A stretch of DNA of 40,000 nucleotides, from assembly GCF_052043865.1 (NCBI RefSeq), contig NZ_JBQEMN010000005.1; one strand, given 5' to 3'. Under the pieces are notes generated by a model. It saw only the letters and a list, made by a program, of their open reading frames with translations, had not been told where the DNA came from and searched no databases. A program made the position numbers and the translations under genes. Origin of the DNA: Halococcus salifodinae. Lineage in GTDB: Archaea > Halobacteriota > Halobacteria > Halobacteriales > Halococcaceae. Numbering within the stretch: the first letter of the stretch is position 1; every line of letters starts with the position of its first letter. Positions 1 through 40,000 of this stretch are shown piece by piece.

Positions 1-2299
1 TCCGTGGGTAGACGTCCGGATCATCGCACTCGCACCCTTCGTCGCCGATGAACGCAGTCTCACATGACCGACAGTGCTGATCGTGATGGATTTCAAAGAG
101 CCCACGCTTCACGAACGTGGACGATCCACAGTCGCATCGATTGGGGCTTTCCTCGAAGTGAATCCGACTACAGTCGCTGTTGTCACAGACCCACGGGAGG
201 AATCTCGTCAAACTGAGCGAGGAACCACAGTCGACACACTGGTCAGGGGCCTGTTTGGGGTGTTCGTAGGTCTCACCACAGTCCGGGCAATCGAATCGTC
301 CATCGATGGTGGCGAGGGCGAAGTCGGTCCCGTCACAGTTCTCACAGACACGTTCGGCCTCTTGGGTCGCCTCACACTGCGGATTAACGCAGGTGAACGA
401 TTCTTCTTCAGTCCTGACGGTCTTGGAGTCGCACTCGGGACAGTCCCGGATCGTCGTTCGCTCGGTTCGGTGCCTGCAGTTGCGGCACTCGAGGAATGGC
501 TGGAACGTCGCACGTACCATCTGAACGATGTCGTCGCGCACGTCCTCACATCGGCGGCAGACGTGTTCCTCGTCTTGGTCGATCGTTCCGTGCTCAGTCG
601 GCGTGTACGGTTCTAATTGATCACAACTCGGGCAGTACCACGCGACGAGATGCTCATCACTACAGTGCCGACAGTAGGTGGAGCGCGTGACGAAATCGAA
701 CCCACACTCACGGCAGTCGTCCTGTGGCGAACGGTACGTCGCATCGCACAACGGGCACGTGTAAAAGCCATCAATCGGCCAAGAGAACACATGACTCCGG
801 TTCTCCAGCATGCCGGAGAGCTCACCAAGGGTCCGGACGTTCGACACCAGTGTCGATGCTTCCTCAGCGTCAAGGTCCAGGACCGTCGCCAACTCGTCGT
901 GCAGTTGTGACTGCGTGAGTGGTTCGTCGTACAGCAACTGATGGACGTAGCGAACGACCTGTGCGCCAGGGTCGTTCTCGACTTCGGTGAGGTGGTCAAA
1001 GAGTGCGTCGCTCACCAGAGTCTCCCTGCGGGTACGATCGTACCTCGACGCGTCCTCCAGCGTGTAGTCGAACGCGTCGAGACCGGGGACCACGTCGTCC
1101 GGCGCGGTCATCGCACGCAGAATTCTGTCGACCGACAGACTGTACGACGTCAGCGCTTCTGGCACCTTCTCTGGAACGTTACCATCGAGGCCGCGAGGAG
1201 ATTCGCTCACTTGATTGACGTCGACGGCACCGCTGACCTTCTGGAACAGTTCGAGGTCGTTCTCGACAGTCGCACTGCTCGCGATGAGTTGCAGGTCGTC
1301 GACGCCACGTTCTTCCCGAAGAGACCGAACCCGCTTCATTAGCATCGACGTGTAACTCCCGAACAACCCATCGTAGGTATGCACCTCGTCGAAGACGAGA
1401 AATTCGGGCTCGTAGATGAATCGTTCGTGTTCGTCCTCGGCGTTGGTGTTGATGAGACGGTAATTTATCGTGTCTGGGTTGGTGAGCAGGATATCGACAC
1501 CGTCCTCAAGGATGTCGTTTTTAGTCAGGCGCAGGAAATCGAGCGGAACATCATTCGGATCGTCGTCCTCGCAGTGCGCTTTTTCGGGAATGAGTTTGAA
1601 CCGAGCACCAGTGTTCCGGATACGGACGCCGCCACCACAGTCTTGACACTTGGCAAGTTCGTCATTGTACCCCGGACACTCGAAGTGTCGGAACGTCGCG
1701 TTGAGGTATCCCTCAGCCCCCGACTCGCCGACATTTCGTGGGGTATCGCCGTCGTAGATGCCGACCGTGATCTGCTGTTCGGACGTTAGCTGCTTGTTGA
1801 TGAGGTATAGGTACTGAAGGAGACGCTTCAGTTGGTCCTGTGCGAGCGCCTTCGTCGGATAAATGAGAGTGGCCTTGACGCTCGTGTCGTCGTCACTTTG
1901 TCCGTAGCGCTTGTTCTTGAGAATGCGGTTGAGGATCGGAATGAGCCACGCTTCGGTCTTCCCGCGTCCCGTTGCGGCCGTAATGACGGTGTCGTCACCA
2001 TCGAGAATGGCTTCGATACTACGCTCTTGGAAGTCGTAGAGACGCTCGAAGCCGATCTTTGTGAACGCACGGCGGATATGCGGTTCGAGGTATTCCGAGC
2101 GAGCGAAGGCGTCCCACGAGCGACCACTCCAGTTCGGGATATCGAGTGCCTGGAGGTACGGACCGCGCATTCCAGTGAGAGCGTCTTCACCTTCGACAAG
2201 CCGGTTGGCGACAGTGCGCGCTGCTCGTCCACCACGACCAACGAAGTAGTCGTGGTAGGCTTCCTGCATCTGTTCCGCGCGGGCGGCAGGGTCTTTCAT
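1..2299 (-). CDS. SF2 DEAD/DEAH-box helicase (COG1205 / Lhr-YprA-like) with a tandem zinc-ribbon array; 3' end lies beyond the window edge
   Basis: Absent from the ORF track because this minus frame stays open from ATG 2299 down to position 1. Hand translation: MKDPAARAEQMQEAYHDYF... Motifs: I ITAATGRGKTEAW, Ia IYPTKALAQDQ, II LVFDEVHTYDG, III SSATVEN. These are followed by at least 7 CxxC...CxxC ribbons (CPLC/CREC, CRHC/CPSC, CRNC/CPEC, CENC, CPDC/CVDC, CRSC...). The ATG lies 2 nt after the upstream stop (2302-2304). Confidence 0.8.
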   Translation of the reverse strand, partial: MKDPAARAEQMQEAYHDYFVGRGGRAARTVANRLVEGEDALTGMRGPYLQALDIPNWSGRSWDAFARSEYLEPHIRRAFTKIGFERLYDFQERSIEAILDGDDTVITAATGRGKTEAWLIPILNRILKNKRYGQSDDDTSVKATLIYPTKALAQDQLKRLLQYLYLINKQLTSEQQITVGIYDGDTPRNVGESGAEGYLNATFRHFECPGYNDELAKCQDCGGGVRIRNTGARFKLIPEKAHCEDDDPNDVPLDFLRLTKNDILEDGVDILLTNPDTINYRLINTNAEDEHERFIYEPEFLVFDEVHTYDGLFGSYTSMLMKRVRSLREERGVDDLQLIASSATVENDLELFQKVSGAVDVNQVSESPRGLDGNVPEKVPEALTSYSLSVDRILRAMTAPDDVVPGLDAFDYTLEDASRYDRTRRETLVSDALFDHLTEVENDPGAQVVRYVHQLLYDEPLTQSQLHDELATVLDLDAEEASTLVSNVRTLGELSGMLENRSHVFSWPIDGFYTCPLCDATYRSPQDDCRECGFDFVTRSTYCRHCSDEHLVAWYCPSCDQLEPYTPTEHGTIDQDEEHVCRRCEDVRDDIVQMVRATFQPFLECRNCRHRTERTTIRDCPECDSKTVRTEEESFTCVNPQCEATQEAERVCENCDGTDFALATIDGRFDCPDCGETYEHPKQAPDQCVDCGSSLSLTRFLPWVCDNSDCSRIHFEESPNRCDCGSSTFVKRGLFEIHHDQHCRSCETAFIGDEGCECDDPDVYPR

Positions 2300-2301
2300 C
2301 G

Positions 2302-3132
2302 TTAGAGATTCAGTTCGACTGCCGACTCGAGTTCGTCGACGCGCTTCATCTCCTCGACGCTATCGAGTGAGACGTCTGCCAACGTGAGTTTCCGAGACTG
2401 GCTGAGTGTCTTAACGTCCTCAACGGTCGAGTCGGAGAGATCGTGCTTCTTTTGGAAGTCATCGAAACTCTGAAGCGACTGATGCTTCTCCCAGCTTTTC
2501 ACTGCGTTCTTCCACTGGGAGACGAAGTTCGATGCCGACCCGCTCGAGTCCATCAACTCCTCATTCAGGAGATTGTGCATATGGTTGAGTGTACGCGAGA
2601 AGTCCCTGTTCTGTCCTCCGAGAATCTTCTGGAGTTCCTCGGCGGCATTGACCTTCGTATTCCATTTCTCTTGCTTGGACTCGATCTGACGCCCAGTTTG
2701 CTCAATTACGTTATCGGCCTGACGCTTCGCTGACTGAATCTGCTCGATCTGCTTCTCTATCTCCGGAGTCAACTCAACTTTCGGGTTGCCCCTATCGTCG
2801 TCGGAGCCGAGTTCACCCTCGTCATCGGTGATTTCACCACTCTGGGCGTTCTCCAGCAGTTCCCCCTGTGTCGCCTCGGCCGCCTTCTTGGCGGTCTGTC
2901 CAGCACTATTAGTCATTGTCGGCGCTGAACCGTCGAGTGCCTCTTCGAAAACCGTCTTGTAGTATCGAAGATCTTCGAGACTTTCGATGAGATCGTCGAG
3001 TTCGCTGTTGACCTCGTTGATGTTGTGCTTCGCGACTGAGACGTGGAACTGGGTGTTTTCTGCTTGCTTGTGCGTCTTGACCTTGTCTTCGAGAGCCTCC
3101 ACGACTGTGGGTAGCGATTGGGTACTGGACAT
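2302..3132 (-). CDS. Hypothetical coiled-coil protein (276 aa)
   Basis: Part of track ORF 2302..3393. I trimmed it to ATG 3132 (MSSTQSLPTVVEALEDK...), which lies 1 nt after the stop of the upstream gene (3134-3136). The sequence is heptad-like and rich in K, E and Q. It sits in an operon. Confidence 0.7.
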   Translation of the reverse strand: MSSTQSLPTVVEALEDKVKTHKQAENTQFHVSVAKHNINEVNSELDDLIESLEDLRYYKTVFEEALDGSAPTMTNSAGQTAKKAAEATQGELLENAQSGEITDDEGELGSDDDRGNPKVELTPEIEKQIEQIQSAKRQADNVIEQTGRQIESKQEKWNTKVNAAEELQKILGGQNRDFSRTLNHMHNLLNEELMDSSGSASNFVSQWKNAVKSWEKHQSLQSFDDFQKKHDLSDSTVEDVKTLSQSRKLTLADVSLDSVEEMKRVDELESAVELNL

Positions 3133-3133
3133 T

Positions 3134-6100
3134 TCACAAATCCTCCGTGACTCCGATGACATCCTGCCGCTTCCGTTCGTACTCGGTGTACTCGTTGAGT
3201 TGCTGGATTCGGTGTTCGAGGTCGATCCCAGTCGAATGCTCTTGATCCTGAAGTTCGTCGATGAGCGAGTCGAGTGCTTCGTATATGTCCCAGGCCCCCT
3301 GCTCGTGGCTGCTGCGAGCGAAGTCGTGCAGGCGTGCGACGAGCGTCGTTCCAGTCGCGTCGTCCATGCTCTGGAACTTCTCCACGTCCTCACCGAAGGA
3401 TGTGAGTTTTACTTCGCCAGGCGATTCGGTAAGCGTCTCGTGGGCGTCTTCGTAGCTCGACTTGATGGTGACGTCCATCGTGCCAGCGCAGGTGTAAAGC
3501 GTCTCGAACCACTCGACGAGGTCGTCGACCGTGTGACTACTGTCGTGCCACCGCTCGACCGGCTCTAAAGCCTCCCGGATATGGGATGCGTCTTGCTCGG
3601 CTGTGAGACGCTGTATTTCAGTCGCGTAGTCCGAGATGCGGCTGAATAGTGTCGATACATTGGTGTTGGCCTGATTGCGAGTCGAGCCGATCTTGTATGC
3701 GTCGGGCAGATCACCTGTATCGATCATCATCGCGTCGTCGACGTGGGCTTCGAAGTTGCCCGCGACCTCACGTCGTGCTTCTGCTAAGCGCTCGTAGTCG
3801 ACGACATTCGACTTGAGCAGGAAGAACCCTTCAATGAGATCGCTGATATCGCTCGAAGACGCGCCCAGGTTCGTGAACGCTTCCCCGAACGCGCTGTCGC
3901 GCTCGAACTCATCGACGATCGGCTTCCCGTACGATTGGTCGTGTTCGTAGTCCTCGAAAACGAGCTGTGTCGATAGGCTGTCCTTTTCGATCTCCGTCCC
4001 CCTCGCGGCGTTGATGAGAAAGATCTGCCCCAGAACTAGCGTCTTCTCGATGGTGAGTCCCTCGGGGAGGCAGTCTTCGACCTCCTCGCGCATATCTTGC
4101 TTGAACTGCGCAACATTGGTGTCTGCCCACGCGCGTAACTGGTCGAAGTTCGTGTCGGTGGTATCGAACGTCTCGAAGAGACCGTATTCGAGCATCGGAG
4201 TGTAGAGGTCTGCGTGTTCTGCCCCCCACTCAAGTTCGATGTCGATGTTCGCCTGACGCTGCTGGTCTCCCTGGATGGACACCGGGATGCTGTCGCCGCG
4301 AGCGTAGTAGATCGCGCTCGCAGAGCGCGTCGACGCGTTCGGATTCCCGAGACGGCTCGGGTCATGACCGCGTTCGAGCGTCTCTATGGCCCCGTCGTGT
4401 AGCGTGTCCGAACTCGGATATTCTTCGCCGCTGATCACCCAGTCTTGGAACTCTTGGAACTTGTGCTGGCGCTCACGCTCCTCTTCCGATAGTTCGGACT
4501 CGTCGGTGACATCGACCTCGTCGTCCTCTTCGTCCCCGCCTTCGTCGTCTTCGGGGCCATTGTCCTCGCCCTCTTGCTCGTCACCGTCGTCTTCCTCGTC
4601 GATCTCGTGTTCGGGCGCGGGCGGGTTCTTGATCTTGTCGAGAACGGCACTTCCTTTTCCCTTATCGAAGACAACGTAGTCATCTTTCGCGGGCGCTTCT
4701 CCACTGTTGGGGAGTTCGATACCGAAGGCATCGAAGACATCGGTCTTGACACCGATGCCGCCCTCGACGGGAACACCGTACCAGCGACTGACGTCTTGGT
4801 ATATCTGGTCGTACTTCATGTCGACCTCGAACGTGGGCGTGTCCACGAACGAGTTCGACTTCATCGCCTTGTAGGGTGGCCAGGTCGACTTCAGGCAGTG
4901 TTTCACGACCCGCAGCAAAAGCAGGCGGGGCGTCTTTCGGTTACTACCTTCGTCGTTTAGCTGGCGGTAGGCGATGTTGACGAACCGTTCGTTGAACGGA
5001 TACAGTCCGTCGAAGGACTCTTCGACGCCATCCGGAGTGCTTTGGCTTCCAGAGTGACGTTTGATAGCGTTGAGGTATGACCGCGTGAGTTCGACAGAGG
5101 CGTCGTCGTCGAGGAAGTAAGCCTCGCCGTTCTCGTTGGTCATCGTTAGATATCCCTTGGAACGGCCTTTCATGTACGTAGCCGCGTCCGAGCGAGTCAT
5201 CGCGTCGTCGATGTTGTCCTGTTCCCAACCGATCGTCCACCCGAGGACGATGTCGTAGTGGCTGCTGCTGAGGTCGAAGATGTGGTCGAGGAGTTGTTCT
5301 TTTAGGACACTGAACGTCGTGAGGTCCTCACAGATGAGCACCGGCCGAATGTCCTGCTCTTGGTACAACTGAGAGTATTCTTGGAGTTGTTCCTTGAAGT
5401 CTCCAACCAGGTTTCGAGAGAGGTACTCGTGGGCCTCGTTCTTGAGTACCGTATAGAGCAGATCTTTGTTCTCGGTGAGTTTGTCGCTGAAGCTCATCTG
5501 GAGCCGAAGGTCCCGGAAGTCGGAGCGAGTGAGGAGGTTGAAGTCAGGGTTCTCGTCACGAGACTCAAGAGCGTCCTGGTACTTCTGAATGTTCTTCGCG
5601 AAGATTTCACGAAGGTCGCTCTTGTTGTCTCGTTTGTTAGTGAGTTCTTGAACGTCTTGGTCTGTGAGGTGATTAGTTGACCAGATACCGCGCATATACT
5701 CGACGATGGCACTCGCAGCGTCGTTCGGGTCGAGATCGTCGATGTTCTGCACGTCGGGATCGACGTCTAGGGGTTCGGTGAGAACATCGATGATCTGGTC
5801 CATCCGAGTCTGGCTTCGAGACACGTGAAGTGCCACGTAGTCCTCGACACCGTTGTCGTCCTCTCCGTAGCCGTTGATCTGGTACTTCGTCCACTCACAG
5901 AGTTGGCTCTTTCCAGAACCGGGTTCCCCACGGACGATGAAGATTCGGTTTGGATCCTCAAGATTCGACGCCGTGATGGATTCAAGGATGTCGTTTTGCG
6001 TGACGAAGTCCCCTGAGACGCCCACTGGAGTGAGCGTATCGGCGTAGATCCGGTCGATGTCGACGTGAGTTTCCTTGAACTGCTCGGGGGTCTTCTTGGC

Positions 6101-6199
6101 TGTGTGGGCTTCCGAGGTGATGAAATGGTCGATCTCGTCGTCATCCCAGTAGCGGTCCATCTCGCCGGCGGTCGAGGGTTGTTGAACGCTGTTGTTCAT
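3134..6199 (-). CDS. Large P-loop NTPase (1021 aa), family unassigned
   Basis: Track ORF. ATG 6199 overlaps the upstream stop (ATGA). Walker A is IVRGEPGSGKSQLCEW and a Walker-B-like motif is RPVLICEDLT. There is a central D/E-rich linker. I recognise no other domain. Confidence 0.8.
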   Translation of the reverse strand: MNNSVQQPSTAGEMDRYWDDDEIDHFITSEAHTAKKTPEQFKETHVDIDRIYADTLTPVGVSGDFVTQNDILESITASNLEDPNRIFIVRGEPGSGKSQLCEWTKYQINGYGEDDNGVEDYVALHVSRSQTRMDQIIDVLTEPLDVDPDVQNIDDLDPNDAASAIVEYMRGIWSTNHLTDQDVQELTNKRDNKSDLREIFAKNIQKYQDALESRDENPDFNLLTRSDFRDLRLQMSFSDKLTENKDLLYTVLKNEAHEYLSRNLVGDFKEQLQEYSQLYQEQDIRPVLICEDLTTFSVLKEQLLDHIFDLSSSHYDIVLGWTIGWEQDNIDDAMTRSDAATYMKGRSKGYLTMTNENGEAYFLDDDASVELTRSYLNAIKRHSGSQSTPDGVEESFDGLYPFNERFVNIAYRQLNDEGSNRKTPRLLLLRVVKHCLKSTWPPYKAMKSNSFVDTPTFEVDMKYDQIYQDVSRWYGVPVEGGIGVKTDVFDAFGIELPNSGEAPAKDDYVVFDKGKGSAVLDKIKNPPAPEHEIDEEDDGDEQEGEDNGPEDDEGGDEEDDEVDVTDESELSEEERERQHKFQEFQDWVISGEEYPSSDTLHDGAIETLERGHDPSRLGNPNASTRSASAIYYARGDSIPVSIQGDQQRQANIDIELEWGAEHADLYTPMLEYGLFETFDTTDTNFDQLRAWADTNVAQFKQDMREEVEDCLPEGLTIEKTLVLGQIFLINAARGTEIEKDSLSTQLVFEDYEHDQSYGKPIVDEFERDSAFGEAFTNLGASSSDISDLIEGFFLLKSNVVDYERLAEARREVAGNFEAHVDDAMMIDTGDLPDAYKIGSTRNQANTNVSTLFSRISDYATEIQRLTAEQDASHIREALEPVERWHDSSHTVDDLVEWFETLYTCAGTMDVTIKSSYEDAHETLTESPGEVKLTSFGEDVEKFQSMDDATGTTLVARLHDFARSSHEQGAWDIYEALDSLIDELQDQEHSTGIDLEHRIQQLNEYTEYERKRQDVIGVTEDL

Positions 6200-7122
6200 T
6201 GTCGGGTCAGGAACTGGGTGAGGGGGTACTGATAGGCCGTTTCGTCCGGGCGCGAGTGGATCGAAACGCGCGTCGCGTCACGCCGGTTTCCGCGAACGTC
6301 GTCGTCGAGGTCCTCCGGTGGAATCTCGACCGCGTTCTGCGAGTCACCGGGATTCGACAGAGAAATTACACCGTCATCCTCCATATTCCGCAGCACGTCG
6401 GCGATCGTGGGGTGGACACGCGGAGTGCCTGCCCGCTCTTCATACACCGCGAAGAGGTTGTCGTTTATCCAATCGAGTGCTCGCCGGAACTCTCCATCCG
6501 TTACTTCCACGTCGTCGTAACTGGGTTCCTCGCTGGAGGTCGTCGGAGCGAGTACGAGAGCGTCGTATGCCAAAGCACGACAGGGGCTGAGGACGAGTTC
6601 GTCTTCCGTCTCAGTTAACAGCCCCAGTTGCTCACACAGCGTCACCCACATATCGATCTTCTCGTCGGTCCAACTGAAGGTGTAGTCTGTCTCGCGCTTC
6701 AGGATGGTACGCAAGTCATCTTGACTGCCACTCACAATCCTGTTTTCCTCAGTCAGCAGCGCACGGTAGACATCAGCGAAGTGCGTCTGTCGCCCCTCCT
6801 GTTGGTTGCAGTGATACAACAATCGCGCTTCGAACTGGAGTCCACCGAACTGAGACTCGTTGATGCGTTCGACCGTGCTCCTGATGTCCCCTGAGGGACT
6901 CTCAACGAGATCGACCGCGTTCAGGAACCGCACTGTATCCTCGACGTGATCGGATTCGATCCCGTTGTCAGTTGGACGCCCAAACTTACTCGCCAGTTCG
7001 TTGACGCTGGTTGCGCTCTGAATGGCGTTGTGGATATGCTTTAATTCCGGTGCTCGCACCGAGATGAACCCGGTGAGTAACTTGTCTGGTTTCGTCTTAG
7101 CCGATGTGTACGTTGTGCTCAT
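6196..7122 (-). CDS. Hypothetical protein (308 aa)
   Basis: Track ORF 6196..7239 trimmed to ATG 7122 (MSTTYTSAKTKPDKLL...). This start overlaps the stop of the upstream gene as ATGA (7119-7122). The composition is acidic. Confidence 0.7.
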   Translation of the reverse strand: MSTTYTSAKTKPDKLLTGFISVRAPELKHIHNAIQSATSVNELASKFGRPTDNGIESDHVEDTVRFLNAVDLVESPSGDIRSTVERINESQFGGLQFEARLLYHCNQQEGRQTHFADVYRALLTEENRIVSGSQDDLRTILKRETDYTFSWTDEKIDMWVTLCEQLGLLTETEDELVLSPCRALAYDALVLAPTTSSEEPSYDDVEVTDGEFRRALDWINDNLFAVYEERAGTPRVHPTIADVLRNMEDDGVISLSNPGDSQNAVEIPPEDLDDDVRGNRRDATRVSIHSRPDETAYQYPLTQFLTRQ

Positions 7123-7985
7123 TCGTTCTCCTGATGACGATAGCGGTAGTCGTCGAGTCGTTCTTCCTCGAATTCCACCAACTCGAGCATGTCTATCATT
7201 CGGTTGGCGACCTGCTGGGTCGGCCCGCGTTCGGTCCACGACCGGAGCGCTTCCCTGATACGCTCGGAGTAATCCTCGAGGACATTATCGACATCCTCGC
7301 GGATGAGATAGTACAGGGGACCCCAGACTGGACTATCAGCAGGAATTTGTGTGTAGTCGAATAGTTCCGGGATGGACCCCGCGTTTAACTCCGCCGCCTT
7401 GTGATGGGCAGAGATCTGATGGAAGTACAGGTTCTGAGTCGTGGACAATGGAAGGTCCGAATCGAGATTGTACTGTAGGTAGCGCTTCAGCAGCGCTTTA
7501 TGATCGACAACCGTACATTCGAACTCATCGATGAACGACTTCCCTGGTTTCTTCGTATATCTGGGCATCGTTGGCGTGCTCGTATCGGTGACAAGCAGGT
7601 AGGGGACCCCTGAAGGTCTGTCCCGTAGCAGTTGGCGAACGATGTCTTGATCGTCGAAGGTATGCTCCTCGTCCTGTAGCTCACCAGTCAGCATCTCCTG
7701 GCTGATGTAGTGAACGAGAGGGAACTCAACGTTGTCCACACCGTTCTCTCGCAGCGACTCGTTTGCGACCATGTCGTATTCGACGAGGCGCAATCCGTTG
7801 TCGTAGATTCCGGGGTGAGCAACCGTTCCAAGTTCGAACTCTGCCAGCAACGGCAACGTCCGAAGTTGCGCACGTGCTTGCGTTCCAGTCTTTGCGAGTT
7901 GCGGATCTCGCATCACGACAAACGAGTCTCGCGTGCCGATGAATTCCGCTATCGCGGGCGTCTCTGTGTTGGGTGGGTCCATCAT
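7119..7985 (-). CDS. Hypothetical protein (about 288 aa), first gene of the five-gene operon; weak PD-(D/E)xK-like spacing
   Basis: Track ORF 7119..8036 starts at a GTG. The first ATG pair is at 7985/7982 (MMDPPNTE...). The motif LLVTD ... VVDHK is only suggestive of a nuclease fold. The start codon is uncertain (7985 or 8036). Confidence 0.6.
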   Translation of the reverse strand: MMDPPNTETPAIAEFIGTRDSFVVMRDPQLAKTGTQARAQLRTLPLLAEFELGTVAHPGIYDNGLRLVEYDMVANESLRENGVDNVEFPLVHYISQEMLTGELQDEEHTFDDQDIVRQLLRDRPSGVPYLLVTDTSTPTMPRYTKKPGKSFIDEFECTVVDHKALLKRYLQYNLDSDLPLSTTQNLYFHQISAHHKAAELNAGSIPELFDYTQIPADSPVWGPLYYLIREDVDNVLEDYSERIREALRSWTERGPTQQVANRMIDMLELVEFEEERLDDYRYRHQENE

Positions 7986-8182
7986 CGTCTGGTGTGCTTG
8001 GGTTCGGCGTCGATGTGGGATGGACGCCGACTGCACGCATCCATTAGTCGTAGCCGTGGCTACGGAACGATACAGCCGTTTTAGGCCGCGTCGAACGGGA
8101 TGCGATCACATATCCTTCAGGGGCAGTTGGTTTGAACCTGTCGGAATTTTTTATTTTATGTTCGCACAGATGGCTCTCCTCG

Positions 8183-8208
8183 TTCCAGGAAGCGACATCA
8201 TCCTGGAA
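8183..8208. promoter_or_regulatory. Perfect 8-bp inverted repeat TTCCAGGA-N10-TCCTGGAA in a divergent intergenic region
   Basis: Read directly from the sequence. It lies in the roughly 390-bp AT-richer spacer between the effector operon and the Csa3-like gene. A second palindrome, CGTAGCC-GT-GGCTACG, is at 8049-8064. Confidence 0.3.
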
Positions 8209-8424
8209 TAGCGTGCGAACTCTTGGCAGTACCATGAGAACAATCAAATAGTTGCCGACGGTGCAACAAACACGGGACAGTTGCGGTGATCTGGAACGAC
8301 AAAGCAGTATATCTGGGCTAATTGATCCATTTGCCACCAATCCGAATCTGATTCTATACAGATTTCACTCCCACTGTTGCGTTGAAGCGGAACAGTAACG
8401 ACCATCCGAAGGAGTAGCAAAAAC

Positions 8425-9078
8425 ATGCGCACCTATCTAGCGCCACTTGGTTTCGACAGTCGACGTGTAGTACGGCCAGTTTTAAGCGAAGGTCTTGACA
8501 CCGGCGACCACATCCTGTTGTTACAACCCGCTACCGGATCAGATCAAGGAGATAGCGCGCTCGAGGAGGTAGAGGACATCCTTACACAGGTCGTTCCCGA
8601 TCTCGACCCAGTAGCTGAAACCTTACCCTACTCGGATTTCGTAGAAACGACGCTACACTGTGCCGACCTCATACAGGCGTCTGACGGCGAGACAATTGTC
8701 ATTCTTGGTGGAGGTGCACGAGAATTACTTCTCCCTCTGACCATCGCGACGTTCACCGCTACAGATGATGTGGACACCATCCTTCAGATAGGAGATATCG
8801 ACAGCAGCGTTCGACGGCTCCCTCAGCTGAACCTCCGAGGGAACGTTTCAGACGCCGAGGCAGGGTTGCTAGCAGATCTAGGTATGCTGGATACGCCACT
8901 TTCCATCACCGAAATAGCAGACGGATTGGACAAATCAAAGAGCACGATAGCCCGCCATGTCAGTAGCCTTGAATCCGAGGGATTCGTCTCGGCCAGCAAG
9001 AACGGTCGGTTGAAGAATGTCTCGATAACCGACAGCGGGCGGGTATTCCTGAAAACGTGGCACCGACCGCAGATCTGA
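8425..9078 (+). CDS. Csa3-like regulator (CARF-like Rossmann N-domain plus C-terminal winged HTH)
   Basis: Track ORF with an ATG start. The N-terminus MRTYLAPLGFDSRRVVRPVL, then DHILLLQP, then IVILGGGARELLLPL, parallel the Csa3 layout. The C-terminal part LSITEIADGLDKSKSTIARHVSSLESEGFV is a wHTH. Confidence 0.6.
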   Translation: MRTYLAPLGFDSRRVVRPVLSEGLDTGDHILLLQPATGSDQGDSALEEVEDILTQVVPDLDPVAETLPYSDFVETTLHCADLIQASDGETIVILGGGARELLLPLTIATFTATDDVDTILQIGDIDSSVRRLPQLNLRGNVSDAEAGLLADLGMLDTPLSITEIADGLDKSKSTIARHVSSLESEGFVSASKNGRLKNVSITDSGRVFLKTWHRPQI

Positions 9079-9147
9079 CGGTGGGATTTTCGCTGGGGTT
9101 AGAAATGGATTATGGCAGTCTTCATCACCTTCGCCGTTTAGCGCACA

Positions 9148-10302
9148 TCATATTTCTTCCTGTATGAAATCGGCGTCGATCCTCGATCGCTCTTCGTCGA
9201 CTGCCGCATCGAGTACCCGGCTACACACAGAGAGAACCTGTCGGATGTTCCCCTGTGATCGCTGGTGTATTATTGAGAGACTCTCTTCGGTGAATGGATC
9301 AACACCCCCTGTTCCATTTGTCCGTGCGGGAGCAATATACGTTGACACCAATTTGTTGATATGGTCGTCGGTTAGTGGTCGCAGGGCCACTTCTTGCCCA
9401 ATACGCTCAGAGAACGCGTGGTACTCGCTCATTACGTCCTGCCAGACCTCCGGTGCACACCCAAAGAGCATACAGAGACCATGACTGTTCTGGTCCATCA
9501 AGTGACGGATGCTGTTCAGCGTCGCTTGTTCGGCTTTCGCGCTGAGTCGAGCAATGCTCTCGAACTCATCAACGAAAACGAAAACACCTGTATAACCGAG
9601 ATCAAGCAGGAGGTTCTTCAGCGCCGTGAACGCTCGGACACTGGTAGTATCGTCGTCGAGTGCACTATGGATCTCCATTTCTTTGCGCTGCTCATAGCGA
9701 ATGCCCTCGGCAGTGAGCCACTGCCACGCGTAGAGGTTCGTATCCTCGTACACCATATGTACGATCGCACGAGCGAAGTCAGCGAACTTCGTCACGTTGT
9801 TGAGTTGCTGGACAGCCTCCGGAACCAGTTCCGATAGTAATACTTCACCGTCATCGATTAGTTGCTCTACCGTGCTTGCGTCCGTTGGATTGCAATCGGT
9901 GGTGTTGCGGGCCACCTGAGCGAGGTACTCGTAAGCGAGCGTCTGAATGCGGTCGAACCCGAGATCGTAGACGAACTCGTGATAGATATCGCGGAAACCT
10001 TCGCCCGGCTGGGCGACGTAGCCGACGACGACATCCTCACGGTCGCGCACGAGCGAGCGTGTGTACTTGAGCGTGTGTGACTTCCCATTTCCGTACTTTG
10101 CGGTGACAACGAGATGCTTCGACTTCCCGGTCGAGAGCATCGTCGAGACGGTGTCGCTGATGGCTCTCGTGGCGTGCTCCTGCCCACAGTAGAGTGCTGG
10201 GTCGTTATCCGGAACTGGACTGTATGGGAAGGGATTCTCCTCTAAGCCGAATTGGGAGTAGTCGCGCTGTTCGTCCGTAATGCTGAATGTATCGTTGGTC
10301 AT
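9148..10302 (-). CDS. AAA+/ORC-like P-loop ATPase (384 aa)
   Basis: Track ORF. Walker A is VVTAKYGNGKSHTL and Walker B is GVFVFVDEFE. ATG 10302 overlaps the upstream stop (ATGA, 10299-10302). Confidence 0.8.
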   Translation of the reverse strand: MTNDTFSITDEQRDYSQFGLEENPFPYSPVPDNDPALYCGQEHATRAISDTVSTMLSTGKSKHLVVTAKYGNGKSHTLKYTRSLVRDREDVVVGYVAQPGEGFRDIYHEFVYDLGFDRIQTLAYEYLAQVARNTTDCNPTDASTVEQLIDDGEVLLSELVPEAVQQLNNVTKFADFARAIVHMVYEDTNLYAWQWLTAEGIRYEQRKEMEIHSALDDDTTSVRAFTALKNLLLDLGYTGVFVFVDEFESIARLSAKAEQATLNSIRHLMDQNSHGLCMLFGCAPEVWQDVMSEYHAFSERIGQEVALRPLTDDHINKLVSTYIAPARTNGTGGVDPFTEESLSIIHQRSQGNIRQVLSVCSRVLDAAVDEERSRIDADFIQEEI

Positions 10303-11201
10303 GTCTCTTTCTCCTGAGTAAAGGTGAGGTTGCGGTCGTAGACCGCGAGGTAGTAGTATTGTTTGCCGAACTGTTCGATACCGGCCATCACGCGCTCGGT
10401 GGATTGGTCGGTCGTGACGAGACCCTCCTTACTTCCGAGGTCGATCTCCTTGATGCCGAGCTGGGCCTCTTTCGCCCCCGTATCCATCGGCGCTCCCGAG
10501 AGTTCGATATGGCCAACGTTCTGCTGAGCAAGTCGTCTCAGCGCCTCGTCGAAGACACTTCGGGGGCAGCCATGACGTTCACAGAAGTGCTCTCGGAGCA
10601 ACGGGATCGAGAGGTATCGTTGTCGGAGGTCGACGCCTGCCGTCTCTTCGAGATCGTCGTACACCGCGAGCAGCGCGAACGGGAAATTCGACGGTACTAC
10701 GTTCCGCTCGACGGAGTAGTAGCCCCCCGTAAACGAATTCCGCTGAACAGTACCGAGGCGTTCAGCCCAGTCGCCCACGACCTCGACACTCGTTTGGTTG
10801 TACGAATGGTTGGTGAATTCTTCAAGCGATTCGAGTTCTTCGAGCACTGCTTCAAGCGAGGCAGGGGCAACGTTGTCGAGTGCTTCCAGAAACGCACTGT
10901 AGTGTGGGCTTTGCGTGGCGAGCACGTCACTCACCTTGGACCACTCCTCAGCACGAACCGCCTCAAGAAATCGATCGCCAATATGCGTACTCTCATACGT
11001 TTCGTCCTCATCCTCTTGCTGTTCCGATCCGAGCAGACCGATCCGCAGTGTCTCGAGAGTAGTTTCACGGGCGCGGCGGTGGGTCACATCAAGTGCCGAT
11101 TTGATGTCCTCTAGCGTCCGTGGGCCATCCTCGCAGATATGGGACGTTTCCACGAGTCGCGCCAGCGTTACAGGTCGTATGGTTGGGCGTTCGTCGCTCA
11201 T
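10299..11201 (-). CDS. Hypothetical protein (about 300 aa), possible N-terminal wHTH
   Basis: Track ORF 10299..11207 starts at a GTG. ATG 11201 (MSDERPTIRPVTLARLVE...) lies 2 nt after the TGT stop (11204-11206). It is coupled on both sides. Confidence 0.7.
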   Translation of the reverse strand: MSDERPTIRPVTLARLVETSHICEDGPRTLEDIKSALDVTHRRARETTLETLRIGLLGSEQQEDEDETYESTHIGDRFLEAVRAEEWSKVSDVLATQSPHYSAFLEALDNVAPASLEAVLEELESLEEFTNHSYNQTSVEVVGDWAERLGTVQRNSFTGGYYSVERNVVPSNFPFALLAVYDDLEETAGVDLRQRYLSIPLLREHFCERHGCPRSVFDEALRRLAQQNVGHIELSGAPMDTGAKEAQLGIKEIDLGSKEGLVTTDQSTERVMAGIEQFGKQYYYLAVYDRNLTFTQEKET

Positions 11202-11203
11202 TA

Positions 11204-12238
11204 TCACGTGAGTCTCCTGACCTGCTGTTTCGCCTGTCGGTACGCCCGTTTGGTGACCTCGTTACCCTGAAACCGTAGGTCGAGGTACGCCTCCACGTCC
11301 TCGTTGGCAGCAACCATGTAGCGGAAGCGTCGGAGTTCCATCGTGAGCGCCCAGAGATTGTGCTTCGTCAGGGCATTACGATCCTCACGCAACTCCGTAA
11401 ACGGCGTGTCACGACAGACTGGGCACGAACACGGGAGGTACGAGAGTTCGGTGACGTGTTTGAGTTCCTGACCACCAAACCCTGGAACCAGATAATTCCG
11501 GTTTCCAGCGCTCCGGATAAATGCCGAGGAGTCGAAACTATCGACCCCCAGGTACAGCAGTAGGGGTTGGTATACTAACCCCCCCAATCCGTACACATGC
11601 AGGTGCTTGTCGGTCGCCCGTCTGGCCGCAAGTATTATACTTGTCACCTTTTTGTAATCTGTTCTGACCGGAACGAGACTCCCGAGCGCGTACCCGTCGA
11701 AATCGCCGTTACGCTCTAAGTACCGGACGTTGTTCTGTACCGTCTCCGGATCGAGACCATGGATACTGGCGAACAGTAATTCCTCACCGTCATGTTCGTC
11801 ACTCGCTTCAACGGCATACTCCGCACTATCGGAGATGCGCCGCTGGTTTTCCCTGTCTCGGTTCTCTCGGGAGATGGGCCGATCTACCGTCCCGAGGATG
11901 TCCGCGCCGATCTGACGCTGTGTTTCGAGCGTCCGTGCTGGGGTAGTGTCGACGTCTCCCGCTTGGAAGTCGAACCCCCCACTGTCGGCGAAGATGACGG
12001 TTTCCTCTGGGATGTCCATCTCTTCACGGAGAGTAGCCCCGTTGAGGAGGCGATTCCACTGTGGATCACGTTGTCTGATCGCTCGTGCATTCACCATCGC
12101 TGTCCGAAGGTCCGGAATCGCATCGGCGTACGCTGGCGTGTTGTCGGAGGATCGTTTGCCGATGTTCCGAACCGGGAACAGGACGGGCGTCTTAATGCAC
12201 CCGTGTGGCGTGTTGAGCGTTCGTTGTCTGTACAGCAT
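11204..12238 (-). CDS. Minimal TGT-family transglycosylase (ArcTGT-like catalytic core only, 344 aa)
   Basis: Track ORF 11204..12295 starts at a TTG, trimmed here to ATG 12238 (MLYRQRTLNTPHGCIKTPVLFPV). Motifs: FADSGGFD, HVYGLGG, LGVDSFDSSAF, and the zinc motif CSCPVCR...KHN. No C-terminal PUA, C1 or C2 region is present. Confidence 0.85.
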   Translation of the reverse strand: MLYRQRTLNTPHGCIKTPVLFPVRNIGKRSSDNTPAYADAIPDLRTAMVNARAIRQRDPQWNRLLNGATLREEMDIPEETVIFADSGGFDFQAGDVDTTPARTLETQRQIGADILGTVDRPISRENRDRENQRRISDSAEYAVEASDEHDGEELLFASIHGLDPETVQNNVRYLERNGDFDGYALGSLVPVRTDYKKVTSIILAARRATDKHLHVYGLGGLVYQPLLLYLGVDSFDSSAFIRSAGNRNYLVPGFGGQELKHVTELSYLPCSCPVCRDTPFTELREDRNALTKHNLWALTMELRRFRYMVAANEDVEAYLDLRFQGNEVTKRAYRQAKQQVRRLT

Positions 12239-12275
12239 GCGCGACGCGCTCGGGTAGCTCGGGTTCCGTGTTAAA

Positions 12276-12293
12276 GCTTTGTGTGGACAAAGC
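12276..12293. promoter_or_regulatory. Inverted repeat GCTTTGT-N4-ACAAAGC in the divergent TGT / wHTH promoter region
   Basis: Read directly from the sequence. It abuts a TTTAA element about 32 nt upstream of TGT ATG 12238. Confidence 0.3.
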
Positions 12294-12355
12294 AATCACG
12301 GCGAGGAGGTACTGAGGACGGAGGATGTATAGTGAGCGGGGGCAACGCCAAGAGT

Positions 12356-12640
12356 ATGCACTCCGCGGTCGACGAAGTAGTCTGTCCGAAGCGGTCGCTG
12401 GAGATCTTAGACTATCTCAGCGAACACGACGAATCGAACTTCAGTACGATTGAGGATGCTGTGCCGACATCGAGCGATGTAGTGACTGAGCGATTGGAAA
12501 CGCTCCAAGAGTACGGGTTAGTTGAGCGCGAAGAGCGGAGTTCACGCAACGTCCGGTATTCGCTCACTCAGGATGGGGAAACGTTTCTCACCCATCTCGA
12601 AGAAGTAGATGAGTTTCTCCAAAACTCCCGCGGCGACTAG
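12356..12640 (+). CDS. Small winged-HTH transcriptional regulator (94 aa)
   Basis: Track ORF 12281..12640 starts at a GTG, trimmed here to ATG 12356 (MHSAVDEVVCPKRSLEILDYLSEHDESNFSTIEDAV...VRYSLTQDGETFL). It is divergent from the TGT operon. Confidence 0.7.
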   Translation: MHSAVDEVVCPKRSLEILDYLSEHDESNFSTIEDAVPTSSDVVTERLETLQEYGLVEREERSSRNVRYSLTQDGETFLTHLEEVDEFLQNSRGD

Positions 12641-13344
12641 TCGTACGAACCGAGTCCGGACTGGCGTGTTGGTTCCGTCGTACAGTACTCGACGACTTCC
12701 GTGAAAGAATCGATCGTTGTACCCTCCGCCCTGTGTGCGGCAAATTGCTTTAGATACTGTCCTTTTAGTCCAATAACGGTACTTCCCTGTTCTTTCGCCT
12801 CGGCCGTTCGTGCGGGGATGGAAATGACATTTGGCCGTTGCTCGGCGTCGGCTTCACGATTGAACAGCACGACCATCGTCGAGTCGGAGAATGTATCAAG
12901 CAGTCGGGAGAGGTCGAGTGCCTCGTAGTAGTCACTCCCGAGTGCAAGGAAGACGAGATCGTAGGCGGGGTCGTCGTCTAGTCGATTGAGCAGGTCGCTC
13001 TGGATCTCTAGTTCCGAGGATCGCTCGTGGACGCTCTCAGTATCGTAGTCTTGGAACGTCACTTCGTAGGGCGGGAGTTCGGTCGCCTCACCAACGAAAC
13101 CGAATCCTGCACTGATATAATAGCGATCAACGGTGTCTCCGGACTCCCGAAGACGATCAACGGCTACGTCGATATACTGCTGTTGACGGCCAGTATAGAG
13201 GTCGTGAGCGGAATAGGTCGGCGTCCGTTCCCGCTCACGGAGTTCGGGGAGGGAGAAATCGTCGATGGTCTCGGCGTCAAACGAGTCGAACCATTCGGGC
13301 GATTGCTTCGATCCCGAACACTGGTCGACGACGAGTACACGCAT
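12637..13344 (-). CDS. Hypothetical protein (235 aa) coupled to the DpdA-like gene; N-terminal VLVVDQCSGSK motif
   Basis: Track ORF 12637..13350 starts at a TTG. ATG 13344 lies 2 nt after the upstream stop (13347-13349). I recognise no family with confidence. Confidence 0.7.
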   Translation of the reverse strand: MRVLVVDQCSGSKQSPEWFDSFDAETIDDFSLPELRERERTPTYSAHDLYTGRQQQYIDVAVDRLRESGDTVDRYYISAGFGFVGEATELPPYEVTFQDYDTESVHERSSELEIQSDLLNRLDDDPAYDLVFLALGSDYYEALDLSRLLDTFSDSTMVVLFNREADAEQRPNVISIPARTAEAKEQGSTVIGLKGQYLKQFAAHRAEGTTIDSFTEVVEYCTTEPTRQSGLGSYD

Positions 13345-13346
13345 CC

Positions 13347-15554
13347 TCAAAACTCAGTAAGACCCGACTGCTGAAGATGTTTCGGGAGGAACGATTCTTG
13401 GTAGCCCAGACGACTGAGCACGGCGCTGCGTAGTTCGCTAGGTTCCTCGTGGACGTGGACTGTGCAGTCTGTCTCTTCGAGGGCCGAGCGAACCTTCTCA
13501 GGAAGCGTCCAATCGCTTCCATCGACGTAGAGGTCCTGATACCGCTCACAGACGGTCGCAAGCTCGTCCGCCATCCAATCCATATCGAGTGAGATCGTCG
13601 TCGGTGGATCGTCCCACCACTCTTGGACCCCATCGGCGGTGGCGACGCCGATCTCTGCGACGGGCAGGTCATGAACGTGCGTCCAGAGCGTTTCGTGTTC
13701 ATCCCGGAGATATTCTTCGCCAGTATCGCTCCGTGAAAGCGCACTGCTCCCACGGGTGATGACCAGCACCTTCGGCAAGGCACGCTCGAACTGATCGTAG
13801 AAGCGTTGCGTGTTGTGGAACCCACGTCGGCGGTTGCGATTGTTCCCACGCCAGATGGCGACTTCAATGCCATGTTCACGACAAATAGTACAGTCACACT
13901 CCCTCCAGGGTTCGGCCCGGAGGACGCGCTCGTAGGAATCAAGATTGTTCCCGTCTCCGACGAACTCGGCATACGTTTCGAGGAGTACCCAGAGTTGGTC
14001 AAACGTTCCGACCGTCCCAGTGTTTGTCTCGCGGCGCTCGATAGTGTCGATCTTCGTCGGGGCGCGACCCTCGATTACCTCAGTGGCCGTCTTGATGAGA
14101 TTCTTGTACGCAGTGAACGAAAGGGGATTCTCGGAGCCGTCGTCGCGGAGGAGTTTGATGAGTCGAGTCCGGAAGTCATCACTGAAATTGGCTTTGAGTT
14201 CACGTCCGTATTCGTAGTGATCACGGAAGGAACTCGTGATAGGCCGAAGCGTCGTCTCGTCGAACTGGGCGTCGTGCCGGTGCTCACGGATATACATGGG
14301 GAGATTGGCAAGGGCTGTGAGCGCAGTATCCTGCCATGAACGGAGGGCGTCGACGATCGACTCGTCCTTATCGAACGCCCGGAGCGCAATAAGTAGTTCC
14401 TGAGCGCGAAGTGCCCACTCGATACTGGTTTCGAGGTCTGCACTGTACGGCGGGTATCGTACTCGAATCGCATCGAACCGTCGAGTGCTGTCGAGGTGAT
14501 AGTTATCGCCACCGGTCCACGCCGCACGGAGCATACTGGCGCTGTCGAAACTCGCCATGCCAGCACGGCCGATCGTATCGAACGCGCCGGTCTTGGCGAA
14601 CCCGAACACGTGGGTATCGATTCGCGTACGATACGTTCGCTCGTGATGTTTGACCGCGTTCCCGACCGCAGAGACTGTGCGTTTGACGGCATCTTCGCTG
14701 CTTCCGGCAACTCCACCGATACCGATGTACTGGTACCCCAAGTCAAGCACGTCCTCAACGGCTCTCTCGTAGGAGTCAGGGTCCCACCCTTGGATGGCGA
14801 CCATTAGTCGGAAGGAATAGTCACCATCTTGGTAAAAATCCTGCATCTCGGCGGCGTTGTCGAGAGTCAACTCGTACCGGAAGGCCATATCGTCATCTCG
14901 ATACACTGCCCGAGGATCATCTTTGAGTCGCGTGAGAACGTCTTGTTTCTCTCCCTCGAAATCAGCAGCGCGGAAGCTGTCGACTTCGCTATCAGCAGTA
15001 TCTCGGAGTGTAGAGTCGTACTCAGCAACGTAGTCTGGCCACTCGTCCGGCCAAGTGTCGGTCATCACGTCAGTATCACTCTCGGCCAACCATTCCGGGA
15101 GATCACTGGTGGTAAACTCGTCGCCGAGGGCACGATCATCAAGATAGAGTCGGCTGGTATGTCCGGAGCCTAGGACGAGATGATCAATTGTGACCCCGAC
15201 ATCAACCTCAAGCGTCTCGTAGAACTCCAGCATGTCCCAATTCCCGTACGGTGGAAAAGGGAGTTGCTTGTAACCCCATGCCCCACAGTCACTGATCGTG
15301 GGGAGCCACTCCGGGAGATCGAGGCGTGGATCATCGTAAACACCGTGTGAAGTGATACGGTCGAACTTTGTGGGCGAGTCCTCAACTTGTTCGCGAGAAA
15401 TGAGGACACCATCGATCGGTATCGACTCGCGATCGAAGACATCCCAGATGTATGCGAGGTCACGGTCTGCAGGAGAAAGGTCCGAGTGCTCATCATGGAC
15501 GAAATCGTACGCCGCGTCTACGTGGTCGTCCCACTCAGGGACATAGAAGCGCAC
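13347..15554 (-). CDS. DpdA-like TGT-superfamily transglycosylase, long form (735 aa)
   Basis: Track ORF. GTG is the only available start, because an in-frame stop lies at 15564-15566. The N-terminus is MRFYVPEWDDHVDAAYDF. Other motifs: ISDCGAWGY (Asp position equivalent to DSGGFQ), HVFGFAKTG...MASFDSASMLR, and the zinc motif CDCTICREHG...GFHN. There is an extra C-terminal region of about 130 aa. Confidence 0.75.
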   Translation of the reverse strand: MRFYVPEWDDHVDAAYDFVHDEHSDLSPADRDLAYIWDVFDRESIPIDGVLISREQVEDSPTKFDRITSHGVYDDPRLDLPEWLPTISDCGAWGYKQLPFPPYGNWDMLEFYETLEVDVGVTIDHLVLGSGHTSRLYLDDRALGDEFTTSDLPEWLAESDTDVMTDTWPDEWPDYVAEYDSTLRDTADSEVDSFRAADFEGEKQDVLTRLKDDPRAVYRDDDMAFRYELTLDNAAEMQDFYQDGDYSFRLMVAIQGWDPDSYERAVEDVLDLGYQYIGIGGVAGSSEDAVKRTVSAVGNAVKHHERTYRTRIDTHVFGFAKTGAFDTIGRAGMASFDSASMLRAAWTGGDNYHLDSTRRFDAIRVRYPPYSADLETSIEWALRAQELLIALRAFDKDESIVDALRSWQDTALTALANLPMYIREHRHDAQFDETTLRPITSSFRDHYEYGRELKANFSDDFRTRLIKLLRDDGSENPLSFTAYKNLIKTATEVIEGRAPTKIDTIERRETNTGTVGTFDQLWVLLETYAEFVGDGNNLDSYERVLRAEPWRECDCTICREHGIEVAIWRGNNRNRRRGFHNTQRFYDQFERALPKVLVITRGSSALSRSDTGEEYLRDEHETLWTHVHDLPVAEIGVATADGVQEWWDDPPTTISLDMDWMADELATVCERYQDLYVDGSDWTLPEKVRSALEETDCTVHVHEEPSELRSAVLSRLGYQESFLPKHLQQSGLTEF

Positions 15555-15685
15555 CGTTGTTAGTCACCGATAGCGGGTTGCCACGTCTGGTATATGAAGG
15601 TGCTCAATCTACAGCGGTGGTATTCGTTAGAGACAGATGGCGATGAGCAGCTACGCCTAAGTGTAGTGGCGTACAATCCGAGATC

Positions 15686-15985
15686 ATGCCCGTCATCACC
15701 TCCGATCGCGTCCTCGAAAACGTAGAGCACATCTTGTCAAGTGGATCTGGCGTGCTGGATTTTGCTGTGAGCGGCGAGGATGAGTACTATACATGGTGGG
15801 GAACAGAAAAATCGAACTGGGAAATCAGCGGTGTGGGCCACATCGAAAACGCTGAGGAAGACAGAATGGCCATCTATCCCATTGGAGATGCATTCTATTG
15901 CGAAATCTCAGCCGACGGGGAGGAGTTCAATACCGGTCCCGTGAAATGTGTATCAGAAGAATCGAAAGAGTCGGCATCTGTATAA
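15686..15985 (+). CDS. Small acidic hypothetical protein (99 aa)
   Basis: Track ORF with an ATG start. It fills the gap between the DpdA-like gene and queC on the opposite strand. The composition is acidic. There is no homology evidence. Confidence 0.45.
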   Translation: MPVITSDRVLENVEHILSSGSGVLDFAVSGEDEYYTWWGTEKSNWEISGVGHIENAEEDRMAIYPIGDAFYCEISADGEEFNTGPVKCVSEESKESASV

Positions 15986-15992
15986 TCGCTAT

Positions 15993-16703
15993 TTATGTGA
16001 GTGGATCGGAGATGCCAGCCTTTTCGAACGCTTCCTCCCGCTCGATACATGCAGGACATTCTCCACAGGGGTCTCCATTCTCGTCGTTGTAGCAACTGAA
16101 TGTGACTTTCCAGTCGACCTCCAAGCGCTCGCCAAGTTGCAGCACTTCCGGCTTCGAGTGGTTGATGATCGGTGTATTGATTCGAATCATGTGTTGGTCA
16201 GTCGACTTGTTGATCGCATTCTCAGCGACTTCAAGAAACGTTGGACGACAGTCCGGGTAGTCCTCTCCATCGTTTTGTTGGGCACCGTGATAAAGAACAA
16301 TATCTTCACCAGTCTCGGAATTGTGTTCGGCGATCGCAGCAGCAGTTGTGAGGAAATGGAGGTTTCGTTGTGGAACGTATCCGACGCTGTGGTCATCGTC
16401 GGTCGTGTGCTCGCGGTCGTACTCTTTGTCCTCGATTGTTCCTTCGGCGAATTCGCTGAATACAGCGCGATAATTGCAGGTGTAGAGAGGTATATCGAGA
16501 CCATCTGCCTGCTTCTCTGCGTTGGCACGTTCGATGTCTTCGGTTTGCTGGCCATAGTCGATATGGATAGCTGCGACGCTATCGTGCTCTTCAGACGCTT
16601 TCTTCAAACAAACGGCCGAGTCGATACCACCTGAGAGGAGAACGAATGCCTTCGATTCGCTGGAATTGTTGTCGTGCATTGTCGGAGTGTGTCTGTTATT
16701 CAT
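15993..16703 (-). CDS. queC: 7-cyano-7-deazaguanine (preQ0) synthase QueC
   Basis: Track ORF. The motif AFVLLSGGIDSAVC is a PP-loop, and there is a C-terminal Cys cluster FSCY...CGECPACIERE. At about 236 aa it has no fused amidotransferase domain. Confidence 0.9.
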   Translation of the reverse strand: MNNRHTPTMHDNNSSESKAFVLLSGGIDSAVCLKKASEEHDSVAAIHIDYGQQTEDIERANAEKQADGLDIPLYTCNYRAVFSEFAEGTIEDKEYDREHTTDDDHSVGYVPQRNLHFLTTAAAIAEHNSETGEDIVLYHGAQQNDGEDYPDCRPTFLEVAENAINKSTDQHMIRINTPIINHSKPEVLQLGERLEVDWKVTFSCYNDENGDPCGECPACIEREEAFEKAGISDPLT

Positions 16704-16773
16704 TCACCGTGCGCGAACTGGTCGAAATAGACGACCGGCATGCATTTTTCACCCGATTATTTACCATTCTGTC

Positions 16774-17553
16774 TCACCTTCCCGCTTCGTCGTTCCAGAG
16801 GTTCACGTGCAGGCGTGGAGTGTATCGATACCCATGTTCCATCGCGAGGTCGGCAACCTGTGCACGCTTCTGTGCGATTTCGGCCTCAGTCTGTCCTTCC
16901 GGCATGAGCAAAACGTCCTTGTTTCGCACGCGAGCACTTGTCTGCTGACGAATACGCTCGATAATGTCATTAAGCTCCTTAATGTCCGCTGAAGAGGTAA
17001 CAACGAACTTGAGTTGAAACGGGTAGTTCTCAACCAGGTGCATCAGCGCCGTCATATCGATCCGGCGCTCTTCGTGCTCTTCACTCCATTCGCCATCGCC
17101 TTTCGGATCTTTCGATGCTGTGGGTGTACTGCTAGAGAGTTTCGGGCTGATGCTTGCGAGATCAATTGCCGCATCTGGGCAGATTGTTCCGTTCGTTTCA
17201 ACTGTTATATGGTAACCCCTGCTGGCGAGGGTGTCGATGAGATTTGTCGTTTCGTCATGAATCAACGGTTCACCACCGGTGATAACGACGTGATCCGCTT
17301 TGGTGTGGGTAGAGACTTCTTCGATGATCTCTTCGGTGCTCATCCATGCGTGTGTGGGTTCCCAAGACGTATGATACGAATCGCAAAACCAACAGCGAAG
17401 ATTACAGCCACTTGTACGAACAAAAACTGACGGGATACCCGCGAGTTTACCCTCTCCTTGCATCGAATAAAAGAGTTCGTTGATTGGGAGACTCTCTGTT
17501 CCGGATCCATCCTGTGGTCTCTCGGTCGTATCGACTTCTGAACTGACCGGCAT
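16774..17553 (-). CDS. queE: 7-carboxy-7-deazaguanine synthase QueE (radical SAM)
   Basis: Track ORF 16774..17613 trimmed to ATG 17553, which lies 1 nt after the queD stop. Motifs: FYSMQGEG, and the radical-SAM cluster motif VFVRTSGCNLRCWFCDS. Confidence 0.9.
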   Translation of the reverse strand: MPVSSEVDTTERPQDGSGTESLPINELFYSMQGEGKLAGIPSVFVRTSGCNLRCWFCDSYHTSWEPTHAWMSTEEIIEEVSTHTKADHVVITGGEPLIHDETTNLIDTLASRGYHITVETNGTICPDAAIDLASISPKLSSSTPTASKDPKGDGEWSEEHEERRIDMTALMHLVENYPFQLKFVVTSSADIKELNDIIERIRQQTSARVRNKDVLLMPEGQTEAEIAQKRAQVADLAMEHGYRYTPRLHVNLWNDEAGR

Positions 17554-17554
17554 A

Positions 17555-18022
17555 CTATCGTGAGGGGTGCGTCCCCAGTTCGCTTGTCTCACGCACCTCA
17601 ACATCCACTTCATTAACCGATGCAGGTAATCGGTCTCGTAACCTGTTTTCGAGAATAATACCCATCACCTCAGCCGTGGGTGGATGGTCGAGAACGACAG
17701 TGGCATCGCTATCGCCGCTTTGTTCGAACGCGTCGATGAGTGGGTCACCACGTTCGAGCAGAAATCGGTGATCCCACTCCTCAACGATATCGGTCACAGT
17801 ACCTTTGTCGACGACCCACCCCTCTTCTCGGAGTGTTCCAGTAACCGTGACAGCAATTTTGTAGTTGTGTCCATGAGGGCGGCTACACTTTCCCTCGTGA
17901 TGGAGAATCCGATGTCCAGTGCTAATACGGATCGGACGGTCTCGTCCAATCGAAAGCACCCGTGATTCATCTGAGAGTGTTACGTCACGTAGTCCATCTT
18001 CCTTGGCTACACTCTGGGGCAT
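17555..18022 (-). CDS. queD: 6-carboxy-5,6,7,8-tetrahydropterin synthase QueD
   Basis: Track ORF with ATG 18022. Contains the CSRPHGHNY motif (CxxxHGH). Confidence 0.9.
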   Translation of the reverse strand: MPQSVAKEDGLRDVTLSDESRVLSIGRDRPIRISTGHRILHHEGKCSRPHGHNYKIAVTVTGTLREEGWVVDKGTVTDIVEEWDHRFLLERGDPLIDAFEQSGDSDATVVLDHPPTAEVMGIILENRLRDRLPASVNEVDVEVRETSELGTHPSR

Positions 18023-18044
18023 ACTGGGGTATGACTGGGAGAGG

Positions 18045-18052
18045 ATTTAAAA
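18045..18052 (-). promoter_or_regulatory. TATA-like box (TTTTAAAT on the minus strand) 23 nt upstream of the queD ATG
   Basis: Read directly from the sequence. The spacing fits an archaeal promoter producing a leaderless transcript. Confidence 0.3.
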
Positions 18053-18123
18053 CTAATCTTCAGGCTGGAAGTGCTACAGAGATAATTGATCACGCATTCT
18101 GTTGGCGGATGGAAAACATAAAC

Positions 18124-18300
18124 CTATTCTTCATTTTCGAGGCGACCATGTCGTTCGTCGATCTCATCCAGTATATCGAGAGTTTTTCGCATCGAGGCGC
18201 GGATTGCGTCGCTACGATTCACAAATTTACCATCGTCACCGATGTGTTCGTCAATATCGTTCATCAACTCCTCAGGGACCTCGACGCTGATTTTGGGCAT
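18124..18300 (-). CDS. Ribbon-helix-helix (CopG-like) protein, 58 aa
   Basis: Too short for the ORF track, so I translated it by hand: MPKISVEVPEELMNDIDEHIGDDGKFVNRSDAIRASMRKTLDILDEIDERHGRLENEE*. It follows the typical RHH pattern: a beta-strand, then two helices with SRSE/AIR-type residues. Confidence 0.7.
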   Translation of the reverse strand: MPKISVEVPEELMNDIDEHIGDDGKFVNRSDAIRASMRKTLDILDEIDERHGRLENEE

Positions 18301-18332
18301 ATTACAGTATTATCTCTCACCAACTTAGTTCC

Positions 18333-18364
18333 TCTTGTGATGACGAGTATTGTACCTCACAAGA
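18333..18364. promoter_or_regulatory. Inverted repeat TCTTGTGA-N16-TCACAAGA upstream of the RHH gene
   Basis: Read directly from the sequence. It lies 33-64 nt upstream of the RHH ATG (18300) and is a candidate autoregulatory operator. Confidence 0.3.
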
Positions 18365-18589
18365 TGACTGTTTAACATATGACCATTTTTGATTTCCGCG
18401 AAATTCAGTCATCAAAATACTAATACAACTGGCGGATTGCACCGTTCTTTCCCCCCAGTCGGCGACATACAACCGGCGTGACGGATTTTGTGCTTCAACA
18501 CTAAGTCAAAATACTGGCAGCACTAATAATTCAGATAATCAACTTATTTTAAAAGAGCAGTCAAGGGCGGTATTGTGGGGATACTAGAG

Positions 18590-18994
18590 TCACGTCTCGG
18601 GAGTGATTTCCCTACTTGCTTCCGCGAGAACATCCTGCATGAGCGCACTATGTGCAAGTTGGGTGGCAGCCATCTGAACTGGAGTATCCTCTGTGATCGT
18701 TTCTAAAATCCTCTTTGAAGGGGTTTGTTCGGAGAATCGAAGCACATCATAGGGGGTACGCTTGAGCTTAAGTGTTTCAATTTTATCATCGATTTCCAGT
18801 TCGGTTTCTGACTCTATGCGACTCTCTGGAGTATCTGCTAAATCGCCTGTATGATCAGCATCAGCGGCCTGACCACTTGCTGAACGGATAGCATTCTCCG
18901 CAAGGCGTGATACCCATGCGGCATATTCAGAATCATCTTTGAGGCTATCCGGGAATTCGTCCACCATAGGCTTGTGTACAGATTGGTCGGACAA
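18590..18994 (-). CDS. Hypothetical acidic protein (about 125-134 aa)
   Basis: Track ORF. The start at 18994 is a TTG, and the first ATG is at 18967. It lies in an AT-richer segment. No motifs found. Confidence 0.45.
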   Translation of the reverse strand: MSDQSVHKPMVDEFPDSLKDDSEYAAWVSRLAENAIRSASGQAADADHTGDLADTPESRIESETELEIDDKIETLKLKRTPYDVLRFSEQTPSKRILETITEDTPVQMAATQLAHSALMQDVLAEASREITPET

Positions 18995-19253
18995 AAACCG
19001 TTGGTTTTGGAGGTTTCGACCCCCGTTTTTCCCTCTAACTATCGCAACTGCTCGTCAGACAAAGCAGCAGAGGAGTAGATTCAAAGTATACGGTTGACAG
19101 TATCCAGAAGGAACTCCTTCCTGAGCCCCGGTTCAGAACCCTTGAACTTGATACGCTGAGCAGAGGGACCAGAACGTCGTCCACCCAGCTACCCTCACCC
19201 GCGCGTCAGCCGACAGCTGTAATACCGCACCGAGGCCAGTATCCGAGTGAATC

Positions 19254-19529
19254 GTGAATCGCTCCCCGTCTGATCGAACTCTCAACGATCTCGCTGACGC
19301 CGTCGCCGACGAGTTCGAGGCCTACCGTCACTCGAACGGCTTCAACGAACTCTCGCTCGTCATCGACAACAGCGACCGGGAACGCTCAACCCTGGTCGTT
19401 CATATCGATCGAGAGCAAGCAGCCGAGCTCGCCGACCGCGTCGAAGCGTTCCTCCGCGATCACGGCGCACAGACCCAGCGTGAGCGCCACGCCGACACCG
19501 ATATCCGCGTTCTCGCCACCCTCGAATAG
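19254..19529 (+). CDS. Hypothetical small protein (91 aa)
   Basis: Track ORF with a GTG start. The composition is acidic. There is no homology evidence. Confidence 0.4.
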   Translation: MNRSPSDRTLNDLADAVADEFEAYRHSNGFNELSLVIDNSDRERSTLVVHIDREQAAELADRVEAFLRDHGAQTQRERHADTDIRVLATLE

Positions 19530-19717
19530 CGACTCACGGGCTATTCTTCCAAGTCAGAAGCAATCAGCAGTGAATAGAACCGGGCGCGAGCGTCTCTCGT
19601 ATCTTCACCTTGTCGCCAGAACCACTTGAATGACCAGCGGCCAGATGGCAGAACCCTGCCCAGCGATACCAGGGTACTGAAGAGGTCTCCCGGCCATTCG
19701 CACGGCACGGAGAATCG

Positions 19718-20458
19718 ATGTACAACTTCGGGCTGTATCACTGGCGGCGACGGCTGCGAACCATCCTGACCGCACTCGCTGTGATCCTTCCCGCCGGGGT
19801 ATGCCAGCGAACGAGTGAATCGCGGTGGATCCGTCTGGTCGCCACGGCGGCGATGTTCGGTGGGGCAGTCCATGGAGCGACGGCAGTGCGTCGGCTGCTG
19901 TCCCCACCTCCGTGGGCTCTCGACCGGGAACCATACGCCGCGCTTGCATCCGCGCTACCGTTCGCGGGGGCCGACCATGCGCTCGACATCGGGTGTGGCA
20001 CCGGACGGTCGCTCGTCGGTCTCGCTCCCAGCGTGCCCGACTCGTGTACGTTGCTGGGGCTCGACGTGTTCGACGATCGCATCATCCTCGGGAACGGCGC
20101 GGCACTCGCGCGGCGCAACGGCCGCGCGGCGGGCGTCGACATTGCGCCCATCGTCGGCGGCGCATCTCGGCTTCCCGTGGCAACTGGCTCGCAGGACGTG
20201 GTGACTGCGTGTCGAGTGCTCCACGACCTTCCAGCGGCGGAGGTCGATCCGGCACTCCGCGAGGCCCATCACGTCTGTGCACCCGAGGGCACGCTCGGCG
20301 TACTCGAACTCCCGATCGTTCCCGGGGACACGACCGCAACCCCTGAGGAGTACTGGCCCGACCGCATCACTCAGGCGGGCTTCACCGTCACAAGGGTCGA
20401 ACGAGTGGGGCGGGAGGGCCGCGCCGAGCCATACATCCTCGTCGGCGCTACGCCCTAA
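19718..20458 (+). CDS. Class I SAM-dependent methyltransferase with a hydrophobic N-terminal region
   Basis: Track ORF with an ATG start. Motif I is ALDIGCGTGRSLVGL, followed by LGLDVFD. The N-terminus (LRTILTALAVILPAGV, LVATAAMFGGAV) looks membrane-associated. Confidence 0.75.
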   Translation: MYNFGLYHWRRRLRTILTALAVILPAGVCQRTSESRWIRLVATAAMFGGAVHGATAVRRLLSPPPWALDREPYAALASALPFAGADHALDIGCGTGRSLVGLAPSVPDSCTLLGLDVFDDRIILGNGAALARRNGRAAGVDIAPIVGGASRLPVATGSQDVVTACRVLHDLPAAEVDPALREAHHVCAPEGTLGVLELPIVPGDTTATPEEYWPDRITQAGFTVTRVERVGREGRAEPYILVGATP

Positions 20459-20594
20459 TGGTGGCTTCTGGGATTATGGCGACGTCGGCGAGGCGCGTCA
20501 ATCACCAATATTCGATGTGTCCGTTGCGATCGATCGGTGCGACGCCCTTTCGTCGACGCGTTCGATCGCACCACCCATTTCAATTATCGACTAG

Positions 20595-20646
20595 GTTCGT
20601 TGGTGTCCGCACCCACGAACTTAATACGTTGGCGTCCGCACCAACG
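20595..20646. promoter_or_regulatory. Two related imperfect palindromes flanking a TTAATA box upstream of the toxin-antitoxin pair
   Basis: GTTCGTTGGTGTCCGCACCCACGAAC is at 20595-20620, TTAATA at 20621-20626, and CGTTGGCGTCCGCACCAACG at 20627-20646. The ATG is at 20654. Confidence 0.35.
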
Positions 20647-20653
20647 ATAGAGG

Positions 20654-21028
20654 ATGGCCGATGATGAGAGCCCCGAGGTGGTCTATGAGAAACGGAAGGT
20701 GGTGCGAGCGGACGTACTCGTCCGATACAAGTTCATCTACCCTGCCGCTGTCGGACGATACCCGCCTGGGGCGTGTTGCGCGCTCCACTTCGGAGTCGCT
20801 GATCCGGCCGATCCGCCCGACGACACCGAGTGGCCGATCGGCCCGGAACAGGGCACGATGCTGCGCTACGACAACGACCACGGCGACGGAACCCATCATC
20901 GTCACATCGGCGGCGATCTCGACTCCGAGTACGAGTTTCCAGGGACAGTCGCAGCGGTTTGCGACCGATTCTTTCGAGAAACAGGAATCGAGCCGTTCGG
21001 CTCATCACCGGAGGACTACGACATATGA
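20654..21028 (+). CDS. TumE-like (DUF6516-type) putative toxin
   Basis: Track ORF. The motif LRYDNDHGDGTHHRHIGG resembles the DUF6516 signature. Its stop overlaps the next ATG (ATGA). Confidence 0.55.
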   Translation: MADDESPEVVYEKRKVVRADVLVRYKFIYPAAVGRYPPGACCALHFGVADPADPPDDTEWPIGPEQGTMLRYDNDHGDGTHHRHIGGDLDSEYEFPGTVAAVCDRFFRETGIEPFGSSPEDYDI

Positions 21029-21477
21029 CTGAGAACGACACCGAGAACGGACGTGAACAGGAGAGTGCGGAGCACGCTGGGTCGTATCCCGATTCCGTGC
21101 CCGACGAGTGGGCGCGGACGCTGCGTGTCACCGTTGAGTCCGAGGAGCAAAGCGACGAGAGTAGCACCGACTATCCGACGCTTTCGTTCCCGGATGTGGA
21201 CACCGCGGCAGCGGTGTTCACCGACTCGACGCTCGCGCTCTTGCGCGCGTTGAATGTCCATGAACCGGCGAGCATTCGGGAAGCAGCACGGCTGGTCGAC
21301 CGGGACAAGAAAAACGTCCATGACCAGCTCCGAAAGCTCGCTGCCCACGGTATCGTCGAGTTCGTCGAAGAGGGGAACGCTAAACGGCCGATCGTCGCCT
21401 ACGATGAGATCGTCTTCGACTTCGCCGTTTCACTCGATTCTGAGATGGACCACACTGACGAACCTGCTGCCGCATAG
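21025..21477 (+). CDS. HTH DNA-binding protein (HVO_A0114 / COG4190-like), putative antitoxin
   Basis: Track ORF 20830..21477 trimmed to ATG 21025. The sequence TLRVTVES...LSFPD...LALLRAL..EPASIREAARLVDRDKKNVHDQLRKLAAHGIVEFVEEGNAKRPIVAYDEI matches this family pattern. Confidence 0.7.
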   Translation: MTENDTENGREQESAEHAGSYPDSVPDEWARTLRVTVESEEQSDESSTDYPTLSFPDVDTAAAVFTDSTLALLRALNVHEPASIREAARLVDRDKKNVHDQLRKLAAHGIVEFVEEGNAKRPIVAYDEIVFDFAVSLDSEMDHTDEPAAA

Positions 21478-21494
21478 TTCCACGTCCGCTGTCT

Positions 21495-22232
21495 TCAATC
21501 AGTCGTGTTTGTGAGCACTTGGTCAACGCGACCATCATCGGCCTCGGCGTCGAGATACCACGCGCGGCGATCCTCGTTCTTGTCGATACTCATGATGGTT
21601 GATCGACCGATGTTCGGCGTATCGGCTGCGACCGATCGGTAGGATTCGCCGTCGTCGACGCGCTCGATCGCGCTGCGCATCTCCAGGTAGCTGATCTCGC
21701 CGGCGTCTCGGTCAGCCTCGTGAATCAGTTGGAGGTAGCCGTCGTCGTCGCGGCGAAAGCCCTTCGGGACTCTGCCGAGCCACTTGCCCTCGCGTTGCGC
21801 GCGCGAGACGCCCGATTCGATCCGTTTGGTGAGCCGGCGTCGTTCCTCCTCGGCGACCGCTGCGGAGATGTCGGCGATGAGCTTTCCCGTCCCATCAGGG
21901 CGGACCTCCTCGACCCATCCGTCGGTGATCGCGACCGTGGTTCCAGCGTCCTCGCAGTGCTCGAAGAAGCGCTGGTAGATGCTACCGAGTCGTGCAAGCC
22001 GGGAGATCTCCCATACGACCACATACTCGTAGCTCTCGGATTGGATCGCGTCGACGAGTTCGGTGAACTGTTCGCGACCGGGATCGGCTCCCGACTGGGC
22101 GAGGTCGACGTACCGGTCGATCTCCGACGAATCAACCTCATGCTGCGATAGCCACTCGTCGATCGCATCGCGCTGGTGAGAGGTTTCCTGATCGTCGGTC
22201 GAGGCGCGAATGTAGGTGGCGTAGCGGGCCAT
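21495..22232 (-). CDS. Small serine recombinase (resolvase/invertase type, 245 aa)
   Basis: Track ORF 21495..22394 trimmed to ATG 22232 (MARYATYIRASTDDQETSHQRDAI...). It carries the catalytic Ser motif YIRASTDDQ and has a C-terminal HTH-like region. Confidence 0.85.
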   Translation of the reverse strand: MARYATYIRASTDDQETSHQRDAIDEWLSQHEVDSSEIDRYVDLAQSGADPGREQFTELVDAIQSESYEYVVVWEISRLARLGSIYQRFFEHCEDAGTTVAITDGWVEEVRPDGTGKLIADISAAVAEEERRRLTKRIESGVSRAQREGKWLGRVPKGFRRDDDGYLQLIHEADRDAGEISYLEMRSAIERVDDGESYRSVAADTPNIGRSTIMSIDKNEDRRAWYLDAEADDGRVDQVLTNTTD

Positions 22233-22247
22233 TCTGAGGGCGTCTTT

Positions 22248-22332
22248 CTGACAGGGTGGATTGTATATAAAGAACGGGGGTTGCTGACAGTCTGTCAGTA
22301 GCCATGTGGTTATTGACAGGGGGGGGGGGGGG
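22248..22332. repeat. Cluster of TGACAG motifs (including the palindrome CTGACAG-T-CTGTCAG) around the recombinase TATA box, plus a G14 homopolymer
   Basis: CTGACAG at 22248-22254. TATATAAA at 22264-22271, which reads TTTATATA on the gene strand. CTGACAGTCTGTCAG at 22284-22298. TTGACAG at 22313-22319. A run of 14 G at 22319-22332. Confidence 0.5.
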
Positions 22333-22403
22333 TTGAGAAAGGGCTGGTTCCGATCCGACAATCGGTCCACACTATCATCGGCTGTGGCTGCCACACCAAA
22401 TGG

Positions 22404-23801
22404 TCAAGCAGGCCCGAAGCCGTGAAACCCGTCATGAGCGCTTACATAGACGGCTCCAGCGACTGGCGTGACATGATGGATGTCCTGACCGATGGTGTCC
22501 TGAATCTGTACCTCTTCGGTCGTATGCGACCAGAGTTGGCCGCCGGACACATCCAGCGCGACGAGCGTGCCTCCATCGGTTGTGTAGAGAACCTCACCGA
22601 CGCGGGCGACGGGCGAGCCGCTTCCGCCGATCATTCTCGATCGCTGGCCGCTGGCCGCATCGAGAGCTACCACGCCGTTTTCCCCTTCTGCGTAGACGAT
22701 GTCGTCCGCGATAACGGGCGACCCATAACCTAGGTCCGGAAAGCTCTCGCGCCATTGCACGGAGCCATCGGCCGCGTCGACGGCGACCAGTTGGTCGTCC
22801 TCGCTGCGCCCGTGGGTGACGATATAGATGCTCCCGTTTGCAACCGCGGGTACCGTTCGTTCTCCTCCGACATCCGCAACGAAGTACAGCTGTTCACCGC
22901 TGGTGGCATCGACAGCATGGAGGCCCGCGCTGCTGGCGATGAACACGCGACCGGTTTCGACGGCTGGTGTCGTGTACGACCTGTTCCCCGTGTCGTACCG
23001 CCACTGCTCGTTACCTGTCGCAGCATCGAACGCTCGCAACTGCGGCGCGGTTGCCTCGAATCCGCCGCTGTTGACGAACACGGTCCCGTCGGACACTGCC
23101 GGTGGGGCCTGGATACCGTCCATTTCGGGGCCACGCCACACGACGGTGTTGCGGTCCGTGGCGAGGCAGAACGCCTCAATGAACGTCGTGACGAAAACAC
23201 GGTCGCCGGCGACGGTCGGTGGTGGATTCACCCCATAGTCGACGAGTCGAGTTCGGGAGCGAACCTCGGCGGTCGCCGGATCGCGCCGTGTGAGCGTCCG
23301 ATAGTCCTCGCCGTTGGTGACGGCGAAGAGCGTCTCGTCGGTGAGAGTGGCCGCGCCGGTGGGAGCGAGTCGCCAATACTGCTCTCCCTGCTTGAGCCCC
23401 GTTCCTTCGGGGTTGTATCCCGAGTTCGCCGCATCGAACCGAAAGGTCGGCCACACACCATTAGGGTCAAGTGCTGGCGATCCGGGCGGTGTCCGGGTTT
23501 CACGCTCGTCCGGTCCGGAGAGCAGCCCGTGCGTTGTGGATTCCGGTTCAGAAACTGTCGTTTGACTTGAGGGACCATTCGGTGTATGGGTTTTCGTCTC
23601 CGATGGAGAGGTTGCCGAGCGATCCGAGATTCTGGTCGACGTCTCGACTGGTGTGGTCGCCCTGTCGGTGGGTTCGGAGGTCGCCGCTGTCGTCGCTGAA
23701 TTGTTATCTGACGTCCCGTTTCCCCCAGTTGAAGCGTCTGAGAGGCAGCCAGCGATGGCCGATCCAGCAGCGAGGGCGATGAGGAACCGCCGACGGTTCA
23801 T
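22404..23801 (-). CDS. Secreted PQQ-like beta-propeller repeat lipoprotein
   Basis: Track ORF. MNRRRFLIALAAGSAIAGC is a Tat signal followed by a lipobox. There is a Thr/Ser-rich linker, then repeated propeller blades of the G..V..G.LYA.DA.TG...W type. Confidence 0.8.
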   Translation of the reverse strand: MNRRRFLIALAAGSAIAGCLSDASTGGNGTSDNNSATTAATSEPTDRATTPVETSTRISDRSATSPSETKTHTPNGPSSQTTVSEPESTTHGLLSGPDERETRTPPGSPALDPNGVWPTFRFDAANSGYNPEGTGLKQGEQYWRLAPTGAATLTDETLFAVTNGEDYRTLTRRDPATAEVRSRTRLVDYGVNPPPTVAGDRVFVTTFIEAFCLATDRNTVVWRGPEMDGIQAPPAVSDGTVFVNSGGFEATAPQLRAFDAATGNEQWRYDTGNRSYTTPAVETGRVFIASSAGLHAVDATSGEQLYFVADVGGERTVPAVANGSIYIVTHGRSEDDQLVAVDAADGSVQWRESFPDLGYGSPVIADDIVYAEGENGVVALDAASGQRSRMIGGSGSPVARVGEVLYTTDGGTLVALDVSGGQLWSHTTEEVQIQDTIGQDIHHVTPVAGAVYVSAHDGFHGFGPA

Positions 23802-24142
23802 GCGTGTTCGTTTGTTGCACTACTGCAAAAAGTGCTCGTAAGGCTAAACGTGCATTTGGTTCACAGACGGCAGCTAGATGGCTGATTTTCATTCGTCTAC
23901 TCGACGCGCTTCGACACACGCTGTCCCCGCCACGGCGCAGGTAGGATACGTATGAAGCCGCTCCCCCTCGATCAGCCGTCGATCTCGACACCAGTGAAGA
24001 CGCGATGCTCAACGGTGACATTCGCGGTCGAGAGGAGTTCGGCGAGATCGCGACGCGCAACCCCGTGCGGTCACGTCGGAACCGGAATTCAGTGACCTAC
24101 CTCCAGAAAGCATTTATCATATTCGCAGTGACGAGAAGATAC

Positions 24143-25078
24143 ATGTCGTCCACCTCATCTCTCAGCGCGTGGTTCTTTCTAATTCTCCTTATACTTACCG
24201 TGGGTGCAATCCCAGCCACCCAGATCAGCACCGCAGCGGAGAACAACGCGACCACGAACACCTCCGCAGCGAATCAAACGATACAACAGAACGGAAGCTC
24301 GATCCAATTCGGTGATCAGCAGTCCGATGGAACGACTGTCATCGTAAAGTCAGCGACACTCCCCGAAGGTGGGTTCATCGTTATTCATGAAGCGATATCG
24401 AACACCGCAACACCTTCCAGTTCTAGCTCCAATCCCTCGCCTCCGACTTCAGAGACGATGATCGAACGCCGCTCGCCCACGACTACCGTCGGCAGTCCGC
24501 GAACGCCAGAGCAGCTCACTCCCCAACCGGTCGATGTAGCGAGTATCATTGGTGTCTCAGAGTACCTCGATCCCGGCACCCATCGAAATGTGACCGTTGA
24601 CTTGTTCAACGTGTCCGGAAAAGAGTTTGACCGCTCCCAACTGACCGAGAGCCAAGATGTTGCAAGTGCGGAACTTCACCGCGACACGAACAACAACAAC
24701 CGATTTGACTTTCTCACCTCGAATCGATCCACGGATACACCATACTATGTTCCATATCTGATGAGTGGAGACAGGGTGATCCAGAAAGGACCCATTATCG
24801 ATAACGCAGTCATCGCAATCGGCGAAGACGTACGGGAAGCCCAGGGTCTCGGTCCGACACCCCGTGGAACGGCTGTGGCTGCAGGAGGAGCGGATGGATC
24901 GAACGGATCGGCACCGGTTGGATCGAACGGATCGACATCGGTTCAGACACGGGCAGATACTGGCGTTTCCACAGGCTCAGCGACCAGTGAAAGAACCAGG
25001 GGAAGCGGACCCGGCTTCGGCGTTCTCATTGCAATCGTTGCTATCCTGAGCACCCTCATTCTCACACAGCGTGTATAG
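24143..25078 (+). CDS. Secreted PGF-CTERM-anchored protein
   Basis: Track ORF 24005..25078 trimmed to ATG 24143, where a signal peptide or TM segment begins (MSSTSSLSAWFFLILLILTV). TTTATCAT lies 23 nt upstream. The C-terminus GSGPGFGVLIAIVAILSTLIL is a PGF-CTERM sorting signal. Confidence 0.8.
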   Translation: MSSTSSLSAWFFLILLILTVGAIPATQISTAAENNATTNTSAANQTIQQNGSSIQFGDQQSDGTTVIVKSATLPEGGFIVIHEAISNTATPSSSSSNPSPPTSETMIERRSPTTTVGSPRTPEQLTPQPVDVASIIGVSEYLDPGTHRNVTVDLFNVSGKEFDRSQLTESQDVASAELHRDTNNNNRFDFLTSNRSTDTPYYVPYLMSGDRVIQKGPIIDNAVIAIGEDVREAQGLGPTPRGTAVAAGGADGSNGSAPVGSNGSTSVQTRADTGVSTGSATSERTRGSGPGFGVLIAIVAILSTLILTQRV

Positions 25079-25160
25079 GTAACCCCAGATTCTTTTCCCG
25101 TGTCAGTCGATAAGAGGGCACTATCAGCCGTAATGAACCCGAAACACTACGAGCCCCCGG

Positions 25161-25463
25161 TCACGCGTTCTCTCTTGTGACGATCCACAACGACGCCCCG
25201 CATCGTCGCTCGGTGTACCGTTCGACGATGAGCCCGCTCGACAGCGGCGACTCTGCCTCGATTCGCGGGAGGTACGAACCCACCATTGCGGGCGAGAGTT
25301 CCGAGTCAACCTCAACGACGTCCGCTGCCCGGAAGTATCGATAGCTGTTGTCGTGTTCATCCGCACTCAACAGGGCTGCGAGCGCGTCCTGAACGCGCTG
25401 CTGTCGCGAGTCCGATTCGGTGGCGGTCATCCCCTGTTCATCCCCCCTCCATGTCTCATTCAT
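25161..25463 (-). CDS. Hypothetical small protein (about 90-100 aa)
   Basis: Track ORF with ATG 25463; an alternative ATG lies 11 codons downstream. No motifs found. Confidence 0.5.
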   Translation of the reverse strand: MNETWRGDEQGMTATESDSRQQRVQDALAALLSADEHDNSYRYFRAADVVEVDSELSPAMVGSYLPRIEAESPLSSGLIVERYTERRCGASLWIVTRENA

Positions 25464-25706
25464 TCGCTGAATGTGACAGCGAGACCATTACTGTGAGGAC
25501 AGTTAATTGTTCTTCTCCGCTGTTCGCTACCGATCACCGCCTCGACGTTATCGGCGTGATGAGGGCGGTGCTTGGAGTATTCCTGTTCGCGCCCCACCAA
25601 CGAGCCGAGAACGACCAACCGTTCACATCGAAAGTGAACCGGACGACACGAACTGTTCACGCTGGAATACAAACTCTTACCCGCTGATTGCCCGGAGGAA
25701 CTGGCC

Positions 25707-26705
25707 ATGAGCCACGAATGCGATGACTGTGGCCAAGAGTTCGATACGCTCACACGCCTCCGCCTTCACGACTGTTCGTCGACGGAGGTATCCGAGGATA
25801 CCACCGTTGATTCATCGAATACTGAGGACCTCACACCATCCGGAGAAACGGATTACAGGCCGGAAACCGTCGAACTCGCATCGCTTGACAAATTCCTCGA
25901 GAACGAGACAGACGCGACACCAGACAGCCTCGCTGAGGCGATGGCGACCTACGAGAGTGAATTGCAGTCCGCCAGCGAATCGGGTGCATCCGATAGATAC
26001 TCCGGCATTCGAAACGGGTATCGACGACAACTCATCAGCGAACTCGACGCGGCGATCCAAGCCGAGGGCTGGACGGTTCTCGAAGAACTCCTCAACGCGT
26101 ATCACCCGAACACGGCCGAGGGTTTCCCGCATGTGACCACGATTCTCCAGAACGTCACCGGGCGGAACTTCATTCGGACGCGACTCGCAGAGGGGGTGGA
26201 GACGATTCCCGTCGACGCGCTCGAATACCTCGAAACTATCCGCACCCAGGTTGGCGAGCAGCAGGATTACATCATCGAAGGCCTCCACCCATACGGTTGG
26301 GGCATCGGACACCCGGATATCGCTGTCGCAGAGCGGATCCACGAGCATGCATCCGACCATATCTTCTCGACAAGCCCCATGCTCGAACACGCGTTCTACG
26401 CCGATCAGCACATGGCCGTCGACCTCCTCGAATGGATGATCCACGACGACGCGGTTCAACACGAGATTACATACCGACTGGATGAGACGATCACCGAGGC
26501 ACGCTACCTCTTGGATGGGCCCGCTGGAGCCGCCAGCGATCACTTCTGGCCCACCAGCCCACGGTACTGGGACTGGCACGACGACCTCGGATTCGACTTC
26601 GAACTAGAGGACGACGTAGAACACCGCATCCGGAACCTCGTCAGGGAAGAGGGCCTTGAGAACGATCTTCCACAGGACTGGGACATCACTGACCTCACGC
26701 TCTGA
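25707..26705 (+). CDS. Hypothetical protein with an N-terminal C2H2-type zinc finger
   Basis: Track ORF. MSHECDDCGQEFDTLTRLRLHDC has the C-x2-C...H-x2-C pattern. The remainder is acidic. Confidence 0.65.
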   Translation: MSHECDDCGQEFDTLTRLRLHDCSSTEVSEDTTVDSSNTEDLTPSGETDYRPETVELASLDKFLENETDATPDSLAEAMATYESELQSASESGASDRYSGIRNGYRRQLISELDAAIQAEGWTVLEELLNAYHPNTAEGFPHVTTILQNVTGRNFIRTRLAEGVETIPVDALEYLETIRTQVGEQQDYIIEGLHPYGWGIGHPDIAVAERIHEHASDHIFSTSPMLEHAFYADQHMAVDLLEWMIHDDAVQHEITYRLDETITEARYLLDGPAGAASDHFWPTSPRYWDWHDDLGFDFELEDDVEHRIRNLVREEGLENDLPQDWDITDLTL

Positions 26706-26891
26706 CACGGATCACGACTGCGACCAGCAGTCTCGGAACTCGCTTTTGCGGGAGCGTTGGCGTCCCTTCGAGCAACATACGTCACAGATGGCACTCGCCA
26801 GGATTCGAGCCTCCTACTGCAGATCGTCGTGCTCCGAACCAGCTCCCAACGACAAGCATTTTACTGTTGCATACTTTTGTGTAACTATACG

Positions 26892-27563
26892 ATGTTCGAA
26901 CAATGCGGCGAAACAGAGCTCAAGACACTCCTCGCTATCGAGCCGGGCGACCCCATCTCGGGCGTGGCTCGCAAGATCAATGAGAACCGCGAGACGATCC
27001 GCCGGGCTGTAAATCGCCTCGAAGAGGCGGGCTACGTGCAATATGATGGTGGATTGTCTGTCGTCGACGACGCCGTCCGAGAGGCAGGCCTCGCCTTTCT
27101 CGCGGCCGCAGCAGGTGTGTCTCCGCCCACCATCTCGGAAGCGTACGTCCTCCCCCAGTTCGCGGGCATGGAGTTCGCCTACACCGCTATCGACGCCGTC
27201 TACGTCTGGACTCGAGGTGGCTACCAGGTCGCACGTGACGAGACGGATTACCCGCTATTCATTGCCATCCATGAGACCGATCTCGTCGACTGGGAGCGCT
27301 TCTTCGAACGGTTCGGGATCCCGACTGCTCAACAGCGTCAGCCAGCCGACGAGATTCCTGGGCCGCTGCAGATCGTCCTCGAACCGCGTGCGCAGGTTGA
27401 TGCGGAGACTGTCGACGGACGGCCGGTCATCTCGCGCTCAGAAACTGTTGCGTTCGCACGAGAGCACTACGCGACCTTCGAGTCGGCACTGGACATCCTC
27501 GATCGCATGTACGACGACGTCGAAACCGAAGCTGACTACCGCACGACGCCAGCCTCGCCATGA
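26892..27563 (+). CDS. wHTH protein, AbiEi-like putative antitoxin
   Basis: Track ORF 26757..27563 trimmed to ATG 26892 (MFEQCGETELKTLLAIEPGDPISGVARKINENRETIRRAVNRLEEAGYV). Its stop overlaps the next ATG (ATGA). Confidence 0.55.
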   Translation: MFEQCGETELKTLLAIEPGDPISGVARKINENRETIRRAVNRLEEAGYVQYDGGLSVVDDAVREAGLAFLAAAAGVSPPTISEAYVLPQFAGMEFAYTAIDAVYVWTRGGYQVARDETDYPLFIAIHETDLVDWERFFERFGIPTAQQRQPADEIPGPLQIVLEPRAQVDAETVDGRPVISRSETVAFAREHYATFESALDILDRMYDDVETEADYRTTPASP

Positions 27564-28255
27564 GCCAAGAAGAACGAAGCGAGGCCCTCATCGACGTGCT
27601 TGCCGATCTAGAGCGCTCCACCATCGACTTCGTCCTCGTCGGGGGCTACGCCGTCTCACAGTTCGAGACGCGCTTTTCGACCGATCTGGACCTCGTCATC
27701 GCACCCGAAGACACCGATGCCGTGGTGGCGTTCTTGGAAGACCACGATTTCGAACGAAAGAACGAACTCGAAGTGCCACCAGAAGAAACCACGTATGACC
27801 GCGAAATCGAGCTTTTCGAGCGGACCGAAGGGCTGCCACACCCAATCGGCGTCGATCTACTAGTGAACGGTCTGGGATGCCGACAGACCGAGGCCGAGTG
27901 GTCGTTCGACTACCTTCGCGATCACAGCTCCGAGACGACCATCTCCGGAGGAACACGATCAACCGCCGCTTCTGTCGCCGACGGTGAGGTCTTGGTCGCT
28001 GCCAAGCTCCACAGCGCCCGCAAAACCGATCTGGCTGACGTCCTCGCTGCCGTCCCTCACGTTGACTTTCCGACCGTGGCATCGCATCTTCATCGAGGAG
28101 ACGAAGACGCACTCCAAGCCCAGCTCAAGGACGCTCAGGAGTTCATCGAAGACGGCGGGCTGGATCACCGATTCAAGAGCATGTTCGGCCAATCGTCGGC
28201 CTCGCCAGAGAACATCGACGCTTTGCTCGAATTTCTCAGGGAGCAACAGTACTGA
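27560..28255 (+). CDS. Nucleotidyltransferase, AbiEii-like putative toxin
   Basis: Track ORF. The sequence IDFVLVGGYAVSQF...RFSTDLDLVI is the minimal NTase motif (GG...DxD). Confidence 0.6.
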   Translation: MSQEERSEALIDVLADLERSTIDFVLVGGYAVSQFETRFSTDLDLVIAPEDTDAVVAFLEDHDFERKNELEVPPEETTYDREIELFERTEGLPHPIGVDLLVNGLGCRQTEAEWSFDYLRDHSSETTISGGTRSTAASVADGEVLVAAKLHSARKTDLADVLAAVPHVDFPTVASHLHRGDEDALQAQLKDAQEFIEDGGLDHRFKSMFGQSSASPENIDALLEFLREQQY

Positions 28256-28328
28256 CCGATCTGACGCCGGAGCGTAGATCACGCTTGCCAACCACTATTT
28301 CCGAGCGAATCGAATGGACTGTCCCTAC

Positions 28329-29681
28329 TCAGGGACCAGCAGAAGGGGCCTGAACTGCATACGCCTCGGCGAGGTCGACCACATCGTAAACGTGGATGCC
28401 GGTCTTGAACCAGAGCACTCGGTCGGCTTCGAGATCAATGTCTTCGCTCGTACAGTCCAACTCCTCGGACACCGCTAAGAGTAGATTGTCCACATCGGTC
28501 TGACGAACCTTAGCGAGCTTCTCTTCGAGATACTCCGGCGTCCAAAAGCCTACTATCTCGAGGATTGCCCGTCGCCCATCGGGATGTTCGAGCGCGAAGT
28601 CCGGCAGCAGCACCTCTGCCCCCAGATCGATCACGTCGTCCTCACGGACCAGTTCCCACTCCGTATTCGCCCTCTCCCACTTGTCGGCGAGCGTGCGTTC
28701 GAGGTCGCTGTCGTACCGACTGCCACCAGTGTAGTGCGTTTGGAGCCCTGCCGTCTGATCCAGCGCGAACTCCCGTGTTTCGTTGGCTGACTCGTCGGTG
28801 AGAATCTCCGCCGTGAGGTCCCACCGCTCGCAGTGGGGCAGCGCGGGCAGGAAGTTCGCCATCCGGATGCCGTACTTGCGCGACTGCCTGAACAGCGAAG
28901 CCGGACCGTCCAAGATCGCTTCGTACCCAGCCGCGAGGTCCGTGCTCGACACTCGTTCGCCGTGCTCGTCAATCGGATAGATCCGGTGCATCAGCCCGAA
29001 CAGCTTCACGTAGCTAAATGTCGTCGCGAAGTGGTCCCACACCCGAATGCGCAACTCGGTCGCGTCGTACAGTACTGCCTGCGCGAGCGCGAGGTTGTAC
29101 CGATGCAGCAGCCACTCGACGGTGAGGGCCTTGCCTGTGTACGCCTCCTCGCTCTGACCGGTCAACTGGGTCGTGCTGGTCGTCCCATCAGTGTCCAGTT
29201 CGACCGACTCGGCGACCTGATCGCCGAAGCGCACGAGGCGGTTGTTCGCATCCAGATCCGCATACATCCCCTGATGACACTCCGCAAGTGAGATCCCGAG
29301 CTCGTCGGCGACCGCCGTGTAGACGTCGAGCTTCTGGATGTCCTCACCGAGCGTCGGCTGCCGGACAATCGGATACGAGTCGTTCGCGCGCGCGAACAGT
29401 CGCTGGCGGATCTCGCGCGGCTCGGCTGCCGCCACCGTCTCGAAATCGCACTCGTCACGAAGCAACTTTGCCAGCCCCTGGATGATCTTGTAGTCGGTAT
29501 CCGCTACCGTCAGCTGATCGATCGCCGTATCGAGGTCGGCCTTCGGCTCACCCACGTGCGTCTCGAATAGCTCGATCAACTCGCTCGCCGTCTCCCGATA
29601 CTGAGCGTCCTCGGAATCGATGAACAGCGGCATCACTTTGCCGTCAGATGTTCGTGAGCGCGCGAGATCGGCCGTCAGCAT
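28329..29681 (-). CDS. DUF790 / Bax1-like nuclease (XPB partner)
   Basis: Track ORF. The N-terminus MLTADLARSRTSDGKVMPLF is typical of DUF790. It lies immediately downstream of the XPB helicase. Confidence 0.7.
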   Translation of the reverse strand: MLTADLARSRTSDGKVMPLFIDSEDAQYRETASELIELFETHVGEPKADLDTAIDQLTVADTDYKIIQGLAKLLRDECDFETVAAAEPREIRQRLFARANDSYPIVRQPTLGEDIQKLDVYTAVADELGISLAECHQGMYADLDANNRLVRFGDQVAESVELDTDGTTSTTQLTGQSEEAYTGKALTVEWLLHRYNLALAQAVLYDATELRIRVWDHFATTFSYVKLFGLMHRIYPIDEHGERVSSTDLAAGYEAILDGPASLFRQSRKYGIRMANFLPALPHCERWDLTAEILTDESANETREFALDQTAGLQTHYTGGSRYDSDLERTLADKWERANTEWELVREDDVIDLGAEVLLPDFALEHPDGRRAILEIVGFWTPEYLEEKLAKVRQTDVDNLLLAVSEELDCTSEDIDLEADRVLWFKTGIHVYDVVDLAEAYAVQAPSAGP

Positions 29682-29715
29682 GGTTCTTGTCTCACCGTGT
29701 TGATCTCGGTCGCGG

Positions 29716-31176
29716 TCACGCTTCTGCCTCGACGCCTTCGCGGCGGCGCTGAGAGACGTAGTTCTCCATCGTGTCCGTGGCGATGATCTCGTAGAGCCGC
29801 GCGGGCTGGCGCTCGTCGGTGGGTCGCAGGATTCGCCCGAGGCGTTGGGCGTACTGGCGTTTTGACGCGCTCCCTGAGAGGATGATCCCGACGTTGGCGG
29901 CGGGCACGTCGATGCCCTCGTCCAGTACCTGCGAGGTCGCTAAGATCGAGTACTCGCCCGTTCGGAATCGTTCGAGGATCTCCGTGCGCTCGTCGGTCTT
30001 GGTCTGATGGGTGATGCAGGGGACGATGAACTCCTGGGAAATCTCGTAGGCGAAGTCGTTGTTCGCGGTGAAGATGATCGTGCGGTCGTCGTGATGGCGT
30101 TTGAGCAGGGTGTCGAGCGTATCGAGTTTCTTCGCTGCCGTGCGTGCGAGCTCCTCAGCGCGTTGCTTGGCGATCAGCGCCCGCCGACCATCGGAATCGT
30201 AGGAGGTGTGCGCGAGGAATTCCTGATACCCCTTGGCTTTCCAGAGGTCGAAGTCGTGCGTGTCGACGTACTCGCGGTAGATGCCGTACTCCTCGTCGTA
30301 TTGGGGGCGCTCGTCGTCGGTCAACTCGACCTGCATGTGGATGGTTTCGTACTCGCTGAGATACTCGCCGGCAAGCTCGTCGACGTCCTCTTCGTAGACG
30401 ACGGGCCCCACGAGATCGGTGTCTTCGAGGAGTTCGTGAGCATCGTCGGCGCGCTCGTAAGTAGCGGTGAGCCCGAGACGGTATGGTGCGATGGTCATCT
30501 CGGGGATCTGCCTGTAGGTCGGGGCCGGCAGGTGGTGAATTTCGTCCGCGATCAAGAGGCCGAATTGGTCGCCGTACTTGTCGATGTAGCGATACGCGCT
30601 GTCGTAGGTCGTGACCGTGATCGGTCTGATCTCATGGGTGCCGCCACCGAGGACACCGACCACCTGTTCGGGCCCATCTCCGCTCTGACGGGGGAGTTGG
30701 TCGCCGAAAGCGTTGGTGAGCGTCGCATGCCACTGGTTCATCAGGTCGATCGTCGGCGCGACCACGAGCGTGGCGACACCGGCATCTGCGATGGCTTGAA
30801 TACCCAGGAACGTCTTGCCGCTCCCGGTCGGGAGCACGACGCTGCCGCGACGATCATGGGTTCGCCACGCATCGAGCGCCGCCTGCTGGTACTCGCGTGG
30901 TTCGATCTGGAGCGCCGGATCGAGCGCGAGGGCGGGATAGGCCCGAGCCGTGTCCTCGATCCCAACAGTCGCCGACTGGATGGTCTCTTGGTGGGCTGAT
31001 TCCTCTGTAGCGGAGCTGGAATCATCACCACCCCATGCGTCGGCCCATTCGAGCAGGGGACGGTACCGATACGCAGGCGCGCGATAGTCGTCAATCCGGT
31101 CGTCCCACTCCGCGTACGGAACGTTCTCACTGGCCTCCCGCAGTAGGAGCGTACCTCCGTCGAACTCGACCCGCAT
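29716..31176 (-). CDS. XPB/Rad25 (ERCC3)-type SF2 helicase
   Basis: Track ORF 29716..31278 trimmed to ATG 31176 (MRVEFDGGTLLL...). Motifs: REYQQAALDAW, VLPTGSGKTFLG, LLIADEIHHLP, GLTATYER, and TSQVLDEGIDVP. Confidence 0.85.
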   Translation of the reverse strand: MRVEFDGGTLLLREASENVPYAEWDDRIDDYRAPAYRYRPLLEWADAWGGDDSSSATEESAHQETIQSATVGIEDTARAYPALALDPALQIEPREYQQAALDAWRTHDRRGSVVLPTGSGKTFLGIQAIADAGVATLVVAPTIDLMNQWHATLTNAFGDQLPRQSGDGPEQVVGVLGGGTHEIRPITVTTYDSAYRYIDKYGDQFGLLIADEIHHLPAPTYRQIPEMTIAPYRLGLTATYERADDAHELLEDTDLVGPVVYEEDVDELAGEYLSEYETIHMQVELTDDERPQYDEEYGIYREYVDTHDFDLWKAKGYQEFLAHTSYDSDGRRALIAKQRAEELARTAAKKLDTLDTLLKRHHDDRTIIFTANNDFAYEISQEFIVPCITHQTKTDERTEILERFRTGEYSILATSQVLDEGIDVPAANVGIILSGSASKRQYAQRLGRILRPTDERQPARLYEIIATDTMENYVSQRRREGVEAEA

Positions 31177-31231
31177 CTTGTGGATTACTCCGCTCCCCAG
31201 CGAACACGACCACGCCAGGGGAGTGCCCGCA

Positions 31232-31399
31232 TCAGAGGTCGCGTGCCTGGACAGTCTTGCGGTCGTTCTCGTCGGCACGCTGGGCGGCGTCGGCGAGCAG
31301 GTCCGATACCTCGTCGTCGAGCGCGCCGTAGAAGTCCGACGAGACGTTCATCTGGTCGAGGTGCTCCTTCACGGCCGCTTTCACCGTTAGGTCTGCCAT
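31232..31399 (-). CDS. Small histone-fold (DUF1931 / NFYB-like) protein, 55 aa
   Basis: Too short for the ORF track, so I translated it by hand: MADLTVKAAVKEHLDQMNVSSDFYGALDDEVSDLLADAAQRADENDRKTVQARDL*. Confidence 0.6.
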   Translation of the reverse strand: MADLTVKAAVKEHLDQMNVSSDFYGALDDEVSDLLADAAQRADENDRKTVQARDL

Positions 31400-31618
31400 G
31401 CTCGCTTCTCTGGCTGGTTGGTACTTATAGCCTGTCGAAGCACGCCGAAAGTGGAACGTGAGGCTCTGTTGGAATCCTCAGGAACTGATGAGAATGGCGT
31501 GCTGCATGCAGAGGATGAGTCTAGCAATAGTCAGCGATCACATCCGATCCACATCTTCTGAAACGCTCGGTGCGACCGAGTAGGAAGCTTGAGGGTGGCG
31601 ACAGGAGAGTGGAGACTC

Positions 31619-31903
31619 ATGAGTGTGACCGTCCACGAGGTGCGGAACGCGATTCGAGCGGCGACGGGTCGCTTCGAACGGGAGTTCGAGGCGTCGTTCA
31701 CGAAGGAGGAGCTACAGGCGATCTGTGAGACACTCGAGATCGACGTCGACGAGTCGGGGCGACCGTCGACGACGCGGATGCGCCGACTCATCCGGGCGCA
31801 GGTCGGCGTCGCGGAGTCGCCGGAGGCGGCAAACGACTCCACGTTCAGAAAGGCCGACCTCCAGACGATCTCCGACGCGGTCGGGGCGTCCTCCGAGCCG
31901 TAG
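31619..31903 (+). CDS. Hypothetical small protein (94 aa)
   Basis: Track ORF 31589..31903 trimmed to ATG 31619 (MSVTVHEVRNAIRAATG...). Confidence 0.5.
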   Translation: MSVTVHEVRNAIRAATGRFEREFEASFTKEELQAICETLEIDVDESGRPSTTRMRRLIRAQVGVAESPEAANDSTFRKADLQTISDAVGASSEP

Positions 31904-32157
31904 CCGGCAGTCGCCGGATCGGTTTACCTGCCGTGGTTCCCGAACCGACGTATTGAGTGAGAGGCCCGTCTCCTGACCGATTCGCGCTCTCCATGCAGTA
32001 CAGGGGACCAAACTATCCAATAGCTCTCAGTAGAGACCTGCGCGATACAGAGACTTGTATTCATCAAGGAAACATCGATTGTCATTCTACTGTATCGGAT
32101 TGCAACAATCTCAGGACAGCTCCAAGAGGGAAATGGCGAGTTGTTTGATCCTCTCTG

Positions 32158-33936
32158 CTATAGATGGTCGAGATAACTATCGAATTTCGCGGTGGCACGT
32201 TCGAAGGGACCAAATGACTGAATATCTAGATCAAGCGCGGAGAATGAATCGAATGGCGGTCTGTGACCGGTTTGTCGAAGGAACTGTCGGTATTCGTTGG
32301 GAGATACTAAGTTTTCCTTGAGGCTATCACGAACTGCGAGCGCCCCTGTTGCACCGAGTACATACTGATAGCTGGAATAGGGTATCCGAATACCAATCCC
32401 TCCAACTCGGTCAATTACCCCTTCGCGTTCATAGACCGGATCGAACTCGTCAAGCAGGTCGTCGTATATGTCCCGTGCGTTCTCCGGTGTTAGCTCTTCC
32501 CCAGACTCAATCTTCGTTGCAAGAGCGTGGTTATATGCCGCAGTACGGGCGTTCCGATACAGGTTCCCTGCAACACACTCGACAAGACGGTTTTGTGCGT
32601 GTGCAGCAAGTGAACCCCCTTCCTGCATACACTCTTCTGCTAGCAGCAGTTCGTGCAGAATCGAAGGCACCTCGCAGACAGCAGAGGGACTCGTTGCGTA
32701 TCGAGCTGGACCGTCCCGGTGATACGCCACGTTCAGAGCGTGCCCAAGTTCGTGTGCGATGAAGAACATCGTCCTGACATCGCCTCGGAAATTCGCGAGA
32801 ACGAAAGCACCGTCCGGTGCTGAAGATGGACAGTATGCTGGAATATCGGTTCGTTTGTTTTGCGTCGGATAGACATCGATGCGCCGGTCATGGAGGAAGT
32901 TCCGTGCGCGGTCAACGTAGTCCTCTCCAAGCGGCGTAAGTGAGTCTATGACCAGCTCTAACGCATCTTCGTAATCGAGGTCTGGAGCAGGCTGTTCAGC
33001 GAGCGAAACACGACGGTCCCATGGGCGGAGTTTCTCAACGTCGAGCCTCTCTCGTCGCAGCTGTTGGGCTCGGTGATAGGGTCCAAGGTTGTTTCGAACC
33101 GCTTCAAGGAGTGTATCGTGTACAGATTCGGGGACGGCTGGTTCGAGTCCGGTTTCAGGATACGTTCCTCGGAGATCCCGCTCTCGGATAGAGTCATAGC
33201 CACGGATGCTGGATTCCGTATCTGCCGCGGAGAGCTTCTCCGCAGACGTTCGAATCGTCGTCGCGGCGAATCGATGGTGTTCCGTATGATACGCTTCGTG
33301 CACGCGCCGTCGGTAGTCTCGGTCGGGATGGGATAACTCCGTCTGGTAGTTCCCCGGGCGGATTTCGACTGTTTCCCCGTCGGGACGCTTCACTTCTGGG
33401 GAATCAAAGTCCTCAGTCGTAATCGCGCGAAGAATTCGATCAGGGCCTGATCGAACCTCCCCATGTTCTGCGATGACAGTTTCGACGGCCGGCGACTGAA
33501 CGTGTCTCGCCTGTGAGCGCAGGTTCTCCGCGTAGTAGCGGTAGTCTTCGATTGGTTCGATGAGCGCAGTAAAGTCGTCATCGGTAAGGTCGCCAAGCGC
33601 TCGGTGTACCGTCCCCACGACAGGATCGAAAGACGCCTCCAAATCCTTGAAATCGCGTTGACGTTCGGCTGCGGATTCGGAGTCCGTATTCACGTTCTTC
33701 GAGAGTGTTGCGTAGAGGTCCAGTCTCTGTCGGAGCCGATAACACTCCTCCGTCTCAGAGAGAATCTCTTCGAGACCTTCGGTTGTCTCCGGCGGCTCTG
33801 TCGCCAGCTGATCTAGCTTTTCAAGCCTTTCGAGGAGTTCGTCACGGGCGGCTTTCCATTCGTCTGGATTTCCGAATATCGTGGTCAAATCGAAGCGGTA
33901 CTCAGTGCTGACTTCGTCGCGGGCTGGTAGATCCAT
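32158..33936 (-). CDS. pepF: M3-family oligoendopeptidase F
   Basis: Track ORF with ATG 33936. Contains the zinc motif FFIAHELGHALN. Length is about 590 aa. Confidence 0.85.
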   Translation of the reverse strand: MDLPARDEVSTEYRFDLTTIFGNPDEWKAARDELLERLEKLDQLATEPPETTEGLEEILSETEECYRLRQRLDLYATLSKNVNTDSESAAERQRDFKDLEASFDPVVGTVHRALGDLTDDDFTALIEPIEDYRYYAENLRSQARHVQSPAVETVIAEHGEVRSGPDRILRAITTEDFDSPEVKRPDGETVEIRPGNYQTELSHPDRDYRRRVHEAYHTEHHRFAATTIRTSAEKLSAADTESSIRGYDSIRERDLRGTYPETGLEPAVPESVHDTLLEAVRNNLGPYHRAQQLRRERLDVEKLRPWDRRVSLAEQPAPDLDYEDALELVIDSLTPLGEDYVDRARNFLHDRRIDVYPTQNKRTDIPAYCPSSAPDGAFVLANFRGDVRTMFFIAHELGHALNVAYHRDGPARYATSPSAVCEVPSILHELLLAEECMQEGGSLAAHAQNRLVECVAGNLYRNARTAAYNHALATKIESGEELTPENARDIYDDLLDEFDPVYEREGVIDRVGGIGIRIPYSSYQYVLGATGALAVRDSLKENLVSPNEYRQFLRQTGHRPPFDSFSALDLDIQSFGPFERATAKFDSYLDHL

Positions 33937-34181
33937 CTGTGTTTTCGATTGCTGCTGGCTGTTAGCGATAGCAACGACAGTATCGGCGTCGTCGAGCGCC
34001 GATGAGGATACTCAGTAGGTCATGGATCTACCGTCGTTACGCGTATATCGAATGCAATGTGGTATAATTATTCCGCTGATTCGAGAGGGCTGAACAAGTG
34101 ATCCACTTCGCGACCCGTGACCGATACGCGCCCTGTATCTCGCACGACCACTGAAATCTATCACCGTTTCAGACCGTCTCA

Positions 34182-34337
34182 TCACCGACTGATGTCGTAC
34201 CGCGCAATCTCAGTGGAGCTACACGCCGGGCACGACTCCGCGCTGGGATCCACGTTCGAGCCACACTGACGGCACTCCACGACGAGTTCGCCATCCGACT
34301 GCCCCAGCACGCGTTTCACTGTCTCGATCATGATCAT
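34182..34337 (-). CDS. Small zinc-ribbon protein (51 aa)
   Basis: Track ORF 34182..34472 trimmed to ATG 34337 (MIMIETVKRVLGQSDGELVVECRQCGSNV...CPACSS). Confidence 0.45.
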   Translation of the reverse strand: MIMIETVKRVLGQSDGELVVECRQCGSNVDPSAESCPACSSTEIARYDISR

Positions 34338-34495
34338 GGAAAGGAGGGAGAAGAGCGTGTGACGCGCTCTGGTCGGAGGGCTGGCGAGCGTACCGCCCTC
34401 GATCTCAGGGAGACACCACACGATTATAGAAGCTTTCCAACCGCGGTGAAAGTGAGACTGTCCGTGATACACGCGCTACCCCTCGTCTCTACCGA

Positions 34496-34729
34496 CTACT
34501 CGTCTGTAGGCGTGATATAGACCCGTTCGTCGACGTAGTAGATGTGCCCGCGGCTCTGGAGCACGTTGAGAGCGTACTCGGCGTCAGCGTCGGTGAAGCG
34601 GTCGTCAGCCGCAAGAATCGCTTCGGCGTCGGCTTTCGGCACGCTCCTGTCGTCTGCACGGGTGATCACCTCATCTAAGACGAAGAGAGCGTCCTCGGCG
34701 AACGGCGGGATCCGCCGTTCCCAGCTCAT
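34496..34729 (-). CDS. Hypothetical small acidic protein (77 aa)
   Basis: Track ORF. No motifs found. Confidence 0.5.
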   Translation of the reverse strand: MSWERRIPPFAEDALFVLDEVITRADDRSVPKADAEAILAADDRFTDADAEYALNVLQSRGHIYYVDERVYITPTDE

Positions 34730-34792
34730 ACACGATGGAGTGACTCCAACGGCATGAATCTACGTCAGACACTGGGTATCGCCCCGATCCGC

Positions 34793-35290
34793 TTACTCAT
34801 TCTCTCCGAGCGTCTCCTCCGCCAACGGATCATCGAACTCCGAACTGTCGTCCGAACCGATGTCGTCGCGAACGCGGGCGAACGCCACGTTCTCGCGTGC
34901 GTTCTCGATCTCGACGGTGACTTCATCGTCGGGGCGAGTACCAGGCACGATCACGACGTACCCACGATCGATTTTCGCAATTCCGTCGCCCTGATCACCT
35001 AATGACTCGATAGTCACCTCACGCACGTCGCCCGACTCTACCGGTGGTGACTGCTGGGTGGGGCTATCTGAATCCGACTCCGGTAACGACGAAGCGCCAT
35101 CCGGTTGCTGTCGAGTCTCGGCATCATCCGAACGGGGCGTACCCGAGACGATCGCTACTCGGTAGGTCTCACCAGCAGCGATTGTTCCCTCTTCGAGTTC
35201 GGAGCGTGGGACCTCGATCCTGTACGAGTCACCCTGTTGGTCGATCGACGTGCTGAACAGACACTCCAGCCGGTCGGGAATCTCGACCAT
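34793..35290 (-). CDS. TRAM domain-containing protein
   Basis: Track ORF 34793..35629 trimmed to ATG 35290 (MVEIPDRLECLF...). The C-terminal part GDVREVTIESLGDQGDGIAKIDRGYVVIVPGTRPDDEVTVEIENARENVAFARV is a TRAM fold pattern. Confidence 0.7.
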   Translation of the reverse strand: MVEIPDRLECLFSTSIDQQGDSYRIEVPRSELEEGTIAAGETYRVAIVSGTPRSDDAETRQQPDGASSLPESDSDSPTQQSPPVESGDVREVTIESLGDQGDGIAKIDRGYVVIVPGTRPDDEVTVEIENARENVAFARVRDDIGSDDSSEFDDPLAEETLGENE

Positions 35291-35393
35291 CACGCCATCA
35301 CCGCATGGACCGGTCTCGTCTGGAGCTCTTCGCCGTAAGCCAGCCTCGGTGTCGGACGAGGACCGTGAACGCTGATTCGACTCATGAGCACGT

Positions 35394-35687
35394 TCACGCC
35401 TCGACAGCGACGTACTGGTTTTCCCATTCGCGGCGGGCCTCGATCTCGCGGTGGCCGCGCTCGGTGAGACCATACGAGTTTGTCCGGTCGTCGACGCTGC
35501 CTTTCTCGACGAGACCCATCTCCGACAGCTCGTCGAGATTTGGATACAGACGGCCGTGGTTGATTTCACCCGAATAATGCCTGTCGAGTTCCTTCTTGAT
35601 CGCCAGCCCATACGGCGGTGTCTCATCATCCAGCCCGCCGATCACGTACAGCACATCCCGCTGGAACGCGGTCAGATCATCCATCAT
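35394..35687 (-). CDS. PadR-family transcriptional regulator
   Basis: Track ORF 35394..35705 starts at a GTG, trimmed here to ATG 35687 (MMDDLTAFQRDVLYVI...YGLAIKKELD...GRLYPNLDELSEMGLVEK). Confidence 0.75.
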   Translation of the reverse strand: MMDDLTAFQRDVLYVIGGLDDETPPYGLAIKKELDRHYSGEINHGRLYPNLDELSEMGLVEKGSVDDRTNSYGLTERGHREIEARREWENQYVAVEA

Positions 35688-35990
35688 AGCAGGGGGATAT
35701 GTCACGAAGAGGGTTTATTTACACCGATTCCCTGAATCTGACGGTCATCGCTGGGAGGGCGGTGCTATATCCGCTCTTGAGATGGTCGAAACTGCTTCTA
35801 CTCAGTATGGTCAATCCGATTGTCTCCGCTATCTATTCAAAGGGGAGTCCACCATCTGTGAGGTTGGCGTTCTGCTGGGTCTACAAAGAAAACCGAGAGA
35901 TGGCAAGGGGTTTGATCTACACGAAATCCACATTATCCGCATAATGTACAAAAGGCGGGAAATGAAGGCAATAGTCCAGATACTGCCCCA

Positions 35991-36473
35991 CTAGTCACTC
36001 TCTGCTTGGTTGCTCAGCATCTCAACGACTTCCTGAACACGCTTCTCGTCAGGTTCAATTCCCCGCTCTCGAAGGATTTGGTGAGCAACCTCCTCACCAT
36101 GATTCGCGATCACCCGGAGACACGCATCTTGGAACTCTCTTCCTTCGAATTCTTGGACATCGAACAGTGAGCAAGCCGCAGTCACCGAGGATCGCATCCT
36201 AATGATTCGACTCCACGTCTCTTCACGGACATAGAAACCATGCATATCGGTCGCATCAAATGGGAAGGCTGGCCCACCTTCTGGTTCTTCCTCGTTCGAT
36301 TCAACCTGTTCTTGAGAAAATTCGGACTTCTCCTCAATCTTTTCATCAGGTGCATCAGGAGTGGATTGTGCCTCGTCCTCTACGACGATGCTTTCGTCCT
36401 CCTCCACCTCTGTTTCCTCCGTTTGCTTGAGTTGATCAGCAACGTCGCCAAACCGATCATCCTCATTAGGCAT
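35991..36473 (-). CDS. Acidic protein downstream of parA (candidate ParB-analogue or adaptor), 160 aa
   Basis: Track ORF 35991..36638 trimmed to ATG 36473, which overlaps the 3' end of parA by 8 nt. The N-terminal half is rich in E and D. Confidence 0.55.
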   Translation of the reverse strand: MPNEDDRFGDVADQLKQTEETEVEEDESIVVEDEAQSTPDAPDEKIEEKSEFSQEQVESNEEEPEGGPAFPFDATDMHGFYVREETWSRIIRMRSSVTAACSLFDVQEFEGREFQDACLRVIANHGEEVAHQILRERGIEPDEKRVQEVVEMLSNQAESD

Positions 36474-37338
36474 GGCTGTGTTCCTCCACGAGATCGGCCA
36501 AGTGATCGAAATTCGGGATTTGATCACAATCTTCGTCAAATTTCGAAACAGGCATTCCTTGCTTGAAAGCTCGCGAGATTGATGTCCGTTCGCGGATACC
36601 TGGTTTTGGGATAGTATCGACGCTACGCGTTGAATCATCTAGTGAATCGAACAATTCTGAATCTACCCGGGCGTATTCAGGAACAAACGAACCGAACTCA
36701 CGATTGAGATTCTCAACGAGAGTCCGATGTTCATTGTGCTGTCCCATCGTCTCCCGTATCATGTTCGGAGAGACTGCGAGGATGTCTAGGCCGATATTCT
36801 CCCGAATTGGAGAGATTTGCCGTTCAATCATCTTATTGAGGCCGTTGATTGAGCCTGCACGGGGGATCAAGGGGATGATCACCCGTTGGACGGCGATAAG
36901 CGCATTATCGGAAAGCTTGCCACGGCCGCCGGCGGCATCAATTATCATATAGTCATAACCGTTGTTGATGAGCGGTTCGACGACATTCCGACGGAGTTTC
37001 ACGTCTGCGAACCGTTCGTCTTTCAACCTTGTCTCCACGTTCTCAAGTTCGTTATTCGAGGGTAAGAGGTGAACACCGAAATCCGTCTCAATGAGTAACT
37101 CACGGGGATCGTTGCCGTCGATAAGAGCATCACCGAGATTTGCTTCCCGATCGTACGCATCGTCGTAGCCCAACTGGGTTGTCATATGCCCATCCTTATC
37201 TAGGTCAATCAGTACTGTCTCATGACCACGGGCTGTGAGGCGATCGGCGATGTTAAGCGCTATTGTGGACTTCCCTACGCCTCCTTTGAGCAACGAGATA
37301 GCTGCGCCTGGGATTCCATCGAAGTCTCCGGCGCTCAT
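36466..37338 (-). CDS. parA: ParA/MinD-family partition ATPase
   Basis: Track ORF with ATG 37338. Contains the deviant Walker A motif LLKGGVGKSTIALN and the Walker B motif YDYMIIDAAGG. Confidence 0.85.
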   Translation of the reverse strand: MSAGDFDGIPGAAISLLKGGVGKSTIALNIADRLTARGHETVLIDLDKDGHMTTQLGYDDAYDREANLGDALIDGNDPRELLIETDFGVHLLPSNNELENVETRLKDERFADVKLRRNVVEPLINNGYDYMIIDAAGGRGKLSDNALIAVQRVIIPLIPRAGSINGLNKMIERQISPIRENIGLDILAVSPNMIRETMGQHNEHRTLVENLNREFGSFVPEYARVDSELFDSLDDSTRSVDTIPKPGIRERTSISRAFKQGMPVSKFDEDCDQIPNFDHLADLVEEHSHA

Positions 37339-37373
37339 TGGTTTGACCTCCTCTGGCCCGCGAATTCAAAAGG

Positions 37374-37427
37374 TTTTGTGAGCAATCTACATTGTGCAGA
37401 TTTTGTGGGCAGTGTGGACATTGTGAA
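37374..37427. repeat. Two tandem imperfect iterons of about 27 bp (TTTTGTG-N8/11-ACATTGTG) upstream of parA
   Basis: TTTTGTG at 37374 and 37401, with TTTTGT again at 37437. ACATTGTG at 37389-37396 and 37418-37425. A palindrome core AATCTAGATT is at 37525-37534. Confidence 0.4.
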
Positions 37428-37611
37428 TAGTGTACGTTTTGTTTTTCTCATACGTGGCAGATGAATCTCGCGCCTCTTAATTCTACGTCAGACAAATTGG
37501 GCGAGCTATCTGCATTATGCGCAAAATCTAGATTGCGCGCACTACATACACAACCATTTCTCAGGGAAGTCAAACAGTGCCTGTTATTATCTAGACAATT
37601 CTGACCGCGCT

Positions 37612-37938
37612 CTACTCAAATCCGCCCGAACGGCCGAACGGTGACAGCGTCGCTTCGATCTGCAACTCGGTATAACTGCACTCGTCACGGAGTTCACGTG
37701 CCAGTAACGCTTGTTCTGGCATCCCTTTCAGCGAAAATCCTCGTCCCCGCTGGTAGGTGACGTACTCTTTCCGTTTGAGCGTCTCACACACCTCTCGTCC
37801 CCGCGAGACCTCGGTGGCCGGGAGTGCATCGCGAACGAGATCGTCTTCCGGAATAGGTCCGGACCACCCGTGAGATCTGACCAGTTTCCATTTCAGTGCG
37901 CACGCGATCTCATTATCCGACCATCGCGAGCTGCTCAT
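37612..37938 (-). CDS. Hypothetical protein (108 aa)
   Basis: Track ORF 37612..38016 trimmed to ATG 37938 (MSSSRWSDNEIACALKWK...). Confidence 0.5.
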   Translation of the reverse strand: MSSSRWSDNEIACALKWKLVRSHGWSGPIPEDDLVRDALPATEVSRGREVCETLKRKEYVTYQRGRGFSLKGMPEQALLARELRDECSYTELQIEATLSPFGRSGGFE

Positions 37939-38043
37939 TGGTTCTGGCTCACTCCCTCGATACTTATCTCTGCGGTAATCTCGTTTGACGGGGAGCGACC
38001 ACAGGTTTAACACCACGGGCGCTCAAATCCGGATAGAACCAGC

Positions 38044-38400
38044 ATGAGCGAAGAACTACAAAACCCCGATCGCGACAAAAAGACACGCCGGACCGAGCAT
38101 CCATCCGGATGGCTCGTCCTCACGAAAAACGAGAGCGTCCCATACATCGTCGATGCACTCCTGGATGCACCGCCACACCGCGAGTTCAATCAGACCGAGC
38201 TGGCGGAGCTCGCTGGCGTCAGCCGGCAGTCGGTAAGCCGATATCTCGACCTCTTGGTCGACGTCGGGATCGTCGAGGCGCTCGACGGCACATCTCCCCA
38301 GCGGTATCGATTCAATCCGGAGAGCCACGTCAGTGAGGCACTCATCCGTCTCGATGGTGCTATGAATGACGCCGGAGTCGAACCCGAAGCCAGTTCCTGA
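38044..38400 (+). CDS. Winged-HTH transcriptional regulator
   Basis: Track ORF. The sequence FNQTELAELAGVSRQSVSRYLDLLVDVGIVEA is an HTH. Confidence 0.7.
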   Translation: MSEELQNPDRDKKTRRTEHPSGWLVLTKNESVPYIVDALLDAPPHREFNQTELAELAGVSRQSVSRYLDLLVDVGIVEALDGTSPQRYRFNPESHVSEALIRLDGAMNDAGVEPEASS

Positions 38401-38474
38401 ACTCAGGTTGGAGACACCACTATGACAGAAAACGTGGGCACTGAATGACGACGCTGCCGTTCACCGTTCAGTAG

Positions 38475-38657
38475 CTACTCTTCTGACTCATCGCGACGCT
38501 CAATCTGCTCGATATCCTGCGGGTACACAAGGATCAAGCGACCACTCTCTTCATCAAGGAGCCATCCATCCCTCCGGTCTTCGACCAGCGTGCCGCGGAG
38601 GGTGTCGCCATCGCTCGTCTGTATCACCACCGGAGCTGGCGGATCAGGCACGTCCAT
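38475..38657 (-). CDS. Hypothetical small protein (60 aa)
   Basis: Track ORF. The composition is acidic. No motifs found. Confidence 0.4.
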   Translation of the reverse strand: MDVPDPPAPVVIQTSDGDTLRGTLVEDRRDGWLLDEESGRLILVYPQDIEQIERRDESEE

Positions 38658-38814
38658 GAGAGGGTCTCAGGGACACTCACAAGTAAACCATCACCCGGCT
38701 TCGAGAACTGGACTAACCCAGTCGACGATTTACTCCTTCTGGACAGGCTGTTGGCTCTCCGACCGCTCGGAGCCACCGCACGCGAACCCCGGTGATCACC
38801 GAGAGCGGCGGGAA

Positions 38815-40000
38815 CTATCCCGGTGCAGGGGATGGGTCAGTCCCCTCGGGAGCCGGGAGTGTCGCCCGATCACTCCGACGGCGGCCCTCACCGCCTGCAC
38901 CCACCCCGACCACCCAGACAAATCCCGTACTAGATACTCCTAGAGAGGAATCGGCCGGGTCACCAGGTGCCTGTCCACGGGTGGTGCTGTCCGCTGGTCC
39001 GCTTTCATCCGGTCCAAACGGCTCATCGAGATCGGGCAACTCGATTTCGCCATCACCCGGTTGCTCGACGGTCCGGAACCCGTTGGCGAGCCCCGTTTTC
39101 GTCTCGCGTTTTTCGAGATACCCCAGTTCGGTATGCTCGTTCAACACCCGTCTGACCGTCCGTCGCGAGCACTCGACAGCGTCGGCGACGTCGCCGACCG
39201 TAAACTCCTGACCGCGATACACTTCTGCGGCACGCGTCACTGCTTTGGTAGCTTTCGAGAACGCACGGACGACTGCACCCTCGCCAACCACCGGCAGACT
39301 CTCGGCAAGCGCCGCCGTGTGCGCAAAGACCACTGCACCCTCCTTGTCCCGGCCGAAGCGCAGGATCGCCTGGAGGGTCTGATCCTCGCGCATGTGCTTG
39401 AGGAACGTGTTGGCCGTCTCGCTGTCGTACTCGAGGTCACTGCCCTTTCCGGAGCGCTGGACGGTTTCGCCGGCGAGCGCGGCCCACTTCTCGACGACGG
39501 CATCGCCGAAGTGCCGACAACCGAGTACTGTTCCGAGATTCAACTCACCGAGCGCGTTCGAGCCAGTGACGTTCCCATAGTGATCGACCGCGGCGACATC
39601 ACCCTCGATGCGCTCCTCGATCTCGGCACGAGCTTTCTTCGTGGTGATGACGCCGGGTTTGGTCGTCGCGGTGAGGGTGTCCTGACGCAGTTGCGTCGCG
39701 GCGTACTCCTCGGCCACCGACTTCACGAGGGCGACGTCTCCATCGAAGTTTTTGCTCTGGGCGGACCCGGAGTAGGTGTTGATGTGAGGACTGGTCTGGA
39801 CTACCTGTAAGTTCAACACGTCGCGGAGGAACGCGCGGCGCTCGCGAGCGGTTTCGTGGACGTCCCGAATCTGGACATCGGTACCGGTGGCGAGCGACCA
39901 GAGGCGTTCGCGCCCGGTGGCGTCGAGGCCGACTACGGAGTTCTGCGCGTCGCCATTGGCGAAGGCGGGTGGATGGTGGACGACAGCGCCGTGGTGATTC
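38815..40000 (-). CDS. Partial large protein (5' end beyond the window) with a C-terminal wHTH and a Pro/Gly-rich tail; possible plasmid or provirus replication-associated protein
   Basis: Track ORF 38815..39819 begins at a TTG. By hand translation the frame stays open up to 40000 (...NHHGAVVHHPPAFANGDAQNSVVGLDATGRERLW...). The HTH is FTVGDVADAVECSRRTVRRVLNEHTELGYLEK. Confidence 0.55.
   Translation of the reverse strand, partial: NHHGAVVHHPPAFANGDAQNSVVGLDATGRERLWSLATGTDVQIRDVHETARERRAFLRDVLNLQVVQTSPHINTYSGSAQSKNFDGDVALVKSVAEEYAATQLRQDTLTATTKPGVITTKKARAEIEERIEGDVAAVDHYGNVTGSNALGELNLGTVLGCRHFGDAVVEKWAALAGETVQRSGKGSDLEYDSETANTFLKHMREDQTLQAILRFGRDKEGAVVFAHTAALAESLPVVGEGAVVRAFSKATKAVTRAAEVYRGQEFTVGDVADAVECSRRTVRRVLNEHTELGYLEKRETKTGLANGFRTVEQPGDGEIELPDLDEPFGPDESGPADSTTRGQAPGDPADSSLGVSSTGFVWVVGVGAGGEGRRRSDRATLPAPEGTDPSPAPG

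What the first reader, a model, noticed from the sequence alone, without database searches (positions are those of the whole stretch)
1..18300. Candidate archaeal Dpd-like system: preQ0 synthesis, two TGT-family transglycosylases and an ATPase/helicase operon in one island
Seen in the sequence:
- queD, queE and queC lie directly upstream of a 735-aa TGT-superfamily gene on the same strand.
- That gene's N-terminus (MRFYVPEWDDHVD), its Asp motif (SDCGAWG), its FDSAS motif and its CDCTIC...H zinc site look DpdA-like rather than like a tRNA ArcTGT.
- About 1 kb further on, a second, minimal TGT heads a coupled operon with a 300-aa protein and an AAA+ ATPase.
- Beyond a Csa3-like regulator lies a five-gene coupled operon with a 1021-aa P-loop NTPase and an SF2 helicase.

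Established knowledge:
- QueD, QueE and QueC make preQ0.
- Bacterial and phage DpdA-type TGTs insert preQ0 into DNA.
- The bacterial dpdA-K island couples this modification to restriction genes rich in helicases and ATPases.

Inference: this is an archaeal counterpart with a different parts list. It has no ParB-like DpdB, no recognisable DpdC, two TGTs and unrelated effector genes. I know of no description of such a cellular archaeal system.
Basis: partly seen in the sequence, partly recalled or inferred. Interest (0 to 1): 0.9.

Follow-up and report, generated by a model that had tools for sequence, protein, structure and literature searches.

The report
Archaeal two-transglycosylase Dpd-like DNA modification island
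A salt-loving archaeon (Halococcus) carries a gene island that most likely replaces guanines in its own DNA with 7-deazaguanine bases and attacks unmarked foreign DNA; it is a rebuilt version of the bacterial Dpd system, is shared by many archaea, and has not been described as a system.

Summary

- **DpdA.** The 735-aa protein passes NCBI's DpdA equivalog model. It keeps every catalytic and zinc-site residue of the solved Salmonella DpdA.
- **DpdC counterpart.** The adjacent 237-aa DUF6884 protein has a YaaA/DUF328-like fold and is fused to DpdA in most relatives.
- **Effector operon.** It is not unrelated to Dpd. The 1021-aa protein is a distant DpdH homologue. It is followed by giant DEAD/DEAH helicases and, in relatives, a PLD nuclease, which parallels bacterial DpdG-H-I-J-K.
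- **DpdB.** No ParB-like DpdB is present. An invariant trio stands in its place: a minimal, catalytically intact second TGT, a tandem winged-helix protein and a BrxD-like ATPase.
- **Distribution.** The core DpdA–DUF6884–TGT2–wHTH–ATPase occurs in 42 of 50 Halobacteria loci. It recurs in Bathyarchaeia, and partly in a Hadarchaeota MAG. A cyanobacterial plasmid has a related two-TGT locus.
- **Precursor supply.** preQ0 synthesis genes or a YhhQ-type transporter accompany the core.
- **Prior literature.** One 2019 paper noted in passing a DpdA homologue in Haloarcula vallismortis. I found no description of the system.

Verdict: a new variant of a known kind. The function is inferred, not shown.

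The parts
17555..18022 (-). QueD (6-carboxytetrahydropterin synthase), first dedicated step to preQ0
   Evidence: Pfam PTPS 1.2e-20. 62-75% identical orthologues lie next to DpdA in about 30 of 50 related loci.
16774..17613 (-). [quoted passage not shown]
   Evidence: Pfam Radical_SAM 8e-18 and Fer4_12. 60-66% identical orthologues occur in related loci.
15993..16703 (-). QueC (7-cyano-7-deazaguanine synthase); makes preQ0
   Evidence: Pfam QueC 1e-51. It is only 31-36% identical to the QueC of the other loci, so it is a different QueC lineage.
15686..15985 (+). Small 99-aa ORF between QueC and DpdA, called as a gene on an identical contig; function unknown
   Evidence: Gene call in L051; no Pfam hit on record.
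13347..15554 (-). DpdA-type DNA-guanine transglycosylase (735 aa). Relative to bacterial DpdA it has two insertions (about residues 130-238 and 416-540) and a C-terminal extension (593-735).
   Evidence: NCBIfam DpdA equivalog 262.9 bits (cut-off 200). PADLOC DpdA 1e-70. PDB 7UI4 1e-39, with D89, D124, D337, W346 and C553/C555/C558/H580 matching Asp95, Asp130, Asp256, Phe265 and the zinc site. All of these residues are invariant in 17 homologues.
12637..13350 (-). DUF6884 protein (237 aa; 235 aa as called), a DpdC-like partner of DpdA
   Evidence: PADLOC DpdC 4.9e-8; Pfam DUF6884 1.7e-4, below the cut-off. The CxxxK (C11...K15) and SAGFG motifs are invariant. AF2 model pLDDT 83.9; its only PDB hit with E<1e-3 is E. 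coli YaaA, 5CAJ. It is fused to the C-terminus of DpdA in most Halobacteria and in Bathyarchaeia.
12356..12640 (+). Small HxlR-like winged-helix protein (94 aa), possibly a local regulator
   Evidence: Gene call with weak HxlR/HTH_34 hits in L051.
11204..12295 (-). TGT2: minimal stand-alone TGT (344 aa as called, 11204-12238), catalytic domain only
   Evidence: Pfam TGT 6e-29. NCBIfam TgtA 147 bits against a cut-off of 350; DpdA 2.5e-7. PDB 1IQ8 2e-21. D104, D138, D255 and C289/C291/C294/H312 are conserved. It branches with about 345-aa TGTs, apart from the long PUA-type arcTGTs.
10299..11207 (-). p302: tandem winged-helix protein, probably the nucleic-acid-binding subunit of the TGT2 module
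   Evidence: No family hit. AF2 pLDDT 78.8; three to four WH domains; best PDB matches are RPC62 and SelB WH1-4, E 1e-4 with low TM. A 31% identical orthologue lies next to TGT2 in Bathyarchaeia.
9148..10302 (-). BrxC/BrxD-family P-loop ATPase (384 aa), the candidate ATP-dependent partner
   Evidence: Pfam BrxC_BrxD 5.7e-17 and AAA_22. PADLOC BrxD 8.5e-14. Walker A (GNGKSHT) and Walker B (VFVFVDEFE) can be read in the sequence. 71-83% identical in nearly all related haloarchaeal loci, 56% at the lowest.
8425..9078 (+). Csa3-like regulator (CARF-type Rossmann domain plus wHTH), divergent from the DpdH-like operon
   Evidence: Pfam Csa3_N 8.7e-13 and several HTH families. It travels with the p305 operon in L001, L020, L022, L033, L034 and L035.
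7119..8036 (-). p305 (288 aa as called, 7119-7985), first gene of the putative restriction operon; function unknown
   Evidence: No family hits. Orthologues occur in 9 loci, always with the DpdH-like gene set.
6196..7239 (-). p347 (308 aa as called, 6196-7122). It holds the position and has the size of DpdG, but homology is not shown.
   Evidence: No family hits. hhalign against Enterobacter DpdG gives E 0.048, probability 1%, not significant. Synteny.
3134..6199 (-). DpdH-like P-loop protein (1021 aa)
   Evidence: NCBIfam DpdH 6.2e-12 over residues 398-885, below the cut-off. 4 of 4 full-length family members hit DpdH, best 3.2e-17. PADLOC DpdH 2e-5. The Walker A and B regions align with Enterobacter DpdH.
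2302..3132 (-). p276. It holds the position and has the size of DpdI, but homology is not shown.
   Evidence: Gene call. hhalign against the Enterobacter 282-aa protein in the DpdI position gives E 0.39.
1..2299 (-). N-terminal 766 aa of a 1842-aa DEAD/DEAH helicase with zinc-ribbon inserts (DpdJ-like). It continues beyond the window and is followed there by a second helicase of 1816 aa.
   Evidence: Pfam DEAD 1e-23. PADLOC DpdJ 1.5e-30. NCBIfam DpdJ 6.6e-27 and DECH_helic 1.1e-27, both far below their cut-offs. Full length and the second helicase come from identical contig L051.

Best explanation
This is a Dpd-type modification-restriction island that marks the cell's own DNA with 7-deazaguanine. 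It is built from a parts list different from the bacterial dpdA-K cluster. Every functional step below is inferred from homology and gene context; none has been shown experimentally.

1. **Precursor.** QueD, QueE and QueC make preQ0 from H2NTP. The host's GTP cyclohydrolase supplies H2NTP, because this island lacks the FolE that most relatives carry.
2. **Insertion.** The 735-aa DpdA exchanges guanine in double-stranded DNA for preQ0 by the double-displacement mechanism of TGT enzymes. All catalytic and zinc-site residues are conserved.
3. **Conversion.** The adjacent, often fused, DUF6884 protein then acts on the inserted base. The most likely reaction is hydration of the nitrile to the amide (dADG), as DpdC does. 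This rests on the fusion and the YaaA/DUF328-like fold.
4. **The trio.** TGT2, the tandem winged-helix protein and the BrxD-like ATPase form one module, as their constant co-occurrence suggests. The module does the ATP-dependent, DNA-targeting job that ParB-like DpdB does in bacteria. Because TGT2 keeps a full active site, it probably also exchanges bases itself, perhaps at a second sequence context. This step is the least certain.
5. **Restriction.** The Csa3-like regulator controls an operon of p288, p308, the DpdH-like NTPase, p276 and two giant DEAD/DEAH helicases. In relatives a PLD nuclease follows. This operon recognises and degrades DNA that lacks the mark.
For: **DpdA identity and active site**
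- It passes the DpdA equivalog model and aligns with the solved DpdA over all catalytic and zinc-site residues.

**DUF6884 as a DpdC analogue**
- PADLOC DpdC hits; a YaaA-like model.
- Pfam curators state that DUF6884 is distantly related to YaaA (PMC11701544).
- It is fused to DpdA in most relatives, at the C-terminus in archaea and at the N-terminus in cyanobacteria.

**Dependence on 7-deazaguanine**
- About 30 of 50 loci have QueD/E/C, usually with FolE (Pfam 3e-51).
- Three loci without these genes (L005-L007) carry a Vut_1/YhhQ-type queuosine-precursor transporter instead (8e-39).
- The Bathyarchaeia loci carry GCHY-1, QueD, QueC and QueE.

**The trio belongs to the system**
- DpdA-DUF6884-TGT2-p302-ATPase occurs in 42 of 50 loci. 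Three of the eight exceptions are cut by contig ends.
- All four contexts inspected for distant TGT2 relatives (L052-L055) hold the ATPase-TGT2-p302 trio. Three also hold a DpdA-DUF6884 fusion. In the fourth, L054, the gene in that position is cut by the contig end and was never searched. Gene order is permuted among them.
- TGT2 has the complete catalytic and zinc-site set.
- TGT2 usually has His where arcTGT has Gln169, the same residue as DpdA His181.

**Hint that the trio replaces DpdB**
- No DpdB hit was found for any island protein.
- Of two cyanobacterial plasmids with the same DUF6884-DpdA fusion, one has DpdB and no TGT2, and the other has helicase-TGT2-helicase and no DpdB.

**Restriction module**
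- DpdH homology in 4 of 4 family members.
- A DpdJ-like helicase.
- A PLD nuclease of the same Pfam family as DpdK follows the helicases in 13 Halobacteria loci and in Bathyarchaeia L052 and L055.
- Order and sizes match dpdG-H-I-J-K of an Enterobacter plasmid.

**Not viral**
- No relatives were found in IMG/VR contigs.
Against: - No chemistry has been shown. I found no measurement of dPreQ0 or dADG in archaeal cellular DNA.
- DpdB, DpdD, DpdE and DpdF are absent.
- p308 and p276 show no detectable similarity to DpdG and DpdI.
- The DpdH and DpdJ hits lie far below the curated cut-offs. The helicase hit is not specific to DpdJ: a generic DECH-helicase model scores equally well.
- The helicase/DpdH module is within 10 kb of DpdA in only about 22 of 50 loci. 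Other loci have different neighbours, such as BrxC-like or UvrD/PD-(D/E)XK-like sets. The link between modification and this particular effector could therefore be a defence-island coincidence in part.
- Five loci (L017, L019, L026, L039, L040) have DpdA-DUF6884 without an intact TGT2 trio, so DpdA may not strictly need it.
- The reaction catalysed by DUF6884 is unknown. The YaaA match has a TM-score of only 0.40.
- The window itself does not reach the PLD gene.
Confidence: 0.75

Rival explanations
1. Modification only. DpdA, DUF6884, the TGT2 trio and the preQ0 genes mark DNA with a 7-deazaguanine. The purpose would be to protect a plasmid or mobile island, or the host, from other restriction systems, or to serve an epigenetic role. 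The Csa3/DpdH-like/helicase operon would be a separate defence system that merely sits nearby in a defence island.
For: - The effector neighbours vary between loci, and more than half of the loci have no DpdH or helicase genes within 10 kb.
- Several loci are on plasmids: L028, L029, L034 and L043.
- The window carries ParA and a serine recombinase.
- Phage DpdA systems work purely as anti-restriction (PMC6884629).
Against: - Giant helicase plus PLD nuclease lies next to the modification genes in two distant phyla: Halobacteria (13 or more loci) and Bathyarchaeia L052 and L055. In L055 it is in the same orientation as the rest.
- The only protein family specific to bacterial Dpd restriction that could be detected, DpdH, is here.
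- The 10-kb flanks cut off the roughly 20-kb module, so the co-occurrence figure is an underestimate.
Confidence: 0.15
2. The TGT2, winged-helix protein and BrxD-like ATPase form an independent system that is merely adjacent to a minimal DpdA-DpdC pair. It could be a BREX-related or other ATPase-based defence, or a tRNA/RNA-modifying enzyme with a detachable binding subunit.
For: - TGT2 is closest in sequence to the arcTGT catalytic domain.
- TGT genes occur in BREX-related 'BRC' systems (PMC12839542).
- Five loci have DpdA-DUF6884 without the trio.
Against: - The trio lies within 10 kb of DpdA in 42 of 47 informative loci.
- All four distant TGT2 contexts inspected hold the trio. Three of them also hold DpdA-DUF6884, and the fourth is cut at that position by the contig end. 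Gene order is permuted.
- TGT2 lacks the C1, C2 and PUA tRNA-binding domains and falls outside the long arcTGT group.
- No PglZ, PglX, BrxA, BrxB, BrxL or HerA was detected among the island proteins scanned.
Confidence: 0.07
3. This is an ordinary tRNA archaeosine locus, or a 7-deazapurine secondary-metabolite cluster, that happens to lie next to unrelated genes.
For: - QueC, QueD and QueE also serve tRNA archaeosine synthesis.
- Database names call both TGTs 'tRNA-guanine transglycosylase'.
Against: - The 735-aa protein is a DpdA by the equivalog model and by its structure-matched residues.
- Neither TGT has a PUA domain. TGT2 scores 147 bits against the TgtA cut-off of 350.
- The island has low G+C and a patchy distribution, and sits on plasmids in several species.
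- No ArcS, QueF-L or biosynthetic tailoring genes are present.
Confidence: 0.03

Closest known systems
Bacterial Dpd system (dpdA-K of Salmonella enterica serovar Montevideo; Thiaville 2016, Yuan 2018, Gedara 2023 PMC10164549)
   Same: - A DpdA-type DNA-guanine transglycosylase with identical catalytic Asp residues and a CxCx2C...H zinc site.
- preQ0 genes in the island.
- A YaaA-superfamily partner next to DpdA.
- A DpdH homologue, a DpdJ-like DEAD/DEAH helicase and (in relatives) a DpdK-like PLD nuclease, in the same order as dpdG-H-I-J-K.
   Different: - No ParB-like DpdB. A second TGT, a tandem winged-helix protein and a BrxD-like ATPase stand in its place.
- The DpdC role is filled by DUF6884 rather than DUF328, and it is usually fused to DpdA.
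- No DpdD, DpdE or DpdF.
- Two paralogous helicases of about 1800 aa.
- A Csa3-type regulator.
- DpdA carries two large insertions and a C-terminal extension.
- The hosts are archaea.
Viral DpdA systems (DpdA1-DpdA4; for example phage 9g, CAjan and halovirus HVTV-1; PMC6884629, PMC10516641)
   Same: - preQ0 genes plus a DNA transglycosylase that writes 7-deazaguanines into DNA after replication.
- HVTV-1 infects Haloarcula vallismortis, which carries this island (L049).
   Different: - Viral systems are anti-restriction only.
- They use other DpdA subfamilies; DpdA4 is DUF6610.
- They have no ATPase trio, no DUF6884 fusion and no helicase or PLD genes.
- No relative of the 735-aa protein was found in IMG/VR.
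Cyanobacterial DUF6884-DpdA loci (Nostoc sp. NIES-3756 plasmid pNOS3756_2; Scytonema NIES-4073 plasmid1). These are annotated only; I found no description of them.
   Same: - A DUF6884 domain fused to DpdA (35-37% identity across the DpdA core, 60% across the zinc motif).
- In Nostoc, a second short TGT (28% identical to TGT2) translationally coupled to ATP-dependent partners.
   Different: - The fusion order is reversed, with DUF6884 at the N-terminus.
- The partners of TGT2 are two helicases of about 790 aa, not a BrxD-like ATPase plus a winged-helix protein.
- Scytonema has DpdB and no TGT2.
BREX-related capture (BRC) systems with TGT and GNAT modules (PMC12839542)
   Same: A TGT-family enzyme is combined with BREX-family ATPases and lacks DpdB and DpdC. 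The authors propose that an NTPase substitutes for DpdB.
   Different: BRC is defined by a HerA/FtsK translocase, PglZ, DUF6079 (BrxC-like), a STAND NTPase and DUF4007. None of these was detected among the island proteins scanned. BRC has no DpdA-DUF6884 pair and no DpdH.
Archaeosine tRNA-guanine transglycosylase (ArcTGT/TgtA, PDB 1IQ8)
   Same: The TGT2 catalytic domain aligns with ArcTGT and shares Asp95, Asp130, Asp249 and the zinc site.
   Different: - TGT2 lacks the C1, C2 and PUA tRNA-binding domains.
- It scores 147 bits against the cut-off of 350.
- It has His instead of Gln169.
- It forms a separate clade, and every member inspected sits next to DpdA-DUF6884 or to a gene cut off at that position.

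Membership tests
Dpd system (bacterial dpdA-K) | DpdA: a TGT-superfamily DNA-guanine transglycosylase with the general acid Asp95, the nucleophile Asp256 and a CxCx2Cx22H zinc site | tested here: met
   NCBIfam NF041059 262.9 bits against a cut-off of 200. PDB 7UI4 E 1e-39, with D89, D337 and C553/C555/C558/H580 aligned. These residues are invariant in the family.
Dpd system (bacterial dpdA-K) | DpdB: a ParB-like DGQHR-domain ATPase required for preQ0 insertion | tested here: not met
   None of the 14 island proteins hits a DpdB or ParB model in Pfam, PADLOC or NCBIfam. A BrxD-like ATPase is present instead.
Dpd system (bacterial dpdA-K) | DpdC: a DUF328/YaaA-family protein that converts dPreQ0 to dADG | tested here: inconclusive
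   The 237-aa protein is DUF6884, not DUF328. It gives PADLOC DpdC hits down to 4.9e-8. Its model's top PDB hit is YaaA, 5CAJ, E 4e-5, TM 0.40. Its activity is unknown.
Dpd system (bacterial dpdA-K) | DpdH: a protein of about 1000 aa in the restriction module | tested here: inconclusive
   NF041065 6.2e-12, 44.8 bits against a cut-off of 450. 4 of 4 family members hit, best 3.2e-17. It is a remote homologue, not an equivalog.
Dpd system (bacterial dpdA-K) | DpdJ helicase and DpdK PLD nuclease | tested here: inconclusive
   The helicase scores 93.6 bits on DpdJ against a cut-off of 800, and scores equally on a generic DECH model. A PLDc_2 protein follows the helicases in relatives, but that position lies outside this window.
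Dpd system (bacterial dpdA-K) | DpdD, DpdE, DpdF, DpdG and DpdI | tested here: not met
   No NCBIfam or PADLOC hits. hhalign of the p308 family against DpdG gives E 0.048, and of the p276 family against DpdI gives E 0.39. Only position and size resemble DpdG and DpdI.
Dpd system (bacterial dpdA-K) | dPreQ0 or dADG present in genomic DNA, and restriction of unmodified DNA | not testable with these tools
   This needs LC-MS/MS and transformation or plaque assays. I found no published measurement for an archaeon.
ArcTGT / TgtA (tRNA G15 transglycosylase) | A catalytic TIM barrel plus C1, C2 and PUA tRNA-binding domains, scoring above the TIGR00432 cut-off | tested here: not met
   TGT2 scores 147.2 bits against a cut-off of 350. 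It is 344 aa and matches only model positions 11-348 of 441. It lies outside the long arcTGT group in an NJ tree. The 735-aa protein does not hit TgtA at all.
BREX and BREX-related capture (BRC) systems | PglZ plus BrxC, together with a methyltransferase (BREX) or a HerA/FtsK translocase (BRC) | tested here: not met
   The only hit is BrxC_BrxD-family similarity of the 384-aa ATPase: Pfam 5.7e-17, and NCBIfam BrxD 49.8 bits against a cut-off of 350. No PglZ, PglX, BrxA, BrxB, BrxL or HerA was detected among the island proteins scanned.

The most novel reading that the evidence does not exclude
The conserved trio of minimal TGT, four-winged-helix protein and BrxD-like AAA+ ATPase is a previously unrecognised ATP-driven DNA base-exchange machine. 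It either replaces DpdB as the loader and targeting device for DpdA, or writes a second, chemically or sequence-distinct 7-deazaguanine mark. In the second case these archaea, and some cyanobacteria, would run a two-transglycosylase, two-mark self/non-self code. Archaeal chromosomes would then be the first in that domain shown to carry 7-deazaguanine.
Probability: 0.35. Interest if true: 0.78.

Novelty: new variant of a known kind. Interest (0 to 1): 0.62.

Why it matters
**What is new**
- 7-Deazaguanine DNA modification is documented in bacteria, phages and archaeal viruses. I found no documentation for the cellular DNA of any archaeon.
- This island predicts such modification for more than 30 genera of Halobacteria and for Bathyarchaeia.
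- It offers a natural experiment in how the Dpd machinery can be rebuilt:
  - DUF6884 takes the place of DUF328;
  - a second transglycosylase with a AAA+ ATPase takes the place of ParB-like DpdB. The role of DpdB in the bacterial system is itself still unclear.

**What it could explain**
- Halovirus HVTV-1 replaces 30% of its guanines with preQ1. Its host, Haloarcula vallismortis, carries this island.

**Why it is testable**
- Haloarchaea are genetically tractable, so the predictions can be tested directly: the presence of the mark, its sequence motif, its dependence on each TGT, and restriction of unmodified DNA.

Tried and rejected
- **tRNA archaeosine locus.** Rejected. The 735-aa protein passes the DpdA equivalog model. 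Neither TGT has a PUA domain. TGT2 scores far below the TgtA cut-off.
- **Provirus or virus-borne anti-restriction cassette.** No relatives in IMG/VR, and no capsid or terminase genes in the window.
- **BREX or BRC membership.** Only the ATPase resembles BrxD. No other BREX or BRC component was detected.
- **p308 = DpdG and p276 = DpdI.** I tried to prove this by profile comparison with an Enterobacter dpd cluster. The results were not significant. NCBIfam scans of 31 family members gave only DpdH hits and weak DrmC hits.
- **p1021 against DpdH.** Pairwise BLAST aligns only the Walker B region. The relationship rests on HMM hits.
- **Founding paper.** The Dpd paper (PMC4801273) is not in the library. 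Whether it mentions archaeal or two-TGT clusters could not be checked.
- **PLD gene in this organism.** I could not reach the DNA beyond the second helicase of this organism. The PLD nuclease is inferred from relatives.

Full report
**1. What is in the window**

Positions 1-18022 carry one low-G+C island. G+C is 0.52-0.58 over 1-18000, 0.46 over 18001-19000 and 0.60-0.64 over 19001-24000. All main genes are on the minus strand. In order they are:

| Gene | Coordinates | Strand |
|---|---|---|
| QueD | 17555-18022 | - |
| QueE | 16774-17613 | - |
| QueC | 15993-16703 | - |
| 735-aa protein | 13347-15554 | - |
| 237-aa protein | 12637-13350 | - |
| Minimal TGT | 11204-12295 | - |
| About 300-aa protein | 10299-11207 | - |
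| 384-aa ATPase | 9148-10302 | - |
| Csa3-like regulator (divergent) | 8425-9078 | + |
| Operon of p305, p347, the 1021-aa protein, p278 and a helicase that runs off the window start | 1-8036 | - |

Pfam confirms QueD, QueE, QueC, the TGT, the BrxC/BrxD-type ATPase, Csa3_N plus HTH, and the DEAD helicase.

The 300-aa protein is 100% identical to a Halococcus salifodinae protein, so that is the source organism. An identical public contig, L051, supplies gene calls. It shows that genes within each block overlap by 4 bp or are 1-2 nt apart. It also shows that the helicase is 1842 aa and is followed by a second helicase of 1816 aa.

**2. The 735-aa protein is a DpdA**

- Pfam's TGT model misses it.
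- It passes NCBI's DpdA equivalog model, 262.9 bits against a cut-off of 200.
- It hits PADLOC DpdA at 1e-70.
- It aligns with the solved Salmonella Montevideo DpdA (7UI4, E 1e-39) in three blocks.

Using the residue roles given in PMC10164549, the correspondences are:

| Window residue | DpdA residue | Role |
|---|---|---|
| D89 | Asp95 | General acid |
| D124 | Asp130 | Active site |
| D337 | Asp256 | Nucleophile |
| W346 | Phe265 | Wedge |
| C553/C555/C558/H580 | Cys368/370/373/His395 | Zinc site |

All of these residues are invariant in 17 homologues. Compared with bacterial DpdA, the protein has two insertions (about residues 130-238 and 416-540) and a 140-residue C-terminal extension.

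**3. A DpdC counterpart exists**

- The 237-aa protein gives a weak DUF6884 hit and PADLOC DpdC hits down to 5e-8.
- It carries the CxxxK and SAxxG motifs of DUF6884.
- Pfam's curators describe DUF6884 as a distant relative of YaaA/DUF328, the family of DpdC (PMC11701544).
- An AlphaFold model (pLDDT 83.9) has E. coli YaaA (5CAJ) as its only PDB match with E below 1e-3. The TM-score is a modest 0.40.
- In most haloarchaeal homologues DpdA and DUF6884 are one polypeptide of about 965 aa. In Bathyarchaeia they form one of 567 aa. On a Nostoc plasmid the order is reversed.

Such recurrent fusion is strong evidence that the two proteins act on the same substrate in succession.

**4. The second TGT and its two partners**

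*TGT2*
- It is a bare catalytic domain. It scores 147 bits on TgtA against a cut-off of 350, and 2e-21 against 1IQ8.
- It has a complete active site and zinc site: D104, D138, D255 and C289/C291/C294/H312.
- An exhaustive HMMER search found a small family of TGTs of about 345 aa at 33-39% identity, and then the long PUA-type arcTGTs.
- In a rough NJ tree it sits inside a clade of 26-40 short TGTs, apart from 88 long ones.
- Most short ones have His where arcTGT has Gln169. This is the residue found in bacterial DpdA, His181.

*The 300-aa partner*
- It has no family hit.
- It models as three to four tandem winged helices. Its best matches are RPC62 and SelB WH1-4.

*The ATPase*
- It has intact Walker motifs and BrxD-like similarity.

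**5. Conservation**

A scan of one genome per species found 50 loci. Of these, 49 are in Halobacteria, covering more than 25 genera, and one is in a Hadarchaeota MAG.

Mapping the window's proteins and clustering all ORFs gave the following.

- **Core.** DpdA(-)DUF6884, TGT2, p302 and the ATPase are together, nearly always in that order, in 42 loci. Three of the eight exceptions are contig ends.
- **Precursor supply.** QueD/E/C lie beside the core in about 30 loci, usually with a FolE (3e-51) that this window lacks. Three loci without them carry a Vut_1/YhhQ-type precursor transporter (8e-39).
- **Effector module.** The Csa3, p305, p347, DpdH-like, p278 and helicase genes, or their distal part (helicase, helicase, 659-aa PLD nuclease; PLDc_2 1.6e-8), flank the core in about 22 loci. 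The 10-kb flanks cut this roughly 20-kb module, so the figure is a minimum.
- **Other neighbours.** Other loci have a BrxC-like 1136-aa set, or a UvrD/PD-(D/E)XK-like set.

Contexts of distant TGT2 relatives:

| Locus | ATPase, TGT2 and p302 homologue | DpdA-DUF6884 fusion | Other genes |
|---|---|---|---|
| L052, L055 (Bathyarchaeia) | Present (p302 homologue 31% identical, 2e-44) | Present | GCHY-1, QueD, QueC, QueE; a 1843-aa DEAD/MZB helicase; a PLD nuclease |
| L053 (metagenome contig) | Present | Present | — |
| L054 (metagenome contig) | Present | Gene at that position is cut by the contig end and was never searched | — |

The system is therefore an old, mobile, multi-phylum archaeal unit. 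No relative was found in IMG/VR viral contigs.

**6. Relation to bacterial Dpd**

An annotated Enterobacter plasmid gives the reference order: dpdE, F, G (291 aa), H (1068), I (282), J (1478), K (176, PLD), D, with dpdA and dpdB alongside.

The archaeal order is p308, the DpdH-like protein (1021), p276, a helicase (1842), a second helicase, and a PLD nuclease (659).

- DpdH homology is supported by HMM hits for all four full-length family members, 6e-12 to 3e-17.
- The helicase hits DpdJ, but a generic DECH-helicase model scores equally well.
- DpdK and the archaeal nuclease share PLDc_2.
- DpdG and DpdI homology could not be shown.
- DpdB, DpdD, DpdE and DpdF are absent.
- Two cyanobacterial plasmids carry the same DUF6884-DpdA fusion. 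Scytonema has DpdB and no second TGT. Nostoc has no DpdB, but has a second TGT translationally coupled between two helicases. With only two cases this is anecdotal. It points to 'TGT2 plus an ATP-driven partner' as an alternative to DpdB.

**7. Mechanism proposed**

1. QueD, QueE and QueC make preQ0. This follows from what is known of these families.
2. DpdA inserts it into DNA. This is inferred from the equivalog-level match and the intact active site.
3. DUF6884 converts the inserted base, most likely to dADG. This is inferred from the fusion and the fold.
4. The trio supplies ATP-dependent DNA targeting, and probably a second transglycosylase activity. This is the weakest step.
5. The Csa3-regulated DpdH/helicase/PLD module restricts unmarked DNA. 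This is inferred from homology to the Dpd restriction genes and from cross-phylum linkage.

Overall confidence that this is a 7-deazaguanine DNA modification system is about 0.8. Confidence that it includes this restriction module is about 0.6.

**8. Novelty**

- Literature searches found no description of a cellular archaeal Dpd system, of DUF6884 in this role, or of 7-deazaguanines in archaeal chromosomal DNA.
- Known DpdA classes are bDpdA and DpdA1-4; DpdA4 belongs to archaeal viruses (PMC10516641).
- The one precedent is a sentence in Hutinet et al. 2019. It says that Haloarcula vallismortis, the host of HVTV-1, has a homologue of bacterial DpdA on contig AOLQ01000002, which is my locus L049.
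- NCBI's pipeline would already name the protein DpdA.
- A 2026 paper proposes that an NTPase may replace DpdB in TGT-containing 'BRC' systems. Those are built on HerA, PglZ and DUF6079 and are a different system.
- The founding 2016 PNAS paper was not available to me.

I therefore rate this a new variant of a known kind, of solid but not extreme interest.

Noticed in passing
L049 (Haloarcula vallismortis ATCC 29715, NZ_AOLQ01000002.1): The laboratory host of halovirus HVTV-1 carries the full system: helicase, PLD, QueC, FolE, QueE, the DpdA-DUF6884 fusion, TGT2, p302 and the ATPase. HVTV-1 DNA has 30% of its G replaced by preQ1. The virus's own 7-deazaguanine mark may be a counter-measure to this host system.
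   Followed up: partly
L058 (Nostoc sp. NIES-3756 plasmid pNOS3756_2) 9933-18450; L059 (Scytonema NIES-4073 plasmid1) 11116-15243: Both cyanobacterial plasmids encode a 714-aa DUF6884-DpdA fusion. Nostoc adds a 315-aa second TGT translationally coupled between two DEAD/DEAH helicases and has no DpdB. Scytonema has a DGQHR (DpdB) gene and no second TGT.
   Followed up: partly
L050 (Hadarchaeota MAG CAYNPN010000018.1) 5007-11758: This locus has three TGT-family genes together: a 392-aa TGT, a 345-aa TGT2 preceded by a helicase fragment, and a 585-aa DpdA-DUF6884 fusion. A YhhQ-like transporter and a 1481-aa Dna2/NAM7-like helicase lie nearby.
   Followed up: partly
window 15993-16703, compared with QueC of L001-L049: The window's QueC is only 31-36% identical to the QueC of the other loci, while QueD and QueE are 60-75% identical. 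The FolE that sits between QueE and QueC in most loci is missing here. The preQ0 cassette of this island has therefore been partly replaced.
   Followed up: no
window 28329-31278 (-): A Bax1-type DUF790 protein (1.5e-129) lies next to an XPB/Rad25 helicase (ResIII, ERCC3_RAD25_C, XPB_DRD). This is the archaeal XPB-Bax1 repair pair and is unrelated to the island.
   Followed up: no
window 21495-22394 (-), 36466-37338 (-): A serine recombinase (Resolvase, 2e-26) lies just outside the island, and a ParA/MinD-type ATPase lies further on. Four related loci are on plasmids. The window may come from a plasmid or another mobile region.
   Followed up: no
L010, L018, L027, L037, L048 (upstream of the Que genes): In five loci the preQ0 genes are flanked by a different module: a 1136-aa BrxC-like ATPase, a 255-aa protein, a 388-aa protein with an HNH-associated repeat, and a 208-aa protein. 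This may be an alternative effector set for the same modification core.
   Followed up: no
L023, L025, L038, L041, L044, L045: Another recurring neighbour set is found here: a 1054-aa UvrD-like helicase that appears to have a C-terminal PD-(D/E)XK-like region, a 320-aa TFIIB-like zinc-ribbon protein, and a 770-aa HATPase-like protein. These labels come from reading the sequences, not from a family search.
   Followed up: no
window 18001-19000: G+C drops to 0.46 between QueD and the flanking 0.60-0.64 region. This stretch holds only a 134-aa ORF with no family hit. It is probably the island boundary.
   Followed up: no

What the first reader, a model, noticed from the sequence alone, without database searches (positions are those of the whole stretch)
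1..8036. Five-gene translationally coupled operon that I cannot assign to a named defence family
The gene junctions on the minus strand are very tight:
- ATGA overlap at 7119-7122;
- ATGA overlap at 6196-6199;
- a 1-nt gap at 3133;
- a 2-nt gap at 2300-2301.

The gene order is: unknown (288 aa, with a weak D...DHK nuclease-like spacing), unknown (308 aa), a P-loop NTPase (1021 aa), a coiled-coil protein (276 aa), and an SF2 helicase. An architecture of ATPase, helicase and small unknowns, coupled this tightly and sitting next to a modification module, is typical of restriction or defence effectors. I see no methyltransferase, PLD, SMC, PglZ or DUF1837-type marker that would place it in BREX, DISARM, Wadjet, Hachiman or similar systems. 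The operon may continue beyond the left edge.
Basis: partly seen in the sequence, partly recalled or inferred. Interest (0 to 1): 0.75.

Follow-up and report, generated by a model that had tools for sequence, protein, structure and literature searches.

The report
Haloarchaeal BRIGADE (Dpd-like) restriction operon
This tightly packed operon is the restriction half of a haloarchaeal defence island that probably marks its own DNA with a 7-deazaguanine base; the type, BRIGADE, was named from genome comparisons in a 2025 preprint and has not been tested experimentally.

Summary
All four tight junctions are in the sequence and recur in 12 related haloarchaeal loci. The operon has seven genes, not five. 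An assembly identical to the window shows the cut helicase is 1842 aa and is followed by a paralogous helicase of 1816 aa. In 11 of 11 complete relatives a 658-aa protein with a C-terminal PLD nuclease domain comes next.

Profile comparisons identify genes 2 to 4 as distant homologues of DpdG, DpdH and DpdI, in the same order and sizes as in bacterial Dpd islands. Both helicases belong to the YprA/MrfA family. Gene 1 matches no Dpd protein.

A divergent Csa3/CasR-like regulator and the adjacent DpdA, second TGT and QueCDE genes complete the match to BRIGADE type II (Bell et al., bioRxiv 2025). The locus is therefore an instance of a named but untested system.

The "unassignable" verdict and the nuclease motif in gene 1 were not.

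Three smaller points seem new:
- Gene 1 defines a small family with no known fold match.
- The operon has a conserved, structured 5' leader.
- Similar loci occur on two non-halophile metagenome contigs, whereas the preprint reported BRIGADE only in halophilic archaea.

The parts
1..2299 (-). Gene 5, the first 766 of 1842 aa. A YprA/MrfA-family SF2 helicase of the ARMADA/Druantia-like kind, with a zinc module inside RecA1 and a long array of zinc ribbons between RecA1 and RecA2. It is cut by the window edge.
   Evidence: Pfam DEAD 1e-23. PADLOC DpdJ 1.5e-30 and DruE about 1e-22. The full length comes from the identical assembly L001. The best solved-structure match is YprA 6znp, 1.7e-27. The MZB/DUF1998 domain at the C-terminus scores 26.1 bits against a cut-off of 24.2. 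Motifs I, II (DEVH), III and VI and 48 cysteines are invariant across both paralogues.
2302..3132 (-). Gene 4 (276 aa), the DpdI-like subunit that follows the NTPase.
   Evidence: Same position and size as bacterial DpdI (226-282 aa). hhalign against DpdI gives probability 67.9%, E=5e-5, over 225 collinear columns, while the control comparisons give 2.5% or less. Its 117 homologues at this sensitivity are all from haloarchaea or hypersaline samples and none has a Pfam domain.
3134..6199 (-). Gene 3 (1021 aa), a DpdH-like P-loop NTPase. The preprint equates DpdH plus DpdI with BrxC.
   Evidence: NCBIfam DpdH E=6e-12. PADLOC DpdH 2e-5. hhalign against DpdH gives probability 99.5%, E=2e-23. Walker A and Walker B align with those of DpdH.
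6196..7122 (-). Gene 2 (308 aa), DpdG-like, probably a winged-helix DNA-binding subunit.
   Evidence: hhalign against a bacterial DpdG family gives probability 96.8%, E=3e-10, over 248 collinear columns, while controls give 0.3% or less. Same position and size as DpdG. There are weak winged-helix hits. The AlphaFold model was poor, pLDDT 48.7.
7119..7985 (-). Gene 1 (288 aa), first gene of the operon. It is specific to this system and has no counterpart in canonical Dpd. The predicted fold is an alpha/beta domain followed by a helical bundle.
   Evidence: No hit in Pfam, NCBIfam or PADLOC. No hhalign match to DpdB, D, E, F, G, H, I or K. AlphaFold model pLDDT 82.5, pTM 0.82. Foldseek found no significant match; the best hits are AAA+-like with E 0.02 to 0.0015 and TM about 0.2. 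The family has only 41 clusters at 50% identity among 1.84 billion proteins. In every locus examined it sits first, next to the Csa3-like gene where one is present.
7986..8103 (-). Conserved structured 5' leader of the operon: three hairpins, an invariant CCAUCCCAC loop, and CCCAAGC shortly before the ATG.
   Evidence: Alignments A4 and A7. 95.8% of cells are paired, 4 pairs show compensatory changes, 0 of 500 shuffles reach this, and slid controls give 17-48%. No Rfam match.
8104..8424 (.). Divergent promoter and operator region. It holds an A/T-rich BRE/TATA-like element at about 8125-8165 and a repeated motif, TTACTGTTCCG-N7-GTGCAACAG. The best copy is at 8374-8399, 26-50 nt upstream of the regulator's start codon.
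   Evidence: Conserved blocks in the alignment of 9 loci and the sequence itself. Function is inferred.
8425..9078 (+). Csa3/CasR-like regulator (CARF-like Rossmann domain plus winged HTH), transcribed divergently from the operon.
   Evidence: Pfam Csa3_N 9e-13 plus HTH domains. PADLOC CARF3 9e-85 and CasR 1e-19. Present next to gene 1 in all haloarchaeal relatives.
9148..12295 (-). A translationally coupled trio next to the operon: a short arcTGT-like transglycosylase (11204-12295), an unknown 302-aa protein (10299-11207) and a BrxD-like ATPase (9148-10302). It is probably part of the modification side.
   Evidence: Pfam TGT 6e-29 and BrxC_BrxD 6e-17. NCBIfam TgtA 5e-43 and BrxD 3e-13. The ORFs overlap by 4 nt. 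The trio is conserved in L007, L008 and L042. The short TGT resembles the second TGT on Nostoc and Paenibacillus plasmids.
12637..18022 (-). Modification and precursor genes: a DUF6884/DpdC-like protein (12637-13350), a 735-aa DpdA (13347-15554), QueC (15993-16703), QueE (16774-17613) and QueD (17555-18022).
   Evidence: NCBIfam DpdA E=4e-78, 263 bits against a cut-off of 200. PADLOC DpdC 5e-8. Pfam QueC 1e-51, Radical_SAM 8e-18 and PTPS 1e-20.

Best explanation
The operon is the restriction (effector) module of a BRIGADE type II system. BRIGADE is a Dpd-like defence island of haloarchaea that distinguishes self from foreign DNA by a 7-deazaguanine modification. The source is Halococcus salifodinae or a very close relative.

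Shown here:
- The complete operon has seven translationally coupled genes. In order they are gene 1 (a system-specific protein of unknown fold class), a DpdG-like protein, a DpdH-like P-loop NTPase, a DpdI-like protein, two paralogous YprA/MrfA-family helicases with intact ATPase motifs and many zinc modules, and a 658-aa protein with a C-terminal PLD nuclease domain.
- A Csa3/CasR-like regulator is transcribed divergently from it.
- Next to it lie a bona fide DpdA, a second TGT paralogue, a DpdC-like protein and the preQ0 pathway genes QueC, QueD and QueE.

Inferred mechanism:
- QueCDE make preQ0. DpdA, perhaps helped by the short TGT and the BrxD-like ATPase, exchanges guanines in host DNA for a 7-deazaguanine derivative.
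- The complex of genes 1 to 4 is the ATP-dependent module that binds DNA and reads its modification state. The DpdG-like subunit would bind DNA and the DpdH/DpdI-like pair would act as a BrxC-like NTPase.
- On unmodified DNA this complex recruits or licenses the two YprA helicases, which unwind or translocate along it, and the PLD nuclease degrades it.
- The CasR-like regulator, and possibly the structured 5' leader, keep restriction expression matched to modification.
For: - Junctions and their conservation.
- Seven-gene extent.
- hhalign with negative controls: DpdG 96.8% (E=3e-10), DpdH 99.5% (E=2e-23), DpdI 67.9% (E=5e-5).
- Library hits: NCBIfam DpdH 6e-12 and DpdA 4e-78, the latter above its cut-off. 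PADLOC DpdJ, DpdH and DpdC.
- Same G-H-I-J-K order, sizes and overlaps in a canonical Dpd island on E. cloacae pPOL9A and in 18 metagenome loci.
- YprA hallmarks: best solved structure YprA 6znp at 1.7e-27, MZB domain above cut-off in both paralogues, helicase motifs invariant.
- PLD domain with invariant HGK...GSAN in 11 of 11 relatives.
- All five haloarchaeal plasmids found with a gene-1 homologue also carry a DpdA735 homologue.
- The definition of BRIGADE fits. It requires a deazaguanine cluster, DpdG, DpdHI/BrxC, two YprA helicases and a PLD, and type II adds a CasRa-like regulator and a zinc hairpin in RecA1. The zinc hairpin corresponds to invariant C208, C218 and C221 between motifs I and II.
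Against: - Nothing here or in the literature searched tests BRIGADE experimentally. DNA modification, restriction and every step of the mechanism are inferred.
- The preprint calls the two type II helicases 'nearly identical'. Here they are 37% identical, though collinear with the same architecture.
- The DpdI assignment is only moderately supported (67.9%).
- Gene 1 has no assigned function.
- The PLD gene was seen only in relatives. The window's own contig was read only as far as the middle of gene 6.
- PLD domains were reported dispensable in Druantia III-A, and DrmC dispensable for DISARM defence against some phages. The PLD protein may therefore not be the main effector.
Confidence: 0.85

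Rival explanations
1. It is a canonical Dpd restriction module (dpdD-K), simply diverged in archaea.
For: DpdG, DpdH and DpdI homology in the same order. PADLOC and NCBIfam DpdJ hits on gene 5. A PLD gene at the end, as DpdK is. An adjacent DpdA.
Against: No DpdE, DpdF, DpdD or DpdB homologue was found. The DpdJ hits cover only the RecA1 core. Full-length scores are equal or better for DruE, 1e-36 against 5e-34. The helicase is duplicated. The PLD protein is 658 aa against 176 aa for DpdK, and its hhalign match to DpdK is not significant. All NCBIfam Dpd scores for the operon are far below the equivalog cut-offs, for example DpdH 45 bits against 450. Gene 1 is absent from Dpd.
Confidence: 0.08
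2. It is a modification-independent helicase-nuclease defence of the Druantia or ARMADA type that merely sits beside a tRNA or DNA deazaguanine cluster.
For: Genes 5 and 6 score best against DruE profiles. Several related loci show no modification genes inside the stretch fetched.
Against: There are no DruH or other Druantia partners and no BrxHII/PglX pair as in ARMADA. DpdG, DpdH and DpdI homologues are otherwise known from Dpd islands. The operon co-occurs with a DpdA homologue on all five plasmids found with a gene-1 homologue and on both non-halophile contigs. The fetched stretches reach only about 3 kb beyond the regulator gene on one side and about 2.5 kb beyond the PLD gene on the other, so absence of modification genes is not shown.
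Confidence: 0.05
3. It is a housekeeping DNA-repair operon built around MrfA/YprA-like helicases.
For: The best solved-structure match is the repair helicase YprA/MrfA.
Against: The block is shared at 56-87% identity across distant haloarchaeal genera and lies on plasmids, so it is mobile. The helicases carry the large zinc-module elaborations that the preprint says characterise the defensive YprA homologues as a whole. The operon is linked to a PLD nuclease, a CasR-like regulator and a DNA-modification cluster.
Confidence: 0.02

Closest known systems
BRIGADE type II (Bell et al., bioRxiv 10.1101/2025.09.15.676423)
   Same: Haloarchaeal host. A 7-deazaguanine gene cluster. DpdG-like and DpdH/DpdI (BrxC-like) proteins. 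Two YprA helicases of the ARMADA/Druantia-like kind with a zinc hairpin in RecA1 and a large zinc-ribbon module. A PLD nuclease encoded right after the helicases. A CasRa-like regulator.
   Different: The two helicases are 37% identical, not 'nearly identical'. In the text and supplementary tables I could read, the preprint does not mention gene 1, the 5' leader or the TGT / unknown / BrxD-like trio; its Figure S1 could not be viewed. The preprint reports BRIGADE only in halophilic archaea, whereas similar loci occur on two non-halophile contigs.
Canonical bacterial Dpd system (dpdA-K; Thiaville et al. 2016, as cited)
   Same: DpdA-based DNA modification with preQ0-pathway genes. The order DpdG, DpdH, DpdI, YprA helicase, PLD, with overlapping junctions and matching sizes.
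   Different: No DpdB, DpdD, DpdE or DpdF. The helicase is duplicated and is not of the DpdJ clade. The PLD protein is four times larger. Gene 1 and a CasR-like regulator are added. DpdA is 735 aa and is accompanied by a second short TGT.
Druantia (DruE) and ARMADA YprA helicases
   Same: Very large YprA helicases with an MZB domain and zinc modules. DruE gives the best full-length profile hits.
   Different: No nuclease is fused to the helicase C-terminus. There is no DruH, and no BrxHII/PglX pair. The partner genes here are Dpd-like.
BREX core (BrxA, BrxB, BrxC), as analysed by Rakesh & Krishnan, NAR 2026 (PMC12839542)
   Same: A small DNA-binding protein and a small alpha/beta protein lacking Walker motifs precede a large P-loop NTPase. 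The preprint equates DpdH/DpdI with BrxC. A UniRef name calls one gene-2 homologue DUF4007, which that paper describes as BrxA-like.
   Different: No PglZ, PglX or BrxL. No BrxA, BrxB or BrxC profile hit for genes 1 to 4. No Pfam hit to DUF4007 was reported for gene 2 or four of its homologues, even at E up to 5. The resemblance of gene 1 to an inactive AAA+/STAND fold rests only on non-significant Foldseek hits.

Membership tests
BRIGADE type II | Two YprA-family helicases, both ARMADA/Druantia-like | tested here: met
   Genes 5 and 6 are collinear paralogues. The best PDB match for gene 5 is YprA. MZB is above cut-off in both. DruE is the top full-length PADLOC hit for both. Caveats: they are 37% identical rather than 'nearly identical', and no phylogeny was run.
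BRIGADE type II | DpdG and DpdHI/BrxC homologues | tested here: met
   hhalign gives DpdG 96.8%, DpdH 99.5% and DpdI 67.9%, with off-diagonal controls at 2.5% or less. NCBIfam DpdH 6e-12.
BRIGADE type II | PLD-superfamily (or alternative) nuclease in the operon | tested here: met
   A 658-aa protein with PLDc_2 (25.7-28.2 bits, cut-off 27) and invariant HGK...GSAN is present in 11 of 11 complete relatives. It lies beyond the window and was not seen on the window's own contig.
BRIGADE type II | 7-deazaguanine biosynthesis and insertion genes nearby | tested here: met
   DpdA is above the NCBIfam cut-off, and QueC, QueE, QueD and a DpdC-like protein are present.
BRIGADE type II | CasRa-like regulator | tested here: met
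   Csa3_N plus HTH domains. PADLOC CasR 1e-19 and CARF3 9e-85.
BRIGADE type II | Halophilic archaeal host | tested here: met
   Genes 1 and 4 are 100% identical to Halococcus salifodinae proteins. The proteins are acidic, pI 4.3-4.6.
BRIGADE type II | Self DNA actually carries a 7-deazaguanine base and unmodified DNA is restricted | not testable with these tools
   Needs nucleoside mass spectrometry and genetics. No experiment on BRIGADE was found in the literature.
Canonical Dpd (dpdA-K) | DpdB (ParB-like), DpdD, DpdE and DpdF present | tested here: not met
   No hit among the 14 ORFs scanned between 1 and 18022. hhalign of genes 1, 2 and 4 against DpdB, D, E, F and K is not significant.
Canonical Dpd (dpdA-K) | Proteins reach the NCBIfam equivalog cut-offs for DpdH and DpdJ | tested here: not met
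   DpdH 44.8 bits against 450. DpdJ 93.6 bits against 800.
YprA/MrfA helicase family | SF2 core plus a C-terminal MZB (DUF1998) zinc-binding domain | tested here: met
   DEAD and Helicase_C. MZB at 26.1 and 28.5 bits against a cut-off of 24.2. An invariant cysteine cluster at residues 1788-1803.
Druantia | DruE together with DruH or DruA-D partners | tested here: not met
   Only the helicases hit DruE. No other Druantia profile matched.
DISARM | Split DrmA/DrmB, DrmC and a DNA methyltransferase | tested here: not met
   DrmA hits are weaker, 1e-23. The helicase is not split. No DNA methyltransferase was found in the operon or among the neighbouring genes scanned.
BREX | PglZ, PglX and BrxC | tested here: not met
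   No PglZ or PglX. Only the neighbouring 384-aa ATPase hits BrxD.

The most novel reading that the evidence does not exclude
Genes 1 to 4 form a BREX-like sensing core. In this reading gene 1 is a new inactivated AAA+/STAND-like subunit, analogous to BrxB, that canonical Dpd lacks. The conserved structured leader RNA is a cis-regulator, possibly sensing a 7-deazaguanine precursor or bound by a protein, that ties restriction to modification capacity. The system type also extends beyond haloarchaea into non-halophiles, which would make it a broader, older defence family than the preprint reports.
Probability: 0.15. Interest if true: 0.6.

Novelty: new member of a known kind. Interest (0 to 1): 0.4.

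Why it matters
DNA containing 7-deazaguanine is one of the few non-methyl, non-phosphorothioate marks that cells use to tell self from foreign DNA. How the restriction side of Dpd-like systems reads that mark is still unknown, and none of the papers found here reports an experimental test in archaea.

This locus is a compact, complete and apparently intact example in a cultivable haloarchaeon. Close relatives sit on plasmids of Haloferax and Haloarcula species. It could therefore serve as a test system.

The value of this work is that a "mystery operon" is now placed in a named family, with its full gene set, subunit homologies and regulatory region mapped. It does not reveal a new kind of system.

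Tried and rejected
- Pfam, NCBIfam and PADLOC scans of genes 1, 2 and 4 returned nothing usable, even at relaxed E-values.
- hhalign against a single bacterial DpdG sequence was uninformative. It became informative only after I built bacterial DpdG, DpdH and DpdI families from 18 metagenome loci and added divergent and non-halophile relatives.
- A tblastn search for DpdG in plasmids found only 3 records.
- The AlphaFold model of gene 2 was too poor to search with, pLDDT 48.7.
- Profile searches of solved structures with genes 1, 2 and 3 found nothing.
- Gene 1 as a PD-(D/E)xK or 'D...DHK' nuclease is rejected because the residues are not conserved.
- Gene 1 as a relative of DpdB, D, E, F or K is rejected.
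- Rfam gave no real hit on the leader. The window has no tRNA genes.
- The leader could not be aligned in the more divergent gene-1 subclade.
- The preprint's supplementary table S1 is truncated in the held copy, so I could not check whether this genome is listed.

Full report
**The observation**

The four minus-strand junctions are exactly as described: ATGA overlaps at 7119-7122 and 6196-6199, a 1-nt gap at 3133 and a 2-nt gap at 2300-2301. The mechanical ORF list offers longer GTG-initiated versions of genes 1, 2 and 4. They keep the same spacings (-4, -4 or -1, +1 or +2, +2), except in L007, where gene 3 is split, and their proteins are 56-87% identical. The genes and their coupling are therefore real.

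**Extent of the operon**

A look-up by exact protein sequence found an assembly whose genes 1 to 5 are 100% identical to the window's (L001).
- Gene 5 is 1842 aa there.
- After about 26 nt comes a second helicase of 1816 aa. It is 37% identical to gene 5 and collinear with it over 1245 residues.
- In all 11 complete relatives a 658-aa gene then overlaps the second helicase's stop by 8 nt. Its C-terminus is a PLD domain (PLDc_2, 25.7-28.2 bits against a cut-off of 27) with an invariant HGK...GSAN signature.

The operon therefore has seven genes.

**What the genes are**

- *Gene 3* has Walker A (GEPGSGKS) and Walker B (VLICED) motifs. It hits NCBIfam DpdH (E=6e-12) and PADLOC DpdH.
- *A reference island.* A canonical Dpd island on Enterobacter cloacae plasmid pPOL9A shows dpdG (291 aa), dpdH (1068 aa), an unnamed gene in the dpdI position (282 aa), dpdJ and dpdK (a PLD) with overlapping junctions. 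The order and sizes match genes 2 (308 aa), 3 (1021 aa) and 4 (276 aa) here.
- *Families used for comparison.* I built bacterial DpdG, DpdH and DpdI families from 18 metagenome loci and two plasmids. I enlarged the haloarchaeal families with a divergent subclade and with non-halophile relatives.
- *Genes 2 to 4.* Profile-profile comparison then gave gene 2 against DpdG 96.8% (E=3e-10, 248 columns), gene 3 against DpdH 99.5% (E=2e-23) and gene 4 against DpdI 67.9% (E=5e-5, 225 columns). Every off-diagonal control was 2.5% or less.
- *Genes 5 and 6* are YprA/MrfA-family helicases.
  - The best solved-structure match, run for gene 5, is YprA 6znp (1.7e-27).
  - The MZB/DUF1998 domain is above the Pfam cut-off in both.
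  - Motifs I, II (DExH), III and VI and 48 cysteines are invariant across both paralogues. These include a zinc site inside RecA1 and a long zinc-ribbon array between the RecA domains.
  - Full-length PADLOC scores favour DruE slightly over DpdJ.
- *Gene 1* has no hit in any library and no relation to DpdB, D, E, F, G, H, I or K.
  - Its AlphaFold model is confident (pLDDT 82.5) and shows an alpha/beta domain followed by a helical bundle.
  - Foldseek finds only non-significant AAA+-like resemblances.

**Surroundings**

- A Csa3/CasR-like CARF-HTH regulator is transcribed divergently from the operon.
- Next comes a coupled trio: a short arcTGT-like enzyme, an unknown 302-aa protein and a BrxD-like ATPase.
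- Beyond that lie a DUF6884/DpdC-like protein, a 735-aa DpdA (NCBIfam 263 bits, cut-off 200), and QueC, QueE and QueD.

**Comparison with what is known**

Bell et al. (bioRxiv 2025.09.15.676423) define BRIGADE as haloarchaeal systems that combine a 7-deazaguanine cluster, DpdG, DpdHI/BrxC, usually two YprA helicases and a PLD or PD-(D/E)xK nuclease. Type II has two ARMADA-like helicases, a zinc hairpin in RecA1 and usually a CasRa-like regulator.

Every sequence-level criterion is met here (see the membership table). The one caveat is that the two helicases are 37% identical rather than 'nearly identical'.

The locus is not a canonical Dpd system. DpdB, D, E and F are absent, and all Dpd equivalog cut-offs are missed by a wide margin. 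Literature searches found no experimental work on BRIGADE.

**Mechanism**

The mechanism is inferred, not shown.
- QueCDE supply preQ0, and DpdA installs a 7-deazaguanine base in host DNA.
- The complex of genes 1 to 4 acts as the ATP-dependent module that binds DNA and reads its modification state.
- The YprA helicases and the PLD nuclease act on unmodified DNA.
- The regulator, and perhaps the leader, balance restriction against modification.

The operon and a DpdA homologue co-occur on all five haloarchaeal plasmids found with a gene-1 homologue, and on both non-halophile contigs. This supports a functional link between the two halves.

**Additional observations**

1. An exhaustive search finds only 41 clusters at 50% identity for gene 1 among 1.84 billion proteins. 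The distant members are not acidic.
2. Two longer contigs with GC 0.42-0.44 and protein pI about 6-8 carry the gene 1-2-3-4 block together with a helicase like genes 5 and 6 (32-34% identical over the full length) and a TGT.
   - One also has a homologue of the 658-aa PLD protein.
   - The other also has a DpdJ-like helicase (NCBIfam 1.4e-88), which is a type I-like arrangement.
   - The preprint reported BRIGADE only in halophilic archaea.
3. The 118 nt upstream of gene 1 form three conserved hairpins. 95.8% of cells are paired, four pairs show compensatory changes, G-U cells are present, and 0 of 500 shuffles reach these values. There is no Rfam match.
4. An inverted-repeat motif recurs in the divergent promoter region.

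**Verdict**

The functional guess is supported. The claim that the operon cannot be assigned to a named system is overturned. The locus is a member of a recently named, purely computational and experimentally untested family. Interest is moderate.

Noticed in passing
window 7986-8103 (minus strand): A conserved 118-nt structured 5' leader lies upstream of gene 1. It has three hairpins, an invariant CCAUCCCAC loop, and CCCAAGC before the ATG. 95.8% of cells are paired, 4 pairs show compensatory changes, and G-U cells favour an RNA-level rather than a DNA-level element. There is no Rfam match. It could not be aligned in the divergent gene-1 subclade.
   Followed up: partly
window 8374-8399 and about 8240-8290: An inverted-repeat motif, TTACTGTTCCG-N7-GTGCAACAG, lies 26-50 nt upstream of the CasR-like gene, and degenerate copies lie further on. 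It is conserved in 9 loci and is a likely operator for the regulator.
   Followed up: no
window 9148-12295 (minus strand): A translationally coupled trio: a short arcTGT-like enzyme (363 aa), an unknown 302-aa protein and a BrxD-like ATPase (384 aa). It is conserved in L007, L008 and L042. No ParB-like DpdB was found, so this ATPase might supply the ATP-dependent step of base insertion.
   Followed up: partly
window 12637-15554; L016 19158-23132; L017 9933-16114: The DUF6884/DpdC-like protein is a separate gene here. On Nostoc and Paenibacillus plasmids it is fused to the N-terminus of long DpdA proteins (689-714 aa), and those plasmids also carry a second short TGT. This variant modification module is therefore shared between bacteria and haloarchaea.
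   Followed up: partly
L049 (SRR28285590) and L050 (SRR27151687): Two non-halophile contigs (GC 0.42-0.44, protein pI about 6-8) carry the gene 1-2-3-4 block, YprA helicases like genes 5 and 6, and a TGT. L049 also has the large PLD protein. L050 also has a DpdJ-like helicase. Taxonomy is unknown. The only phage hit for a terminase-like gene on L049 was a Nitrososphaera provirus (29% identity over 37% of the query).
   Followed up: partly
L049 15428-18727; haloarchaeal plasmids NZ_CP119991.1, NZ_CP084465.1, NZ_CP099393.1, NZ_CP100464.1; Scytonema plasmid AP018264.1: A UvrD-like helicase, next to a PD-(D/E)xK nuclease on L049, has its best plasmid matches on two cyanobacterial plasmids and on the haloarchaeal plasmids that carry these systems. 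One of the cyanobacterial plasmids (Scytonema) also carries a DpdA homologue. The helicase may be an accessory effector pair.
   Followed up: no
L007 6040-9139 (Halomarina oriensis); L009 10001-13756 (Halorubrum sp. F4): In L007 gene 3 is split into two reading frames near 7541-7647. In L009 gene 5 stops early at 1251 aa. These are possible pseudogenes or assembly errors.
   Followed up: no
window 18000-31300: GC falls to 0.46 at 18-19 kb, just past QueD. A serine resolvase lies at 21495-22394. An XPB helicase with a DUF790 protein lies at 28329-31278, and a ParA-like ATPase at 36466-37338. Together these suggest a plasmid or a mobile island. The window has no tRNA genes.
   Followed up: no

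What the first reader, a model, noticed from the sequence alone, without database searches (positions are those of the whole stretch)
9148..12238. Second, minimal TGT translationally coupled to an unknown 300-aa protein and an AAA+ ATPase
The 344-aa protein keeps all ArcTGT catalytic hallmarks: TPHG..TPV, ADSGGFD, VDSFDSSAF and CSCPVC...H. It ends right after the zinc site, so it lacks the C-terminal tRNA-binding C1/C2/PUA region found in canonical ArcTGT.

Its stop is 2 nt from the next start, and that gene overlaps the ATPase start (ATGA). This arrangement suggests a stoichiometric complex. In the Salmonella Dpd system, base insertion by DpdA is reported to need ATP hydrolysis by DpdB. An ORC-like AAA+ ATPase (YGNGKSHTL / VFVFVDEFE) could be a non-homologous replacement for DpdB. 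Two distinct TGTs in one island is unusual. It could mean two substrates, two sequence contexts, or a writer and an eraser/exchanger.
Basis: partly seen in the sequence, partly recalled or inferred. Interest (0 to 1): 0.75.

Follow-up and report, generated by a model that had tools for sequence, protein, structure and literature searches.

The report
Second transglycosylase with ATPase helper module
A salt-loving archaeon's DNA-modification defence island carries a second base-swapping enzyme welded into one operon with a DNA-binding protein and an ATP-driven motor, a trio that always travels with the known enzyme DpdA and probably supplies the ATP-dependent step that an unrelated protein (DpdB) supplies in bacteria.

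Summary
On the minus strand, three coupled genes encode a 344-aa ArcTGT-like catalytic core (TGT2), a 300-aa protein and a 384-aa BrxD-family AAA+ ATPase.

The window is from Halococcus salifodinae. The island belongs to the haloarchaeal Dpd-like class that a 2025 preprint named BRIGADE. It holds queD/E/C, a 735-aa DpdA, a DpdC-like protein, the triplet, a Csa3-like regulator, a DpdH/BrxC-like ATPase and a DEAD-box helicase.

The triplet is not a curiosity of this genome. It keeps the same order in 42 of 42 genome loci found through the 300-aa protein. It sits next to nearly every archaeal-type DpdA found in metagenomes, and it recurs in low-GC non-halophiles. Bacterial-type DpdA loci lack it, and no DpdB is present here.

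TGT2's catalytic Asp residues and Zn site are invariant. The 300-aa protein models as three tandem winged helices.

Best reading: the winged-helix protein plus the ATPase replace DpdB, and they drive DNA base exchange by TGT2 alongside DpdA. Why two transglycosylases are needed is unresolved.

This is a new variant of a known kind, and nothing here is biochemically tested.

The parts
11204..12238 (-). TGT2: 344-aa ArcTGT-derived transglycosylase, catalytic TIM-barrel plus Zn site only
   Evidence: Pfam TGT E 5.6e-29. NCBIfam TgtA 147 bits (cutoff 350) and DpdA 30 bits. Aligns to 1IQ8 with the catalytic Asp residues and Zn ligands kept. Foldseek top hit is ArcTGT, TMq 0.74-0.75. D85, S86, G87, G88, D119, H160, D233, D236, C270, C272, C275 and H293 are invariant, including in low-GC relatives of 38-51% identity. 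pI 6.2, the least acidic protein of the island.
10299..11201 (-). p300: 300-aa protein with three tandem winged helices and a conserved C-terminal segment that models poorly; no Pfam family
   Evidence: No Pfam, NCBIfam or PADLOC hit. AF2 model has pLDDT 74: three wHTH units, with residues 236-300 at low confidence although conserved. Foldseek finds multi-wHTH proteins: RPC62, SelB-C and SspB 6lb9 (TMq 0.36). The family has 105 representatives at 50% clustering among 1.84 billion proteins.
9148..10302 (-). BrxD-family (ORC/Cdc6-type) AAA+ ATPase, 384 aa
   Evidence: Pfam BrxC_BrxD 62 bits, AAA_22. PADLOC BrxD 8.5e-14 and SngB 3.7e-10. NCBIfam BrxD 50 bits, below the equivalog cutoff of 350. 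Walker A GNGKS and Walker B VDEFE. The most conserved protein of the locus, median 74% identity.
12356..12640 (+). Small divergent winged-helix protein (about 94 aa), probable local regulator of the triplet operon
   Evidence: Translation. Homologues occupy the same position in many loci, including the low-GC L046/L047.
12637..13350 (-). DpdC-like / DUF6884 protein (237 aa); fused to the C-terminus of DpdA in most other genera
   Evidence: PADLOC DpdC 4.9e-8 and Pfam DUF6884 1.7e-4. About 967-aa DpdA-DUF6884 fusions in L001, L002, L005 and others.
13347..15554 (-). DpdA, 735 aa: bacterial-type DNA transglycosylase core with two large insertions and a C-terminal extension
   Evidence: NCBIfam DpdA 263 bits (cutoff 200), matched in three stretches. 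PADLOC DpdA 1e-70. D89, D124, D337, C553, C555, C558 and H580 are invariant in the family. Only 25% identical to TGT2 over 106 residues.
15993..18022 (-). queC (15993-16703), queE (16774-17613), queD (17555-18022): preQ0 synthesis genes
   Evidence: NCBIfam QueC 130 bits. Translations. QueC, QueE and QueD homologues flank the module in most loci.
8425..9078 (+). Csa3/CARF-wHTH regulator (the 'CasRa-like' regulator of BRIGADE type II)
   Evidence: Pfam Csa3_N plus HTH; PADLOC CARF3 9e-85. Preprint description.
1..8036 (-). Restriction-side module: p305 (7119-8036), p347 (6196-7239; likely start at 7122), DpdH/BrxC-like ATPase of 1021 aa (3134-6199), a protein of about 275 aa (2302-3132), and a DEAD-box helicase with many Zn ribbons that runs off the window (1-2299)
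   Evidence: NCBIfam DpdH 45 bits. Pfam DEAD 84 bits on the partial helicase. This module occurs in only 7-9 of 43 loci, so it is variable.

Best explanation
The triplet is the ATP-dependent half of the DNA-modification ('writer') module of an archaeal Dpd-type (BRIGADE) 7-deazaguanine modification-restriction island.

Proposed mechanism:
1. QueC/D/E make preQ0.
2. The 300-aa tandem winged-helix protein binds DNA.
3. The BrxD-family AAA+ ATPase uses ATP to load the complex or open the duplex. This is the job that the unrelated ParB-like ATPase DpdB does for DpdA in Salmonella.
4. TGT2, a catalytically intact offshoot of the archaeal tRNA enzyme ArcTGT that lost its tRNA-binding domains, exchanges guanine for preQ0 in DNA alongside DpdA.
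5. DpdC-like then converts the inserted base to the amide form.

Shown here: gene anatomy, translational coupling, conservation of the active site, and obligate co-inheritance with DpdA and the que genes across distant lineages.

Inferred: DNA as the substrate, physical complex formation, the ATPase's role, and the division of labour between the two transglycosylases.
For: 1. Conserved unit. TGT2, p300 and the ATPase are in the same order in 42 of 42 genome loci from about 25 haloarchaeal genera, on chromosomes and plasmids. The unit is also present in contigs of 31-48% GC from non-halophiles.

2. Reciprocal linkage with DpdA. DpdA lies within 10 kb in 38 of the 40 genome loci... more exactly in 38 of 43 loci compared (42 plus the window), and two of the five without it are short contigs. 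Starting instead from DpdA, every archaeal-type locus with enough flank carries the triplet. The arrangement varies: downstream on the same strand, inverted, or divergent. Linkage that survives rearrangement argues for a shared function.

3. DpdB replacement. No DpdB hit in the island. DpdA loci of only 28-31% identity (bacterial type) have no triplet. Published work shows that DpdA needs DpdB's ATPase activity (PMC10164549). One lineage (L130/L131) has p300-like, AAA+ and DpdA with no TGT2.

4. The writer side is constant and the restriction side varies. It can be a PLD nuclease, a UvrD-PDDEXK protein, or the DpdH plus helicase module.

5. TGT2's catalytic and Zn residues are invariant down to 38% identity. 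It is the least acidic protein of a halophile island, which fits nucleic-acid binding. A preQ0-type transporter (Vut_1) sits beside it in Halorubrum loci.

6. In two distant lineages, the same operon adds a protein of about 575 aa that is OGG/HhH-GPD DNA-glycosylase-like and TFIIB-like. This points to DNA as the substrate.

7. There is a precedent for the layout 'tripartite wHTH + ORC/Cdc6-type ATPase + DNA-modifying enzyme': SspB/SspC/SspD and type 4 BREX (PMC12839542).
Against: - There is no biochemical or genetic evidence. 7-Deazaguanine has not been shown in the DNA of any of these archaea.
- Nothing explains why two apparently active transglycosylases are needed.
- The ArcTGT catalytic domain alone could in principle still act on tRNA.
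- p300 has no sequence match to SspB, DUF4007 or BrxA. Its fold match to SspB is weak (TMq 0.36). No nuclease motif is conserved in it.
- Three loci (L033, L035, L041) show no DpdA within 10 kb. So the 'works alongside DpdA' part may not be universal, and conversely TGT2 may be the only writer there.
- The L130/L131 case rests on two short contigs and weak scores (32-42 bits).
Confidence: 0.55

Rival explanations
1. The triplet is a reader or effector, not a writer. TGT2 uses its deazaguanine/guanine pocket to flip and inspect bases. It would then either signal to the nuclease/helicase modules or itself damage foreign DNA, by excising bases or forming covalent enzyme-DNA adducts. The winged-helix protein and the ATPase would scan the DNA. 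This covers the reader's 'eraser/exchanger' idea.
For: BrxC/BrxD-type ATPases are proposed sensing or scaffold units in BREX (PMC12839542). DNA glycosylases that attack deazaguanine-modified phage DNA exist (bioRxiv 10.1101/2025.10.29.685425), and haloviruses carry such bases (PMC6884629). An OGG-like glycosylase shares the operon in L128 and L132. DpdA plus DpdC-like already look sufficient as a writer.
Against: The triplet stays constant while the restriction modules vary. It always sits with the que genes and DpdA, and next to a preQ0-type transporter in some loci. With preQ0 present, an active TGT would modify foreign DNA rather than destroy it. No DpdB-type helper would then remain for DpdA.
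Confidence: 0.17
2. TGT2 is a non-writing structural partner of DpdA, analogous to QTRT2 in the eukaryotic QTRT1/QTRT2 heterodimer. In this reading it recruits the ATPase and the winged-helix protein to DpdA, and DpdA does all the chemistry.
For: DpdA and TGT2 are almost always co-inherited. TGT enzymes work as dimers, and eukaryotes use a paralogue pair (discussed in PMC10164549). TGT2 is very strongly conserved at 72% median identity with no indels, as expected for a hub with several partners.
Against: Every catalytic, base-binding and Zn residue of TGT2 is invariant over deep divergence, unlike QTRT2. Three loci have no DpdA nearby. The L130/L131 lineage couples the helper pair to DpdA without any TGT2.
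Confidence: 0.13
3. TGT2 still acts on RNA. It would be an island-borne minimal ArcTGT that modifies host or viral tRNA, or another RNA, with preQ0, and the ATPase and winged-helix protein would be unrelated neighbours or regulators.
For: Its closest sequence and fold relative is the tRNA enzyme ArcTGT. From my own recall, not checked here: the PUA domain of ArcTGT was reported as dispensable for activity.
Against: It scores far below the TgtA equivalog cutoff (147 against 350 bits). Its distribution is patchy and plasmid- or island-borne. It is translationally coupled to the two partners in every locus. It is linked to DpdA and to defence modules rather than to translation genes. In two lineages it sits in an operon with an OGG-like DNA glycosylase.
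Confidence: 0.05

Closest known systems
Bacterial Dpd system, modification half: DpdA + DpdB + DpdC (Salmonella Montevideo; PMC10164549)
   Same: The preQ0 synthesis genes, a true DpdA (263 bits against a cutoff of 200) and a DpdC-like protein lie next to a variable restriction module that includes a DpdH-like ATPase. An ATPase is genetically tied to the transglycosylase.
   Different: There is no ParB-like DpdB. In its place are a BrxD-family AAA+ ATPase, a tandem winged-helix protein and a second, ArcTGT-derived transglycosylase. DpdA carries large insertions and is usually fused to DpdC-like.
BRIGADE systems of halophilic archaea (bioRxiv 10.1101/2025.09.15.676423)
   Same: This island matches the description: a haloarchaeon, a 7-deazaguanine gene cluster, DpdH/BrxC-like ATPase, a Zn-rich DEAD-box helicase, and a CasRa/Csa3-like regulator (type II). 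Other loci carry PLD or DNA2-like nucleases (type I).
   Different: That preprint classifies the systems by their YprA helicase. Its text and held supplements never mention a TGT, DpdA, a BrxD-like ATPase or the 300-aa protein. The triplet also occurs outside halophiles, whereas BRIGADE was reported only in halophiles.
ArcTGT (TgtA), the archaeal tRNA G15 preQ0 transglycosylase
   Same: It is the closest relative by sequence (1IQ8, E 2e-21) and by fold (TMq 0.75). The catalytic Asp pair, the D130 equivalent and the CxCxxC...H Zn site are the same.
   Different: TGT2 has no C1/C2/PUA tRNA-binding domains. It scores 147 bits against the equivalog cutoff of 350. An invariant His replaces Gln169. 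It is island-borne and sits in an operon with an ATPase.
SspB-SspC-SspD / type 4 BREX (DUF4007 + BrxC-like ATPase + PAPS reductase) and the BRC system with TGT (PMC12839542)
   Same: The logic is the same: a multi-(w)HTH DNA-binding protein plus an ORC/Cdc6-type AAA+ ATPase encoded with the enzyme that chemically marks self DNA. BRC even uses a TGT.
   Different: The chemistry is base exchange, not phosphorothioation. p300 has no sequence match to DUF4007/SspB/BrxA. The ATPase is BrxD-like and stand-alone, not BrxC-like. The window has no PglZ, HerA/FtsK, GNAT or STAND NTPase.
BrxD of type 2 BREX (Pgl)
   Same: Same Pfam family (PF10923), about the same size, a stand-alone AAA+ with no extra domains.

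Membership tests
ArcTGT / TgtA (TIGR00432) | TGT TIM-barrel with catalytic Asp95/Asp249 equivalents and a CxCxxC...H zinc site | tested here: met
   Alignment to 1IQ8. D85, D236, C270, C272, C275 and H293 are invariant. Foldseek TMq 0.74-0.75.
ArcTGT / TgtA (TIGR00432) | C-terminal C1, C2/C3 and PUA tRNA-binding domains; score at or above the equivalog cutoff | tested here: not met
   The protein ends at residue 344, which aligns to about residue 345 of the 582-aa 1IQ8. It scores 147 bits against a cutoff of 350.
DpdA (NF041059), for TGT2 | Score at or above the DpdA equivalog cutoff | tested here: not met
   TGT2 scores 30 bits against a cutoff of 200. The neighbouring 735-aa protein scores 263 bits and is the true DpdA.
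DpdB (ParB-like ATPase of Dpd) | Homology to DpdB in any protein of the island | tested here: not met
   The ten island proteins scanned give no DpdB hit in PADLOC or NCBIfam. The ATPase is an AAA+ of the BrxC_BrxD family, so any equivalence to DpdB is functional only.
DpdB (ParB-like ATPase of Dpd) | ATP hydrolysis required for base insertion by the transglycosylase | not testable with these tools
   This needs an ATPase assay and a [14C]guanine or preQ0 exchange assay.
BrxD (BREX type 2) | Membership of Pfam PF10923 with Walker A and Walker B motifs | tested here: met
   62 bits against a cutoff of 22. GNGKS and VDEFE motifs.
BrxD (BREX type 2) | NCBIfam equivalog score, and a BREX type 2 context (BrxHI, PglW/X/Y/Z) | tested here: not met
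   50 bits against a cutoff of 350. No BREX core genes among the island proteins.
SspB / DUF4007 / BrxA-like DNA-binding proteins | Tripartite HTH/wHTH architecture | tested here: inconclusive
   The AF2 model (pLDDT 74) shows three wHTH units. SspB 6lb9 has the best TM among the hits, but only 0.36.
SspB / DUF4007 / BrxA-like DNA-binding proteins | Sequence membership of the family | tested here: not met
   None of 42 family members hits DUF4007, SspB or BrxA in Pfam or PADLOC at E <= 1. A profile search of PDB sequences finds nothing.
BRIGADE (preprint definition) | Halophilic archaeon; 7-deazaguanine cluster; DpdH/BrxC-like ATPase; CasRa-like regulator (type II) | tested here: met
   Halococcus salifodinae. 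queC/D/E, DpdA, a DpdH-like ATPase and a Csa3/CARF regulator are present.
BRIGADE (preprint definition) | YprA-family helicase with the OB-CON-DUF1998 array | tested here: inconclusive
   The helicase at 1-2299 is a DEAD-box protein with many CxxC pairs, but it is cut by the window edge before any DUF1998 region.
BRC system (HerA/FtsK-centred, with TGT) | HerA/FtsK translocase (universal in BRC), PglZ and DUF6079 | tested here: not met
   None is found among the window's island proteins. A HerA-like gene with two TGTs does occur in the unrelated locus L121.

The most novel reading that the evidence does not exclude
TGT2, p300 and the AAA+ ATPase form a self-contained, ATP-driven DNA base-exchange machine that evolved from the tRNA enzyme ArcTGT independently of the DpdA lineage. 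It would be a further, cellular and archaeal lineage of DNA transglycosylase. It would be able to write 7-deazaguanine into DNA on its own, as the Halorubrum/Halopenitus loci without a nearby DpdA suggest. Where both enzymes are present, it and DpdA would mark different strands, motifs or bases.
Probability: 0.35. Interest if true: 0.8.

Novelty: new variant of a known kind. Interest (0 to 1): 0.62.

Why it matters
It is not understood why inserting a 7-deazaguanine into double-stranded DNA costs ATP. Only the Salmonella DpdA/DpdB pair has been studied.

These archaeal islands appear to solve the same problem with unrelated parts: an AAA+ ATPase and a tandem winged-helix protein. They also add a second transglycosylase recruited from the tRNA-modification enzyme. 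This gives an independent system for asking what the ATPase does (loading, DNA opening or recycling). It is also a natural experiment on how a tRNA enzyme is retargeted to DNA.

It further predicts that many haloarchaea carry 7-deazaguanines in their genomic DNA. These include genetically tractable Haloferax and Haloarcula strains and the host of virus HVTV-1. I found no report of such a modification in the searchable literature. The prediction bears on virus-host conflicts in hypersaline systems, where the viruses use the same modification.

Tried and rejected
- **SspB/DUF4007/BrxA membership of p300.** Tested by Pfam and PADLOC scans of 42 family members and by a PDB profile search. There is no sequence support. 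I keep it only as an architectural analogy.
- **Viral origin.** The p300 profile finds nothing in 2.9 million viral contigs. TGT2 has only remote matches (24-26% identity) in jumbo phages of bacteria.
- **Membership of the published BRC (HerA + TGT) system.** Rejected, because the window has no HerA, PglZ or DUF6079.
- **TGT2 as a DpdA-subfamily member.** Rejected on score (30 bits) and on only 25% local identity to the island's DpdA.
- **Modelling the complex.** Not possible, because only single window proteins can be submitted and the genes are in different frames.
- **tRNA genes as island borders.** None in the window.


Full report
**What is in the sequence.** The window comes from Halococcus salifodinae: the 300-aa protein is 100% identical to an NCBI protein of that species. 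Everything relevant lies on the minus strand. The gene order is:
- queD (17555-18022), queE (16774-17613), queC (15993-16703);
- a 735-aa protein that passes the NCBIfam DpdA equivalog cutoff (263 against 200 bits, matched in three stretches because of two large insertions), at 13347-15554;
- a 237-aa DpdC-like/DUF6884 protein (12637-13350);
- a small winged-helix gene on the opposite strand (12356-12640);
- a Csa3/CARF-wHTH regulator on the plus strand (8425-9078);
- a further coupled minus-strand operon: p305, p347, a 1021-aa DpdH/BrxC-like ATPase, a protein of about 275 aa, and a DEAD-box helicase rich in CxxC pairs that runs off the window start.

GC drops to 0.49 at 17-19 kb and jumps to 0.62 beyond 19 kb, which marks the island edge.

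**Checking the observation.** It holds in every detail.
- TGT2 (12238->11204, 344 aa) stops at TGA. Two bases later the 300-aa gene starts at 11201.
- The stop of the 300-aa gene overlaps the ATPase start as ATGA at 10302-10299.
- TGT2 matches Pfam TGT end to end. It aligns with residues 89-345 of P. horikoshii ArcTGT, keeping D95, S96, F99, D130, D249 and the CxCxxC...H zinc site.
- It ends where the ArcTGT catalytic domain ends, so the C1/C2/PUA tRNA-binding domains are missing.
- Its AlphaFold model (pLDDT 70) finds ArcTGT first (TMq 0.74-0.75) and bacterial TGTs next.
- By family scores it is ArcTGT-like but not an orthologue: TgtA 147 bits against a cutoff of 350, ArcS 50, bacterial Tgt 40, DpdA 30.
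- It shares only 25% identity over 106 residues with the island's own DpdA.
- The ATPase belongs to Pfam BrxC_BrxD (62 bits) and has clear Walker A and B motifs. This family is classed as ORC/Cdc6-type AAA+ (PMC12839542).

**The 300-aa protein.** It has no hit in Pfam, NCBIfam or PADLOC.
- An exhaustive profile search of 1.84 billion cluster representatives finds only 105 relatives.
- The AlphaFold model (pLDDT 74) shows three tandem winged helices. These are followed by a 65-residue C-terminal segment that is strongly conserved but modelled with low confidence.
- Foldseek returns multi-winged-helix proteins: RPC62, the SelB C-terminus, and SspB of the Ssp phosphorothioation system with the best TM-score, though only 0.36.
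- None of 42 diverse family members hits DUF4007, SspB or BrxA at the sequence level. A PDB profile search also finds nothing.
- No nuclease-like motif is conserved. Across the deep alignment only P10 and C207 are invariant.

I therefore call it a new tandem winged-helix family. It is probably a DNA-binding adaptor that resembles SspB/BrxA in architecture only.

**Is the triplet a unit?** Yes.
- A scan of one genome per GTDB species with the p300 profile gave 42 loci, all Halobacteria, from about 25 genera, on chromosomes and plasmids.
- In all of them TGT2, p300 and the ATPase are adjacent in the same order and orientation wherever sequence is present.
- Median identity to the window is 74% for the ATPase, 72% for TGT2, 60% for p300, 55% for DpdA and 47% for DpdC-like. 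So the triplet's two enzymes are the most constrained proteins of the island. The TGT2 family is almost always exactly 344 aa.
- More distant p300 relatives from contigs of 31-48% GC (not halophiles, judging by protein composition) are again flanked by a TGT2 and a BrxD-like ATPase.
- In two such lineages (L128, L132) the order is instead ATPase-TGT2-p300. A conserved fourth gene follows, encoding a protein of about 575 aa with an OGG/HhH-GPD glycosylase-like region and a TFIIB-like C-terminus.

**Linkage with DpdA.**
- DpdA lies within 10 kb in 38 of the 43 loci compared (42 plus the window). It is either a 735-aa protein followed by DpdC-like, or a fusion of about 967 aa.
- Two of the five exceptions are short contigs.
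- The other three (L033, L035, L041; Halorubrum and Halopenitus) read queC-queE-queD, a Vut_1/YhhQ-type transporter, then the triplet, with no DpdA in the flanks.
- The reverse test started from DpdA in metagenomes. Every locus with an archaeal-type DpdA (43% identity or more) and a few kilobases of flank carries the triplet. It can be downstream on the same strand, inverted, or separated by insertions. Only L075, with 2.2 kb of flank, is unclear.
- Loci with DpdA of 28-31% identity (bacterial type) have no triplet.
- Low-GC loci again pair the triplet with a DpdA that is divergent (L046/47), downstream (L049) or on the other strand (L128).

Linkage that survives this many rearrangements argues that the four genes work together.

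**Writer side or restriction side?** The neighbours that vary are the restriction-type genes:
- a PLD nuclease in 11 loci;
- a UvrD-PDDEXK helicase-nuclease in others;
- the Csa3, p305, p347, DpdH-like and helicase module in 7-9 loci.

The que genes, DpdA(-DpdC) and the triplet are constant. That places the triplet with the modification genes.

The island contains no DpdB. In Salmonella, DpdA cannot insert preQ0 without ATP hydrolysis by the ParB-like DpdB (PMC10164549). The triplet supplies an ATPase and a DNA-binding protein exactly where DpdB is missing.

In one lineage (L130/L131) a p300-like protein and an AAA+ ATPase directly precede a DpdA (327 bits), with no second TGT. The upstream 336-aa protein is not a TGT. 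This supports the view that the winged-helix/ATPase pair is a general helper for DNA transglycosylases. The evidence for this lineage is thin: two short contigs and weak scores.

**Is TGT2 active, and on what?**
- D85-S86-G87-G88, D119, H160-G161, G217-G220, D233, S234, D236, S237 and C270/C272/C275/H293 are invariant, including in relatives of 38-51% identity. This is what purifying selection on catalysis looks like.
- The DpdA family likewise keeps its Asp and Zn residues. Both enzymes therefore look competent.
- TGT2 has pI 6.2 and net charge -3, in an island whose other proteins have pI 4.3-5.3 and net charges of -10 to -132. That fits direct nucleic-acid binding.
- An invariant His160 aligns with ArcTGT Gln169. 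Salmonella DpdA is reported to read the Watson-Crick edge with Asp130 and His181. Whether these positions are equivalent is my inference, and the island's own DpdA has Gln there.
- DNA as substrate is inferred from context: defence island, DpdA, ATPase plus wHTH partners, and an OGG-like glycosylase in the operon of two lineages. It is not shown.

**What is known.**
- Hutinet et al. (PMC6884629) noted a 'DpdA homolog' in Haloarcula vallismortis contig AOLQ01000002, which is my locus L019, and said nothing more about it.
- A 2025 preprint (10.1101/2025.09.15.676423) named the haloarchaeal Dpd-like islands BRIGADE, on the basis of their YprA helicases. This window fits type II (Csa3/CasRa-like regulator, DpdH/BrxC-like ATPase). 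The preprint's text and held supplements never mention a TGT, DpdA, a BrxD-like ATPase or the 300-aa protein. Its Figure S1 is not available to me.
- The BREX survey (PMC12839542) describes a different, HerA-centred 'BRC' system. It combines a TGT with DUF4007 and a BrxC-like ATPase, and the authors speculate that an NTPase there replaces DpdB. It also equates SspB/SspC/SspD with DUF4007, a BrxC-like ATPase and a PAPS reductase. That gives a precedent for the layout 'multi-wHTH + ORC-type ATPase + DNA-marking enzyme'.
- The known DNA-transglycosylase subfamilies (bDpdA, DpdA1-4; PMC10516641) do not include an ArcTGT-derived cellular enzyme like TGT2.

**Verdict.** The best-supported reading (about 0.55) is that the triplet is the ATP-dependent part of the writer module of an archaeal Dpd/BRIGADE island. 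The wHTH protein and the AAA+ ATPase would stand in for DpdB, and TGT2 would be a second active transglycosylase working with DpdA.

Rival readings remain open: reader/effector (0.17), non-writing partner of DpdA (0.13), and RNA enzyme (0.05).

This is a new variant of a known kind of system. It matters mainly because it offers an independent route to the unexplained ATP requirement of DNA base exchange, and because it predicts 7-deazaguanine in the DNA of many haloarchaea.

Noticed in passing
window 12356-12640 (+): A small (about 94 aa) winged-helix protein is transcribed divergently from the triplet. Homologues sit in the same place in many haloarchaeal loci and in the 31% GC loci L046/L047. 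It is probably a dedicated regulator of the triplet operon.
   Followed up: partly
window 13347-15554 (-), and L005, L010, L026, L029: The archaeal DpdA carries two large insertions (roughly residues 130-220 and 380-540) and a conserved C-terminal extension of about 150 aa of unknown fold. In most genera it is also fused to the DpdC-like/DUF6884 domain, giving about 967 aa. The 31% GC relative L046 lacks both insertions.
   Followed up: partly
L128 4315-6027 (-); L132 3291-5036 (+): In two distant low-GC lineages the operon order is ATPase-TGT2-p300, followed by a conserved protein of about 575 aa. It combines an OGG/HhH-GPD glycosylase-like region (GPKT...VDVNV motif), a Cys cluster and a TFIIB-like C-terminus. 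The two copies are 34% identical over their full length.
   Followed up: partly
L130 201-3293; L131 2-1838: This lineage has a non-TGT 336-aa protein, then p300-like, then a 376-aa AAA+ ATPase, then DpdA (327 bits), with no second TGT. Both contigs are short.
   Followed up: partly
L121 9110-18419: A different two-TGT island (GC 0.45): a 745-aa DpdA with an N-terminal extension, a HerA-like ATPase, unknown proteins of 397, 611 and 291 aa, and a second small DpdA-like TGT (336 aa, 183 bits). It is flanked by SF1 and UvrD helicases. It may be related to the published BRC system.
   Followed up: no
L033, L035, L041 at about 8060-8720 (+): A Vut_1/YhhQ-type (queuosine-precursor) transporter gene sits between queD and TGT2 in the Halorubrum/Halopenitus loci. 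These are the loci that show no DpdA within 10 kb.
   Followed up: partly
L042 6719-7776; L043 5873-8867 and 9911-10899: The Halospeciosus flavus plasmid carries two copies of the module. They have split (frameshifted) TGT2, DpdA and p300 reading frames, which suggests decay of duplicated copies.
   Followed up: no
window 15993-16703 (-): The window's QueC is only about 33% identical to the QueC of the other loci, whereas QueD and QueE are about 65% identical. This suggests that a different QueC type was swapped in. No folE is present in the window, unlike L001/L002.
   Followed up: no
window 6196-8036 and 3134-7239 (-): The restriction-side genes are also translationally coupled. The p305 stop overlaps the p347 start as ATGA at 7122-7119, if p347 starts at MSTTY as its homologues do. 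p347 and the DpdH-like gene overlap by 4 nt at 6199-6196.
   Followed up: partly
window 19000-22400: GC rises from 0.49 to 0.62 at about 19 kb, and a serine recombinase (Pfam Resolvase) lies at 21495-22394. This is consistent with the island's border. The window contains no tRNA gene.
   Followed up: partly
window 28329-31278 (-): An XPB-type helicase (29716-31278) sits next to a DUF790 protein (28329-29681). I recall this as the archaeal XPB-Bax1 helicase-nuclease pair. It is unrelated to the finding.
   Followed up: no
window 10299-10500 (-), p300 residues 236-300: The C-terminal 65 residues of p300 (ELSGAPMDTGAK...GKQYYYLAV) are among its most conserved, yet they model at pLDDT below 50. 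This may be a segment that folds only on binding a partner.
   Followed up: no

Follow-up and report, generated by a model that had tools for sequence, protein, structure and literature searches.

The gene at positions 13347..15554 (minus strand) of the window, the 40,000-nucleotide stretch of Halococcus salifodinae DNA analysed here, raises the question of what a transglycosylase of 735 aa does in a haloarchaeon and where its additional length comes from. It has a GTG start, which is supported by the fact that MRFYVPEWDD opens all homologues, and a TGA stop. The sequence-only reading had taken the product for a DpdA-like transglycosylase lengthened by insertions and a C-terminal region; family models, alignment to a solved DpdA, and structure prediction with fold search agree with that description. 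In bacteria, DpdA inserts preQ0 as part of the Dpd restriction-modification system.

The protein, hereafter referred to as long DpdA, scored 262.9 bits, spread over three stretches, with the NCBIfam DpdA equivalog NF041059 and so passed its cut-off of 200, matched the PADLOC DpdA model at 1e-70, and in a phmmer search of the PDB retrieved DpdA (7ui4) with an E-value of 1e-39. The division of the DpdA matches into three separated stretches directly shows the insertions. Foldseek with the AF2 model (pLDDT 81.5) gave 7ui4 as the best match (E 1.9e-16, TM 0.67), with TGTs ranking lower. The Pfam tRNA TGT model (PF01702) produced no match at E <= 0.01, and the tRNA-binding C1, C2, and PUA domains of ArcTGT are absent, the C-terminal domain being probably DUF6884-derived rather than a PUA domain. 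The structure comparison, set beforehand as the test that could refute the assignment, revealed a TGT/DpdA barrel in which both catalytic Asp residues and the ligands of the zinc are conserved. Long DpdA is a member of a Halobacteria-wide family, for which the NCBI tRNA-transglycosylase product name is wrong, and the long form is a feature common to this haloarchaeal family rather than an oddity of one gene. Its DpdA membership and its anatomy can be regarded as very likely.

The N-terminal part of the barrel (aa 1-130, positions 15165..15554, minus strand) aligned to residues 25-156 of the 7ui4 chain, pairing D89 with D95 of the bacterial enzyme (bDpdA), the general acid/base, W93 with F99, and D124 with D130. 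The middle part (aa 238-372, 14439..14843, minus strand) aligned to chain residues 183-351, and here Q255 corresponds to H181, F317 to L236, and D337 to the nucleophile D256. The zinc site and the last barrel helix (aa 548-592, 13779..13913, minus strand) could be aligned without gaps to C368/C370/C373/H395 of bDpdA; the site reads C553-x-C555-x2-C558-x21-H580 and is followed by RNRRRGFHN. The roles of the bDpdA barrel and zinc-site residues are taken from PMC10164549, according to which the CxCx2Cx(21)H site pins the Ins8 domain to the last barrel helix. D89, D124 (the base-recognition Asp), and D337 are invariant in 56 family members and kept in 39 of 40 distant relatives, while the zinc ligands, W93, Q255, and F317 are invariant in the 56-sequence family alignment. 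The core TGT motifs named earlier, ISDCGAWGY (D89), FGFAKTG...FDSASMLR (D337), and CDCTICREHG...GFHN (C553, C555, C558, and H580), were all found, and the residues named with them are invariant in this alignment. Judged by alignment, none of the catalytic or zinc-binding residues of the solved DpdA is missing from long DpdA.

With the DpdA of Salmonella Montevideo (7ui4), long DpdA shares the TIM-barrel core without the N-terminal lid of TGTs, the three Asp residues (D95/D130/D256 equal to D89/D124/D337), the CxCx2Cx21H site with identical spacing, and a helical Ins8. It differs in having Gln (Q255) in place of H181, in an Ins8 roughly twice as large, and in being about 330 residues longer. 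The 735-aa length and the far-in position of the zinc motif, which begins at residue 553, stand as first described.

The extra length of about 330 residues is made up of an insertion (insertion A), the enlargement of Ins8, the C-terminal domain, and the tail. Insertion A (aa ~131-237, 14844..15164, minus strand) adds about 80 residues between D124 and Q255, which are 131 residues apart compared with 43-58 in typical DpdAs; it contains three short strands and several helices (pLDDT 75-90), carries an invariant WPxEWPxY motif, and is very acidic, with a pI of 4.05. The enlarged Ins8 domain (aa ~373-547, 13914..14438, minus strand) exceeds that of ordinary DpdAs by about 105 residues, the distance from D337 to C553 being 216 residues versus about 105-112; it is all-helical, with a pLDDT of around 90 for the helices in the AF2 model. 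Overall, the anchor spacings in long DpdA are 131, 216, and 156 residues, where ordinary DpdAs have about 50, 108, and 15-45. Pfam has no match for either insertion A or the added part of Ins8, so both are characterised here by position and secondary structure alone. The Ins8 of bDpdA is a family-specific helical domain that is set on DNA in the SAXS model (PMC10164549). Insertion A and the enlarged Ins8 adjoin the catalytic face and probably widen the DNA-binding surface.

After the last DpdA-like stretch there follow 143 residues, in line with the C-terminal region of about 130 aa noted originally, and most of them form an alpha/beta domain (aa 593-725, 13380..13778, minus strand), which was modelled alone by AF2 with a pLDDT of 87.6. 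A direct Pfam search with this domain gave no DUF6884 match, and a profile search of the PDB gave no match. Nothing significant was obtained in the Foldseek search of the PDB, where YaaA (5caj) fell outside the top 50 and the candidates, namely TFIIH p34/VWA-like chains, AF0587 (2q07, TM 0.53), Argonaute MID, PTS IIA, and designed Rossmann folds, were rejected as generic, non-significant alpha/beta matches. Weak Pfam matches of single members to GDSL lipase, Ago_N_3, and HAD were treated as noise. The idea that the domain is a direct copy of DUF6884 was ruled out at first by negative direct hhalign comparisons, with probabilities of only 0.3% against haloarchaeal DUF6884 and 0.5% against bona fide DUF6884, which provide no direct link.

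The relation was recovered via an intermediate group, the DUF6884 domains fused directly to the barrel in shorter DpdA-DUF6884 fusions of about 560-610 aa (examples of such fusions are P0131, P0140, P0171, P0156, P0162, and OLE78699.1 from a Bacteroidetes MAG). In hhalign, the C-terminal domain of long DpdA matched these directly fused domains at 98.5% (E 1.5e-15), and they in turn matched bona fide DUF6884 at 98.1% (E 6e-14); the bona fide set scores 62-66 bits against Pfam DUF6884 (PF21818), and the profile of the directly fused domains retrieves PF21818 proteins in a database-wide search. In addition, a tblastn match reaches into the C-terminal domain of long DpdA, and the top match of this domain in a BFVD fold search was a DUF6884 protein (E 7e-3). 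In the absence of a direct profile match, the assignment of the domain to DUF6884 depends on the intermediate group of four sequences.

The shorter fusions resemble long DpdA in having a DpdA core with a DUF6884-type domain directly behind it; several of them also end in a clamp-type motif, and P0171 adjoins a trio of genes also found beside long DpdA (TGT2, a 302-aa-type protein, and a BrxD-like ATPase, described below). Unlike long DpdA, they lack insertion A and the enlarged Ins8 and have both CxxxK and LSAxxG intact, the two motifs proposed to form the active site of DUF6884 (PMC11701544). In the C-terminal domain of long DpdA, CxxxK is lost, with G602 at the position of the motif Cys and L606 at that of the Lys, and TAxG stands in place of SAxxG; the family consensus is LVxTxGxxxLS ... 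VTAxGVHEWW. The domain has conserved residues of its own (HDLPVAE...G.HEWW...RY): W624, D629, P631, E634, G636, G642, E645, W646, W647, P651, R671, and Y672 vary hardly, if at all, among sequences that are only 40-77% identical. Such strong conservation of its own residues could mean that the domain has a new activity instead of a mere scaffold role. We consider it probable that the C-terminal domain is a degenerate DUF6884; it would then be the relic of a DUF6884 domain once fused directly to DpdA, now most likely without catalytic function and used as a scaffold or for DNA binding.

An intact DUF6884 (DpdC-like) gene (12637..13344, minus strand, ATG at 13344) starts 2 nt downstream of the long DpdA stop codon. 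Its product matches Pfam DUF6884 with an E-value of 1.7e-4 and bona fide DUF6884 at 95.1% in hhalign, has CxxxK intact as CSGSK and SAxxG as ISAGFG, and scores weakly (5e-8) with PADLOC DpdC models. DUF6884 is a distant relative of DUF328, i.e., of DpdC proper. Both the downstream gene and the C-terminal domain of long DpdA, the latter by descent, belong to the DUF6884 (PF21818) branch of the 'cantaloupe-fold' DNA-binding superfamily, in which they can be compared with DpdC and YaaA (DUF328); the C-terminal domain differs from these in being without CxxxK, SAxxG, and a direct Pfam match. Throughout the loci compared (n=18), an intact DUF6884 is encoded alongside long DpdA, either separately or, in 11 of the 18, fused to it. 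Compared with the shorter fusions, in the haloarchaeal form the fused DUF6884 has degenerated and a second, intact DUF6884 has been added. The suggestion that the extra parts of long DpdA supply partner functions thus stands in so far as the C-terminal domain derives from a DpdC-like DUF6884, but its signature residues are lost, an intact copy lies downstream, and nothing DpdB-like is present in the protein.

Long DpdA ends in a PIP-like motif, QSGLTEF-COOH (aa 729-735, 13350..13370, minus strand), which closes a disordered tail, residues 726-735 having a pLDDT below 50 in both the full-length and the separate AF2 models. The downstream DUF6884 protein has a similar end, QSGLGSYD (nt 12640-12663, minus strand). 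Of 101 unfused homologues, 99 carry the terminal motif, and 14 of the 15 ORFs ending in it, among 843, encode DpdA or DUF6884 (Fisher p 7e-21). Each polypeptide carries one tail: in the DpdA-DUF6884 fusions the internal tail is lost and only the final C-terminus keeps the motif, which in about a third of the fused proteins is a degenerate QTTLxx without the aromatic residue. At locus L020 the tail is kept even though the haloarchaeal partner genes are absent. With Q729, L732, and F735 at the free C-terminus and no eighth position, the motif fits the QxxLxxFx consensus of Haloferax volcanii PIP boxes, in which the last aromatic is relaxed as in haloarchaeal PIPs generally, and does not fit the strict canonical QxxhxxAA. 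The archaeal PIP-box proteins Fen1, RNase HII, PolB, PolD, NreA, and NucS likewise carry Q-x-x-[LI]-x-x-[FYW] at the extreme C-terminus past a disordered linker, and the second aromatic is lost in the long DpdA tail as it is in H. volcanii proteins and in the RNase HII of A. fulgidus.

Among 133 non-haloarchaeal DpdAs, 12 have a C-terminal PIP-type motif and eight a C-terminal beta-clamp-type motif, both enriched relative to controls (p 1e-8 and p 3e-11, respectively); in these clamp-motif DpdAs taxa were assigned, by cluster look-ups, for Heimdallarchaeia and one Bacteroidetes MAG only, the short contigs L019-L021 giving no taxonomic information. The Heimdallarchaeial DpdAs have a canonical PIP motif, QTKIDNFF. 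In eukaryotes, a PIP box of DNMT1 couples maintenance methylation to replication. We found no link between DpdA and a sliding clamp in the searchable literature, nor any report there of a DNA-hypermodifying transglycosylase as a clamp client. The resemblance of the tail to a clamp-docking peptide suggests that DNA modification is tied to replication; for the tethering of long DpdA to PCNA by this predicted PIP peptide, judged from sequence, we put the chances at about even.

The surroundings of long DpdA form a conserved module. Upstream lie preQ0 synthesis genes (15993..18022, minus strand), QueC at 15993-16703, QueE at 16774-17613, and QueD at 17555-18022, with Pfam matches to QueC (1e-51) and radical SAM (8e-18) and a QueD/PTPS match (1e-20). 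On the other side, a second transglycosylase, TGT2 (11204..12238, minus strand; 344 aa from a conserved ATG; Pfam TGT 6e-29), consists of an ArcTGT-like catalytic domain only, aligned to residues 89-345 of 1iq8; it keeps both Asp residues and the zinc site and is without C1, C2, and PUA. TGT2 adjoins long DpdA in 13-14 of the 18 loci and also occurs in the distant locus L023, as does a conserved 302-aa protein (10299..11207, minus strand), which is syntenic in 13 of the 18. The latter possibly has an N-terminal winged helix; it had no Pfam, NCBIfam, or PADLOC match, and a PDB profile search returned only a weak MarR-like stretch, so that these searches do not support it as a DpdB/ParB analogue. 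The remaining member is a BrxD-like AAA ATPase of 384 aa (9148..10302, minus strand; Pfam BrxC_BrxD 5.7e-17), with 71-77% identity across 13 loci and 35% to the L023 protein.

Searches of the window ORFs between 2302 and 18022 with NCBIfam and PADLOC gave no match to the ParB-like ATPase DpdB, and of DpdD-K the scanned window ORFs contained only a weak DpdH-like match (44.8 bits versus a cut-off of 450), kept in three of the 18 related loci. The locus resembles bacterial Dpd in that DpdA clusters with a DpdC-type enzyme and with genes for preQ0 synthesis, and is unlike it in that DpdB is not detectable, that DpdD-K are represented by the weak DpdH-like protein alone, and that the host is archaeal. 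Long DpdA is part of a mobile island that also carries a resolvase and defence-type genes; not all haloarchaea have it, and it is often plasmid-borne. Carriers of the module include Haloferax gibbonsii ATCC 33959, Natrinema hispanicum DSM 18328, and, with the gene in its fused form, strains of Halobacterium salinarum. In a plasmid-database DNA search, the Que genes alone matched significantly, at 82%, to a Halococcus dombrowskii plasmid. Viral DpdA1-4, among them DpdA4 from haloviruses such as HVTV-1, insert 7-deazaguanines into DNA with no need of DpdB; DpdA4 is a distant TGT of the DUF6610 type, whereas long DpdA scores as a bacterial-type DpdA and resides in a cellular island or plasmid.

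Taken together, long DpdA is most likely a PCNA-tethered DNA preQ0 insertase. In the proposed scheme, the upstream-encoded QueD, QueE, and QueC would make preQ0, and the DpdA barrel would exchange G for preQ0 in double-stranded DNA, with D337 acting as the nucleophile, D89 as the acid/base, and the Cys3His site binding zinc. The intact DUF6884, encoded 2 nt downstream or fused elsewhere, might then convert the inserted base, by analogy with DpdC, which converts preQ0 to ADG. The QxxLxx[FY] ends of both polypeptides most likely dock on PCNA, so that newly replicated or repaired DNA would be modified, and this tethering, perhaps together with the BrxD-like ATPase, would replace the DpdB ATPase needed by bacterial DpdA. 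That the substrate of long DpdA is DNA seems likely, and we estimate a probability of about 60% for the explanation as a whole, comprising preQ0 insertion, a relic C-terminal domain, base conversion by DUF6884, and PCNA tethering. The searchable literature yielded no report of 7-deazaguanines in haloarchaeal genomic DNA and no description of a haloarchaeal cellular Dpd system or of long DpdA. A more general proposal is advanced tentatively, at slightly less than even odds: DNA 7-deazaguanine modification in archaea may be carried out on the sliding clamp, with DpdA and its DUF6884 partner each held on PCNA by a PIP peptide, coupled to replication or repair, and the DpdB ATPase dispensable, and clamp tethering may be recurrent in the DpdA family of both domains, through PIP-type tails in archaea and beta-clamp tails of the QLxLF type in bacteria.

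Other explanations differ from this reading in the substrate, in the identity of the inserting enzyme, or in the role of the C-terminal parts. If the NCBI name 'queuine tRNA-ribosyltransferase' were correct, long DpdA would be a tRNA-guanine transglycosylase of archaeosine synthesis; it does belong to the TGT superfamily, has Gln at position 255 where tRNA TGTs also have Gln, and adjoins preQ0 synthesis genes. This is nevertheless highly improbable, given that the DpdA equivalog cut-off is passed while Pfam TGT gives no match at E <= 0.01, that the closest structure is a DpdA, that long DpdA has Ins8 and lacks the ArcTGT tRNA-binding domains, that the obligate neighbour is a DpdC-like enzyme, and that the gene belongs to a patchily distributed mobile island with defence-type genes. 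The retention of two TGT-superfamily genes in one operon, with all catalytic residues kept by TGT2, recalls the eukaryotic pair QTRT1/QTRT2, where only one of the two TGT paralogues is catalytic, and by this analogy TGT2 would insert the base and long DpdA would be a non-enzymatic or sensing subunit. The invariance of all catalytic and zinc residues of long DpdA in its family, unlike in inactive QTRT2-type paralogues, makes this quite unlikely, although TGT2 could be the real DNA-inserting enzyme.

For the C-terminal domain, the near-invariance of the twelve residues from W624 to Y672 and its retention by selection in every family member would also be expected if it were a DUF6884 derivative with a new active or ligand-binding site formed by the HDLPVAE...G.HEWW...RY residues, a site that might hold free preQ0 or the flipped base, or catalyse a different step on the inserted base. 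We regard such a living domain as unlikely, since the proposed catalytic motifs CxxxK and SAxxG are missing, an intact DUF6884 is always encoded beside long DpdA, and the conserved residues could just as well serve as a contact surface for the barrel or the partner. A somewhat less unlikely, though still doubtful, alternative leaves the rest of the anatomy as described and takes the tail for a docking or autoregulatory peptide inside the system, one whose partner could be, for example, the BrxD-like ATPase, TGT2, or the 302-aa protein, or which could fold back onto the enzyme itself. Long DpdA and DUF6884, both bearing tails, are encoded in one module and could share a partner within it, and the missing eighth PIP position and the degenerate ends of some fused proteins are consistent with this. 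Docking on PCNA is favoured by the match to the published haloarchaeal PIP consensus, by the same kind of tail on the DpdA-DUF6884 fusions at L019 and L020, in neighbourhoods without the haloarchaeal partners, and by the canonical PIP (Heimdallarchaeia) or bacterial beta-clamp motifs of other DpdA lineages, an indication that the clamp is the target they share.

DpdA is the signature enzyme of 7-deazaguanine DNA modification and has been characterised only in bacteria, where the DpdB ATPase is needed, and in viruses. The long DpdA family points to a cellular archaeal version in which the architecture differs and DpdB is not recognisable. It also leads to the correction of a label that is widespread in databases, and offers a case of a fused partner domain that appears to have decayed to a pseudo-enzyme while a fresh copy took over. 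The tails provide a conserved and specific sequence-level signal for both DNA-acting enzymes as clamp clients; if the signal has been read correctly, the system would be an archaeal counterpart to eukaryotic replication-coupled maintenance methylation, and clamp tethering would be a simple answer to how DpdA reaches a base inside duplex DNA. The DNA of many haloarchaea, including laboratory strains and plasmids, is predicted to contain 7-deazaguanines, and, if these are present, restriction, transformation, and sequencing of haloarchaea would be affected.

The long DpdA gene of the window occupies positions 13347..15554 on the minus strand and encodes a protein of 735 aa. Its GTG start codon is credible, since MRFYVPEWDD forms the N-terminus of every homologue and the codon context at the start, inspected directly, agrees. 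The TGT motifs quoted in the sequence-only reading were found in this ORF. No match to the Pfam tRNA-guanine transglycosylase model was obtained at E ≤ 0.01; the NCBIfam DpdA equivalog model matched the protein with 262.9 bits (curated cut-off 200) and the PADLOC DpdA model at 1e-70, each match being split into three separate stretches. Among solved structures, the DpdA of Salmonella Montevideo (bDpdA, PDB 7ui4) was the sole real sequence match (E 1e-39), its alignment likewise broken into three parts (query residues 2-130, 238-416, and 540-592). With 56 family members as input, AlphaFold2 gave a model with a mean pLDDT of 81.5 and a pTM of 0.73, and a Foldseek search of this model against the PDB placed 7ui4 at the top (E 1.9e-16, TM 0.67 on the target), with bacterial, archaeal, and eukaryotic tRNA TGTs all ranking below it.

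Functional residues were mapped using the pairwise alignment with 7ui4 and the residue roles described for bDpdA (PMC10164549), chain numbering being that of the paper plus 20. The acid/base D95 and the nucleophile D256 of bDpdA (PMC10164549) correspond to D89 and D337 of the long DpdA, F99 to W93, D130 to D124, H181 to Q255, L236 to F317, and C368, C370, C373, and H395 to C553, C555, C558, and H580, with identical spacing. All of the mapped residues are invariant within the long-DpdA family (56 members), and 39 of the 40 DpdA relatives that lie further away keep them too. A missing TGT barrel, or catalytic and zinc residues that are not conserved, had been considered the outcome that would speak against a DpdA-like transglycosylase; given the DpdA/TGT fold and the invariant residues, neither is the case, and the original observation was real. 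By every sequence and fold criterion, the long DpdA is a member of the DpdA family. The base-recognition position, Q255 (14790-14792), is occupied by Gln in all 39 aligned DpdA representatives, as in tRNA TGTs, and the His of S. Montevideo DpdA (H181) appears from this alignment to be the exception.

The domain architecture of the protein is new. An exhaustive search of 1.8 billion representatives revealed the full-length architecture in just a handful of 50%-identity clusters, and a word-indexed search found more than 100 close relatives, all of those with a named organism being Halobacteria. Members of this haloarchaeal family (P0006, P0010, P0016, and others) are labelled 'queuine tRNA-ribosyltransferase tRNA-guanine transglycosylase' by NCBI/RefSeq, although they pass NCBIfam's own DpdA equivalog cut-off; the label is misleading and probably in need of correction.

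To locate the extra length, the protein was aligned by MAFFT with 39 DpdA representatives and the residues between conserved anchors were counted. D124 and Q255 are 131 residues apart, versus 43-58 in typical DpdAs, owing to insertion A, a stretch of about 80 aa predicted to form three short strands and helices (pLDDT 75-90) and holding an invariant WPxEWPxY motif. The D337-C553 spacing is 216 residues versus about 105-112, and 156 residues follow H580 up to the C-terminus versus 15-45. The wider D337-C553 spacing reflects a doubling of Ins8, a DpdA-specific helical domain located on DNA in the SAXS model of bDpdA (PMC10164549); in the long DpdA it is all helical with a pLDDT of about 90. These spacings, together with the three-stretch matches, bear out the insertions into the barrel and the C-terminal extension proposed from the sequence. 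Since the DpdA homologues P0138 and P0169 have a large Ins8 without the other added parts, the parts were gained separately from one another.

Residues 588-735, modelled alone, form an alpha/beta domain (pLDDT 87.6) with the last ten residues disordered. This C-domain matched no Pfam family, had no relative among PDB sequences, and gave no significant fold match in the PDB; in a viral structure library the top match was the DUF6884 protein of Halobacterium phage ChaoS9, with an E-value of just 7e-3. Its profile matched the C-terminal regions of four shorter DpdAs (P0131, P0140, P0141, and P0171), which carry both signature motifs of Pfam DUF6884, CxxxK and LSAxxG (PMC11701544), and have sub-threshold Pfam DUF6884 matches. 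Plain tblastn from the long DpdA runs on into these domains. In profile-profile comparisons, the C-domain profile (A2) matched the C-terminal regions of these shorter DpdAs (A5) with 98.5% (E 1.5e-15, 140 columns including the terminal tail), and A5 matched A6, four DpdA-fused DUF6884 domains scoring 62-66 bits in Pfam, with 98.1% (E 6e-14). The haloarchaeal downstream DUF6884 profile (A4) matched A6 and A5 with 95.1% and 93.4%, respectively, and A5 recovered PF21818 proteins at database-wide significance. Compared directly, the C-domain profile matched neither A4 nor A6, and therefore its link to DUF6884 is transitive. The motif Cys and Lys align to G602 and L606, SAxxG is replaced by TAxG, and the CxxxK/SAxxG residues are missing from the C-domains of the whole long-DpdA family. 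From these profiles we conclude that the C-domain is a degenerate DUF6884, descended from an ancestral direct DpdA-DUF6884 fusion.

An ATG two bases past the DpdA stop codon opens the gene of a DUF6884 protein (235 aa) in which both signature motifs are intact, as CSGSK and ISAGFG; PADLOC DpdC models match it weakly. In Pfam's description, DUF6884 is distantly related to YaaA/DUF328, to which DpdC belongs (PMC11701544). In 11 of 18 reference-genome loci, the long DpdA and this DUF6884 protein form a single polypeptide in which DpdA comes first, the degenerate DUF6884 second, and the intact DUF6884 last. One plasmid of Halospeciosus flavus (NZ_CP122313) carries two copies of the module (L010 3651-6646 and L018 10001-12995), and in each, a pair of overlapping ORFs (791+265 aa and 479+594 aa) takes the place of the single DpdA-DUF6884 frame, perhaps through sequencing errors or because the genes are frameshifted pseudogenes.

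The C-terminus of unfused DpdAs reads Q-x-x-[LI]-x-[ED]-[FYW]-COOH, a motif carried by 99 of 101 unfused homologues (QSGLTEF in the window). The window and 18 loci together contain 843 ORFs of 100 aa or longer; 15 of these end in this motif, 14 of them encoding DpdA, a separate DUF6884, or the fused protein (Fisher p 7e-21). The tail is found on both DpdA and DUF6884 in unfused systems (the separate DUF6884 of the window ends in QSGLGSYD), while in fused systems the internal tail is gone and the final C-terminus alone keeps it, in degenerate form in about one third of fused proteins. In the loci compared, it never occurs on the second transglycosylase (TGT2), the 302-aa protein, or the ATPase encoded downstream. 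Besides DpdA and DUF6884, the only ORF with a PIP-like ending encodes a 168-aa hypothetical protein of Natronorubrum sp. DTA7 (L001 8352-8858, plus strand; GQQSLYDY), just upstream of the long DpdA.

PCNA-interacting peptides (PIPs) are defined as QxxhxxAA at the extreme terminus; in H. volcanii the peptide is given as QxxLxxFx, its last position being Met or even Asp and the PCNA pocket shallower, and RNase HII of A. fulgidus likewise lacks the second aromatic. The last 25 residues of 133 non-haloarchaeal DpdA representatives were scanned for clamp motifs, the expected counts being derived from how often the motifs occur elsewhere in these proteins. PIP-type motifs were found in 12 (1.3 expected, p 1e-8) and bacterial beta-clamp-type Q[LM]x[LM][FLI] motifs in eight (0.19 expected, p 3e-11), in representatives including P0142, P0146, P0150, P0155, P0162, P0170, P0176, P0192, P0203, P0223, and P0254. 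Control ORFs (n=876) gave 12 and 0, and stand-alone DUF6884 proteins (n=31) 1 and 0, respectively. A Heimdallarchaeia DpdA has a textbook QTKIDNFF, conserved within its cluster, a Bacteroidetes member ends in GLDLF, and QLALF, QLELF, QLSLI, and QLTLI lie at the very C-terminus of other DpdAs; the genes around the QLALF-ending member encode RES-Xre, RadC, and Mrr. A literature search turned up no paper that connects DpdA with a clamp, and the enrichment of C-terminal sliding-clamp motifs across the DpdA family appears to be unreported. The tail is also present on a fusion fragment (L020) with none of the haloarchaeal partner genes downstream of it, and this speaks for a universal host component as its target. 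We put the chance that the tail is a PCNA-binding peptide at roughly one half.

On the minus strand, the genes are ordered QueD, QueE, QueC (15993-16703), long DpdA, DUF6884, TGT2 (11204-12238), a 302-aa protein (10299-11207) with a weak MarR-like N-terminus and otherwise no detectable homologues, and a BrxD-like AAA ATPase (9148-10302). TGT2 is a catalytic domain of ArcTGT type that retains the Asp pair and the zinc site and lacks C1/C2/PUA; one operon thus holds two TGT-superfamily genes. The 302-aa protein and the ATPase always follow TGT2, and their overlapping start and stop codons suggest a functional unit. Chromosomal and plasmid loci alike (13-14 of 18) keep the run from DpdA to the ATPase. 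Since the last three genes recur in the same order, with 31-38% identity, beside a short DpdA-DUF6884 fusion in a distant locus (L023, on a contig of 48% GC that also carries a TFIIB-like gene), the module is older and wider than Halobacteria. DUF6884 and TGT2 are separated by about 400 nt, filled by an HxlR-type winged-helix ORF (12281-12640, plus strand), which looks like a lineage-specific insertion or regulator; the 18 related loci lack this ORF and have only about 70-90 nt between the two genes.

QueC shares just 31-35% identity with related loci, QueE 60-66%, and QueD 65-73%, and the QueC/E/D stretch is 82% identical at the DNA level to a Halococcus dombrowskii plasmid, suggesting that the preQ0 cassette swaps independently of the DpdA module. 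Further genes on the minus strand (2302-8036) encode a 1021-aa protein that has an AAA_22 N-terminus and weakly matches DpdH (44.8 bits against a cut-off of 450), two unknown proteins (347 and 305 aa), and a 363-aa protein with a topoisomerase-I-type zinc ribbon; common only to the window and L012-L014, they may constitute a variable 'restriction' half of the island. A divergent gene within it (8425-9078, plus strand), conserved in L012 and L013, encodes a Csa3-like regulator with a CARF-type Rossmann domain and an HTH. A serine resolvase is encoded about 3.5 kb past QueD (21495-22394, minus strand), possibly at the edge of the island; further on lie ordinary housekeeping repair genes for XPB helicase and its nuclease partner Bax1 (DUF790) (28329-31278, minus strand), and this arrangement suggests that the cluster is an island. 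DpdB was not detected by NCBIfam and PADLOC models among the window ORFs (2302-18022) or by profile searches of the 302-aa protein, and this archaeal Dpd-like module falls outside the definition of the bacterial DpdA-K system.

The analysis establishes the family membership and anatomy of the long DpdA, the descent of its C-domain, the conservation of the tail, and the synteny; for its substrate, product, and clamp binding, we infer the following scheme. PreQ0 would be produced by QueCDE, and the long DpdA, tethered to PCNA via its tail, would replace guanine in double-stranded DNA by preQ0, its DNA- or partner-binding surface being widened by insertion A, the doubled Ins8, and the relic DUF6884 domain. 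The intact DUF6884, likewise on PCNA, would then alter the inserted base in the manner of bacterial DpdC, and the BrxD-like ATPase may stand in for DpdB.
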